Source: Blastocystis sp. Blastoise (lineage: Eukaryota > Protista > Bigyra: Opalinata). Taken from it: a stretch of DNA of 64,000 bases. A program made the translations under genes and the position numbers. A model generated the notes under the pieces. That model ran no database searches. It saw only the letters and a program-made list of their open reading frames with translations, and was not told the origin of the DNA. Below are positions 1 through 64,000 of the stretch, in pieces (the first letter of the stretch is position 1; every line of letters begins with the position of its first letter). The stretch is taken from NCBI GenBank assembly GCA_039096225.1, contig JBBPEB010000006.1, positions 1,054,001 through 1,118,000 on the forward strand, given 5' to 3'.

Positions 1-2717
1 ATGTTTATTACATTTATTTATCTATATTTAAATAATATTAAAAAAAAATAATCATATCAGTTACAATATTTTTAAGGTCTTATAAAAGTGGTTATATATA
101 ATCATCAGGAGTTTTGTTAGAATGAATAATTTAGGAGAAATGTATTCTATTATGAATAGTATGCAAATTCTTCAAATAACATTATTTGATAATAAATTAA
201 ATGAATATTACTATTAGATCTTTACCTCATCTACTGTTTAGCGCATAATTCATAATTTATAAAAAAAATAGCTATACATAAGATGAAGACTAGTTTGTAG
301 AAATATGTCGATGTAGGAAGTATAGTTGGAAGAATAATTTATTCGATTTCGTTAATAGTTTCCTATAAGGATTAACGTTATTCTATTATCATTATTAAGA
401 TAGTTATTATTATAACTAAAAATTTTATGAACAAATAGATAGATAGATAGATAGATTTAATATCAATTTGATGCAAAATTATTACTTTAAATACAATACA
501 TTTAGGATCAAGGGAGTTATTATTGTCCATATAAATAACTATATTCACATTATTACGAAGTAGTTGTTCAATTATATGCATTTTAAATATAGTATTGATT
601 ATTGTATAGAATTAGTTCTAGTTATAAGTATTGACATAGAAGTGGTAGTAATAAGTAGGACATTAAGTTGACGTGACTATGATAATTCCTATTAAATTTG
701 ATGGAACATAGTTATAGTATGAATAACATTAGTATATAACGATAAAATAAAATAATAAGAATAAAAAAATGCAGATATCATTACTATATATATGAGAATA
801 GGCAAAAAAATTCCCATTGGTCAGTTTTTGGAGAATGCATTTGATTGGCTACTATATACTCAAGTTTGTACCCACAACTCCTCTAAACTTACGGGAAGTT
901 AACTTTTGGTTGAAACACAGTTCAATACGATATAAGCTGTAGTTGTGCACCATATATTTGGTTAAGCGATATTATTTATAATTAAAAAGTTATTAATAAA
1001 AGAACAGAAAACATGATTTTTGAGTCGTTTTTGATTGGCTCTTTGGGATGACCCCGATAAAAATTGTTGACCAGACAATTGGAAAATAAACATGGGGTAA
1101 ACTTGATTTTTTCTCAATCCCACAATATACGTTATCCGTGTTTATTCTTTATATTTATCTACTTTTTAATACTTTTTCATATTGAACACGTGAGGCCTTA
1201 ACGGTCAAATTTAGATTCTTATTTTGACATCATATTCTGATTCAGGAGGTCGAAAAACCTAGGTGTACCAATTTTCAGCTCCTGAGGACGATTTTTGAGT
1301 GATCGATATTTTCTTCGATCTTCTTATAATTGACTAATATTACAGTATTGTAATTGATAGGTCCTCAAACTACTATAGTTAAAACAAAGTCTTAAAATAA
1401 TGAGTTTGAGTGTCACAATTTTGAAAAATGTGAATTAAGTGGTCTTAGAGGATAAGATTCAATATAATGACTTTTGTTTAGTAAACTAGAGATAATACTC
1501 TATACTATGTTAAAAGGAGAGTCAAAATTATGAAGGTCAAAGTGTATCACCAAATGACAAAATGTGTCTTAAAAAGTAAAAGGGTTTCTATATGTGTATG
1601 GAATCTTATATCAAGTCTATTTTATGAATAAGAGCTTTAAATAAATAGTTTAAGGTTGTCAAATTCAAAAGAATGTGTAAAACATAGTCTTAAACTGTGA
1701 ATAAAAAATTTAGAGATATTAATTAGTGTACAGCTGTAGTAGCTCTACAACATATCAAAAGTACAAAGAAAATAATTTTTAGAGAGTGGATGTGTGAAGG
1801 GTTGTGACTATTATTTAAAATTTATTTTTACTTCAGTTTATATAAAATCGTGAATTTCGTGCACTGTAGAAAAATTGAGTCAAAAAATCAACTCTAAGGG
1901 TCTTAAATTTTGAAAAATGTAAAAATGAGTGACTTAGAGGACGAGATTCAAAATAAGAGTGTTTATTCATTAAACTAGAGTGTATGAGCTATATTATGTT
2001 AAAAAAAGGGACAAAAATATTTTGATCAAAGTGTATGACCAAATGGTAAAGTGTCTTTAAAAGTGTTATGGTGATGACAGTTGTTGTTAATGATCCAAGT
2101 CAAGTCTACTCTTAAAATATTAGCTTTAAATAGCAAGTTAAAGGTTGTCTATTTGTCAAAATGTTTTAAAGACTGTCCTAAAATAAGAGATTCAAGAAGT
2201 TGACTTTCATTTTATACATAACATGTCTATATAAATACTTTATCAAAAGAACTTTGGAAAATATTGTGGATTAGTGTTTTGCCAAATGGTAAAGTTGTAT
2301 CAAGAGTTGATTGTTTCCATTCATTTTTGTTTAAATCAGTATTTTATGTCCACTCTATAAAAATTATCTTTTAATACTGAGTTTAAAGTTTTAAAGTCAA
2401 CATGTGTGTTTGGTTTGTTTACTTTTAATTATTAAAATTGAGTTTAAATCAATAAAACAAGTTTAACACATGTATTTTGATTGATATAATCAGTTTTAAG
2501 ATGACTTGGCTGTTTAAGTATAAATGGATTTGTTCTCATTGTGACTGTTATTGAGAAGAGGAAGTTTACAAAAAATATAAAAAGTTAGATATATATATAT
2601 AAGGTCAAAATTGAAAAGTATAATTTAAAACAAATAAAAATAAGGTTAAAAAAAGAGAATATATATATATATATAATAATATGTAAATAAAATATTAATA
2701 TAAAGAGAAAAATAGCA

Positions 2718-2784
2718 CTTCATGTCAGGAATTGAACCTGAAAACAATCTATAATGATTGTTTCTCTCCTTCTAGAGCATAAAG
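2718..2784 (-). ncRNA. tRNA-like cloverleaf, copy 1
   Basis: Minus strand reads CTTTATG|CTCT-agaagg-AGAG|AAACAATC-attata-GATTGTTT|TCAGG-ttcaatt-CCTGA|CATGAAG: a 7-bp acceptor stem with one G-U pair and a canonical T-arm. Expression is not shown. Confidence 0.8.
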
Positions 2785-3232
2785 GGAGTTTAAAAATTAT
2801 AATAATAATTAAATATATATATATATATATAATAAGAAGGAATGATGGATGAGGAAGTAGGAAGAAAGAAGAAGGAAGGATGAAGGAAGAAGGAAGAAGT
2901 AGGAAGAAGGATGAAGGAAGAAGAAGGAAGGATGAAGAAGTAGGATGAAGAAAGAAGGATGAGGAAGTAGGAAGAAGAAGGAAGAAGAAGGAAGAAGGAA
3001 GAATGACGGATGAGGAAGTAGGAAGTAGGAATGAAGAATGAAGAATGAAGAATGAAGAATGAAGAATGAAGAATGAGGAAGTAGGAAGGAAGAATGAAGA
3101 ATGAGGAAGAAGGTAGTAGGAAGGATAAGGAAGAAGTAAAATGAAGTAGAAAGAAGGAAGAAAGAAGAAAAAGGAACAAGAAGACTATTAAACCTATATA
3201 CAATAGAAAAAATATAAAAAGATAGCATAAAA

Positions 3233-3263
<31 letters not shown>

Positions 3264-3478
3264 AATAAATAAATAAATATAATAAATATAATAAATATAA
3301 TAAATATAATAAATATAATAAATAAATAAAAAACATAAATAAATAAATAAATAAATAAATATAATAAATAAATAAATATAATAAATAAATAAATAAATAT
3401 AATAAATAAATATATATAAATATAATAAATATAATAAATAAATAAATAAATATAATAAATAAATATATATAAATATAA

Positions 3479-3513
<35 letters not shown>

Positions 3514-4000
3514 AAAACATAAATAATAAATAATAAAAATGAAAACAATAAATAAAATATAAATATATACCTAATAGATTAATCTGAAACCACAGACTAA
3601 AGAAGAACGACATGAAAAAGCGAAGACCACAACACATCAACAACATTTTCTTTCCTATAGAATAAAAATAATTAAAAACTATTGAATAAATGATATATAA
3701 AGACAAAATAAACAAAATAAATAATAAAAATAATAATAACAAAAAGCAATTAGTAAAACAAAAACAGATGTTAAGAAATAAATAATATATTTATATACCT
3801 TACACTAGAAAAACCATATAGCACAACCAGGACCACTTCAAGAAGCTTCTATCACCACAACCAAGACAAATACAAAAGAATCCTATAGAAAAGTGTATTA
3901 TTATAAATAAATAAATTAATATATACAAATAAATATAAAAATAATAACTAAATAACATCAAATTAATTAATAAAACATACCCAGACAATCAATACAAACA
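2785..4000 (-). other. Putative spliced antisense transcription unit, divergent from RepHel and ending at the cloverleaf
   Basis: Minus-strand GT/AG-bounded exons: donor at 3980, exons 3882-3799 and 3654-3571 (84 nt each), and an acceptor (TATATAG) opening a last exon at 3193 that runs through a CT-rich tract to the cloverleaf. Exon 3882-3799 has stops in all three frames. The 5' boundary is approximate. Confidence 0.55.
2835..3560. repeat. GAAG/GAAGAAT simple repeats followed by an (ATAA)n tract
   Basis: Directly visible low-complexity sequence; it produces several hydrophobic minus-strand ORFs in the track. Confidence 0.9.
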
Positions 4001-4238
4001 AATATTTAAAAAATGTAAAAAACTATAGTTTTTGGGTACCCAAAATGTTTTTAACAAAAAATGACCCAATTATCAGCTTAGCATAAGATAATAATGAAAA
4101 TTCGAGGTTATTTATGATTCCTATTAATTTTTAAATATGCATATTTTAAATATTAACCCTATTTTTCAAAAGTTCAATAGTGAATATGTTTTTGTTTTCT
4201 ACATAAAAATACTTATTTTTATTAAATTATTAAATAAG

Positions 4239-7200
4239 ATGCCTAGAAAAGGCAGAATGTCATCAAGGCGGAGGTCCTTGAACAAAAAAAACTACCTTTC
4301 TCAGAGAAGGTCAAGTATGTATTGTATTTATTTTTTTTTATTATTCATATATAGGTTCTTCTACTCAACAGGATACAAGTATGGATGTCATTGATGGTGA
4401 TGGTGCTTATCAATATGGTCTTGAAGGTATATATTTATACATTTCTTTTTGTTTTATTATTTTATATTATCTTAGGCTCTTCTATGTCCTTGGTGTCCTA
4501 TTCTGATGATGGTGTGAGGTTATCGTGTGGTCCTGAAGGTATGTTGGCATTCATTTGGTTTTATTTTTATATTTTTATTTATCTATAGGTTCTTCTGTTG
4601 TTGTGGATTCTGTTACTGGAGCTGTTGATGGTGATGTTAACTCTACTCATGGTCTTCAAGGTATGATGCTAATCATTTATTTTTATTTTTTTATTTATAT
4701 TTATCTATAGGTTCTTCTGTTGTTGTGGATGCTGTTGTTGCTGATGTTGATGCAAGATGTGTTAGTGGTCTTGAAGGTACGTTGCTATTCTTTTAATTTT
4801 TATTTAATTTCCTGTCAATATTTATCTATAGGTTGTTCTAATGCAATGATGGGTGCTAATGGTAATAATAATAAAGGTATATATCATCTATTTTCTTTTA
4901 TTTAACTTATTTTATGTATAGGTTCTTCTACTAATGGTACTGTGTCTGATTGTGATCATCCTTATGAGGTTGAAGGTAAATAGATATATCATATATATAT
5001 ATATTTTATTATTCTTTTAATTCTTTCTTATTTGTTTTTATATAGGTCCTTCAACTCAGTTAGTACATGGTCATTCTTCTATTTCTTCTTCAGAAGGTAT
5101 ATATATATATATATATATATTGTTTTACTTATTATATATTTCTATATAGGTGTGTCTTTTAATTTGGGATCCTGTCACTCTAATGTTGGTCTTGATATGA
5201 TTACTACTAATATATATAAAGGTATATATATATAATTTTTTTTTATTTATTTATTTATACTTATACTATTGTATATATATAGGTGATGGTGTTAATAATT
5301 CTTCAGTCATTGATGCTGTCAACAATTCTTCAATTATTCAAGGTATATATATACTTATATTATATTCTATACTTATATAGGTTCAAATAAAGTTGTGGGT
5401 AAGTATTATTTATTATTTTAGTTTCTTTTTCTTTTGTTTTATTATTTTATTTTCACAGATAATAGCTTTCTGTTATCTGCTTTCTTTTTATTATCTATTT
5501 ATATATTAATTTACTAAGCTTAGCTTTAGCTACTTAGTATTTAAATATTTAATAGAATCCTTTCTTTTTTCATTTTTGTTTTGTTATTTTTTTTTATTTT
5601 AATTTTACTTTAATCGTGTCGATTAACGGGAAGGTGTCGGATATTAAGATAATTTTTGAATTACTTAATATTAAATAGTGTTGAGTATTTTAATATTTGT
5701 ATTTAATTTAATTAATACAACTATTGATTACCTATATGACTCATACTATTGCTGACTATTGTTCGCTTCTAACTCTATATAGTCTAACCGATGTAATACT
5801 ATCAATGATGAGATATCTAAGTGTTAAGATTCTTCACTTACTCACATTGTATATGATATTAACTGGTAGTTAGCTATATGTTTATAGAATGTTGTAACAA
5901 AGCACAATAGCTATAGATGTCCTCTATGAGGTTGAATCATATAGATTGTTTAATAAATTATACAATATTAATTACCTATACTTATTTAATATTAGTTTTC
6001 ATTAATTATAATATTATCTTTCATTACATTATAGTATTGAAGATAATTGTTAATTAATAAAGTTTTTACTTTATATTAATAAATATATCATACTATATGT
6101 ATGTATTATTATATTAATAAAGGTTATATACTTTATATTAATAAATATATCATAGTATAACTATGTATTATTATATTAATAAAGGTTATATACTTTATAT
6201 TAATAAATATATCATAGTATAACTATGTATTATATTATATTAATAAGAGTTATATACTTTATATTAATAAATATATATCATAGTACAACTATGTATTATT
6301 ATATTAATAAAGGTTATACTTTATATTAATAAATATATATCATACTATACTTATGACTTATTATATTAATAAGAATTATATACTTTATATTAATTAATAT
6401 ATATCATACTATACTTATGTATTATATTATATTGATAAAGGTTATACTTTATATTAATTAATATATATCATATTATATTCTATGTATTATTATATTAATA
6501 AAGGTTATATTTTATATTAATTAATATATATCATACTATACTATATGTATGTATTATTATATTAATAAAGGTTATACTTTATATTAATTAATATATCATA
6601 CTATACTTATGTATCATATTATATTGATGAAGGTTATACTTTATATTAATTAATATATATCATACTATACTTATGACTTATATTATATTAATAAATGTTA
6701 TACTTTATATTAATATATATATTATCATACTATATCTATGTATTATATTATATTAATAAAGGTTATACTTTATATTAATTAATAATTACTTCAACAACTA
6801 TAACAATGAAAGTTAATTTATATACTACACAACTAAACTTTATTCTAAACTTAAACATAATATAATTAATATCTAACTATTAATATATATAGGTTCCAAT
6901 AAGGATAAAATAAATAATAATGATTTATCTAAATCATTTGGTTTTAATTTAAAACCTTTAGCTTTGTTTTCGACTTTTAATATACAAAATAATATTCCTT
7001 TACAAAACATTCAAAACAATATTTCAAATAACAATATTGATATTGATATAGATAATAGTTATTCACAAATAAATAATAATAATTCTATGTTAAATAATGG
7101 TTCAAACTTATTCAATCAAATGAATCCAATAAATCAATCAATCAATAACATATCTATTGTTCAAAGTCCAATAAATAATAATAATTCATCTATTCCTATA

Positions 7201-7565
7201 TCAACTACTATTATACAACCTACAGAAAATAATATTTCAGTTTCTAATAATAATAATGATTCTATTAATACTTCTTCACACTCTTTACCTGTTGTTAGTA
7301 CTATTCCAACTGATGTAAATATATCTAACAATAATAATTCTGTAATCATTAATGATAATACGAATCATTCTATAAATAACACTAATACTAATAATAATGA
7401 AACAATAATACAAAGAAATAATAGATCTATTAATTCCATCATGAATAGTTATTTAACTATTCCTGATTTAAGTCCTATTCTTCCTCCTTTAAGTTTGATA
7501 ACAAATATTCCTCATATTAATTTAAATAATGATAATGAATCAGAAATTATAACAACAACACCTAA

Positions 7566-7657
<92 letters not shown>

Positions 7658-10600
7658 ATTTTTCTGATAATGATTCTGATTCTGATTATATTGATCCTTT
7701 TCCTGATATCAATAGTAATACTCAAAACAATGATGAAATACCAGTTGTAAGAACTATTAGAAGACCTATAGCAGATAATAGTATGTTTTTTTATTATTTA
7801 AATATATTTATTTAATACTTCTTTATAGTTGAAGAAGACATAACTATTCATCCTATTATTAATAGAGGAAGAAGAAGAGCTTTAGATATTTGTATGCTAT
7901 TTATATTTTATAATCCTTTATAAATAATTAAATAATAAAATTATTTTTATAGATAATCAACAAAGATTATTATATCCTGGATTACATAATTGTATTGCTT
8001 CTATTCAAAGAAGTATTTATATATATTTAATATTGATTTTATATTATTTTATATAGATTCTCATGGTGATTTTGTATTAAATGAAGCATTGAATACTTAT
8101 AAAGCTAATTATTTAGGTGATTTTAATGTTCATTGTGAATATTGTCATGCTAAACATTTTGAATTAGAGAAAGGAATGAATGATAAGTTTTATACTTGCT
8201 GTGGTAGTGGTAAAGTAGTTCTTCCTGAACTTCCTGATCTTCCTAATACTATTCGTTCTTTATTACAAAGAGATAATCCAGATTCAAGAGAATTTATTAA
8301 TAATATAATTCGATATAATAATTCTGTTGCTTTAGCTTCTTTAGCTGGAAATAATACTTCTGATGATGATTTAAGAAATTCTTCTGGACCTTTACTATTT
8401 AAATGTGGAGGTAATATATATCATACTTTTAAGAGTGCTTTAGATTTTGATGTGAATGATCCTACAAGACATCCTGTATTCAATCAATATTATATGATAG
8501 ATGGAGATGAAGCTACTCATATGAGAAGTATGAATCGATATTTTTGTGATTTAAAACCAAATATTTTACAAATATTAGATAGTACAATAAGAGAATATCA
8601 TCCATTAGCTCAAATATATAATTCACTTCGAGAAAGAGTAGATGAAGTAATAGAAGAGAATAGTCAAATGAATAGAAGTAATATTAATTTATTAATAGAA
8701 TTTAAGAAACAAAGAAGAGAAGTACCTGATATAAGAAGATATAATACTCCTCAAGTAGATGAAGTAGCAGTAATATATCAATATAGAGAAGGAGGAGTAA
8801 TGCCAGAAAGAAGTTATTGTTGTTTTCCTAGAAGTGGTATGGAAATAGTAGCTACTAATAGTAATAATGAACAGAATCGTTATACTTCAGGTCAATATAT
8901 AGTAATGAAGAATACTAATTCATATATAGATTGTATGGTTTATCCAGTTATGTTTCCAACTGGAAGACAAGGTTGGTATCCAGATTTATTATCATTGAAT
9001 CGTTCTAATCAAATAACTATTACGATGTTAGAATATTATAATTATATGCTTCAAATGAAAGATCCACCTTATGATAATTATTTATTAAAATATAAGAAAT
9101 TAACTTTACAATATATTACTGATAATTATATCCGTGTTGAACAAAATAGAATTAATTATATACGAAATAATCAAAATAAATTAAGAGCATCTACTTATCA
9201 GAATATAAATAATATGTTAGAAGAGAGAGGAGACCAAATAAATGAGAATGATAGAAATATAGATAGAATAGGTAAAGCTATTATATTACCTTCTTCTTTT
9301 GTTGGTAGTCCAAGAAATTTACAACAGAAATATATGGATGCTATGAGTGTAGTTCGAGAATATGGTAAACCTGATTTATTTATTACATTTACTTGCAATC
9401 CAGATTGGTTAGAAATAAAGAATAATATTCCAGAAGGTTATACTGTTAATGAATTTCCAGATTTAGTTTCAAGAGTGTTTCATTTAAAGTTGAAACAATT
9501 GCTTTCTGATATAAAGGATAAGAATATATTTGGTACGGTAGAAGCTTTATTATATTCAGTAGAATTCCAAAAGAGAGGTTTACCACATTCTCATATATTA
9601 ATTATTTTAGATACGAATTCTAAATATAGAACAGAAGATGAAGTAGATAGTATAATAAGTGCAGAGATTCCTGATAAAGAATCAACTCCTCTTCTTTATG
9701 AATTAGTTAAGAAACATATGATTCATGGTCCATGTGGTCCTGATTATGATACGAATTGTGTTTGTATTGATAGATCAACAGGTAAATGTAGTAAGAGATT
9801 TCCAAAAGAATATATAGAGCAAACTAATTGTCATTTAAATTCTTATCCTTTATATCAAAGAAGAAATATTCCTGATAGAACTATTACTCTTATTCGTAGT
9901 CATAATACTTATACTATTGATAATCGTTGGGTAGTTCCTTATAATCCTTATTTATTATTGAAATATCAAGCTCATATTAATGTAGAAGTATGTTGTAATA
10001 TTCAAAGTACTAAATATATATATAAATATGCATTAAAAGGAAATGATTCTGTGATAGCTCAATTACGAAGAGTGAATGATAATGGAATAGTAGATGAAAC
10101 TCAAGCTTATTTAGATTGTCGATATGTTTCTCCTCCTGAAGCTTCTTATCGTTTGAATTGTTTTGAAATTACTTATAATTCTGTTTCTATTAATAGATTA
10201 CCTATTCATTTACCTGATGATCCATATATATTATTTCGAGAAGGACACGAAGAAGAAGCATTAAGAAATAGTTTAGAGAAAGGTACTAAATTAACAAAAT
10301 ACTTTGATTTAGAGAAAGAAGTTCAGAATCAAAGAAAGATATATACTTATTATTATATAGAGAAGAAGCATGGTATTCGTAATATGAATAATGTAGAAGA
10401 AGAAAGAGAATTGATTCAAGTTCGTTTAGAAGAGATAAATAGAATAAATAGTTATGAAGTAGATGATGATAATATATCAGAAGAATTATTGAAAATATTA
10501 GATGAGAAATATCCTATTTATGCTTATCATGAAATACCAAAATATTATGTATGGAAATCAAATACAAATACTTGGAATAGACGTCAGAGAGATATAAAAG

Positions 10601-12669
10601 CTTTAGGAAGAATGTATTATGTGAATCCAAAAGATAAGGAACGATATGCTTTGAGATTATTATTATTGAATACGAAAGGAGCTGATAGCTTTGATTCTTT
10701 GAAGATAGTAAAAGGATTGAATAGTAATGAACCTTATAGAACCTTTAGTGAAGCAGCTATAGCAAGAGGATTATTGAATAATGAGAGAGAAGTATTTGAT
10801 TCATTTTCAGAAGCTATTGTTTTTGCTACTCCATGTCAATTGAGACAATTATTTATTACTTATATTTCAGAATCATTATTAACAAATGTGAAAGAGTTTT
10901 GGATTCGATTTAAATCATTTCTTAGTGAGGATTATAAACATTCAATGCATAATAATGAAATAGATTATATAAATACTCCTTTAGCTCAAGATTTAGATTC
11001 ATCAAGTGTTATAGAAGATGATACTAATAGTGTTCTTCAAGATTATGAAATACGTACTTTACAAGATATAAAAGAGATGATGATAAGTATAGGAGTGAAT
11101 TATAATGATTTAGGATTACCTCAAGTAGAAGAACAACATCATTATAATGATTATAATTATAATCCTACATTAGAATTACAAGAAGCTAATAGAGTAATAG
11201 AATTATTAAATGAAGAACAAAGAAATGCATTTGATAGAGTAATTCATTCAATAGAAAGTAGTAGAATAGAAGATAAGTTATGTTTCTTTATAGATGGTCC
11301 AGGTGGAAGTGGAAAGACTTTCTTATATAATAGTTTATTAAGTTATTTACGTGGACATAATAAGAATGTATTACCTGTAGCTTCAACAGGAATTGCTTCT
11401 ACTTTATTACCAGGTGGTAGAACAGCTCATAAACAATTTGGTATTCCTTTGAATGTTGATCCTGATTCTACTTCAAATATAGATTTAGCTAGAGATAGAA
11501 GAAAAGTAGAAGAAATAAGAATAGCTGATTTAATAATATGGGATGAAGCTCCTATGATGAAAGGTGATTGTTTTATGGTAGTACATAGATTATTATGTGA
11601 TATAATGAATACAGAATTAGATATTCCTTTTGGTGGTAAAACAGTAGTATTAGGAGGAGATTTCAGACAATGTTTACCAGTTATAAGAAAAGGAACTCAA
11701 GCTCAGATTGTTAGTTCTTCTATAAAGTTTTGTTCGTTATGGAATTCTATAAAGAATAATGTTATTCATTTATCGAGAAATATGAGAGCTTTAGAAGGAG
11801 CAGATGATTTTAGACAATGGTTATTACAAGTAGGAGATGGTGTTCTTTCTAATAATTATACTATTAGTCATCATTTAGATATAGATTATATTCCTATTCC
11901 TCCTCAATGTATTGTGAATGATGATTTATGTGTTACTGTATTTGGACATCGAATCAATACTTCTCTTGATTCTGATATCAAACGATTAGCTTCTTCTGTT
12001 ATATTAGCTTCTACTAATGATTGTGTTGGTACTTTAAATGATTTCATTGTTGATAATCTTCTTTCTGGAACTACTACTCCTTATATCTCTTCTGATTCTA
12101 TTCTTGATTCTGAAACAGATGATCCAGAATCAAATTATCCTATCGAGTTTATCAATTCTCAAACACCTTCTGGAATGCCTCCTCATATATTAAATTTAAA
12201 AATAGGTTGTATCATTATGCTTTTAAGAAATCTTAATCCTTCTAAAGGATTATGTAATGGTACTAGACTTATAGTTACTCGATTAGGATCAAATAATATT
12301 ACTGCTACTATTTTAAATCCTCCTCCTTCTCTTACTATTGATGAACGTACTGTTATTATTCCAAGAATCATCTGTAATTCAAATCCTGAAGATCTTCCTA
12401 TTATTATATCCAGAAGACAATTTCCTATTCGTTTAGCGTTCGCAATGACTATTAACAAATCTCAAGGACAAACATTTGAAAGAGTTGGTGTTTATTTAGA
12501 TCGTCCTGTCTTCTCTCATGGTCAACTCTATGTTGCTTTCAGTCGTGCTCGATCTTTCAACTCTCTTTTTATTAAGGTAGTTGATAGTGTCTCTCAAGGT
12601 AAGATGATTAGTAGTAGTAATGAAATATTTACTAAGAACGTGGTCTTCAGGTCTACTCTAAACAATTAA
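4239..12669 (+). CDS. Helitron RepHel transposase (HUH Rep plus Pif1-type SF1B helicase), 15 predicted exons, ~2090 aa
   Basis: Exons: 4239-4314, 4355-4426, 4476-4538, 4589-4660, 4711-4776, 4832-4876, 4922-4975, 5046-5096, 5150-5221, 5283-5342, 5381-5398, 6893-7780, 7829-7891, 7953-8012, 8057-12669. All introns are GT-AG and phase 1, and the 6273-nt join is open. Motifs: CxxC...CC zinc knuckle, PDLFITFTCNP, EFQKRGLPHSH (HUH), KYIYKY, GPGGSGKT, WDEAPM, GDFRQ, AMTINKSQGQT, FSHGQLYVAFSR. The core is secure; the N-terminal exon chain is predicted. Confidence 0.93.
6050..6785. repeat. AT-rich minisatellite, ~63-bp unit, ~12 copies, inside the long RepHel intron
   Basis: Recurring TATATTAATAAAGGTTATA(TA)CTTTATATTAATAAATATATCATAGTATAACTATGTATTAT-like unit. 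Confidence 0.9.
7567..7656 (+). repeat. (AGT)30 microsatellite encoding poly-Ser in RepHel exon 12
   Basis: Perfect trinucleotide run in frame with ORF 6964-7815. Confidence 0.95.
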
Positions 12670-12858
12670 ATGTTTTATTTTTTCTTTTTTCTTCTTTTGT
12701 TATATTTGTTTGTTTTTGTTTTATGTTTGTTAATTATTTTTTCTTTTTAATCTATTACTTCTTCACTTTTTATTTGTTTTTAAAATGTTTATAATAAACA
12801 AGGTTGTTTTGTTCAATAAAGTTAAAGAAATAATTTTAAAACCCAACTGCACAACGCA

Positions 12859-12905
12859 GCCGCGGCGCGTCGCCGTTAGGCGGTGCGCCAGCGGCGTTAC
12901 CCTAG
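12859..12905 (+). other. Family-A 3' terminal hairpin and CTAG end
   Basis: GCCGC-GGCGC-GTC-GCC-[GTTA]-GGC-GGT-GCGCC-a-GCGGC, then GTTACC-CTAG|T. Confidence 0.95.
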
Positions 12906-14306
12906 TAGAAGTAAATACAATATTAGATATAATAAATAAGTATAAATGGTTCTAAATTAATCATCGATTCATAATAAAAATGACACAGCATATATATAAT
13001 GATACAAAAAAATATATAAATCATAACACTATAATTAGTAGTACCATAAGAATAATAGTTTCTAGGAATAATACGAATATAAAACATTATCAATTGAAGG
13101 ATAAGATTAATAGAGGATTGATAATTGTTATAGATAATTCTTGAATATTAAATATACTGAAATATAAGTATCATTATTCATAGTATGTATGGACATAGTA
13201 TACATATAATAGAAATCTTTATTCAATTCATTATATCATTTGAAATATTAAATATTTATTTTATACTATTAATGAATTTCTATACTAATAATAGTTTACA
13301 AACAAAATGAATGATCTTCAATAATGCAGACATCATCAATAATTGCATTATAGCAGATATTCAATTGGAATAGTTGAGTGCTCAAATTAGAAATAAGTAT
13401 TAGTAACAACTAATTACTAATAGATAGTTTGAGATAACACTAATAATTGTTAAAAGATCAATAAAGTGGTTAATACAAAATGAGAAAGGTAATATGAAGA
13501 TAACATATTGTTCAAAAAAATATAGAGAATAGTCTCATTTGTATATCTAATAAAGTATTAATTACTTTATAGGAATCCATATAATGATATAATAATAACC
13601 CATTATAAATAAAGCATAAATATGCATTTAAATATGTTGAATACTTATTACGACCAGTAAAGTAATTTGTATATCAAATATAACTAATGGCATAAATTAT
13701 TATAACATAAATATTAATAATTTTATATTGTAATGCTACATAATATGTAGTAATATTAAAATAATACTTTATATAACAATATAAAAACAAATGTAGTAGT
13801 ACAAATAAAATATCATGTACTATATGAATTGCTTATAATGCAATACATAATAGGAACTTAGTGTATGCTTCATAACGATTAAAATCGTATCATATATTAT
13901 TTATATATATGTCCCATGATATTTCTTTTTATATTTTCTGATATATTAAGTTAAAGTTCTAGAAAAATTTATATTAAAAATTATTATATAACATGTAATA
14001 GCAAGATTTATAATGCTAATAATAATAAGAATCTGCATAATTATTTCATTAAAAAATGAAGAGAAACCATTAAATAATCTGGAATTTTAAATTAGATTAG
14101 TATGCTTTCATTATTAATTATATTAAATAATATTTGCTCTCCTTCAATAAGAGATAATAAACTATGATAGTATTATATTCGTGTTTTATAAAACTCGTTA
14201 TCTTTGCATATCTTATTTTATAATAACTCTTCAATGGAAATAATATTATATTAAATAATGATTGCAATAATTACTTTATACTTCATATTCTCATATATTA
14301 TTAATA

Positions 14307-17300
14307 TCCTTAATTTAGTTCTGCAAAAGTACGGTGTCTCACACAATTTCACCTTTATTGACTTTATTATTAACTTTTATAAAATAAAAATAACATCAAA
14401 AAATCCGGAACACAATTCTAAAAATGACTGTTAAAGAAATTTTTCGAAAACTCTAAGTTTCTGGCTAAAAAATGCAAAAAACCATTTTCGCACAAAATTT
14501 TAACCAAAATTATTGGATTATTTTTATTTTATCCAATATTCTTCATTTTTATAAAAACACTTATTTTTCCATTTTCATTTTTTATTGTTTTCTTATTTTT
14601 CCTATATCACTTCACATACTCTATATTTATTTTTATAAAATTAACTTTTATTGACGGGTTGGTCTAATAAATAGTTTTGACGGGTAGATTTGTTTATATT
14701 TACAACTTGACAACATATCAATACACACATTACTAACTTTAAACTCTAAAATGATTACAATCGTAATGTAAATGACTTTAACTACTCTGAAATAGCAATA
14801 ATTCCTTTAAATAACGACAAAAGACAAACTGATATCCAACACATTCCTTCTTAATAAACTTATTTGAGCTTTAATGTATTTATTTAACTCTATATCCGTC
14901 ATAAATATGTTTTATATTTTAATAATATGTTTTAAAAGAGAAATATTTGTTTATAAAAATTTTTCATCTTTGATACCCAATTTTGTTATCATCAGATCTC
15001 AGTCAATATTCAATATATAATAAAAATAAAAGCATATTTGTAAACAAGACAACCTAAATGTCATCCGTTTTTTATATTTTTGTTTAATATCCAATATTGA
15101 CCGAGATATGTTAATTTATATTAAAAACATAAAAATGAAATTTTTCTAAAAATGGTATATTTTGTTATCATCAGTTCTCAGTCAATATTTTATAAAATAA
15201 AAAGGTTAAAGCTTATTTAGATATAGGACGACCTAAATGTCATCCGTTTTTGCCATTTTTTTAAAATATTAAAAAATGAAGTCACAGGAGACAATAGTTA
15301 AACTCAATAAAGAAAAGACTTTTGAAATTTTTCTCAAAAATTTTTCATTTGTTTTTTGTTTATATTTTCATCATTAACAAGCATATTTGACATTTGACAC
15401 TATATTCAAAAACTACATATCAAAATAAACATATTTTACAATTTTATTTTGTTTTTAAAAGACTTTGACAACAGATCACCAGACAATGTTAACTCAATAA
15501 ACTCTTAAAACGTTTCAATTCGTGTTTAGAATCACTCATAGACACTTTGTGTGACTTATTTACAAAAGTTAAGACAACATGTTGAACTGATACTGACAAT
15601 GTTTGTTTTAAAAAGTCAGTTGTCAGTCTTTATGATTTGGAAATGTCATAAATAAGCTTTAAATAAGAAAATTAGTTTTTAAAAATCTTTAATTAGTGAA
15701 ATAAGTCGTTTAAAAAAAAGAAAACATTTTTGATACTATAGTTTGTTTTGACAATTTCTCCATCAATATTAATTTTTAAAAAATAAATAAAACATATTTA
15801 TAAACTAGATAACATATAGTTTATATATTTATAAAAATATTATCAAAATATAGAATAACTTTTGAGATAAAAAATTATATATGCAAAACATAAAAAAATT
15901 AATTTTTGAAAAAATGGTATACTTTATAACATTAATTTCTCAGTCAATATTTAATTATTTTATATAATTATAACAAATAAATATAGAGAATAAAACATAT
16001 TAATAATATAAATTTTAATATTTAAAATTAATTAAGAAATGAGTTTAGTAGAGTCAATAGTATAACATGTTAAAAAACTGAAAATTGAAAAATCTTTTTT
16101 CTAAAAATTTTCTGAAAGTTGACAAATCAAATTCATATTTGACAATTAATTTTTACATATTTGATAACTACACGTTATATGTATTGCATTTCTAAAAAAA
16201 TAGTCAAAAAAAAGTTTGAAGAGTGAATGAGCAAGTGGACATGTTGACTTATAATTTTAAAAAGCACTGTTATTCATGTCATAAATATCATATTTAATAC
16301 ATATCACTAATATTAACTTTTTATGGTATGTTTATGTCGTAAAAAAGTAGTAATTTGTTTGTTTGTAGGTCTTATGTCAAGAGATTCAAGACAATTTTTG
16401 TAGAAATGAATATAAAAGTATTAATTGAGTCTTAGTGCGACTACAATTGTTGAAATAAACGTGATAAAAAAATAGACAAATTTTGAAATTGACCATATCT
16501 TTATAAATATATTCCAATCACGTAAAAGTCATTGTATATATGATATAAAAACGTTTTTTTTACATATATAAATTTACTTGGGATCATAAACACTTATCAT
16601 TCTTATTGATTGTCAATAATTTTTCAATTGTTTATAACATGATTAATAAAAATTCGTTTGAAATTGTTAGTGTAGCTGTTTTGTTACAACATTACTATAT
16701 AGAAATACACAAATTGAAAAAACAAATCGTTAAGATGTCTTTATTACTTAAAAAAGTTATTAATTACTGTTAAATATTTCTTTTTATATTGTATTATTTG
16801 AATATCTTTATATAAGTTTATGTTCGTAAAGTAGAAGATTAATGAATTCTGACTTTTTATATTAAAAATTTTTATTCATGTTTTCTTGATTCTAATAGAA
16901 TACTCATTTTAATGTTTATATTCAAATAAATAAAAAAGAATAACACTCTTTTATCTGCCCATTCAGTTTGATCTTGAAAAATATACTACTTTTAAGACCT
17001 AGAAATATTTATTCGAAATTATGACATTAGTGAGAAGTTCATTTCATAAATTATTGTATAAAATAATATACATATAATTACCGAATTAAGAGAAAATCTT
17101 CAATATGAATAATATATAAATATCTAGATTCTGTAAAACAATATTTTGTAATCTATATCAGGGTTTGAACCTGATAGTAATTCATAATAAAATTACTGCT
17201 CCCATACTGAGCATAGATACAGCCAAATGATATATTTATAAAAAGTAATATAGATAAAGAAATAAATACTAAATAATAAATATATAGAAAAAACAGCATC

Positions 17301-18181
17301 AAATAAAATTAGAAAACAGTACAACCATATACTAATAAATACTCAATAACAACATCTTTAATGAGTAGTATAAATAGAAGATCTAAATAAATTAATTGAT
17401 AGCCATTTAAAATCAAAACAATAATAAATGAGATGATAAAACTAATAAAGAATAAATTAATAATTAATACAGAAATAATACAATCAATAATTATAAAAAA
17501 TTTCAACGATAGACAAAAATAGCTACTAAATCAAAAAAATATTATGATTAAGAAGAAACAATCATAAATAAAAAAATACAAAAAAATCAAACGTGATAAA
17601 GTAAAAGACTAATAAATAAAGACTAAATAATCAAATCTAAAGAATAAAAATAACAAAAATAAATAAATAGCAATTAGTAAAACTGACAAAACATCTACAT
17701 CTAACCACTGAAGAAGAAGAAAATCAAAATAAGGAAAACGTTCATGAAGTCTAAATCACAGCTTGAGTTTCATACATCATTTTGGATACAGAATTAACAC
17801 AACATCAATAACAAATAATTATGAACATCTGGACAAACTCTGAATTAATTTTTTAAGCAGTAGAACAATACTAACTCATTCTACTACAGAAGTTACTAAT
17901 ATTTATCAATAATTTTGACATACTATTCTAGGATAGCAATAGCAATTAGTTGATAACCATCATAGATTCATAGACATCATTGTTAACGTTAAGAAAATCA
18001 ACAGTGACAATAGATAACTTAAAAAATTAATATTGAAAAAAAACAAGTTTTAAATTTTTTAAGAAAGTCAGTTTAAATAATTGTGAATAATTTAAATTAT
18101 TGTTTGAAGTTTTGTTTTTCCCCGTTTATCAATAATAATTGTATATGAAAATAAGAAAAGATCACTCATATTTATTTATGT
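14307..18181 (+). mobile_element. Probable 5' non-coding region of another Helitron-related element (family-B related); 5' boundary tentative
   Basis: 15477-16127 is the reverse-complement homolog of 24804-25452 inside the family-B non-autonomous copy. The region has internal direct repeats ~179 bp apart (14981/15160), a cloverleaf at 17151, and a candidate start A|TCCTTAATTTAG at 14307. Confidence 0.55.
17151..17218 (-). ncRNA. tRNA-like cloverleaf, copy 2 (divergent)
   Basis: Minus strand reads ATCTATG|CTC-agtatgg-GAG|cAGTAATT-ttattatg-AATTACTa|TCAGG-ttcaaac-CCTGA|TATAGAT. GCTCAGTATGGGAGC closely resembles a tRNA D-arm. Confidence 0.8.
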
Positions 18182-19314
18182 ATGAATAGTTATAATAAAG
18201 CATATCAAAAGAAGATTCAACAAAAAAAGAAAATGCAGAAGAGACGTTTTCAAAGTTGGTTTTCTTATATTATCTTTTTAACTCATTCATTCTATAAATA
18301 TACTATTTTCTGTTTAACTATAGACCAGGACATAAGTAGTCAAAGTAGTCTTATAGATGAAGGTATTTTTTTGTATACAATGAAATCTTTCTATACATAT
18401 TTAAAAATTCTGATCATGATTCCTATTTAGATTCTCGCAATACTAATGACGGGTCTCCAGTAGTTATTAACAGTTGTGAAAGTAAATAATAAATATGAAA
18501 ACCATTATTTTTTTTAGAAAGTAAACAAAATGTTTCCATTTCAGAAATTAATTTTTCTCAGAAGTCTCTTTGTAACACAGACAAAGGTATATATAGCTTT
18601 TCACTATCGCAATTAACTATTTTTTATATATTAAACTTTTTCAATATTAAATATAAATAATATTTTATGTTTTTATTACCATTGTTATTATTATAGTTAT
18701 TCATATTTTTATAGATGATTCTATATCTAAAGAATCAATAAATATTCAAACAATAACTGTTGACAAGACTTCTGAGAGTATTCATTTATCATTGTAGTAT
18801 CCTTATAACATATTATAATAGGTATAAATCACGTTGAATCAATACCAGTTCCAGGAAACATTCCTCCTTTAGAAAAAGGTATTTATTTAAATAAAAGAAT
18901 TTTTCTTAATAGAATATATAAAATATTTCATATAATATATTATTATTATATTATGTCAATATTATATAAACATAATTTCTTTCTATATAGAAAATTCTTC
19001 ATGTTTTAAAGTAATCAATAATAATAACAATGAAAGTATTAAAATATTTTTGAATCTATATAATGTAAAATTATTTTATATAGAAAGTATTGAGTTACCC
19101 AAGAACAACAAAAATGATAAAAGTACTTTATTATTTGAAAAAGAAACTATATATAAATATATAGAAGATGTTAATAACCTTTCTTCCCCTAATAGAATCA
19201 GTGATAGTATGTTATATATATTCGTTATTATTATTCACTTTCTAGAAGATACTCTATCTAAAATTACGAATAATTCATCTAAAGGTATATACTATCTATT
19301 ATAAAATGGTTCTT

Positions 19315-19379
<65 letters not shown>

Positions 19380-19656
19380 TGATAGTACTAATTCTATTCC
19401 AGTGTATACAAATACTGAGAGTAGATATATATATATATATATTATATTATATTATATATATTATATATAGATGATTCTTTATGCGAGAATAAAAAGGATA
19501 ATAAGGGTATATTATAATCTATTATTGATTTATATTATTTATATATAGTTATAGAAAATTCTTTTAATTCTAAAATTTTAGATAACAATACTAAAGGTAT
19601 TTTAATTTTCAAAATATATATTTAATATATTTAGAAACAAAAATAACTATTGTAAC

Positions 19657-19687
<31 letters not shown>

Positions 19688-20240
19688 TGCTTTTATAATT
19701 TAATTTTTGTTTTATAATAGATAATACAAACCTCAGTATCAATTCTATTCAAGTATTAAGTCACAGAAGTCAAGGTATTGAAATATATATATATTATATA
19801 TATATGTTTTGAATATTTTTCATATATCTATTTTTATAATAGAAACAGAACCAAAAAGAACAGATAATGAAATTATTGATGTTGATTGCGAAACTATTCA
19901 TTCTAAAGGTATAATAAATATATAACTTATATCTTTCTATATCATATTAATTAAAAATATTTGATATAAATTTTTTAATATATAGAAGCCGAAGTTAAAC
20001 TACTGGATAAAATTAATCTATCAAGTTGTATTTCTAATAATAAAAGTATTTTTATATATTATAATATATTATCACTTTTCTTAGATACTTTTATTGATGA
20101 ACACTTACATAATGGTATAAATAAATTATAGACTTTATTCCACTACTACATATATATATAAATCTGTTTATATATAATTAATTTTTAACCATAAATACTG
20201 ATATTATTATTATATTAAAATAAAATAATAAATATTGAAT

Positions 20241-20283
<43 letters not shown>

Positions 20284-21046
20284 TATCTTCTATTCAGTAA
20301 CTACTATTAATCAATAATTCTTATATATTTAGATTGTAAACTAAAGCCATTAAAAAATAAATCAGATACATTCACCATATTATCTGCTTCACCTTCTTTA
20401 AGTATTTTATTTTTAATTTGATTATATTTTCTTTAATTGTTTTTTATAGCCCCTACACGTTTATATTCAAAATGTGATGATAAAGGTATTTAGATTCTCA
20501 TCTTTCTATTCTATTCTATGATTTATATTGCCTATATTTCTTTTTGTTTTGTTTATCTTTTATAGAATTTCATGAACATGAAAAGAGTTGTACACATGCT
20601 AATAACAATAGTGGACACTCAAATTGTAACTATATTATTTATTGTATTATTATTATATAATTTGTCTCCAATAATTTTTATATTATATGTATTATTATAC
20701 TTATGCTTATCATTTGTATATAATTTTTAGATAATAGTCAATCTCCAGTTACATATGCGAATAAGAATAGAAATAATAATAATTTTCTGAGTATTTACTT
20801 ATCTTATACTAATATAAAAAAGATATTATTTTTCTTTTTATTAATTATTTTATATTTCTCTATCGTGTTTAATTTCTATAAATTAAAATTATACTACCCA
20901 TTATATCATTATATAGAAAAACAAGTATTTGATCATAATAAGAAATACAAGCGTTTCACGACTGGCTACGCCAGCCTACGCTTGAATCTAGATAAGAATA
21001 AAAAAATAGTTTTATAAAAAAATATCTTTTCATTATTTTAAATTAA

Positions 21047-23749
21047 TCATTACTATATATATGAGAATAGGCAAAAAAATTCCCATTGGTCAGTTTTTGG
21101 AAAATTCATTTGATTGGCTACTATATACTAGAGTTTGTACCCACAACTCCTCTAAACTTACGGGGAGTTAACTTTTCGTTGAAACACAGTTCAATAGGAT
21201 ATAACATGTAGTTGTGCACCATATATTTGGTTAAGCGATATTATTTATATTTAAAAAGTAATTAATAAAAAAACAGAAAACATGATTTTTGAGTCGTTTT
21301 TGATTGGCTCTTTGGGATCATCCCGATAAAAATTGTTGACCAGACAATTGAAAAATAAACATGGGGTAAACTTGATTTTTTCTCAATCCCACAATATACG
21401 TTATCCGTGTTTATTCTTTATATTTATCTATTTTTTAATACTTTTTCATATTGAACACGTGAGGCCTTAACGGTCAAATTTAGATTCTTATTTTGACATC
21501 ATATTCTGATTCAGGAGGTCAAAAAACCTAGGTGTACCAATTTTGAGCTCCTGAGGACGATTTTTGAGTGATCGATATTTTCTTCGATCTTCTTATAGTG
21601 GACTAATATTACAGCATAGTAATCAATAGGTCCTCAAACTACTATAGTTAAAACAAAGTCTTAAAATAACGAGTTTAAAAGTGACAATTTTGAAAAATGT
21701 GAATTAAGTGGTCTTAGAGTGAGAGATTCAATATAATGACTTTTATTTAATAAACTAGAGGTAATACTCTATACTATGTCAAAAGGAGATTAAAAATTAT
21801 GAAGGTCAAAGTGTATGACCAAATGACAAAATGTGTCTTAAAAAGTAAAAGGGTTTCTATATGTGTTCAAAATATTGAATCACGTCTATTCTTTGAATAA
21901 GAGCTTTAAATAAATAGTTTAAGGTTGTCAAATTCAAAAGAATGTGTAAAACATAGTCTTAAACTTTGAATAAAAAATTTATAGATATTAATTAGTGTAC
22001 AGCTGTAGTAGCTCTACAACATATCAAAAGTTCAAAGAAAATAATTTTTAGAGAGTGGATGTGTGAAGGGTTGTGAGAGTTATTAAAAATTTATTTTTAC
22101 TTCAGTTTGAGCAAAATCGTGAATTTCGTGCACTGTAGAAAAATTGAGTCAGAAGGTCAACTCTAAGGGTCTTAAATTTTGAAAAATGTAAAAATGAGTG
22201 ACTTAGAGGACGAGATTCAAAATAAGAGTGTTTAGTCATTAAACTAGACTGTATGACCTATATTATGTTAAAAGGAGGGACAAAAATATTTTGATCAAAG
22301 TGTATGAGCAAATGGTAAAGTGTCTTTAAAAAGTCTAAAGTGTTGACTAATGTGCTTATAGAGTCATATAAAGTCTACTATGTAAATATTAGCTTTTAAA
22401 AATATGTTTAAGCCTTTCAATTAGTAAAAATATGTTCAAAGAGACTCATAAAATGAGAGTTTTAAGAAACGAGATATTGTTCAGTATACACTAAGAGACA
22501 CTCTACAACATATCAAAAATATAGCAAAAACTATTTTTAGAGACTGCATGTGTAAAGGGTTGTGAGAGTTATTGAAAAAATATTTTTACTTCAGTTTATC
22601 CAAAATCGTGTTTTTGGAACACTGTAGAAAAATTAACGTAAAAAATCAACTCTAAGGGTCTTAATTTTAAAAAATGTGAAAATGTTTGACTTAGAGGACG
22701 AGATTCAAAATTCCCCCTCACTTTCATATAACTAGACCACACACTCTATATTATGTCAAAAGAAGGGACGAAAATATTTTGGTCGAAGTAAATGAGCAAA
22801 TGCAAAAGGTTTATAAAATGTTTTAAAGTGATGACCAATGTGTAGCTATGGTCATATTAAGTAAAGTGTGTAAATATTAGCATTTAAAAATGAGTTTAAG
22901 TGTGTCAACTTTTCATAATGTGTCAAAAAGGGTCTTTAAGACAGAGATTCAAAACATTTACTTTTATTTAATAAATAGTATGATAAACTCTATACTATAT
23001 CAAAAGACTGACGGAAACTGTTTTGATACAGTGGATCTTGAATGGGTAAAGTCTCTTTAAAAGTTACTATTTTGAGTTATTTATGTTTAAAATCATTATT
23101 TGAGACGAATATAAAAATATTAACTTTTTAAATAATGTTTTAGTTGTCAAAGTGAAAATGAATGTTGACTTTGTTATACTAAAAACTTCAAAATTCTTTT
23201 AAGAAGTATTAAAATGAGTTAAAATTATTTTATTACGTTTATTTAAATGAATTTTATGAATTAAAAATACTTTACACTACTTCACATTGGTACTCATTTC
23301 TAAAGTTATTGACTTTAAAAACTCAAAGAATGTTTTAAACAGTTGTTTAATTATTACTAAATACAAAATATATTTAAAAAATAAATTGTTGTGAAAAAAT
23401 TGACTTAGAAAGTGATTTTAATTAAAAAATAATTTTTTCTCTTTTTTAATTTCTTATTTAAAAAGTCTAAAGTAATCTTATATCAGGAATTGAACCTGAT
23501 TACAATCATAAAATAATTGTAACTCTCCATATAGAGTATAAGAAATTAATATTTAATAAATAATAAATAATATATATAATATATAATATATAATATATAA
23601 TATATAATATATAATATATAATAAATGACTCATATTAAAAACTATATATATATAATATATAAGATAAAAGATAATAAATATTTTTTATATACTCTTTATG
23701 CAGCCGCGGTCCGGGGCCGTTAGGCACTGGACCTGCGGCGTGACCCTAG
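21047..23749 (+). mobile_element. Non-autonomous Helitron, family A (2.7 kb)
   Basis: A|TCATTACTATATATATGAG start, high similarity to 778-~2060, terminal hairpin followed by GTGACCCTAG|T, and no coding capacity. Confidence 0.95.
23476..23543 (-). ncRNA. tRNA-like cloverleaf, copy 3
   Basis: Minus strand reads TCTTATA|CTCT-atatgg-AGAG|TTACAATT-attttat-GATTGTAA|TCAGG-ttcaatt-CCTGA|TATAAGA. Confidence 0.8.
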
Positions 23750-26626
23750 TAGTTCATAATAAATTAAAATTTAATAATAACATTAATGACTATTTCATTA
23801 AATAAAAACTAAAAACTAAAATATTAATCAAAGAATACACTACATTTCATAAATAAATATATTTAGTACTTTGAAAACTTTTATTATTGATATAAAATAT
23901 CGTTTATAAAACAAATTAGTCATTTTAAAAAAACTCTAAAAGACTATAACATTTTTAAATACATATACTCACTTTTATTTTAACTAATTTTATATTCATA
24001 TACATATATATTTAATTTGTTATATTTATTTATAAAAAATAACTTGAATCTCTTTTGTTTTAAGTCACAATTACAAAAAATGAGTTCTTTTGAAAGACAA
24101 AAAACATTCTTTAAACAATAATAGTTTTGTATTTAGTGACAAAAAAACGTATTATACTGTTTTAGAAACAATTAAAATCTTTTTACCCATTTTAACATTC
24201 CTATCAAACAGTCAACCATGTTTAATTAAACTAATTTTTAATATTTTATATTCTATAATAAGTCTATTTATTATTTTTATAAAAAGTGACTTGAATCTCT
24301 TGACTTAACTATTGTAATTCTAAAGAATCAATTTTTTAAACAACTTAAAATGTTTATTTATTGTAAATTTTAATAGAAGAAACTCATAAAACACTCTATA
24401 CATACTTATTACAACCATTTTTTTAAAAAATAGACTCATTTTAACATTTTGGTCAAACACACAACCACCTTTATTTCAAACAATTCTTTTATTATTATAA
24501 ACATTAAACACTCTAATACTCATTTTTATAAAAAGTGTATTGAATCTCTTCACTTAAGACAGTCAAACAGACAATTCAATACTATTTTACCCTTTAAACT
24601 CATTATAAAGTGATAATATTTTCAGAATTGTCCTAACATGTGATTTAGGACACATTGAACTACTTTTTATAAAATTTTGAGTCAACATGTGCATATACTC
24701 ATACACTCGTCTAACCCAATTTTGACTATTATTTTGAGATATGCAATACATATAAGGTCTAGTCTTCAAATATATAAAAAATAGTTGTAAAATATTAATT
24801 TAATTTGTCAACTTTTGGAAAATTTTTAGAAAAATGATTTTTCAATTTTCAGTTTTTTAACATGTTACACTATTGACTCTACTGAACTCATTTCTTAATT
24901 AATTTCAAATGTTAAAATTTATATCGTTAATATATATTATTCTCTATATTAATTTGTTAAAATTATTTAAAACAATTAAATATTGACTGAGAAATTAATG
25001 TTATAAAGTATACCCTTTTTTCAAAAATCAATTTTTTTATGTTTTGCATATATAATTTTTTTTCTCAAAAGTTATTTTATATTTTGATAAGATTTTTATA
25101 AATATATAAACTATATGTTGTCTAGTTTATAAATAAGTTTTATTTATTTTTTAAAAATAAATATTGATGGAAAAATTGTCAAAATAAACTATAGTATCAA
25201 AAATGCTTTCTTCTTTTTAAACGATTTATTTCACTAATTAAAGACAATTAAAAACTTATTTATTTATTTAAACACTATTTATGTCATTTAACACTTATTA
25301 AGACCCATAATAATTTTTTTAAAACAAACATTGTCAGTATCAGTTTAACATGTTGTCTTAACTTTTGTGAATGAGTGATGTATAGTGTTTATGAATGTTT
25401 ATATATAGTAATTGAAACATTTTAAAGTTTATTGAGTTGACATTATTTGGTGTTTTTTCACATTATAAAAAATAATATCACTATTTAAGACCAATATTTT
25501 ATATCTGAGTATTGCATGACCATATACACAGAAACAATACAAAATCAAATTGTTTAAATAGACTTTAACATTTCGAGATACACTCGACCTTTTTTATTTC
25601 TTCTGTTGTTTTGATATGTTATACTATTGTGCCAGTAGTGTAATAAAATGTACTTAATATATTGAATCCCTTATTTTAAATAAATGAAAAAAAGGAATTA
25701 TTTGTAAAGTGAGTTTTAAAAGATTTAAAAATTAAGAAATACAACTTTTATGACTATATTAAGGGTCAATACATTCATATATCATGTTATTAAACAAAAT
25801 AAAAAACAAATCTGTAACAACATACGGCGAACTTGAATTTATATTAAGAAATTCTTGTTCTAATCTAGATATTATACTTATATAATACTCATAAATACCG
25901 TTTTAAAAGAAAATAAGAACAAAAGTTACACATCCAATTATTAAAAGTGTGAGTTTTGACAAAAAAAAAAAAATGAATTTAGTTTAACATCATATTAATA
26001 CAAAAATAAATTTATTTTAATTAAAAAGTTATTAATGAGTGAGAACGACGAATCACAAAAATAAATATGTTGATTTTTTCATTTTATTTTTATGTTTTTT
26101 ACTTTTATTTGAATAACTTCGTCAAAATTTATTGTTTTTGCAAAAAAAAAATTATGAATCGAGTTTAACTAATATAGATGAGTAATAAATAAAATAAAAA
26201 TAAAAAAGACTCTTTTATCAATATAAATTATAAATCACAAAACTAAGTATAATGAATGAAAAAGTAAGATAAATATAATTGGATGCACCAAAACACAATT
26301 TTTAATGGCTCCACAAAACTGTTTATGTCGAATATTCTTTTTTCTTAAAAGTCGTTTTTCTCCTTGGATTTTCAAAATTGACCAATCAAATTTTGAGTAT
26401 CAATTTTTGTCATAAATATCTTGTAAATTACAAAAAATCTTGCCGTTACAATAAAATGCACCAAAGTTACAGCCATTTGAAATTTTTGAAACGGCTCAGT
26501 TAGGCTGCTAAATTAATATATATAATACATCTTCTTCATCTGATTCAGGAATATTGGGTATATTTTATTCCTAATTTTGTAGCAATTATTTATTTATATA
26601 AGCAGATTAGATATATAATATATATA

Positions 26627-29307
26627 TCATTACTATTATAAAGCAAATAGGCAAAAAAATTCCCATTGGTCAGTTTTTGGAAAATTCATTTGATTGGCTA
26701 CTATATACTAGAGTTTGTACCCACAACTCCTCTAAACTTACGGGGAGTTAACTTTTGGTTGAAACACAGTTCAATACGATATAACGTGTAGTTGTGCACC
26801 GTATATTTGGTTAAGCGATATTATTAATAATTAAAAAGTTATTAATAAAAGAACAGAAAACATGATTTTTGAGTCGTTTTTGATTGGCTCTTTGGGATGA
26901 CCCCGATAAAAATTGTTGACCAGACAATTGGAAAATAAACATGGGGTAAACTTGATTTTTTCTCAATCCCACAATATACGTTATCCGTGTTTATTCTTTA
27001 TATTTATCTATTTTTAAAGACTTTTTCATATTGAACACGTGAGGCCTTAACGGTCAAATTTAGATTGTTAATTTGACATCATATTCTGATTCAGGAGGTC
27101 AAAAAACCTAGGTGTAGCGATTTTCAGTTCCTGAGGACAATTTTTGAGTGATCGATATTTTCATCGATCTTCTTATAATCGACTAATATTACAGTATTGT
27201 AATTGATAGGTCATCAAACTACTATAGTAGAAACAAAGTTTTTAAATAACGAGTTAAAAAGTGACAATTTTGAAAAATGTGAATTAAGTGGTCTTAGAGT
27301 GAGAGATTCAATATAATGACTTTTATTTAATAAACTATAGTTATAACTCCATACTATATTAAAAGAAGAGTCAAAATTATGATGGTCAAAGTATATGAGC
27401 AAATGACAAAATGTGTCTTAAAAAGTAAAATGGCTTCTATATGTGTTTAGAATCATGTATTAAGTATATTCTATGAATAAGAGCTTTAAATAAATAGTTT
27501 AAGGTTGTCAAATTCAAAAGAATGTGTAAAACATAGTCTTAGACTTTGAATAAAAAATTTAGAGATATTAATTAGTGTACAGCTATAGTAGCTCTACAAC
27601 ATATCAAAAGTACAAAGAAAATAATTTTTAGAGAGTGGATGTGTGAGGTGTTGTGACTATTATTTAAAATTTATTTTTACTTCTGTTTGAGCAAAATCGT
27701 GAATTTCGTGCACTGTAGAAAAATTGAGTCAAAAGGTCAACTCTAAGGGTCTTAAATTTAAAAAAATGTAAAAATAAGTGACTTAGAGGACGAGATTCAA
27801 TATTTGAGTGTTTATTCATTAAACTAGAGTGTATGACCTATATTATGTTAAAAGAAGGGACAAAAATATTTTGATCAAAGTATATGACCAAATGGTAAAG
27901 TGTCTTTAAAAAGTCTAAAGTGATGACTAATATGTTTATGGTGTCTTATAAAGTCTACTATGTAAATATTAGCTTTTAAAAATATGTTTAAGCCTTTCAA
28001 TTAGTAAAAATATGTTCAAAGAGACTCATAAAATGAGAATTTTAAGAAACGAGATATTGTTCAGTATACACTAAGAGACACTCTACAACATATCAAAAAT
28101 ATAGCAAAAACTATTTTTAGAGAGTGGATGTGTGAAGGGTTGTGTGAGTTATTGAAAAAATATTTTTCACTCAGTTTATCCAAAATTGTGTTTTTGGAAC
28201 ACTGTAGAAAAATTAACTTCAAAAATCAACTCTAAGGGTCTTAATTTTTAAAAATGTGAAAATGACTGACTTAGAGGACGAGATTCAAAATTCCCTCTCA
28301 CTTTCATATAACTAGACCACACACTCTATATTATATCAAAAGGAGGGACGAAAATATTTTGGTCAAAGTAAATGAGCAAATGCAAAAGGTTTATAAAATG
28401 TTTTAAAGTGATGACCAATGTGTAGCTATGGTCATATTAAGTAAACTATGTAAATATTAGCATTTAAAAATGAGTTTAAGTGTGTCAACTTTTCATAATG
28501 TGTCAAAAAGGGTCTTTAAGACAGAGATTCAAAACATTTACTTTTATTTAATAAATAGTATGATAAACTCTATACTATACCAAAAGACTGAAGGAAACTG
28601 TTTTGATACAGTGGATCTTGAATGTGTAAAGTCTATTTAAAAGTCACTTTTTCGAGTCATTTATGATTAAAATAAGTATTTGAGACAACTGAAGAAATAT
28701 TAACTTTTTAAACCATGTTTTATTAGTCAAAGTTAGAATGAATGCTGACTTTGTTATGATTAAAGCTTTCTAATTCTTTTAAAAAGTATGAAAATGAGTT
28801 TAAATCATTATATTACGTTTATTTAAATAAATTTTATGAATTAAAAATACTCAAGAGTACTTCACATTGTGACTCATTTCTAAAGTTGTTGACTTTAAAA
28901 ACTCAAAAAATGCTTAAAACAGTTGTTTAATTATTTATAAATACAAAATATATTTTTAAAATAATAAATAATATATAATAATACAAATTTCGTTTTTAGT
29001 ATCTAAGAAATTCTTTTAGTTTTTTAAATATTATTAAAAAGAATCTAAAAGATACTTATATCAGGAATTGAACCTGATTACAATCATTTACTGATTATAA
29101 CTCCCCATATAGAGTATAAGAAATGTAATAAATAATAGATAATAAATAATAATAGATAATAGATAATAAATAATAATATATAATAAATGATAAATAATAA
29201 ATAACAATAGATAATAAATGATAAAAGATACAAAAAGCCAAACATATATGATTTTATGCAGCCGCGGTCCGGGGCCGTTAGGCACTGGACCTGCGGCGTG
29301 ACCCTAG
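26627..29307 (+). mobile_element. Non-autonomous Helitron, family A (2.7 kb), inside an intron of the micro-exon gene
   Basis: A|TCATTACTATTATAAAGC start; the hairpin and CTAG|T end match the 23749 end. Confidence 0.95.
29055..29120 (-). ncRNA. tRNA-like cloverleaf, copy 4
   Basis: Minus strand reads CTTATA|CTCT-atatgg-GGAG|TTATAATCA-gtaaa-TGATTGTAA|TCAGG-ttcaatt-CCTGA|TATAAG. Both within-stem deviations are G-U pairs on this strand. Confidence 0.8.
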
Positions 29308-30589
29308 TATATATAATGTACATATATTTCAATTTTATGTATAATGAAAATTATTATATATAATTAGTTAGTAATATCTATTATATTGTATTATAATTAT
29401 ATATGTTTAATATATCTATTTTTTTTTTATTATAAATAGATTCAGACAAATCATTTCATTTTTCTTCTCCTCCTAAAGGTCAATTATATAATAATCAAGA
29501 TGAAAACGGTTTTGTTAAAAAGATAAAATATAACAAGGAAACTAATGATAATGACCAGTATGCTGATGGGAAAAATGGGTCTAATCATGGTTTCAATATT
29601 ATTGGTAAAGGTATGCTATAAATATATATATACTATTACTATACATATAGATATACTATTACTATATATATATATATATATGTATATATACTATTACTAT
29701 ACATATAGATATACTATTACTATATATATATATATATATATGTATATATACTATTACTATACATATAGATATAATTTTACTATATGTATAGGCTATAAGA
29801 ATACTAATACATCAATAACTTTTGATAAGAGTACTCTTTTATCTGTGAGTGGTCTTCATCAAAGTATTTATATATATTATTGTATTCCTTATATTTTTCT
29901 TTCCAATATAGCTAAAGATATTATTGAAGAATATCTACCCAATCTATTAGATGTTATATCAAAAACCTTCAGTGTTGTAAGTTTGGGTATGTAAATATAA
30001 ATATTTTTATTTTTTATATAATACCTATTATACTTATTAGATATATATATATTTAGCAAATGGAAAGAATGATGCCGATACAGCAAAAACTGATATTCAT
30101 TTTATGAATAACAGTTCTGTTATCAGTCTTAGGGCAAATGAGGACAAGAAGCCAGAAGATAATAATAAAAATAGTATATAATTATTTATGATTATTTTTT
30201 TGTATTAATTATATTTTATATAGTAACCAAACCTAAAAAAAGAAAATCAAAATTGGATAAATTATCAAAGATTATTCAGCTGCTAAATGATCAAGATTCT
30301 GATTCTTCCTTTGAATCTGATAATAGTAGTATATAACATATATATTATATATATTATATATATTATATATATTATATATACTAGGGTCATGCCGCAGGTC
30401 CGGGGCCTAACGGCACCGGACCGCGGCTGCATAAAATAATAACAGTTTGGTTTTTATTTTCTTTTTTTCATTATTATATATTATCTATTATATATTATTA
30501 TTTATTATTTATTATTTATTATCTATTATATATTATTATTTATTATTTATTATCTATTATATATTATATATTATATATTATATATTATT

Positions 30590-31058
30590 ATCTATTATAT
30601 ATTATATATTATATATTATATATTATATATTATATATTATATATTATATATTATATATTATATATTATATATTATATATTATATATTATATATTATATAT
30701 TATATATTATATATTATATATTATATATTATATATTATATATTATATATTATATATTATATATTATATATTATATATTATATATTATATATTATATATTA
30801 TATATTATATATTATATATTATATATTATATATTATATATTATATATTATATATTATATATTATATATTATATATTATATATTATATATTATATATTATA
30901 TATTATATATTATATATTATATATTATATATTATATATTATATATTATATATTATATATTATATATTATATATTATATATTATATATTATATATTATATA
31001 TTATATATTATATATTATATATTATATATTATATATTATATATTATATATTATATATT
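30590..31058. repeat. (ATTATAT)n heptamer microsatellite, ~470 bp
   Basis: Near-perfect 7-bp periodicity; it explains spurious ORF 30447-31133. Confidence 0.95.
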
Positions 31059-31071
31059 ACTTTAATAACAC

Positions 31072-31141
31072 TTCTTATACTCTATATGGAGAGTTACAAT
31101 CATTTATTGATTGTAATCAGGTTCAATTCCTGATATAAGAA
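31072..31141 (+). ncRNA. tRNA-like cloverleaf, copy 5 (antisense to its minus-strand Helitron)
   Basis: TTCTTATA|CTCT-atatgg-AGAG|TTACAATCA-tttat-TGATTGTAA|TCAGG-ttcaatt-CCTGA|TATAAGAA; all stems are Watson-Crick. Confidence 0.82.
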
Positions 31142-34100
31142 TTAAATAAATTCTTTAAATGATATCAAAAAAACTAAAAACAATACTTGAAAGAAAATTA
31201 AAAAACTATTTTGAATCATTATACATATTATTTATTATTTTTAAAATATATTTTGTATTTATTAATAACTAAACAACTGTTTTAAACATTTTGTGAGTTT
31301 TTAAAGTCAATAACTTTAGAAATGAGTCACAATGTGAAGAACTCTGAAGTATTTTTAATTCATAAAATTTATATAAATAAACGTAATATAATGATTTAAA
31401 CTCATTTTCATACTTTTTAAAAGAATTAGAAAGCTTTAATCATAACAAAGTCAGCATTCATTCTAACTTTGACTAATAAAACATGGTTTAAAAAGTTAAT
31501 ATTTCTTCAGTTGTCTCAAATACGTATTTTAATCATAAATGACTCGAAAAAGTGACTTTTAAAGAGACTTTACCCATTCAAGATCCACTGTATCAAAACA
31601 GTTTCCTTCAGTCTTTTGATATAGTATAGAGTTTATCATACTATTTATTAAATAAAAGTAAATGTTTTGAATCTCTTTCTTAAAGACCCTTTTTGACACA
31701 TTATGAAAAGTTGACACACTTAAACTCATTTTTATAAGCTAATATTTACATACTATACTCAGTATAGTGTTAGCTACACATTGGTCATCACTTTAAAACA
31801 TTTTATAAACCTTTTGCATTTGCTCATTTACTTTGACCAAAATATTTTCGTCCCTCCTTTTGACATAATATAGACTGTGTGGTCTAGTTATATGAAAGTG
31901 AGGGGGAATTTTGAATCTCGTCCTCTAAGTCAATCATTTTTACATTTTTCAAAATTTATACCCCTAAACTTGATATTTTGACTCAACTTTTCTACAGTGT
32001 TCCAAAAACACGATTTTGCTCAAACTGAGTGAAAAATATTTTTTCAATAACTCTCACAACCCTTTACACATCCACTCTCTAAAAATAGATTTTGCTATAT
32101 TTTTGATATGTTGTAGAGTGTCTCTTAGTGTATACTGAACAATATCTCGTTTCTTAAAACTCTCATTTTATGACTCTCTTTGAACATATTATTACTAATT
32201 GAAAGGCTTAAACATATTTTTAAAAGCTAATATTTACATAGTAGACTATATATGACTCTATAAGCACATTAGTCAACACTTTAGACTTATTAAGAAGACT
32301 TTACCATTTGGTCATACACTTTGATCAACATATTTTCGTCCCTTCTTTTAACATAATATAGATCATACACTCTAGTTTAATGAATAAACACTCAAATATT
32401 GAATCTCGTCCTCTAAGTCACTCATTTTTACATTTTTTTAAATTTAAGACCCTTAGAGTTGACCTTTTGACTCAATTTTTCTACAGTGCACGAAATTCAC
32501 GATTTTAAACAAACTAAAGTAAAAATAAATTTTAAATAATAGTCACAACCCTTCACACATCCACTCTCTAAAAATTATTTTCTTTGTACTTTTGATATGT
32601 TGTAGAGCTACTACAGCTGTACACTAATTAATATCTCTAAATTTTTTATTCAAAGTCTAAGACTATGTTTTATACATTTATTTAAATTTGACAACCTTAA
32701 ACTATTTATTTAAAGCTATTATTCATAAAATAGACTTAATACATGATTCTAAACACATATAGACACCCTTTTACTTTTTAAGACACATTTTGTCATTTGG
32801 TCATACACTTTGACCTTCATAATTTTGACTCTCCTTTTGACATCGTATAGAGTATTATCTCTAGTTTACTAAATAAAAGTCATTATATTGAATCTCTCAC
32901 TCTAAGACCACTTAATTCACATTTTTCAAAATTGTGACACTCAAACTCATTATTTTAAGACTTTGCTTTGACTATAGTAGTTTTAGGACCTATTGATTAC
33001 TATGCTGTAATATTAGTCAATTATAAGAAGATCGAAGAAAATATCGATCACTCAAAAATCGTCCTCAGGAGCTCAAAATCGCTACACCTAGGTTTTTTGA
33101 CCTCCTGAATCAGAATATGATGTCAAATTGAGAATCTAAATTTGACCGTTAAGGCCTCACGTGTTCAATATGAAAAAGTATTAAAAAATAGATAAATATA
33201 AAGAATAAACACGAATAACGTATATCGTGGGATTGAGAAAAAATCAAGTTTACCCCATGTTTATTTTTCAATTGTCTGGTCAACAATTTTTATCGGGATG
33301 ATCCCAAAGAGCCAATCAAAAACGACTCAAAAATCATGTTTTCTGTTCTTTTATTAATATCTTTTTAATTATAAATAATATCGCTTAACCAAATATATGG
33401 TGCACAACTACACGTTATATCCTATTGAACTGTGTTTCAACGAAAAGTTAACTCCCCGTAAGTTTAGAGGAGTTGTGGGTACAAACTCTAGTATATAGTA
33501 GCCAATCAAATGAATCTTCCAAAAACTGACCAATGGGAATTTTTTTGCCTATTTGCTTTATAATAGTAATGATTGTTTATTCATTATTCATTTATTTATC
33601 CTGATTAATATGCTTTTATTCTAATTTTATATCTTTTTTATTCTGATCTATTATAAACAATTCTATGATAATTTTTTTTATTTTGTTTTGTTTTATTATT
33701 ATTTATTTAAACACTGAACAGATGTGATCAACATAATAATTCTAATACATAAAAATAATATTTGATAAATCTAAAAATTTTACGAAAGAATTTTAGTTCT
33801 ATGTTTTTTTTTATATTATTACTTTTTTAAATAATAATTATACTACTGTTATTTAATAACCAATTCCTTTATAGTTTTTAAACAACAAAATCAAAATAAT
33901 ATTATACAAGAGCAAATTTTAAATTCAAAACATTCTACAGGTAAAAATAATGTTATTCAGTCGGTAAAAGAAGTATTCAGTAATGACAATATGATTGCAG
34001 ATGATACTAACATAAATAGCAACACTATTAATAGTGACTCAATATCCATCGATTCTGAAAAATCTGTTTATGAAATCATTGATAATAATCTTTACAATGA

Positions 34101-35392
34101 AATAAATGAAAACACTTCTAATAATATTTATCTGGCAGATCAAAACTATTATTGTAATAATAATAATATTACTTTTAATCATGATCAATTTGAAGTTGAA
34201 TCACAGAATGCCATAAATTGTAATAATTTTATGACTTTTATTAATAGTGAATCACAACAAATTGAATTGAGTGATTGTAATTCACAAAACAATTCTTTGA
34301 TTAATCCTTTTGAGCAAAATATAGGAAATTTAACTTTTCATATGGAAGATATAGATATAAATGAAAATATAACAATTGAAACTAGAATAAATGAGACAGA
34401 AAATAATATAATTAATAATGAAAATGAAGAAAATATTGCTGATAATTCAGAACAGTTTCAAACAGTAAATAATACTATTAGAGGTTCTGATAAAAGTGTC
34501 TGAAAATTCGATTTTGGTGAGAAGCATGTCTCTTTTTAATTTTTTTTTAGCAAAATATCGTTTTTTTTTTCAAAACTGATAAAAATGTCTCTTTTATGAC
34601 TTATTTTCTTCTGATTTGTTCTTAAACATAGTATTTTCCTCCTTTTTTAAAGATTAATTCCCGTGAATAAAAAAAATAGTTTTTTTATTGGATAACATTT
34701 TATAAAAATAATTTTTATTGGATAAATAGAGAAATAAAGAACAAAATAATTGTTGTTTATCAAAATAAACCGTATATATTTATAATTTGTGCTGTTTTGT
34801 TATCAGTTTTGAATAAATAGCAATTCTGTTATATAAATTAGTTATAAATAGACACTTCCTTTTATTATTATGCATAAAATAAAAGTTTAGTGTAGCTAAT
34901 TTTTCTTTGGCAGAACTATATTAACAGCCAGCATAGCTATTCTAAATCAAAAGCATCTTTTGGCTTAATAAAAATCTAGAAAAACTTTATAACTGGTTCT
35001 TATTGTTAAAAAAAAGTGTAATCAAAGAATGACTTTAAGTTTGAAAAAGTTATAAGTAATTATTTATTGTGAAACTATAGTTGCTTCGATGAGTCAATGT
35101 TAAACAAAACTTATTTTTAATATTTTGCTCACAATTGTTACTAATCCATTTGAGGAAGACAATTTTTTACAAATGAAATGTGTGCTGGAATAAGTCATCT
35201 ATTGATTTATCGCTTTTGTTAAAGAAAACGATGTGTAAAAATGATTTAAAATAAAAAGAAGAAATATATTTTTTATATTAAGAATATTTTTTGTTATTTA
35301 AGTTTTTAAGTTTCTTTTTTATAACGTGATAATTTAGAAAACATAGAGACTCAAAATAATGTATTTATAACATTATTAAAACTCACTTTCAC

Positions 35393-35728
35393 TTGATTCA
35401 GGTTAATGATGTTGATGATGTAAATAGTATTCAGAATGAAAACATGGAATCAGTGTGTTATGATGAATTTACAAGTCGAGAAGATATGCTAGAATTCGAG
35501 ATTAATAATTTATACTTTATTAAAACAATATATCAAACAAAACAAGAATTAATAAAAGATATAAGTACAAAACTAAAAGATAAAGGCTATTCATATAAAA
35601 TTAATAAATCAAATAAAACTTAAATAACCATTATCTGCCCTTTTAGTGATTGTGGATTCTACCTTCACTATAGAGGAAATAATATTAGAGGATTCATATT
35701 AAAAAAATATAAAAATCATAAAAGTGAA
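35393..35728 (+). pseudogene. Degenerate MuDR/MULE-type (WRKY-GCM1 fold) zinc-finger DNA-binding domain fragment
   Basis: Reading through one TAA gives IYQTKQELIKDISTKLKDKGYSYKINKSNKT*ITIICPFSDCGFYLHYRGNNIRGFILKKYKNHKSE, which resembles the MuDR N-terminal C-x4-C...H pattern. Recognised by eye only. Confidence 0.55.
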
Positions 35729-35729
35729 G

Positions 35730-35760
<31 letters not shown>

Positions 35761-35829
35761 TCTTATTATTTATTATATATATATATGCATTCTTATTATT
35801 CTTTTTATTCATTCTTATTACTCATTCTA

Positions 35830-36030
35830 TATATATATTCATCTAATATCATCATATTATCATATATATATTCATCTTATATCATCATATATTCATATAT
35901 ATATTCATCTAATATCATCATATATTCATATATATATTCTTCTTATATCATCATATATTCATATATATATTCATCTTATATCATCATATATTCATATATA
36001 TATTCATCTAATATCATCATATATTCATAT
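35830..36030. repeat. 33-bp minisatellite, ~6 copies
   Basis: Unit ATATTCATATATATATTCATCTTATATCATCAT. Confidence 0.85.
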
Positions 36031-36579
36031 ATTGTTTGGTTTATATTCATCATGTAGAACAACTCAGTATGAATAATTTGTATATTTATTAGCCAGTATA
36101 ATATAATATGGTACACGTATTATTCATTAACAAGGAGAGTAATAACATTATTATGTTACTAAAAACTGAATTATTTGAATTCATTAACTAAATAATATAT
36201 TTATATTTGAATACATATATCAATATTTTGAAAATGAGAATATAATTGCAACATCAGTGACTAATTAGTAATATAATTCATTAATAAGAGAAAAAAGTTT
36301 ACATCAATTCAGATACTAATAAAGTTTGAATAATAGAGATAAGAATAAAAATAAATAGAAGACTAGTAATAAAAATCTGAATCGAAGTATGGACAGTAAT
36401 ATATGAAGAAACAGGAGTTATAGGTACAACCAGAAGAAGGAGAATAATCTATCAATATAGTAAAATTTGTTTCATAATAAGAAGAATTTGGAAAATAAAG
36501 TAACTAAATATGTATAAGGAAGATAAAGGAGAAATTAGGATTAATAGGAGCAAGTAATGAAATAGCAACATAAGAATGA

Positions 36580-36714
36580 TGAATAATAATAGAAGAAGAG
36601 GAAAGTAAATAAATATAATTGAAGAAGTAGTAGCATAAGAAGAAGAATATTATACAAAATATAAGAAGATGCAGTAGTAGTGTAAGAAGAAGTAATAGTA
36701 TAGTTATACCACTA

Positions 36715-36745
<31 letters not shown>

Positions 36746-39700
36746 AATCATAATAATAATAATAAGTGGAAGAAGAAGAACAAGTAGAAATAGACTTATA
36801 AGAAGTATATCAAGAATGAGAATGAGAAAGAAAAGGGGAAAAAGAAGAAAGAGAAAGAGAAATAGAAGAAGGAGGAGAAAATAAGTAGAAGTAGAATGAG
36901 AAGAATAACAATAATAAGAAGTAGTGAAGTAGATATAGATATAGAAGATATAGAAAAAGTAGAAGTATATGTGGATGTATAAGTAAAAAAAAAGTAGTGA
37001 AGTAGAAGTAGAAGTAGATGTAACTAAGTAGAAGTAGAAGTAGAAGCAATTCTAGAAGAAGAAAAAGAAGAAAAAGAAGAAGAATGAGAATGAGAAGAAT
37101 GACAAGATGTAGAAGTAGAAGTAGAAGTAGAAGTAGAAGAATAAGAAGAAAATAAGAAGAAAATAAGAATAAACCAAGAATAAACATAATAATGAAAACA
37201 TCAGTAGAAGATAAGAAGAAGGAGAATAAGAATGATTAGAAGTATAAAAAAAAGAAGAAGTAGAAGAAGAAGAAGAAAAAAAAAAGTAGAAGTAGAAGTA
37301 GAAGGATAAGAAGGAGAAGGAGAAGAACAAGAAGAAGAAGCAGAAGAAGCAGGACAAGTACAAGTACAAGGACAAGGAAAAGATGAAAGACAAGAAAAGG
37401 GAGTACAACGATAAGGACAAGAAAGATAAGAATAAGGATAAGAAGAATAAAGAAGAAGGACAAGGAAAATAAGAATAAACCAAAAATAAGTATAATAATG
37501 AAAACATCAGTAGAAGCTAAGGATAAGTAGCATGAGAATGATTAGAAGTAGAAGTACAAGGATAATAAAAAGAAGAAGATGGAGAAGGGAGAAGAATATG
37601 TGGAAATAAAAGAAAAAACATGAAAATAAAATGTGGAACAAGAAGAGACTAAAAAGAGAATAGAAGGAGAGGAGTAAAATATGAATAGGAAGGAGAAGGA
37701 TAAGAAGGATAAGAAAGATAAGAGGATAAGAATGACAAAGAGAAGGACAAGATGGAGCAAGAGATGAACGAGAAGAACGAAAAGCAGAAGAAGGAACAAG
37801 AGAAGAAGTAGAAGTAGAAGTAGAAGTAGAAGTAGAAGTAGAAGTAGAAGTAGAAGTAGAAGTAGAAGTAGAAGTAGAAGTAGAAGTAGAAGTAGAAGTA
37901 GAAGTAGAAGTAGAAGTAGAAGTAGAAGTAGAAGTAGAAGTAGAAGTAGAAGGAGAAGGAGAAGGAGAAGAAGAAGAAGAAGGAGAAGGAGAAGAAGAAG
38001 AAGAAGGAGAAGAAGAAGTAGAAGTAGAGTAGAAGAAGAAGGAGAAGAAGAAGGAGAAGAAGAAGAAGAAGAAGAAGAAGTAGAAGAAGAAGAAGAAATA
38101 GAAGGAGAAGGAGAACAAAGGGAAAATAAGAATGATTATAAGAAGAAGTATAAGGATAATAAGAAGAAGAAGATGTAGAAGGAGAAAAATATGTGTAAGT
38201 AGAAGAAGAAACATATAAAATATGGAACAAGAAGACTAAAAAGATAATAGAAGGAGAGGAGCAAAATATGAATAAGAAGGAGAATAAGAAGGATAATGAT
38301 AAGAAGGGGAAGAGGAGAAGAATGATAAAGAGAAGGAGGAGAAGGAAGAAAGAACGAGAAAGAGACGAATGGAGAAAGGAAAGAGAAGATGGAGAAGGAT
38401 AAGAAGAAGCAGAAGGAAGAGTAGAAGAAGGAATAGAGAAGGAGAAGTAAAAACAGAAAGAGAAAGAAAAGAAGGAACAAGAGAAAGAGAAAGAGAAAGA
38501 GAAAGAGAATGAGAATGAGAATGAGAAGAATGAAAAAGAGAAAGAGAAAGAAATAGTAGTATAGAAGTAGAAATAGAAGCAGTAATAGTTGGAAAAGGAA
38601 AATTAGAAGAAGAAGAAGGTGGAGAAGAAAAAGAAGTAAAAGTAAAAGTATAAATAAAAGAAGAATAGGAAGGAGATATAGAAGCAGACGAATAAGAAGA
38701 AGTAGAATGAACATGAAAAAGAAATAAAAGTATTAGTAATAGTGTAGAAGTAGAAATAGAAGGAAAAGGAGAATTAGTAGAAGAAGAATGAGAAATAGAA
38801 TATAGAAAAGAAATAGAAGAAGAAGAAGAGGAAGAAGAAAGAGAAGAAAGAGAAACAGAAAGAGAAGAACAAGGAGAGGATAAGCACAAGGATAATGACA
38901 AGAAAAAGAAGTAGTTGTAATAGAAGTGAATGTAGAAGTATAAAAAGTAGTAGAAATAGAAGTAGGAGTAGGAGTTGGAGTTGGGGTACAAGCGAAGTAG
39001 AATAAAAATATAAGTAGAAATATAAGTAGAAGAATGAGAAGTAGTATTAGTAATAGTGTAGAAGTAGAAATGGAAGAAAAAGAATAAGAGTAAGTAGTAG
39101 TCGTAGAAATATGAGTATAAGCAAGTAGAAATAGAAGAATAAAGAAAAGAAGGAAAGAAACTGAAGTAGAAGAAGTACAAGGAAAAGAAGGAAAAATATA
39201 AGAAGAAGAAGAAGAATAGTGAGGAGAAATAGTAAAAAAGAAAAAGAAGAAGAAGGAGATGAATAATGAAAAATAAAAAATGAGTAAAATTTTGAAAAAT
39301 AGAGTTAGAAGTAAAAAAATAATAAGAAGAAGCTTTAATATGTATAAACAGAAGGAGAAGAAGTAGAAGAAGCGAGCGATAATGAGAAATATAATAAAAA
39401 GATTGAGAATAAAAGAAAAAAGAAAGAATTGAAAGATAATAGGAATAAGAATAAGAAAGATAATTAGAAATACAAGGAGGAGTAATGATAATTGAGATAT
39501 GAAGTAAAAGCAGAAGGAGAAGGTAATGTTGAAGAAAAATAGGAAGGCTGATAATAGGGAAGATAAAGAGAAATAGAAGGAAAAGGAGAATGTGAAGCAA
39601 AATAAGAATCACAAAAAGAAAAAGAAGAAGTAGAAAGAGAACGAGAAGAATTACATTTTTAGTGAGGAGAAAAAATGTAAAAAAAGAAGAAATATAATAA

Positions 39701-41789
39701 TAAGAATGAGAACAAGAACAGGAATGAAAATAAGAAAATGAATGATACTACAAATTAAAGGAGTAAGGAGGAGAGAAAATATAGAGTAAAAAAAGATATA
39801 GAATAAAAGAGAAGATAGTGAATAGGAGAAGAAGAAGATAAAGTAGAAGAAGAAGTAGATCGAAAAACAGAATAAAGTGAAAAGAAAAGTAGAATGAAAA
39901 TAAGAAAGATAATAGGAATATAAATAAAATGTAGAAGAAGAAATAGAAGCAAAATAAGACGAATTTAGAAAAAAAAAATACATAAAAGTAGAAGAATATG
40001 AAGAATAAGAAATGAGAAACGTACAAATAGAATAATGAGAAATAGACAAGAAAGTAGAAGAAAGGCAAAAAAAGAAGAATCTGGAAACAATAAGAATAAG
40101 AATAAGAATAAGAATAAGAATAAGAAGACTAAAAAGGAGAAATTAAAATAAAATAGAAGGAGAAAAAGGAAGAGATAAAGAAGAATAAGAAGGAAAATAG
40201 GAATAGTAGAATAGAACAGAGATTGAAAAGTATAAAGAAAACAAGAAGAAGAAGGAAAGTAATAAGATGAAGAAATAGAATAAATAATAAGAAACTGAAG
40301 AATACGAATAATGAATATAAGAAGCAGAAGTGAATCAAAAGAATGAGAAATGTAAGAATGATACTAATAATAAGAAGAAGAATAAGATACAGAAGGAAAA
40401 GGAAAAGGAGAAGAATGAAAAAGAAATAAGGCTAAGTAGAATTAGAAGAAAAATACTAATTAAAAAAAAATACTAATTAGAAAAAGAAAATAAAGTTAAA
40501 ATGTATAACTACAAATAGAATAATAGAGAGAAAGATAATGTTAGTAAAATTTATAGAATAAGAAGTAGAAGGAGAATAATAAGAGAAACGATTAGGATTA
40601 AGAAGTAGAAGAAGAGTATGAAAGATAACGAGAATAGGAATAAGAATATGAAATGAACAAGAAATACAATCAGAAGTAGAAGTAGAATGAGGGTGTGAAA
40701 TATAATGTGAATAAGAATAAAAAGCGAAAGGTGAATAAGTAGTAGAAGTTGATTAAGAAGTAGACAGAAAATGGAAAGTAAAATAATAAGGATAATGAAA
40801 TGGAAAAGAAAATAGGAATAACACTAAGAATACGAAATGAAATAGAAAAAGAATAAAAAGATGAAATAGAAGAAGAATCAAAAGAAGACAGGAAAAGAAG
40901 TAGGAGGTGAAGTAGAACGAGAATAAGTGTAAGAATAAGAATAATTGGAGTATTAGAAGATTAAGAAGAAGGAAAATAGGGATGAGAAGTAAGGTAGAAA
41001 TTACAATAGAAAAAAGAAGATAAGTAACTAGAGAAGTAGAAGAAAAACGAAAATATGAATAAAACGATGAAAGAAAAGGAGAAAGTAAATAATGAAAGAA
41101 AAAGAGAAGAAAGAGTATAATAATAAGAAGAAGAAAGAGAAATTGAAATATAAGGAGAAGTTGAATAAGAAGAAAAATGAGAAATATAAGAAGAAGCTGA
41201 ATAAGATAAAGAAGTAAAGCAAGAAGTAAAAAAAAAATGAAAAACTAAAATAAGATTAAGAATATATTGAAAAATAAGAAGAAGTATAACTACAAGCATG
41301 AGAAGAAAAACAAGAATAAGTAAAAGTAGAAGACGGAGAAGAAAATATGAATACGAATATCAGGAAGGATAATAAAAGAAGATATCAACAACAAGGAGAA
41401 CAAGAAGCATCAAGGAAACATAAGTATAGAAGAAGATTAAGGAGAAGAAAAATATGATGTAAAGGTGAAAGAAGAAGAAGAAGAAGTGAAATAAGAAGAA
41501 TAAGAAGAATAGGAAAGAGAAAGATAAGAAGGAGAAGAAGAAAAAGAAGAAGAAGAAGAAGGAGGAGGAGGAGAAGAAGGAGGAGAAGAAGGACATGAAG
41601 GAGGAAGAGAATGACAAGAATGACAAGAAAGTAGGAGAAGTAGGAGAAGTAGGAGAAGTAGAAGAAGTATAAGAATAAGAAAAAGAAGAAAGAGAAAGAA
41701 AATAAGAATAAACCAAGAATAAGCATAATCAGGAAAAAAACAGTAGAAGGTAAGGATAAGTAGAATGAGAATGATTAGAAGTATAAGTA

Positions 41790-41820
<31 letters not shown>

Positions 41821-43400
41821 AAGAAGAAGAAGACAGAGAAGAATATATGGAGCAAGATGAGAATAAAAAGAGGGAGAAGGAGAGGAGCAAAATATGAATA
41901 AGAAGGAGAATAGGAAAGATAGGAAGGATAAGAAGGACAAGAAGGACAAGAAGGACAAGAAGGACAAGAAGGACAAGAAGGACAAGAAGGACAAGAAGGA
42001 CAGGAAGGATATGAAGGATAAGAAGGATAAGAAGGACAAAGAGGAGGAGGAGAAGAAGAAAAATTATAGGAAGAAGAATAAGAAGGAAAAAGAAAAGTAG
42101 GAGAAAAAAGAGGAAAGAGAAAGAGAAGGAAAAGAAGAACAATTATAAGAAGAAGAACAAGAAGGAAAAAAAGAGGAGAAGAAGAAAAATTATAAGAAGA
42201 AGGATAAGAAGGACAAAGAGGATGAGGAGAAGAAGGAGAAGAAGAAGAAGAAGGATAAGAAAGAGAAGAAGAACAAGAAGAAGGAGAAAGAAAAGTAAAA
42301 GTATAAATAGAAGGAGAATAAAGAAAAGGAGATAGAGATGGAGACAAAAAAGTAGACGTAGAAGAATAAAAAAAATAAATAAAAATATAGTTGTAGAAAC
42401 AGAAGTATAAATAGAAGTATAAGAATAGGAAAATGAGAATCATTAGAAGAAGAAAAATGAGAAGAAAAATGAGAAGAAAAATGAGAAGAAGAAGAAGAAT
42501 GAGAAATTGAATATAGAAAAAAAGAAGAAGATGAAAGAGAAAGAGAAAGAGAAAGATAATAGCAAGGAGAAGTATAAGTATAAGAAGAATGAGAAGAATA
42601 AAGTAGTAGAAGCAAAAGCACGAGTAGGAGTAGGAGTAAAAGCAGAACTACAAGTAGATATATAAGCAGAAATATAAGTTGAATAATAAGAAGTATTATT
42701 AGTAGTAGTGTAGCTGTAGAAATAGAAGAAAAAATAAAAGAGTAAGTAGTAGTAGAAGAAATATGAGTAGAAGTACAAGTAGGAATAGAAGAATGAAGGA
42801 AAGAAGGAAAGAAGGAAGAAGCTAAAGGAGAAGAATTGCAAGGAGAATAAGGAAAAAAAAAAGGAACAAAATGGAATGGAAATGATAACGAGAGAAAAAA
42901 GAAAAGAAGAAGAAAAACAATAAGAATAAGAAGATGTAGAAGGATAATAAAAGAAGAAAAAACAATAATAATGAGAACAAGAAGTAAATCTATAATGAGA
43001 AGGAGAAGTGGAAAGGAAGTATAGTAGAGAAGAAGAATAATGAAAAGTAAAATAAGATGTAAAGGTGAAAGAAGCATAAGAAGAAGTAAAGTAGAAGAAA
43101 AAGAAGAATCATGAAAGGATAAGAAGAATGAAGAATAATGAAAAGGATAGGGATAAGAAGTATAATGAGAAGGACGAAGAAGTAATAGTAGAATTTGTGA
43201 AGAGGTAACAGTAAAGAAAAGAAAAATTAATACTATACGTAAAAAAAGAAAAACTAGAGTAAGATGTACAGTAGAATTAAGAATGAAAAATTAACAATAA
43301 AGAATGAAGAATTAAGATTAAGAATTAAGAATGAAGATTAAGAATTAAGAATGAAGAATAAAGAATAAAAATGAAGAATGAAGAATGAAGAATGAATAGT
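36580..43400. repeat. ~6.8-kb purine-rich (GAA/AGTAGA/GACAAGAAG) low-complexity tract with internal duplications
   Basis: The plus strand is dominated by A/G. (AGTAGA)n lies at ~37807-37950, and blocks recur at ~37160/37467/41700 and ~37625/38215. Confidence 0.9.
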
Positions 43401-43667
43401 AGATTAAGAAAGGAATGTGCTAGAGAGAAGCGACTGTAGATCTGTCAAATAATTAAAATAATTAAAAGAATAAAAATAACTTCCATAATAGACTAATATA
43501 ATATGTAATAAACTTGCTGTTTTGTGAGAATTATTAAATAATACTAAAAGTCTAAAAAATATATAATATTATAAAAATAGAATAATAATAATATTATAAA
43601 GATAAAAAATAACATATATATTAATAGTCAGTGTAAACAAGCTAAATATATTATTAAATACATATAT

Positions 43668-44979
43668 ACCTTAATAAAGACTTGAATCATTGCAATCTGA
43701 TTCCCAGGTTGTATTTGAATACGCTAAGATTCTATAGATAAATACGTAGAATAAATTAATAAAATTAAATAGAGTATATATATATTAAAAGATAAACAAG
43801 ATAGAAAAATAGAAAGCAATTCAATTGTAAAAAAAAATATAAATGAAAATAAAATAAATATGTTATAGAGATAATATGAATGTATTGATAATATAGAAAT
43901 AAAATAGATATAACAAAGAATAAACAAAATGAGAAAATGTAAAATAATTATATACCTTAGATTCATTAGTATTGTTTACCAAGACCTTTAGAGTTGATTT
44001 GAAACCATATGAAGCTTTTTCTGAATATCTAAACAATAAGTAACCAATTGATCAACTAATTACTATATAAAATTAAATATTTGAAGAGAGTAAACTATAT
44101 AACATATATATTTATGACTAGAAAACATACATAGATTCATTTTATATGTCTATAATGACAATATATGAAATAAAACAATATTTGAGTTTCAAGAAATAAT
44201 CATTCTGAGGATGGGAACAGGGATAAAACAGCCTAAATAGCGGAATCAACCTCTTTGATAAAAACTGTTTTGTGATTCAGTGAACAAGTTTTAAAAATAA
44301 TTTCTAGAGATTCAAAGTATGGGATAAAAAGTCTTCTTTGATATGGTCCCTATTCTTAAATTTTTTTAGAATTACTTCAATCCGTGAAAGTCTTATTCAG
44401 CATCAGCTTAAATGAACTGCTGAAAGAAGTATATTTTTTAAATATTAGTATATGGATTATTTAATTATTTAGAAGGTTATTTTATACTTTATATTTATAT
44501 TATATTTTTATATGTATATTATTATAGATTAGGAATGAAATGAGCACAGATAATGGACCAATTGGTGATTCGTTTATTCTGGTATATGTTAATTTTATCT
44601 AATATTATTCATATAGGCTGAAGAGACTAGTTTGAAGAGCCTGTAAACGTTAGAAATTCATATTGGAAGAAGTTCCATTTGTCAACATTTCTTCACTGGA
44701 AGTCTTGATCAAATATGTTTAAGTGGTATGTTATTTTATATATATTTATCTATCTTATAATTATATAGTGAAGAGTTTGAATCAAAACAAAATGAATTAC
44801 ATTTTTCAGAAGATGTTGATATATTGGATGTTTTTTAAATTTATTCAACCTTGTTATTGTCTTTTAAGTTTATAACTATATTATTTATAATGTATATTAT
44901 CTACATATATATAGAAATGGTGAATGATTATCTATTTGAGTTCTTTTCTTTTCTTATTCAGCACCATCATTGAGTACTT

Positions 44980-45017
<38 letters not shown>

Positions 45018-45696
45018 TAATTATTATATCTTCTATAGATACAAGCAGAAAATAAATGATGATTATGTATCACAATTCTAAAAATAATATAAATCAGTTA
45101 AAAGTATATATTTATTTTATTTTATTTATTGTTAGCTAAATATAATAATTTATAATTGTTTAATATATGTATATTATATATGTATATATTATTTATTATC
45201 GTTTTTATTCTATTATATATATATATATAATATTATTCTTCATTTATTATTATATATAGATGAGATAATAATTAATTCGACTATCTCCTCATTATACACA
45301 CATTGTATATATATATCTACATATATTCTAATAATTTTTGTATATATTATTGTATTAATATATATATATATATATATAATATTATTGATTATACTATATG
45401 AACACTATCTTCTTATCAATACAATTAATATTTATATATATTTTTATCAATATATGCATATTTCCTATTAACTTTTTTTATAATCTATTTAAAAATTTTG
45501 TATATAACATTTTATTACTATTATATATTCACTATTTGTTCTTATAATATATTATTTAATATGTTATATATATATATATATATAGTACTATCATATTTAT
45601 TATAAGTCTATTTCTCCTTAATCGATATTACTACATAATTTATATAATAAGATGTATATATATTCTTTTCTTTTCTGTTATTCTTTTTATTCTTTT

Positions 45697-45732
<36 letters not shown>

Positions 45733-47149
45733 ATTACTTTTTTTATTTATTTATTATTTATATATAAATAGTTATTGTGGTATACAAGATTAGTGGCTAT
45801 TATGTATCTATATTATTCCGTATAAATTTTATTAACATATACATATATTTATATTTATATATATATATATGTATAGTATTCTATTCTGAGTTATGTACAT
45901 CATTTTTTATTATATATAAATAAGGTATATAGTTTTATATATATTTTTATATTAAATTATAATCCCCTCTAGATAATTTATTTTATTGTTTTATAATTCA
46001 TATAATTATTATTATTATTAATATTTATTATATATTCATCCTATATGTATAAATATATTTAATAACTATCACATTATATGTGTTTATTTTTATTTATTTA
46101 GTTTTATAAGTTATATATATATATATATATACTTAGAGATATATGTATATAAATTATTATTATGTATTATTTATTTTTATTATATTATTACCATAATATG
46201 TCTATTTGCTTACATATGTATATATAGTTGTTTTATTTCATATTCAAACGTTGCTTTAGTGAACAAATATATATATTTATATATGATATTATAGAATTAT
46301 TTTGTATTCATTATATATATATATATATTATGCATTAATTTTTACATGTTTGTTATATTTAATATATATATATATGTAATTATTTTATATCCATATATAT
46401 ACATATATATATATAGATATCATTGATATTAATATTCAAAGTATATATATATAAACATATATAGACTTATATATAGTATTTTATATGTATTCATATTATA
46501 ATATATTATGTATAGTTAAATAGTTATATGTAAGTCATCCTTTTATGTTTCTTATGAATTTATATAAATATAGTTCTTTAATTCTGAATATGTATATATT
46601 ATTATATATATCATCTTATTCTATATATATTATGTATTTTTTATTTAATATAAAAGATAATATTTTGTGTATTTAATATTTTATATCAATTATTCTTCTA
46701 TTTAACTCTTTTATATCATTTATCTTTCTACAACTTTATTATTTATTATCTTTTTTAAATACCATTTACCATATAGTTTATTATACGTACATATAGTAAT
46801 AGTCATAGCGCTTCTTTATGTATGTTTTATTCAATTATGTTAGTATATGTATTGTGGTATATATGTATATTAATTGTCGTTTATTTATATATCGTTTTGT
46901 ATTTATTTTGAAATAAAGATTATATACATATAGTTATTATGTATATATATATATATATATATATATAACATTATTGATGTGAGCAATTTATTTTTCGTAA
47001 TATATATTAAGTCTACTTCTCTTATATATAAATATATCTAATAATTTACTATATGTTTTCCAACTTTATATATATATATATGTATTTACTATTTTCTATT
47101 ATTATTATATATATATTGCTAATGAAATTAAGATATTGTCCAGGTAAGA

Positions 47150-47180
<31 letters not shown>

Positions 47181-47593
47181 TTGTTTTTATTCTTATAAGT
47201 ATTATGTTCTTATATTATATTTAGATATGTTTTTTTCTTTTTGTTATTTTTTTTTTAATTATACTGTAAATATAAATACATAACTTTCTACTCTGCTTAT
47301 TACTTCTTTTATAGTATATATCTATATTTCTTTCTATAAATATGTCATTCATCTATATGCTATTATATATATTTTAGAATCCAAGCTCCTAATAGAAACT
47401 ACTATAATTAATGATGATACAACCTTTTTGGTATATACATATTTATACTATTATTAGTTTTTTATAACTTATTATGTAATATTTTATTAATATTTTAACC
47501 AAATTTATTTATATATTATTATTCATTTTCTTTATTCTCTAACTATTTATAGAACATATCCTTAGCTTGTCTCCTATGTATATATGGCTTTAA

Positions 47594-47624
<31 letters not shown>

Positions 47625-47731
47625 TCTCTTTTTATATCTCTGATACATTATACTTATCACATATTAATAGTTATCTTTTATTATAAGGTTTTTATTATAT
47701 AGATTATTATTAATAGGTATAATGGAGTATT

Positions 47732-47763
<32 letters not shown>

Positions 47764-47838
47764 TATAATTATATAATTATATTTTGGGTTTTTGTCTGTT
47801 AAACATATATACATGGTTATATTCAAATAATTAATATT
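43668..47838. other. Divergent pair of spliced, apparently non-coding or decayed units around ~44200-44400
   Basis: Minus-strand GT/AG-bounded exons near 43669-43723 and 43955-44027 point into the purine tract. Plus-strand GT/AG-bounded exons from ~44470 contain stop codons and lead towards the cloverleaf at 47839. Confidence 0.4.
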
Positions 47839-47906
47839 CCTTAGACTGAATATGGTTAGTAGCAATCATTAATAGATTGTTATCAGGTTCAATTCCTGAT
47901 CTAGGG
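47839..47906 (+). ncRNA. tRNA-like cloverleaf, copy 6 (divergent)
   Basis: CCTTAGA|CTGA-atatgg-TTAG|TAGCAATC-attaata-GATTGTTA|TCAGG-ttcaatt-CCTGA|TCTAGGG; fully paired with three G-U pairs. Confidence 0.82.
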
Positions 47907-49426
47907 TCATATATTATATTTTTTATAAAAAAATTTAAATATTTTTCTCTATAGATATTCTCATTCATTAGAACCAGTATGAAAGGGTATATTGAGTTTC
48001 ATGTAATTAAATAAACTCTATACATTGCTAGTCGCTCTTCTATATTGTTTTTAAATACCTTTACTTAAAACCAAACACATTCACAATTACATTCACCTAT
48101 AATTTTCTATTCAATAATTTATTTTGTTAATCATTCTTCTAATCAATTCTACACACAAATAAAAAATAAATATTCATCAATAACACCTTGAAGTCTATAA
48201 ACACGCAATGCATTCTTTGTCTATACTCTTAAAAAGCATTTCTACTGTTTATATTAACATGATTGACACTTAAAGTCATTTGTAACATTTATAAACTACT
48301 TTCAAAACTTTTAAAGAACCTTGACAAATCTACATTACCTAGAAAACTATTATAATTAACTTTAGTTTATATAGGTCATAATTAAATTCAAATTACTAAT
48401 AGAAAATTAAAATAACGACATTCTAACTCAATATATCAACTAGAAAAATCAATTGTGTTTGTAACTTCTCTAAAATTGAATTAATTAGTGAAATATGTAT
48501 TTAAATTAATGTTGAATTCAAATTTAAACACACACAAACTCACCTTTTCTGACAGTTCTACACATTTAGGCAATCTAGTGACTATCACATAATCGACTAA
48601 TTTTTGTTGTCTTCATCAAGCCTAACTATTTCCTCATGACCATAACCATTAATTTCATTTTATTCAACACTCTATAAATAATTAATCAATTTACTAATTT
48701 TATTTACATAATTACATACTCCATCAACAACAAGAAGACATCAGGAGTAAGAATAACTGTTTAAAGTATTTAAATAAAATAATAAATAATTAAAAGTAGA
48801 AATATTTAGATTTCAATAAAATTTAATAAGTTAATTTATAGTGAAGTTTCAATAATCATATAAAAAATATGATTAATTTAGTTTTTGTATGTTTTAAGTA
48901 TATATCTATCTATATATAGGACCTAGGAGTATAGTAGAGTACCTTGCGGTCTCCATTGGCAGATTGATCTGTTGTGCTATGTTCTCTTTCTCTATGGTGA
49001 GCTTCTCTAAGTGGTACATAGTGGTTGAGTTAGATGGTCAGCTATTGTATTGTTGTTTAAATTGGATGATGTGACGTCACCATACAAAACTATTTCTTTA
49101 GGCTTTCTCACTGAGTAGCAATTGGTGGGTTATATTAACTGAGCGTGGTTTGAAACTTTAAAAAAAAAATTACTTAATTGGATAAACAGATTGGTCTTAA
49201 ATTGCAGAGAAGCATGGATCTCTTCACTTAATCACTACCTATAACACTCAAATGCTTATAATTAGAGTTAATTTGTATTAGTCATATTCAGATTCTAGAT
49301 GTATATATTTTCTGCATTTATTTTCTTTATAATTATAATTATAATATTATATAGATATTTATATAGGTTATTATATAGTTATTAAGCCTAGTTCTTGTTC
49401 TTCTTGTCACTAACTTCTTGTTTTTT

Positions 49427-49471
<45 letters not shown>

Positions 49472-49639
49472 GACTTTTTTTATTTTGCTTATATATTGTT
49501 ATTTTCTTTATTATTAAGAATAAATTTTGTTCATATTTATTATTAGTTTTATTCAATATATTTATTGACTTTGTTCTATTCTTCTCTTTTTTTATTCTTA
49601 TATATATATATATATATATAGAGGCAAAACTTTTATATA

Positions 49640-51910
49640 TTTGTTTTTCTTCATTCTTATTTTCTCCTCTTGTCCTCTATTGGCCTTGTTCTCCTCTTCT
49701 CTCTTCCATTCATCTACTCTCTAGTTTTTACTCATTTTTATTCTTATACTCTTATGTTATATAGAACAGTTATTGTTTTTCTTAATATTACTTTATAGTA
49801 TGTTTTATTTCATGTTCTTCTATTCTATATTCTAGTTTTTCCTTCACTTTCTTCTTTCCTCCATAATTATTACTGGTTCTTCTTCTCCTATCATTACATA
49901 CTCTCTTCATTTCAATCTCTTTATCATGATCGTCTTCTTTTTCATTTCCTTCAACTCTTCCTTTTCCTACTCTTCTTCTTTATTTCCTTCTATATTATTA
50001 CTTCTTTTTCTCATCTTCTTCCAATTATACTTTCCTTATTCTTTATTCCTTTTGATTCTCATCTACACATTGTTTCTATTTTCCTTCTTCTTCTATATAT
50101 CCTTATTTTTTGTCTCCTTGTTCATTCCTTTTTCGTTCTTTTTCATCTATTTATCCTTCTTCTATTTATTTTAATTCTGAATCACCTTCTCTCTATCTCT
50201 TTCTGTTTCTTCTTCTTCTATTTGATCTTATTTTTCTTCTTCTCTTCTTCTTCTCTTTCTATACATTCTTCTCTATATATTGTTTTTCTCTCTATCTTCT
50301 TCATCTGTATTTTCTCTTCTATTTATCCTTATTCTTATTCTACATTTTCTCCATATCATTCTCCTCCTATATCTTATGTACCTCCTTTATCTTCTTCTTC
50401 TTCGTCTATGTCTTCTATTTATTCTTCTTCACCTTTTTTCTTCTTCTATATATATATTCTACTTATTCTTCTCTATCCTTGTCTATATATCTTTCTTCTA
50501 TATTTTCTGCTTCTACTTCTTCTTCTATATCTTCTATTTATCATTATTTTCCAACATATTTTTCTATGGTACTTCTTCTTTTCTCTTCCTTCTCCTTCTT
50601 TTCTATATCTTCTGTTTATCTTATTCTTCGTCTATATATAATTATTCTCCTTATTCTTCTTCTTTATATATATATTCTTCTTTTTCGATATATTCTTTTT
50701 TTTCTTTTCGTTCTTTTCCTTGTTCTCCTTCTCAATCTCCTTCTCTTCATTGATATCCTTCTTCTTCTTCTTCTTCTATTCATCTTTTTCTCCTTCTTCT
50801 TCTCCTTCTCCTTCTCCTTCTTCTATTCATATTTCTTCTTCTTCTTCTTCATTTAATCCTTTTCTCCTCCTCTGTTTTCTTCTTCTTCTATTCATCTTCA
50901 TCTCCTTCTTCTTCTCCTTCTTCTTCTATTCATCATCATCTTCTTCTTCTCTTTCTCATTCTACTTCTTCTTCTTCTTCTCTTTCTCTTTCATCATCATC
51001 TTCTTCTTCTTCTTCTTCTTCTTCTTCTATTCATCATCTTCTTCTTCTTCTCTTTCTCTTTCTTCTTCTTCTTCTAGTCATCATCATCTTCTTCTTCTTC
51101 TATTCATCTTTCTTCTTGTTCTTCATTTAATCCTTCTTCTTCTTCATTTAATGCTTCTTCTCCTCCTCTGTCTTCTTCTTCTATTTATCCTTCTTCTCTT
51201 TCTATTCTCCTATATATCCTTTATCTCCTGTTTTTCCTTCTCAATCTCCTTCTCTATATCTCTTTCTTTTTCTTCTATTTATCCTTTTTCCACTTTTTCT
51301 ATATCTTTCTATATCTTTATATCATTCCTCGCCTTCTTCTTCAGCATCTTCTTTTTAAATCTTATAATTATTTTCTCTTTTCTGTTTTTCTCATTTTATT
51401 TTTTTCATCTATTTTTCTATATCTTATTATTTTCAATATTTATTATACAGAATATTATTTATATTTAATGTTTTTCACTTTCATACTCTTTTTCTAATAT
51501 TATATTTTATCATTCTCCGATATCTTCACTTGTTCTTCTTATGTGTATTCTCCTCATATTTTTATTTCTTTTCTAATAGATTTTCCTTTATAGTTCTTCT
51601 AACTCTTCTCTACCTTCTTTCTTCTTTTTCTCTTCTACATGATTTTCTATTCTCCATCTTTCTTTTTTCTTTTTTATCTTCTTATCTTATTATCTATATG
51701 TGCTTCCTCTTCCTCTAATTCTTCTTTATACATATAAATTCTTTTCGCTATTTATCATTCTAATTATTTCCTTATTCTCATTTAATTAATATTATTCTTC
51801 TTCTTAATTTATTTTCTCTTATTCTTCTTATTCTTGTCTTTAATTTTTTTCTATACACAGTTCCTGTCTTTTATTATCTTTTATATCTATATATCTATTT
51901 TCTCTTCATA
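49640..51910. repeat. Pyrimidine-rich (TTC/TCT) low-complexity tract
   Basis: The plus strand is dominated by C/T; the tract lies ~220 bp 5' of cloverleaf copy 7. Confidence 0.9.
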
Positions 51911-52054
51911 TTTTAATTATTTCTATCTGTTATACTTATTAATCTAATATTTTTTTTATTAATAAAAAGATTTTTCAATTTTTATTTCTTATTTATACTT
52001 ATTATTTCATTAATTTATATACTACTTATTTATATATTTATTTTATATATTTTA

Positions 52055-52087
<33 letters not shown>

Positions 52088-52128
52088 ATATTATGTATTT
52101 TAATATTATTATCATTATTATTATTACT

Positions 52129-52194
52129 CTTATGCTCTAGAAGGTGAGAGGCTATCATAATTAGATAGCAATCAGGTTCAACTCCTGACATAAG
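52129..52194 (+). ncRNA. tRNA-like cloverleaf, copy 7
   Basis: CTTATG|CTCT-agaaggtg-AGAG|GCTATC-ataatta-GATAGC|aa|TCAGG-ttcaact-CCTGA|CATAAG. Confidence 0.78.
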
Positions 52195-53440
52195 TCATTC
52201 CTTATATATATATATATATATTTTTATTTAATAATAGTTTTAATTATATGTTCTTTTTACACTTATGAATGCATTTATTAAATTATTTATAGCTCTTTAT
52301 CCTTTAAAACTCCATAGTTTCTGAAATGAGTTATAATCTGCTTTATTCTCAACAGTGTAGATGATTGAAAATATGTTAGTATTGAGTCAGCTATAATTTA
52401 AATACGGGAATAATCATTTTATTTTAAAAATGAACTCAAATACAGAGTATATTCAGCAATCATTAATTCTTTAAGCACGTAAACATAATATTATAAGCTG
52501 ATTTCTTGTCAGTACAATTAATTTAGGTAATTAAACATAATGCTTACATATTCATAACTTTTTAACAATATTTTACATTTCGACATTTACTTGATACAGA
52601 ACAATATCTCCTCTCCTTTTGATGAAATATAGATGAATGTCTCTAACACATGTAAAAGTTAATATTATTTTGAATCTCAGTCTATTAAATGAATTATTGC
52701 AAAAAATCTAAAAAATAGGCTTTAAGGGTGTACTTAACGGATTTCATATAAATATTTACATTAATCACTCATAATGAAGTACTAATAACTGCATAATTAC
52801 AAATATGTATTTAATTTCAATATTCTCTTGGTCTTCAAAAGTTGTTATATGAGTTTGAAATTTTGTATATTGACTCATTTTATTAAATTAAAAAGGACAA
52901 TAGATATAAAATTATACCATAAAAGAAATATTTAAATCTATTCTCATTATAAATTCTAATATTGATTGAATTTCATTATTATTGCATATTTTGTAATAAA
53001 CTATGCAGTCTATTGTTTCAAAAGTATATAATCTACCTTTTAACGGGCTATTGAAAAATCGAATGTATAATTCTATTCTAAAAGATAAATTTATCTATTA
53101 TACAGAATATATTGACATATTATGTTTCATCCAAATGGATACAAATCATTTATTTATATTAAATAAAATAAAAAATAAAAAATGAAAAAATAAAAAATTA
53201 ATTCTCATGAATAATAAAGAAAAAGAAATGTAGAGCTTCAAAAGAATATAAGATAACAAATGATTGGATAATAAATTCAGAACCTAACAGCACAAAGCGA
53301 CATATTTATCACTTATGCAAAAATAAAAGACATACTTCTCAGAAGTAGACGTATTTAGGACATATTTATCATTTTCTCATACTATTATTGTAACACAACT
53401 TGACTATGACAACCCTTCTCATTCTAATAATGATCAGATT

Positions 53441-56400
53441 ATGAATGTTTTGCAAAATAATAATGTTAATCAACAATATATTGATTCTAATATTAATATA
53501 TCACTTTTTATCGATGACAATACCCGTATATACTATTCTATAATATTTCATATAAATAAATTATATAATATTTTTTTATAGAAATAAACAACAACAGTCA
53601 ACAAATAGAAGATATAACAATATATCCATTACCAAATATAATATGTTCATCAATACTAAGTATATAAAAATAAAATAATAGTAATAATTTCAATCAATCA
53701 TCAATATTTAACTATTTTTTTTGTATATAGGAAACTCTTATCAAATAATTGATGAAAATAATAATAAGTATGAATATTATGATTTGGGTAAAATGATATT
53801 TAAATGTCCATGTTGTAATGCTTTACATTTTGAACATGAACGAAACAAATTTATATGGACTATAAACTATGATACAACATTTTTTGAAGAACCATCAAAT
53901 TCATATAATGATACAATAAATAATACAATAATATATACAAAAAGAAGAAGACAATGGACACTTGACACAGAAGGAAATATTATATTAAAGAATAGTCAAT
54001 ATAGTGGTTGTTGTCGTAATGGAAAAGTTCATTTAGGTTCATTATCAGAACCAGATATATCGATTCAAAACTTATTGAATGATAATACAGATTCTTCAAA
54101 ACAATTTAAAAAAGATATTCGTAGATATAATAATTCAATAGCTTTTGCTTCTATGTCATGTACTGATACACAAACAAGATTAGATAATAATGGAATATAT
54201 TTCTATAAAGTACATGGAAATATATATCATTCTATGGCAGATTTATATCCTCCTGAAGGTATTACTCCTAATTATAATCAAATATATATTTATGATCAAG
54301 AAGAAGCTTTTCAACTTCGATCAAATAATCAATATTATGATAATTTGAATACAGAAATAATGAGAATATTACATAATTCATTATTAAATAATGAATTAAT
54401 GAATGCTTTTAAGACATTACATGAAGAAGTAACTACTGCTACAACTAATAATAATAATCTTCATATATCACAAGTAGATGTTTCATTAAAATTCAAAACA
54501 TTACATTCAGATGATCAAAGAAGATATAATACTCCTTCTGCTTCTCATGAAATAGCACTTATAGTTCCTATTAATTCTATGGAAACATTTCCTCATACTG
54601 AATTTAGATGTTATCCAAGAATTCATCTTAATAATAATAATACAAATCATAATATGAATGAAGAAATAAGACAACATTTTACAAGAATGAAATATGATAA
54701 TCCATTTTGTGATCCTATGGTTTATCCTATATTTTATCCAACAGGAATTCCATTATTTATTCTTGCATCTAAAAGTGAGTTAAGAAGAAATCCTAATTAT
54801 ATTCCAAGAAGAAATAATAATATAGAAATACATTCTCAAATCAATTCAAATACAATAGAAAATACTAATATTCAAGTAGAACAAATAGAAAGAGAATCTA
54901 ATAGAAATAGTAGATATAATAATAGAAATCAATTATTAGATAATGAAGAAGATGAAATAGATAATGAGGATAGAGAGTCTTCAAGACAAACTCATGATGA
55001 TTTTTCAAAATCAATTACTTTATTAGCTAATTATCAACAATTTAATAATGAAGGATATCCTATAGATTTAATAGGAAATCCTGTATATGAGAAATCATCT
55101 TTTACTTTAAAAGATTTTTATTCTTTTCTTTGTTTTCCAAGATCATTTCCTAATAAGAATTATTTCTTATCAGGAGGAAAATTATTCTTACAATATATTG
55201 TAGATGCTTATTCTAAAATAGAAGAACAACGATTATCATTTATAGAAATGAATCAATCAAAATTAAGAGCAGAATCTTATAATGTATTACGACAATATAA
55301 TCAAAGAAGAAGAGAACAAGTAATAGATGAAGAAGTAACAAATGGAATAGGAAAACCTATTATATTAAATAGTGGTTTTGTAGGAGGACCTAGATATATG
55401 AAAGGAGCTTATTTAGATGCAATGACAATAGTAAGATATTATGGTAAACCAGATTATTTTATTACTTTTACATGTAATCCAAAATGGAAAGAAATAGTAG
55501 ATAATTTATATCCTAATCAAGAAGCATGGGAAAGACCTGATTTGGTTTGTAGAGTATTTGCAATTAAATTGAAATATTTATATCATTTATTAAAAGATGA
55601 GAATGTATTTGGTAAAGCACAAGCTATTACTTATACTGTTGAATTTCAAAAGAGAGGATTACCTCATGCTCATATCTTATTGAATGTTGAACAACAAGAT
55701 AAAATACATGATACTAATGAACTTGATTCTATTATATGTGCTTATCTTCCTGATGAAGAAAAGAATCCTATATTATTTAAAATAGTAAGTACAATGAATA
55801 TACATGGTCCTCATGTATCTAATTCTCCATGTTTAGATTCTCATGGAATATGTAAGAAAGGATTTCCTAAACCATTTCAAGAATGTACTACAATTCCTAA
55901 TGATTCTTATCCTTTATATTTTAGACCAAATGATGGAAGAAAAGTAGTATTTCATCGTAATAATGGTGATTTAGAAGCTACTAATGAATATGTTGTTCCA
56001 TATAATCCATATTTATCACTCAAATTAGAAGCACATATTAATGTTGAAGCAGTTTATAGTTTACATACAGTAAAGTATCTATATAAATATACAACAAAAG
56101 GTCATGATTCAATGAGAGCAGAATTATCAGCTTCTTCAAATGAAACAAATAATAATGAAGTTAAACAATATTTAGATGCAAGATATATATCATCAACTGA
56201 AGCAGTTTGGAGAATATTAGGATTTCCTATAGTACAATCAAATATAGCTGTTCAAATATTATTGATTCATGATGAGAATGATAAGAATATAGTATATACA
56301 GATGGTTCAGAAGAACAAGCAGAAGAAATACAAGGAAATAAATTATCTATGTTAGAAGCATATTTCAAAGCAAATGATGATTTAAATAATCATTTATATG

Positions 56401-58601
56401 TTCCTACTTTAGAAGAACCAGATTTTATGACATATGATATGTTTCCTCAATATTATACATGGTGTAAAGGAGAACATATATGGAAACCAAGACAAAAGAA
56501 TTCGAAGACACTTGGAAGAATACCTTATATAAATCCAACTACTAAAGAAGCATTTTGTTTAAAATTATTATTAACTCATGTAAATAGACCAACAAGTTTT
56601 GAATCATTAAGAATGTATGATCGAGAATTACCTTATCCAACTTATGAAGGAGTATGTATAGCAAGAGGATTATTAGATGATACTAATGAATATAGACATA
56701 TATTAGATGAAGTAATGCATGATTGTCATCCTTCTCAATTACGATTAGTATTTGCTTTATTATTTGTATATTATAATATTACTGATAAAGCAATGGATTT
56801 ATGGAATGAATTTAAATATGAAATGATTTCTGATATATATTATCAATATACAATAGATCATTTTACTATAAATGAACGTATTAATCATTCTCTTTCAACT
56901 GATCCTGATATTATTGATCAAGATCCTATTGTAATCAATTATTGTTATCCAAGAGCTTTATATAATATCAAAACATTAATAGAATCAAATGGAGGTAAAT
57001 ATACTAATATGCCTACTATTCAATATACTTCACATTTTAATCCTAATAGTGGTGTTTCTACATTAGAATTTTATGATTTTGATGTTGCACATAGAGAAGC
57101 AGAAAGAAATTATCAAATGTTAAATAGAGAACAAAAAGAAATATTTGATAGAATTATGGTATCTGTTAATAATACTCAACCTCATAATAATAATATGTTC
57201 TTTATTGATGGTCCTGGTGGAACTGGAAAAACATTCTTATATAATACTTTGATCAAGATGATTCGTACAAGAGAAAAACCTGTATTAGCTGTTGCATTCA
57301 CAGGAATAGCAGCTACTTTATTATCAGGAGGAAGTACTTCTCATTCTGTATTTGGATTAACACTTGATCTAAATGAAATGTCTATTTCACATATAACAAG
57401 AAGTAGTGCAAAAGCAAATGATTTAAGAAAATGTGCTATTATTATTTGGGATGAAGCACCTATGGCTTCTATTTATGCTTTAGAAGTTCTTGATAATTTA
57501 TTACATGATTTATTTAGTTCAATAGATTCTGAAGATCCATGTCTTCAATATCCTTTTGTTGGTAAAACTATTGTTTTAGGTGGAGATTTTAGACAATGTT
57601 TACCAGTAGTTAAAAATGGAAATGAATCATCTACTGTTGGTGTATGTTTGAAAAGATTTAAATATTGGAATAATTTTATACAATGTCATTTAGTTCAGAA
57701 TATGAGAGCAGATAGAGATGCTTTAGATTTTAAAGAATGGTTAATGAAAGTAGGAAATGGTGAACGATTAAATAATGAATCTGATTTGAATGATAATATT
57801 GTAGAAATACCTTCACAATGTATAAGTACAGAAAATTTATATAAAGAGATATGGGAGAATATACTTCATAATAGAAATATTTTATCAGAACAACATAGAA
57901 AAGATTTATCTGAGAATTGTATTTTATGTTGTACGAATGAAGATACTTTTGATATAAATGAGAAAGTATTAGATTTAATACCTTCTTCAGAATCAGAAAA
58001 AATATATTATAGTTTTGATACTTTAGAAGATGAAATAGTTAATGATTCTGAAAGAGCTGCTTATTCTCCTGAATTTCTTAATACTCTTCTTCCTCAAGGA
58101 TTTCCTCCTCATAAATTAAGACTAAGAAAAGGCTGTATTATTATGTTATTGAGAAATCTTAATATAAAGAAAGGTTTATGTAATGGAACAAGATTAGTTG
58201 TTCTTGAAACATTAAATAATGTTATTCGTGCTCAATTATTAAATAAGCCAGATAATTTATTACCTGGTGAAGATATTGTATTTATTCCAAGAATCAGTTT
58301 AATTACTTCTGATGATTCACTTCCTACTAAGATGAGAAGAAAACAATTTCCTGTTCGATTAGCTTTTGCTATGACTATTAATAAATCACAAGGTCAAACA
58401 TTTAAAAATGTTGGATTATATTTAAAGAGACCTGTATTTAGTCATGGTCAATTATATGTTGCTTTCAGTAGAGTTCGTTCTTTTAATGGTTTACATATTT
58501 ATGCTGAAAATTGTAATAACAATAATCAAGGACATCTTAGTAAAAACTATCCTAATAAGGTATTTACGACTAATTGTATTTTTGATGGAGTTTTAAATTA
58601 G
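53441..58601 (+). CDS. Second, divergent Helitron RepHel transposase (family B), 3 predicted exons, ~1677 aa
   Basis: Exons 53441-53525, 53582-53659 and 53731-58601 with phase-1 GT-AG introns. Motifs: PDYFITFTCNP, EFQKRGLPHAH, KYLYKY, GPGGTGKT, WDEAPM, GDFRQ, AMTINKSQGQT, FSHGQLYVAFSR. Confidence 0.93.
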
Positions 58602-58806
58602 TTATCGTTTTATTTGTTTTATTTGTTTTATTCTATTCTGTGATTTCTTTTATATTTGTTATTGTCTGTTTATATATTTGTTTTTATTTATTATTTTTCT
58701 CTTTTCAATTTTTATTTGTTGTCTTAAAAGTTAAATATAGAATATTCTATTGTTTTGTTAAAACTTAAAAACCAAAAACTAAAAATAGATATTTTAAAAT
58801 AAAACT

Positions 58807-58844
58807 CAAGCGTAGGCCTGCGTAGGCAGGCCGTGAAACGCTTG
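58807..58844 (+). other. Family-B Helitron 3' terminal hairpin ending CTTG|T
   Basis: CAAGCGT-a-GGCCTGC-[GTAG]-GCAGGCC-gtgaa-ACGCTTG, about 200 bp after the RepHel2 stop and homologous to 20948-20984 (minus strand). Confidence 0.8.
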
Positions 58845-60369
58845 TTTTATATTAATAATAAGCCATTAATTATGTCACTATACTTATATCTAAGGTAGTT
58901 TATAATCTTATTTCGATCAAATATTTCACGTATACTATTTGATATTTTAAATATTATAAAAAATTAAACATTGTATTAATTATATTGTTATTACTAATAA
59001 TATTCTATCCAGAAAATATTTTGCTTTTTGCTTTTTCTATACATTTTAACCATAATATTTTATATACTTATTGTAATAATAGTAATAATAAGTGCTATTA
59101 AAATATAGGAATGGTAGTAATAGTGTTAAATATTTGTAGTATGTAATAGAACTACCAATAGTTACATAAACAACGATAATAGCATGAAAATAAAATTACT
59201 AAAAGTAGAAACAGTAGTCATAGTAGATAGGAGTATAATAGAAGTAATAGTATCATATAAATGAATCATATGAATAGTAATAATTTTTATTTTAGAAGAA
59301 TAATAGACAAATAATGAGCCAGTAAGAATAATAGCTTTGCAATAATTGTAATAGTGATATAATTAATGAAATACAAGCAGAAATAGTTATAACCCAACTA
59401 ATAACATAGTAAGAGATAAAAATAGTAGAAGCAGAAATAATTATTATCAATAATATTATAGGAATAATAATACAACAAATTTATATATAACAATATAGTA
59501 ATAATATACGAATTTTAAAAGTATTTTTTGGATAGTATAAAAAAATAATAACAGGATAGATTGAAATTTTATAAGAATATAATTACTAGTATAACGAAGA
59601 AGGTAGAATAGTAGTGTCAGTATATAACACAAACAATAAAAGTTTTAGTAGTAATATTAAAGGAACCATTATTATCATTATAGAAAAGTAACCATAATTT
59701 AAATATGCTTAGCTTTATAAGAACTCATAGTAGAAAGAATAACATTAAAAGAATAATAAAAGAATAGTATAATAATAGTATATAATAATAATAATAATAT
59801 TAATGTTAGTAGTATTAGAAGTAGAATAATAAGAAGGAATTATATTGTATATTGAAGAAAACACATTGTTCACGAATTATTTATAAGAGCAGATGAATGA
59901 AAGTATTTATATAGATATCGAAATATTTGTATGTATATTATCAAAGTAATTAATGATTAAATAATTATATTCATTCACATTTCCCTTTTCATGTTCATAA
60001 ACAAAAAAGTAATGCGTCATCACGGATATATTTATATTAATGAATTTCAAATCTTGTTGATCAATTTTCATTAGTATGGTTTTAAAGAAAGGACTTCTAT
60101 TGAATAAATTTATCAATATAGATTTGAACATCCAATAGTTGTGTTTTGATAATAAATATGTTTCTTAATAACATGATATATAGAATGAGATGAAGACAAA
60201 AATTAAAAAAACGATATAGAGTATTTTAAATTCTCATTGAATTCTTTACTGAATTATCTTGAATTTGGATCGTTATATCTCTAATATTATTCATATCTAC
60301 ATTTATATTTGTTTCTTCTTCATGATTATGATTTGATTTATAATTCTTTTTCATTTTGTATTTTATATT

Positions 60370-61577
60370 TATATTCTTTGATATAATGAGCATTCTTCTA
60401 TATATGTATTATTTAATATACATGTTCTTGGAGGTGGATTAATATAAGGTAATTGTTTTCGTTCTTCTTTTTCTATATCCATTTCAGATTCATGATCATT
60501 CTTTGTATCATTTAATGTACCTGATTAATCAATAAATTTATCATTAGGAATATGTTTAGAAGCATTAGTATTATTATTATTATTATTATTAGTAGTAGTA
60601 GATTTATCATTAGCATGATTATTTGATGAATTATTTCCACGGGAATTTGTTGATACTGTATCTGTTGGTGAGTTTTGATTATTATTATTTGAATTATTAT
60701 TATTATTATTATTCTTATAATTACCATTAGTATTATTATTATTAGTTTCATTTGATAAATCCATAGAATGATATTCTTCAAATAACCGTGAATTTTTATG
60801 AGTAGATCCTTCTAAATCTAATAATGTTTTACCATCTATTGAAGATAATGGTTTATTAATATGAATAGAACTATTCTTTATAGAATTATTTATAGTAGAA
60901 CTCTTTATACTATCTTCTTTAGATTTACTTATAGAAGAATAATCACTTTTAATACTTGATTTTTTTTTTAAAGATTCTTTAGAAATACTATTCCTTCTAT
61001 GTTTCACATAATCATCAGAACTATCATCATCATTATTACGACGTTTATTCTTTTTTAATTCATATTTATACCTTTACGTTTATATTTATCTAAATCATTT
61101 CCATCTATATTATAAGTAGGATCATAATTATGACGTGAAATAGAATGATAATTTTCTTTTTTATCATTTTTATCATTATCTATTTCAAATGTTTCATCAT
61201 TTTCATTTTCACTTTGATTATCACTATCATCATAATGATAGAATGAACCTCTTCCTCTTCCTCTTCCTCTTCCTCTTCCTCTTCCATGAGATCGTAATTT
61301 ACCACGTCCACGACCACGGCCACGAATAATAGGATTTGATACTCTATCGGTATCTGTTATTATACTTGTAGTATCATCATCATTATCATTATCTTCTTTT
61401 TCTTCTTCTTCTTCTTCTTCTCTTTCTTTTATTTCTTCTTCTTCTTCTTCTTCATCATCTTCTTCTTTTCTTTCTTCTCTTGTCTCTTTTTCTTTATGTT
61501 TTTCTATTTTTTCTTCTTTTTGTTCTTTTTCTTCTGGTATACTATCTTCTTTTCTTTCTTTTTCCTCTTCTTGTATA
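60370..61577 (-). pseudogene. Decayed host-like gene for an acidic, RG-repeat, Asn/Ser-rich protein, truncated by the Helitron at 61578
   Basis: ORFs 61055-61597 and 60525-61007 join through a frameshift near 61060. Coding-like sequence continues past an in-frame TAA at 60525 (SGTLNDTKNDHESEMDIEKEERKQLPYINPPPR). The first residues of the tracked ORF come from the Helitron end. Confidence 0.6.
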
Positions 61578-64000
61578 TCATTACTATTATAAAGCAAATA
61601 GGCAAAAAAATTCCCATTGGTCAGTTTTTGGAAAATGCATTTGATTGGCTAAGGTATACTATAGTTTGTCGCCGCAACTCCTCTAAACTTACGGGGAGTT
61701 AACTTTTGAGTGAAACACAGTTCAATAGGATATAACATGTAGTTGTGCACCATATATTTGGTTAAGCGATATAATTAATAATTAAAAAGATATTAATAAA
61801 AGAACAGAAAACATGATTTTTGAGTCGTTTTTGATTGGCTCTTTGGGATGACCCCGATAAAAATTGTTGACCAGACAATTGAAAAATAAACATGGGGTAA
61901 ACTTGATTTTTTCTCAATCCCACAATATACGTTATCCGTGTTTATTCTTTATATTTATCTATTTTTTAATACTTTTTCATATTGAACACGTGAGGCCTTA
62001 ACGGTCAAATTTAGATTGTCAATTTGACATGATATTTTGATTCAGGAGGTCAAAAAACCTAGGTGTACCAATTTTGAGCTCCTGAGGACGATTTTTGAGT
62101 GATCGATATTTTCTTCGATCTTCTTATTATCGACTAATATTGTATCATAGTAATCAATAGGTCCTCAAACTACTATAGTTAAAACAAAGTCTTAAAATAA
62201 CGAGTTTGAGTGTCACAATTTTGAAAAATGTGAATTAAGTGGTCTTAGAGTGAGAGATTCAATATAATGACTTTTGTTTAGTAAACTAGAGATAATACTC
62301 TATACTATGTCAAAAGGAGAGTCAAAATTATGATGGTCAAAGTGTATGACCAAATGACAAAATGTGTCTTAAAAAGTAAAAGAGTTTGAATATGTGTATA
62401 GAATCATGTATTAAGTATATTCTATGAATAAGAGCTTTAAATAAATAGTTTAAGGTTGTCAAATTTAAAAGAATGTATAAAACATAGTCTTAAACTATGA
62501 ATAAAAAATTTATAGATTTTAATTAGTGTACAGCTGTAGTAGCTCTACAACATATCAAAAGTTCAAAGAAAATAATTTTTAGAGAGTGGATGTGTGAGGT
62601 GTTGTGACTATTATTTAAAATTTATTTTTACTTCAGTTTATATAAAATCGTGAATTTCGTGCACTGTAGAAAAATTGAGTCAAAAAATCAACTCTAAGGG
62701 TCTTAAATTTAAAAAAATGTAAAAATGAGTGACTTAGAGGACGAGATTCAAAATAAGAGTGTTTATTCATTAAACTAGACTGTATGATCTATATTATGTT
62801 AAAAGAAGGGACGAAAATGTTTTGATCAAAGTGTATGACCAAATGGTAAAGTCTTCTTAAAAAGTCTAAAGTGATGACTAATTTGTTTATAGTGTCATAT
62901 AGAGTCTACTATGTAAATATTAGCTTTTAAAAATGTGTTTAAGTCTTTCAATTAGTAAAAATATGTTCAAAGAGAGTCATAAAATGAGAGTTTTAAGAAA
63001 CGAGATATTGTTCAGTATACACTAAGAGACACTCTACAACATATCAAAAATATAGCAAAAACTATTTTTAGAGAGTGGATGTGTAAAGGGTTGTGAGAGT
63101 TATTGAAAAAATATTTTTACTTCAGTTTGTGTAAAATCGTGTTTTTGGAACACTGTAGAAAAATTAACTTAAATAATCAACTCTAAGGGTCTTAATTTTA
63201 AAAAATGTGAAAATGATTGACTTAGAGGACGAGATTCAAAATTTCCCCTCACTTTCATATAACTAGAGCACACACTCTATATTATGTCAAAAGGAGGGAC
63301 GAAAATATTTTGGTCGAAGTAAATGAGCAAATGCAAAAGGTTTACGAAATGTCTTAAAGTGATGACCAATGTGTAGCTAACACTATACTGAGTATAGTAT
63401 GTAAATATTAGCTTATAAAAATGATTTCAAGTGTGTCAACTTTTCATAATGTGTCAAAAAAGGTCTTTAAGAAAGAGATTCAAAACATTTGCTTTTATTT
63501 AATAAATAGTGTGATAAACTCTATACTATATCAAAAGACTGAAGGAAATTATTTTGATACAGTGGATCTTGAATGGGTAAAGTCTCTTTAAAAGTTACTA
63601 TTTTGAGTTATTTGTGTTTAAAATCATAAGTTGAAATTAATATAAAAATATTAACTTTTTAAATAATGTTTTAGTTGTCAAAGTGAAAATGAATGTTGAC
63701 TTTGTTATACTTAAAACTTCAAAATTCTTTTAAAAAGTATGAAAATGAGTTAAAATTATTATATTATGCTTATTTAAATGAATTTTATGAATTAAAAATA
63801 CTTGAGAGTACTTCACATTGTGACTCATTTCTGAAGTTATTGACTTTAAAAATTCACAAAATGCTTTAAACAGTTGTTTAATCATTACTAAATACAAAAT
63901 ATATTTAAAAATAATTTTTTGTGATGAATATAACTCAAAATATTGTTTTTAATTAAAAGATAATTTTTATTTGTTTTCATTTCTTATTTAAAAAGTCTAA
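61578..64000 (+). mobile_element. Family-A Helitron copy (probably non-autonomous), running off the window
   Basis: A|TCATTACTATTATAAAGC start; collinear with 21047-23470. The window ends ~6 nt before the position where the cloverleaf is expected. Confidence 0.93.

What the first reader, a model, noticed from the sequence alone, without database searches (positions are those of the whole stretch)
2718..52194. Helitron-associated tRNA-mimic: seven covarying, anticodon-less cloverleaves
Seen: a 66-70 nt four-arm structure at 2718-2784(-), 17151-17218(-), 23476-23543(-), 29055-29120(-), 31072-31141(+), 47839-47906(+) and 52129-52194(+). All copies keep the T-arm TCAGG-TTCAANY-CCTGA and a D-loop containing GG. 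Stems change in sequence but stay paired: acceptor CTTTATG/CATGAAG, ATCTATG/TATAGAT, TCTTATA/TATAAGA, CCTTAGA/TCTAGGG; D stem CTCT/AGAG versus CTGA/TTAG; third arm AAACAATC/GATTGTTT, TTACAATC/GATTGTAA, AGTAATT/AATTACT, GCTATC/GATAGC. About eight non-Watson-Crick stem positions are G-U on this strand and would be A-C on the other, which identifies the folding strand. It differs from a tRNA in three ways: no 8-9 connector and little or no variable loop (a near-perfect four-way junction), a third arm of 6-9 bp, and a third loop that varies in length (5-8 nt) and sequence. Known: the 7+5 bp acceptor/T stack and the D-loop GG/T-loop elbow are what RNase P, RNase Z and the CCA-adding enzyme recognise, and GGTTCRANNCC is the Pol III B box. 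Inference: this is a selected, non-decoding tRNA mimic carried by rolling-circle transposons. I do not know of such a Helitron component.
Basis: partly seen in the sequence, partly recalled or inferred. Interest (0 to 1): 0.95.

Follow-up and report, generated by a model that had tools for sequence, protein, structure and literature searches.

The report
Transposon-borne linker-less tRNA look-alike
Several unrelated DNA transposons of a tortoise-gut Blastocystis carry a 68-base tRNA look-alike, built like the vertebrate mascRNA and kept intact by selection even in gene-less copies, which most likely lets the cell's tRNA-cutting enzymes cut RNA that runs through the transposon; I found nothing like it described for DNA transposons, but its function is untested.

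Summary
The window (Blastocystis sp. Blastoise) holds seven 67-68 nt cloverleaves, with 247 exact T-arm copies genome-wide. Stems covary (12 of 24 pairs change on both sides, 0/500 shuffles). There is no fixed anticodon and no Rfam match. 'Helitron component' is only partly right: four copies lie antisense in family-A Helitrons, one antisense in a family-B Helitron, and two (47839, 52128) lie sense in a Mutator-type element. Between non-autonomous sub-lineages that are 70% identical, the cloverleaf is 60-67/68 identical, so it is selected and most likely acts in cis. The architecture matches mascRNA/menRNA (7+5 bp stack, D-loop GG, no linkers), but there is no homology and no triple helix. Best reading (0.5, inferred): an RNase P/Z cutting signal that ends transcripts before the element's terminal region. 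Rivals: Pol III gene or TFIIIC barrier (0.25), second-strand primer (0.08). No expression data were obtained. The scan has noted this same element on other DNA of this genome.

The parts
2718..2784 (-). Cloverleaf in autonomous family-A Helitron, 1.94 kb inside the 5' end, antisense, at the end of a spliced-looking non-coding unit
17151..17218 (-). Cloverleaf in the 5' part of a family-B Helitron, about 2.9 kb inside its 5' end, antisense
   Evidence: copy C20:44224-50802, 98% identical, lies 3.8 kb before a RepHel-B match on the same strand
23476..23543 (-). Cloverleaf in non-autonomous family-A Helitron NA1, antisense, about 200 bp from the 3' end
29054..29121 (-). Cloverleaf in non-autonomous family-A Helitron NA2, antisense
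31073..31140 (+). Cloverleaf in non-autonomous family-A Helitron NA3 (element on -), antisense; 18 genome copies share its model score and sequence
47839..47906 (+). Cloverleaf I of the pair in a Mutator-type element, sense to the transposase
52128..52195 (+). Cloverleaf II of the pair in the Mutator-type element, after a 2.5 kb pyrimidine-rich stretch
778..12905 (+). Autonomous family-A Helitron: A|TC start, GC hairpin and CTAG|T end
7990..12669 (+). RepHel-A main reading frame (Helitron_like_N, PIF1); micro-exons upstream from about 4240
3799..3882 (-). Putative antisense exon (AG/GT-flanked, stop codons in all three frames) upstream of cloverleaf 2718
   Evidence: splicing inferred from sequence only
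3571..3654 (-). Second putative antisense exon
2785..3194 (-). Pyrimidine-rich putative terminal exon that runs into cloverleaf 2718
14300..20950 (+). 5' part of a family-B Helitron (terminal region, cloverleaf, micro-exon gene), cut off by nested insertions; start approximate
21047..23749 (+). Non-autonomous family-A Helitron NA1
26627..29307 (+). Non-autonomous family-A Helitron NA2
30381..33572 (-). Non-autonomous family-A Helitron NA3
34510..53380 (+). Mutator-type element carrying the cloverleaf pair; limits approximate (weak 40-nt inverted match of the ends, homology edge)
35360..35728 (+). N-terminal fragment of the Mutator transposase, with one in-frame stop
   Evidence: relatives lie about 2 kb before PF10551 matches; no Pfam hit of its own
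53721..58601 (+). RepHel-B main reading frame (39% identical to RepHel-A); its 3' hairpin ends at about 58844
61575..64000 (+). Non-autonomous family-A Helitron NA4; its cloverleaf begins at the window's last base

Best explanation
A cis-acting, mascRNA-like RNA-processing signal shared by the transposons of this genome. RNA made through the element on the cloverleaf strand folds into a linker-less tRNA shape (7-bp acceptor on a 5-bp T stem, D-loop GG against the T loop). Such RNA would be a divergent spliced non-coding transcript from the RepHel promoter region, cargo transcripts in the Mutator, or read-in from flanking host DNA in gene-less copies. RNase P would cut at its 5' edge and RNase Z at its 3' edge. 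The transcript is thereby ended before it crosses the element's terminal region, and a ~70-nt by-product is released. Shown: structure, covariation, strand, fixed positions, purifying selection in non-autonomous lineages, presence in three transposon families. Inferred: that it acts in cis, that it is transcribed, that RNase P/Z cut it, and that the benefit is protection of the ends from read-through or silencing.
For: The architecture equals that of crystal-solved mascRNA/menRNA, which lack the eight linker residues, have a longer anticodon-equivalent stem, keep the TSL plus GG elbow and are cut by RNase P then Z (PMC11693755). The invariant parts here are the T arm and D-loop GG; the third loop is free. 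Narrow conservation island: 60-67/68 identical between gene-less sub-lineages that are 69-71% identical over the next 1 kb, above every other 68-nt window, p 4e-4 to 1e-9; the two differences between NA3 and L019 are one compensatory pair. Gene-less copies can only be selected for what helps themselves (inference), which points to action in cis. Ten Mutator-borne copies give the same model score although their surroundings, where aligned, are about 82-91% identical. Upstream DNA is T-skewed on the cloverleaf strand in all seven (+0.11 to +0.45), like introns on their sense strand (+0.2 to +0.5) and unlike tRNA-gene flanks (median about 0). GT-AG-flanked non-coding exons lead into 2718. In the autonomous Helitrons and the Mutator the cloverleaf faces the nearest element end.
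Against: There is no U-rich/A-rich triple-helix module upstream, so a stable MALAT1-like product is not expected. Non-autonomous family-B Helitrons spread without it. In short family-A copies only 200-700 bp of element lie upstream, so the transcript must start in host DNA. A perfect B box and a T4 run within 12 nt in five of seven copies fit Pol III as well. Short-tract gene conversion could add to the conservation island.
Confidence: 0.5

Rival explanations
1. An internal-promoter (type 2) Pol III unit: TFIIIC binds the B box, the element is transcribed into a small tRNA-like RNA, and the cis benefit is a chromatin barrier or open chromatin at the transposon, as for yeast tRNA-gene barriers (my knowledge).
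For: The B box GGTTCAANYCC is invariant; T-R at the A-box start and GG at its end are kept; a T4 run follows within 3-12 nt in 5 of 7 copies against 22% of random positions within 15 nt. It would work in any position and orientation, hence in Helitrons and Mutators.
Against: The A-box lacks the G that all seven distinct nuclear tRNA genes examined have at its third place. T4 lies 1-5 nt away in 23 of 24 real tRNA genes but 25 and 68 nt away in two copies, including the youngest family. A DNA-level barrier would not need compensated acceptor and third stems. A diffusible RNA would not be selected in gene-less copies (inference).
Confidence: 0.25
2. A priming device for Helitron second-strand synthesis: RNA of minus polarity is cut by RNase P/Z and its 3'-OH primes conversion of the displaced plus-strand circle to double-stranded DNA.
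For: Only the plus strand is transposed and circles must become double-stranded (PMC5876387). The cloverleaf is minus-polarity in every Helitron copy placed and is kept in minimal family-A elements.
Against: It also appears conserved in a cut-and-paste Mutator and is absent from mobile family-B non-autonomous elements. Reconstructed Helraiser transposes in human cells, and no such part is described for it as far as I know.
Confidence: 0.08
3. A DNA-level structure (single-stranded cloverleaf or cruciform) bound by transposase or a host protein.
For: G-T wobble is also tolerated in DNA; both strands can fold; a cis role is simple to explain.
Against: The wobble asymmetry names the minus strand, not the displaced plus strand. 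The conserved loops are exactly the tRNA elbow. Two RepHels 39% identical and a Mutator transposase are unlikely to share one site.
Confidence: 0.07
4. A decaying captured tRNA, a tRNA-derived SINE, or an unusual decoding tRNA.
For: tRNA model score 19.4 bits for one copy; ARAGORN calls one copy Ile; origin from a tRNA is likely.
Against: Compensatory change and a conservation island exclude neutral decay. Fixed positions inside elements, with no tail or target duplication seen, exclude independent SINE insertions. The third loop is 6-8 nt and variable. The genome has ordinary tRNA genes at 60-75 bits.
Confidence: 0.04

Closest known systems
mascRNA / menRNA (MALAT1 and NEAT1 3' tRNA-like structures; PMC11693755, PMC12941219)
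   Same: Linker-less four-way junction, 7-bp acceptor, 17-nt T arm, D-loop GG, long third stem without anticodon, T arm the most conserved part; here too it sits at the end of apparently non-coding T-rich units.
   Different: No Rfam mascRNA-menRNA match, 67-68 nt rather than 57-58, 4-bp D stem, AU-rich, no upstream triple helix, hundreds of copies in transposons of a stramenopile rather than vertebrate lncRNA loci; processing not shown.
Canonical Helitrons (HLE1; PMC11417382, PMC5876387)
   Same: Family A: RepHel with Helitron_like_N and PIF1, A|TC start, hairpin plus CTAG|T end.
   Different: The HELIANO survey paper has no mention of tRNA and my searches found no tRNA-like cis element for Helitrons; family B ends in hairpin plus CTTG.
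tRNA genes and tRNA-derived SINE heads (Pol III type 2 promoters)
   Same: B box, D-loop GG, cloverleaf.
   Different: No 8-9 connector or variable loop, weak A box, no fixed anticodon, no tail or target duplication seen, fixed place inside DNA transposons.
Other tRNA-like processing marks: plant mitochondrial t-elements, gammaherpesvirus TMERs, plant-virus 3' tRNA-like structures (from my knowledge, not tested here)
   Same: A tRNA shape used to recruit RNase P/Z or the CCA-adding enzyme rather than to decode.
   Different: None is known to me in nuclear DNA transposons; viral structures are mostly pseudoknotted and aminoacylated.
Pack-MULE cargo
   Same: A Mutator-type element carries a piece that looks captured: the pair spacing (4.1-4.3 kb) and a 78-nt remnant of the Helitron-A internal repeat (72%) suggest capture from a Helitron relative.
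   Different: The captured cloverleaves appear to stay under selection instead of decaying.

Membership tests
mascRNA/menRNA | Match to the Rfam mascRNA-menRNA model | tested here: not met
   No hit in the window at E<=5 or on two single copies at E<=10
mascRNA/menRNA | Linker-less cloverleaf with 7-bp acceptor, T arm and D-loop GG | tested here: met
   against the description in PMC11693755
mascRNA/menRNA | Upstream U-rich/A-rich triple helix ending at the cut site | tested here: not met
   No A-rich tract at the 5' edge; longest A run in 150 nt is 2-6 and T runs 3-6
mascRNA/menRNA | Lies at the 3' end of a Pol II non-coding transcript | tested here: inconclusive
   Splice-like signals and strand skew only; no reads
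mascRNA/menRNA | Cleavage by RNase P and RNase Z, CCA addition | not testable with these tools
   needs RNA ends or in vitro assay
tRNA | Rfam RF00005 score above 29 bits | tested here: not met
   19.4 bits for 17151, none listed for 52128; none among the genome's 63 matches
tRNA | 7-nt anticodon loop with fixed anticodon; 8-9 connector and variable loop | tested here: not met
Pol III type 2 gene / SINE head | B box | tested here: met
   invariant
Pol III type 2 gene / SINE head | A box TRGYNNARNNGG | tested here: not met
   third-position G absent in register in all seven
Pol III type 2 gene / SINE head | T4 terminator directly downstream | tested here: inconclusive
   3-12 nt in five copies, 25 and 68 nt in two; tRNA genes 1-5 nt in 23 of 24
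tRNA-derived SINE | Independent insertions with tail and target duplication | tested here: not met
   fixed positions inside larger elements
Helitron HLE1 (carrier, family A) | RepHel; 5' TC; 3' hairpin plus CTRR; insertion between A and T | tested here: met
   definition from PMC11417382
Helitron HLE1 (carrier, family B) | 3' hairpin plus CTRR | tested here: not met
   RepHel present and hairpin at a fixed place, but the end reads CTTG; it is a Helitron by its protein, subgroup not settled
Mutator/MULE (carrier of 47839 and 52128) | MULE transposase domain in the element family | tested here: met
   sister copies have PF10551 12-17 kb upstream of the cloverleaves on the same strand; the window's fragment matches 2 kb before those domains
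Mutator/MULE (carrier of 47839 and 52128) | Long terminal inverted repeats and 9-bp target duplication in this copy | tested here: inconclusive
   only a 40-nt, 80% inverted match of the presumed ends; no duplication identified

The most novel reading that the evidence does not exclude
The cloverleaf is the primer-making part of a complementary-strand origin for these Helitrons: host RNase P/Z cut a minus-polarity RNA to give the 3'-OH that turns the displaced single-stranded circle into the double-stranded intermediate, and Mutators merely captured it.
Probability: 0.08. Interest if true: 0.93.

Novelty: new variant of a known kind. Interest (0 to 1): 0.72.

Why it matters
A 2025 survey says MALAT1 and NEAT1 are unlike any other known lncRNAs in using the tRNA-processing machinery, and their tRNA-like structures are reported from vertebrates (PMC12941219). 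A linker-less mimic of the same build in a stramenopile, without detectable homology, would be a convergent origin of that trick and, as far as my searches reach, its first case in DNA transposons. Selection in gene-less copies says the structure helps the copy that carries it, which implies an unrecognised cis need of DNA transposons, such as stopping read-through over their ends in a compact genome. The element is short and has natural compensatory variants, so RNase P/Z assays and a reporter test are straightforward. The limits: one strain of one genus, and no RNA evidence yet.

Tried and rejected
Rfam over the window and over single copies: no family. ARAGORN's Ile call for 52126: rejected, no connector and the loop is not conserved. 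Assigning 47839/52128 to RepHel-B's element: rejected, they travel with Mutator domains. Assigning 17151 to the Mutator fragment at 35360: rejected, the 98% identical C20 copy lies before RepHel-B. RepHel searches listed no other Blastocystis isolate among the best 120 hits, so no cross-species test was possible. A flank-versus-core test between different carriers was blunted by AT-rich flanks. G-variant T-loop search gave 22 places I could not classify. Literature searches for tRNA-like parts of Helitrons or DNA transposons found none; the genome paper has no mention of tRNA; no paper on Blastocystis PRORP. Spliced models were searched exon by exon, by reference; the joined step was left out.
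Full report
Setting. The window is C14:1054001-1118000 of a 33.3 Mb, 34-contig genome, 23% G+C. Its RepHel proteins are 100% identical to proteins of Blastocystis sp. Blastoise; the likely genome paper covers tortoise and human isolates and has no mention of tRNA in its text (PMC12129017). The window is a nest of transposons.

Seven 67-68 nt sequences fold into four arms: a 7-bp acceptor, a 3-4 bp D stem with a loop ending in GG, a 6-8 bp third stem with a variable loop, and an invariant T arm, with 0-2 unpaired bases at the junction. The T arm occurs 7 times against 0.01 expected and 247 times exactly in the genome (about 400 with two mismatches). On 11 distinct sequences, 12 of 24 pairs change on both sides, no shuffle of 500 reaches that, and slid structures fall to about 40% paired; RNAalifold finds the same fold unaided. 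The strand follows from 8 G-U and no A-C pairs and from the tRNA-type loops, not from folding energy. It is not a tRNA: 19.4 bits at best against a cut-off of 29, while the genome has ordinary tRNA genes at 60-75 bits. No Rfam family matches.

What carries it. Family-A Helitron: the autonomous copy 778-12905 and gene-less copies 21047-23749, 26627-29307, 33572-30381 and 61575 onward share the 5' 1.4 kb; the four complete ones have A|TC and hairpin-CTAG|T ends. The cloverleaf is antisense in each, a few hundred bases beyond a block of 488-bp repeats. Its nearness to the 3' end in gene-less copies comes from deletion of everything after it. On contigs C1-C13, 40 of 98 T-arms lie 213-725 bp behind a family-A 3' end, 17 at 4.2-5.1 kb and 6 at 9.4-10.6 kb, all antisense; none lies sense within 1 kb. 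The 4.3-kb pairs are longer gene-less elements with two repeat-plus-cloverleaf blocks. Family-B Helitron (RepHel 39% identical): 14300-20950 is the 5' part of an autonomous copy, since a 98% identical stretch on C20 lies just before RepHel-B. It has the same layout: terminal region, antisense cloverleaf, micro-exon gene. Its roughly 3-kb gene-less relatives share only the terminal 2.2 kb, and the one in the window has no cloverleaf. Mutator: 44000-52623 has many sister copies; seven have an open PF10551 domain about 12 and 16 kb upstream of the two cloverleaves on the same strand, and the window's own transposase fragment at 35360-35728 matches just before those domains. So 47839 and 52128 are Mutator cargo, sense to its transposase, near its right end. 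The pair spacing and a 78-nt remnant of the Helitron-A repeat suggest capture from a Helitron relative (inference).

It is selected, most likely in cis. Gene-less family-A sub-lineages are 69-71% identical over the kilobase beside the cloverleaf but 60-67 of 68 identical inside it, more than any other 68-nt window; the next bins fall to 0.62-0.87. The only two differences between NA3 and L019 are a T-A to A-T pair. Ten Mutator-borne copies have one and the same model score while their surroundings, where aligned, are about 82-91% identical. A gene-less transposon can be selected only for what raises its own copying or survival, so a diffusible small RNA is a poor explanation and an effect on the carrying copy is the natural one (inference; short-tract conversion is a caveat).

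How it most likely works. The build is that of mascRNA and menRNA, which lack the eight linker residues, have a longer third stem, keep the T arm and GG elbow, and are cut out by RNase P and RNase Z (PMC11693755). The DNA upstream is T-skewed on the cloverleaf strand in all seven copies, like sense-strand introns and unlike the flanks of tRNA genes. In the autonomous family-A element, two GT-AG-flanked exons of about 84 nt, the first closed in all frames, and a pyrimidine-rich terminal stretch run away from the RepHel start into the cloverleaf; a similar unit precedes 52128. I therefore read it as a cutting signal that ends RNA before it crosses the terminal region (0.5). No triple helix precedes it, so the upstream RNA is probably not stabilised. 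A Pol III unit or TFIIIC barrier is the main rival (0.25): the B box is perfect and T runs are often near, but the A box lacks its G, the terminator is loose and missing for 68 nt in the youngest family, and a DNA barrier would not need compensated stems. Priming of the second strand of Helitron circles (PMC5876387) fits the polarity but not the Mutator copies or family B (0.08). A DNA-level structure (0.07) and decay, SINE or decoding tRNA (0.04) fit worse; the remainder is for mechanisms not listed.

Membership and novelty. It works like a mascRNA by architecture but is not a member of that family: no model match, no triple helix, another lineage and setting. It is not a tRNA or SINE. Searches found no tRNA-like part described for Helitrons or other DNA transposons, and MALAT1 and NEAT1 are described as unlike any other known lncRNAs in this respect (PMC12941219). 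No homolog turned up in the metagenome and viral hits examined. I rate it a new variant of a known kind, interest 0.72: real, selected, unexpected in this setting and easy to test, but known from one strain and without RNA evidence. Other windows of this scan noted the same element in this genome; those notes gave me the Mutator lead and the 'linker-less' wording, and they are not independent support.

Limits. Spliced models were examined exon by exon and not joined.

Noticed in passing
L180:330-396 (metagenome contig Ga0114973_10055090): A linker-less cloverleaf with the same T stem (45 bits with my model) sits between tRNA-Leu and tRNA-Glu in an AT-rich tRNA array next to what looks like a DNA methyltransferase gene; the context looks giant-virus-like (my impression). 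ARAGORN does not call it. Probably convergent.
   Followed up: partly
L182:5687-5765, L112:1142-1220, L139:354-417, L178:2851-2913: Non-canonical tRNA-like elements with the same T arm in viral and metagenome contigs, 30-42 bits; not examined further.
   Followed up: no
L062-L179 (many metagenome contigs): A recurrent repeat that begins TGTTAC and contains a T-arm-like hairpin in its first 40 bases, tandemly arrayed in L103; looks like the end of a host mobile element.
   Followed up: no
window 58806-58846 (+) and 20950-20990 (-): Family-B Helitron 3' hairpin ends in CTTG rather than CTRR; about 100 copies in the genome, at a fixed distance after RepHel-B.
   Followed up: partly
window 4240-7900 (+) and 18300-20900 (+): RepHel N-termini built from many 40-90 nt micro-exons with low-complexity Ser/Asn-rich products; no Pfam domain.
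   Followed up: partly
window 36500-43400: About 7 kb purine-rich (AG) tract inside the Mutator, with splice-like signals on the minus strand at 43600-44000 but no cloverleaf at its end.
   Followed up: partly
window 1400-2400, 21680-23100, 27260-28700, 31500-32950, 62200-63700: 488-bp internal repeats (2-3 copies, about 72-79% alike) in the family-A 5' region; candidates for transposase binding sites.
   Followed up: no
L006:845-880: A third type of GC hairpin followed by CTAG, probably the 3' end of another Helitron family.
   Followed up: no
G000:C9 and C12 (L031, L040, L056): Contigs of 33 kb and 19 kb with dense AT-rich tRNA arrays, probably the mitochondrion-related organelle genome assembled twice.
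   Followed up: no
window 12900-14310: Belongs to a different repeat with three near-identical copies elsewhere; type not determined.
   Followed up: no
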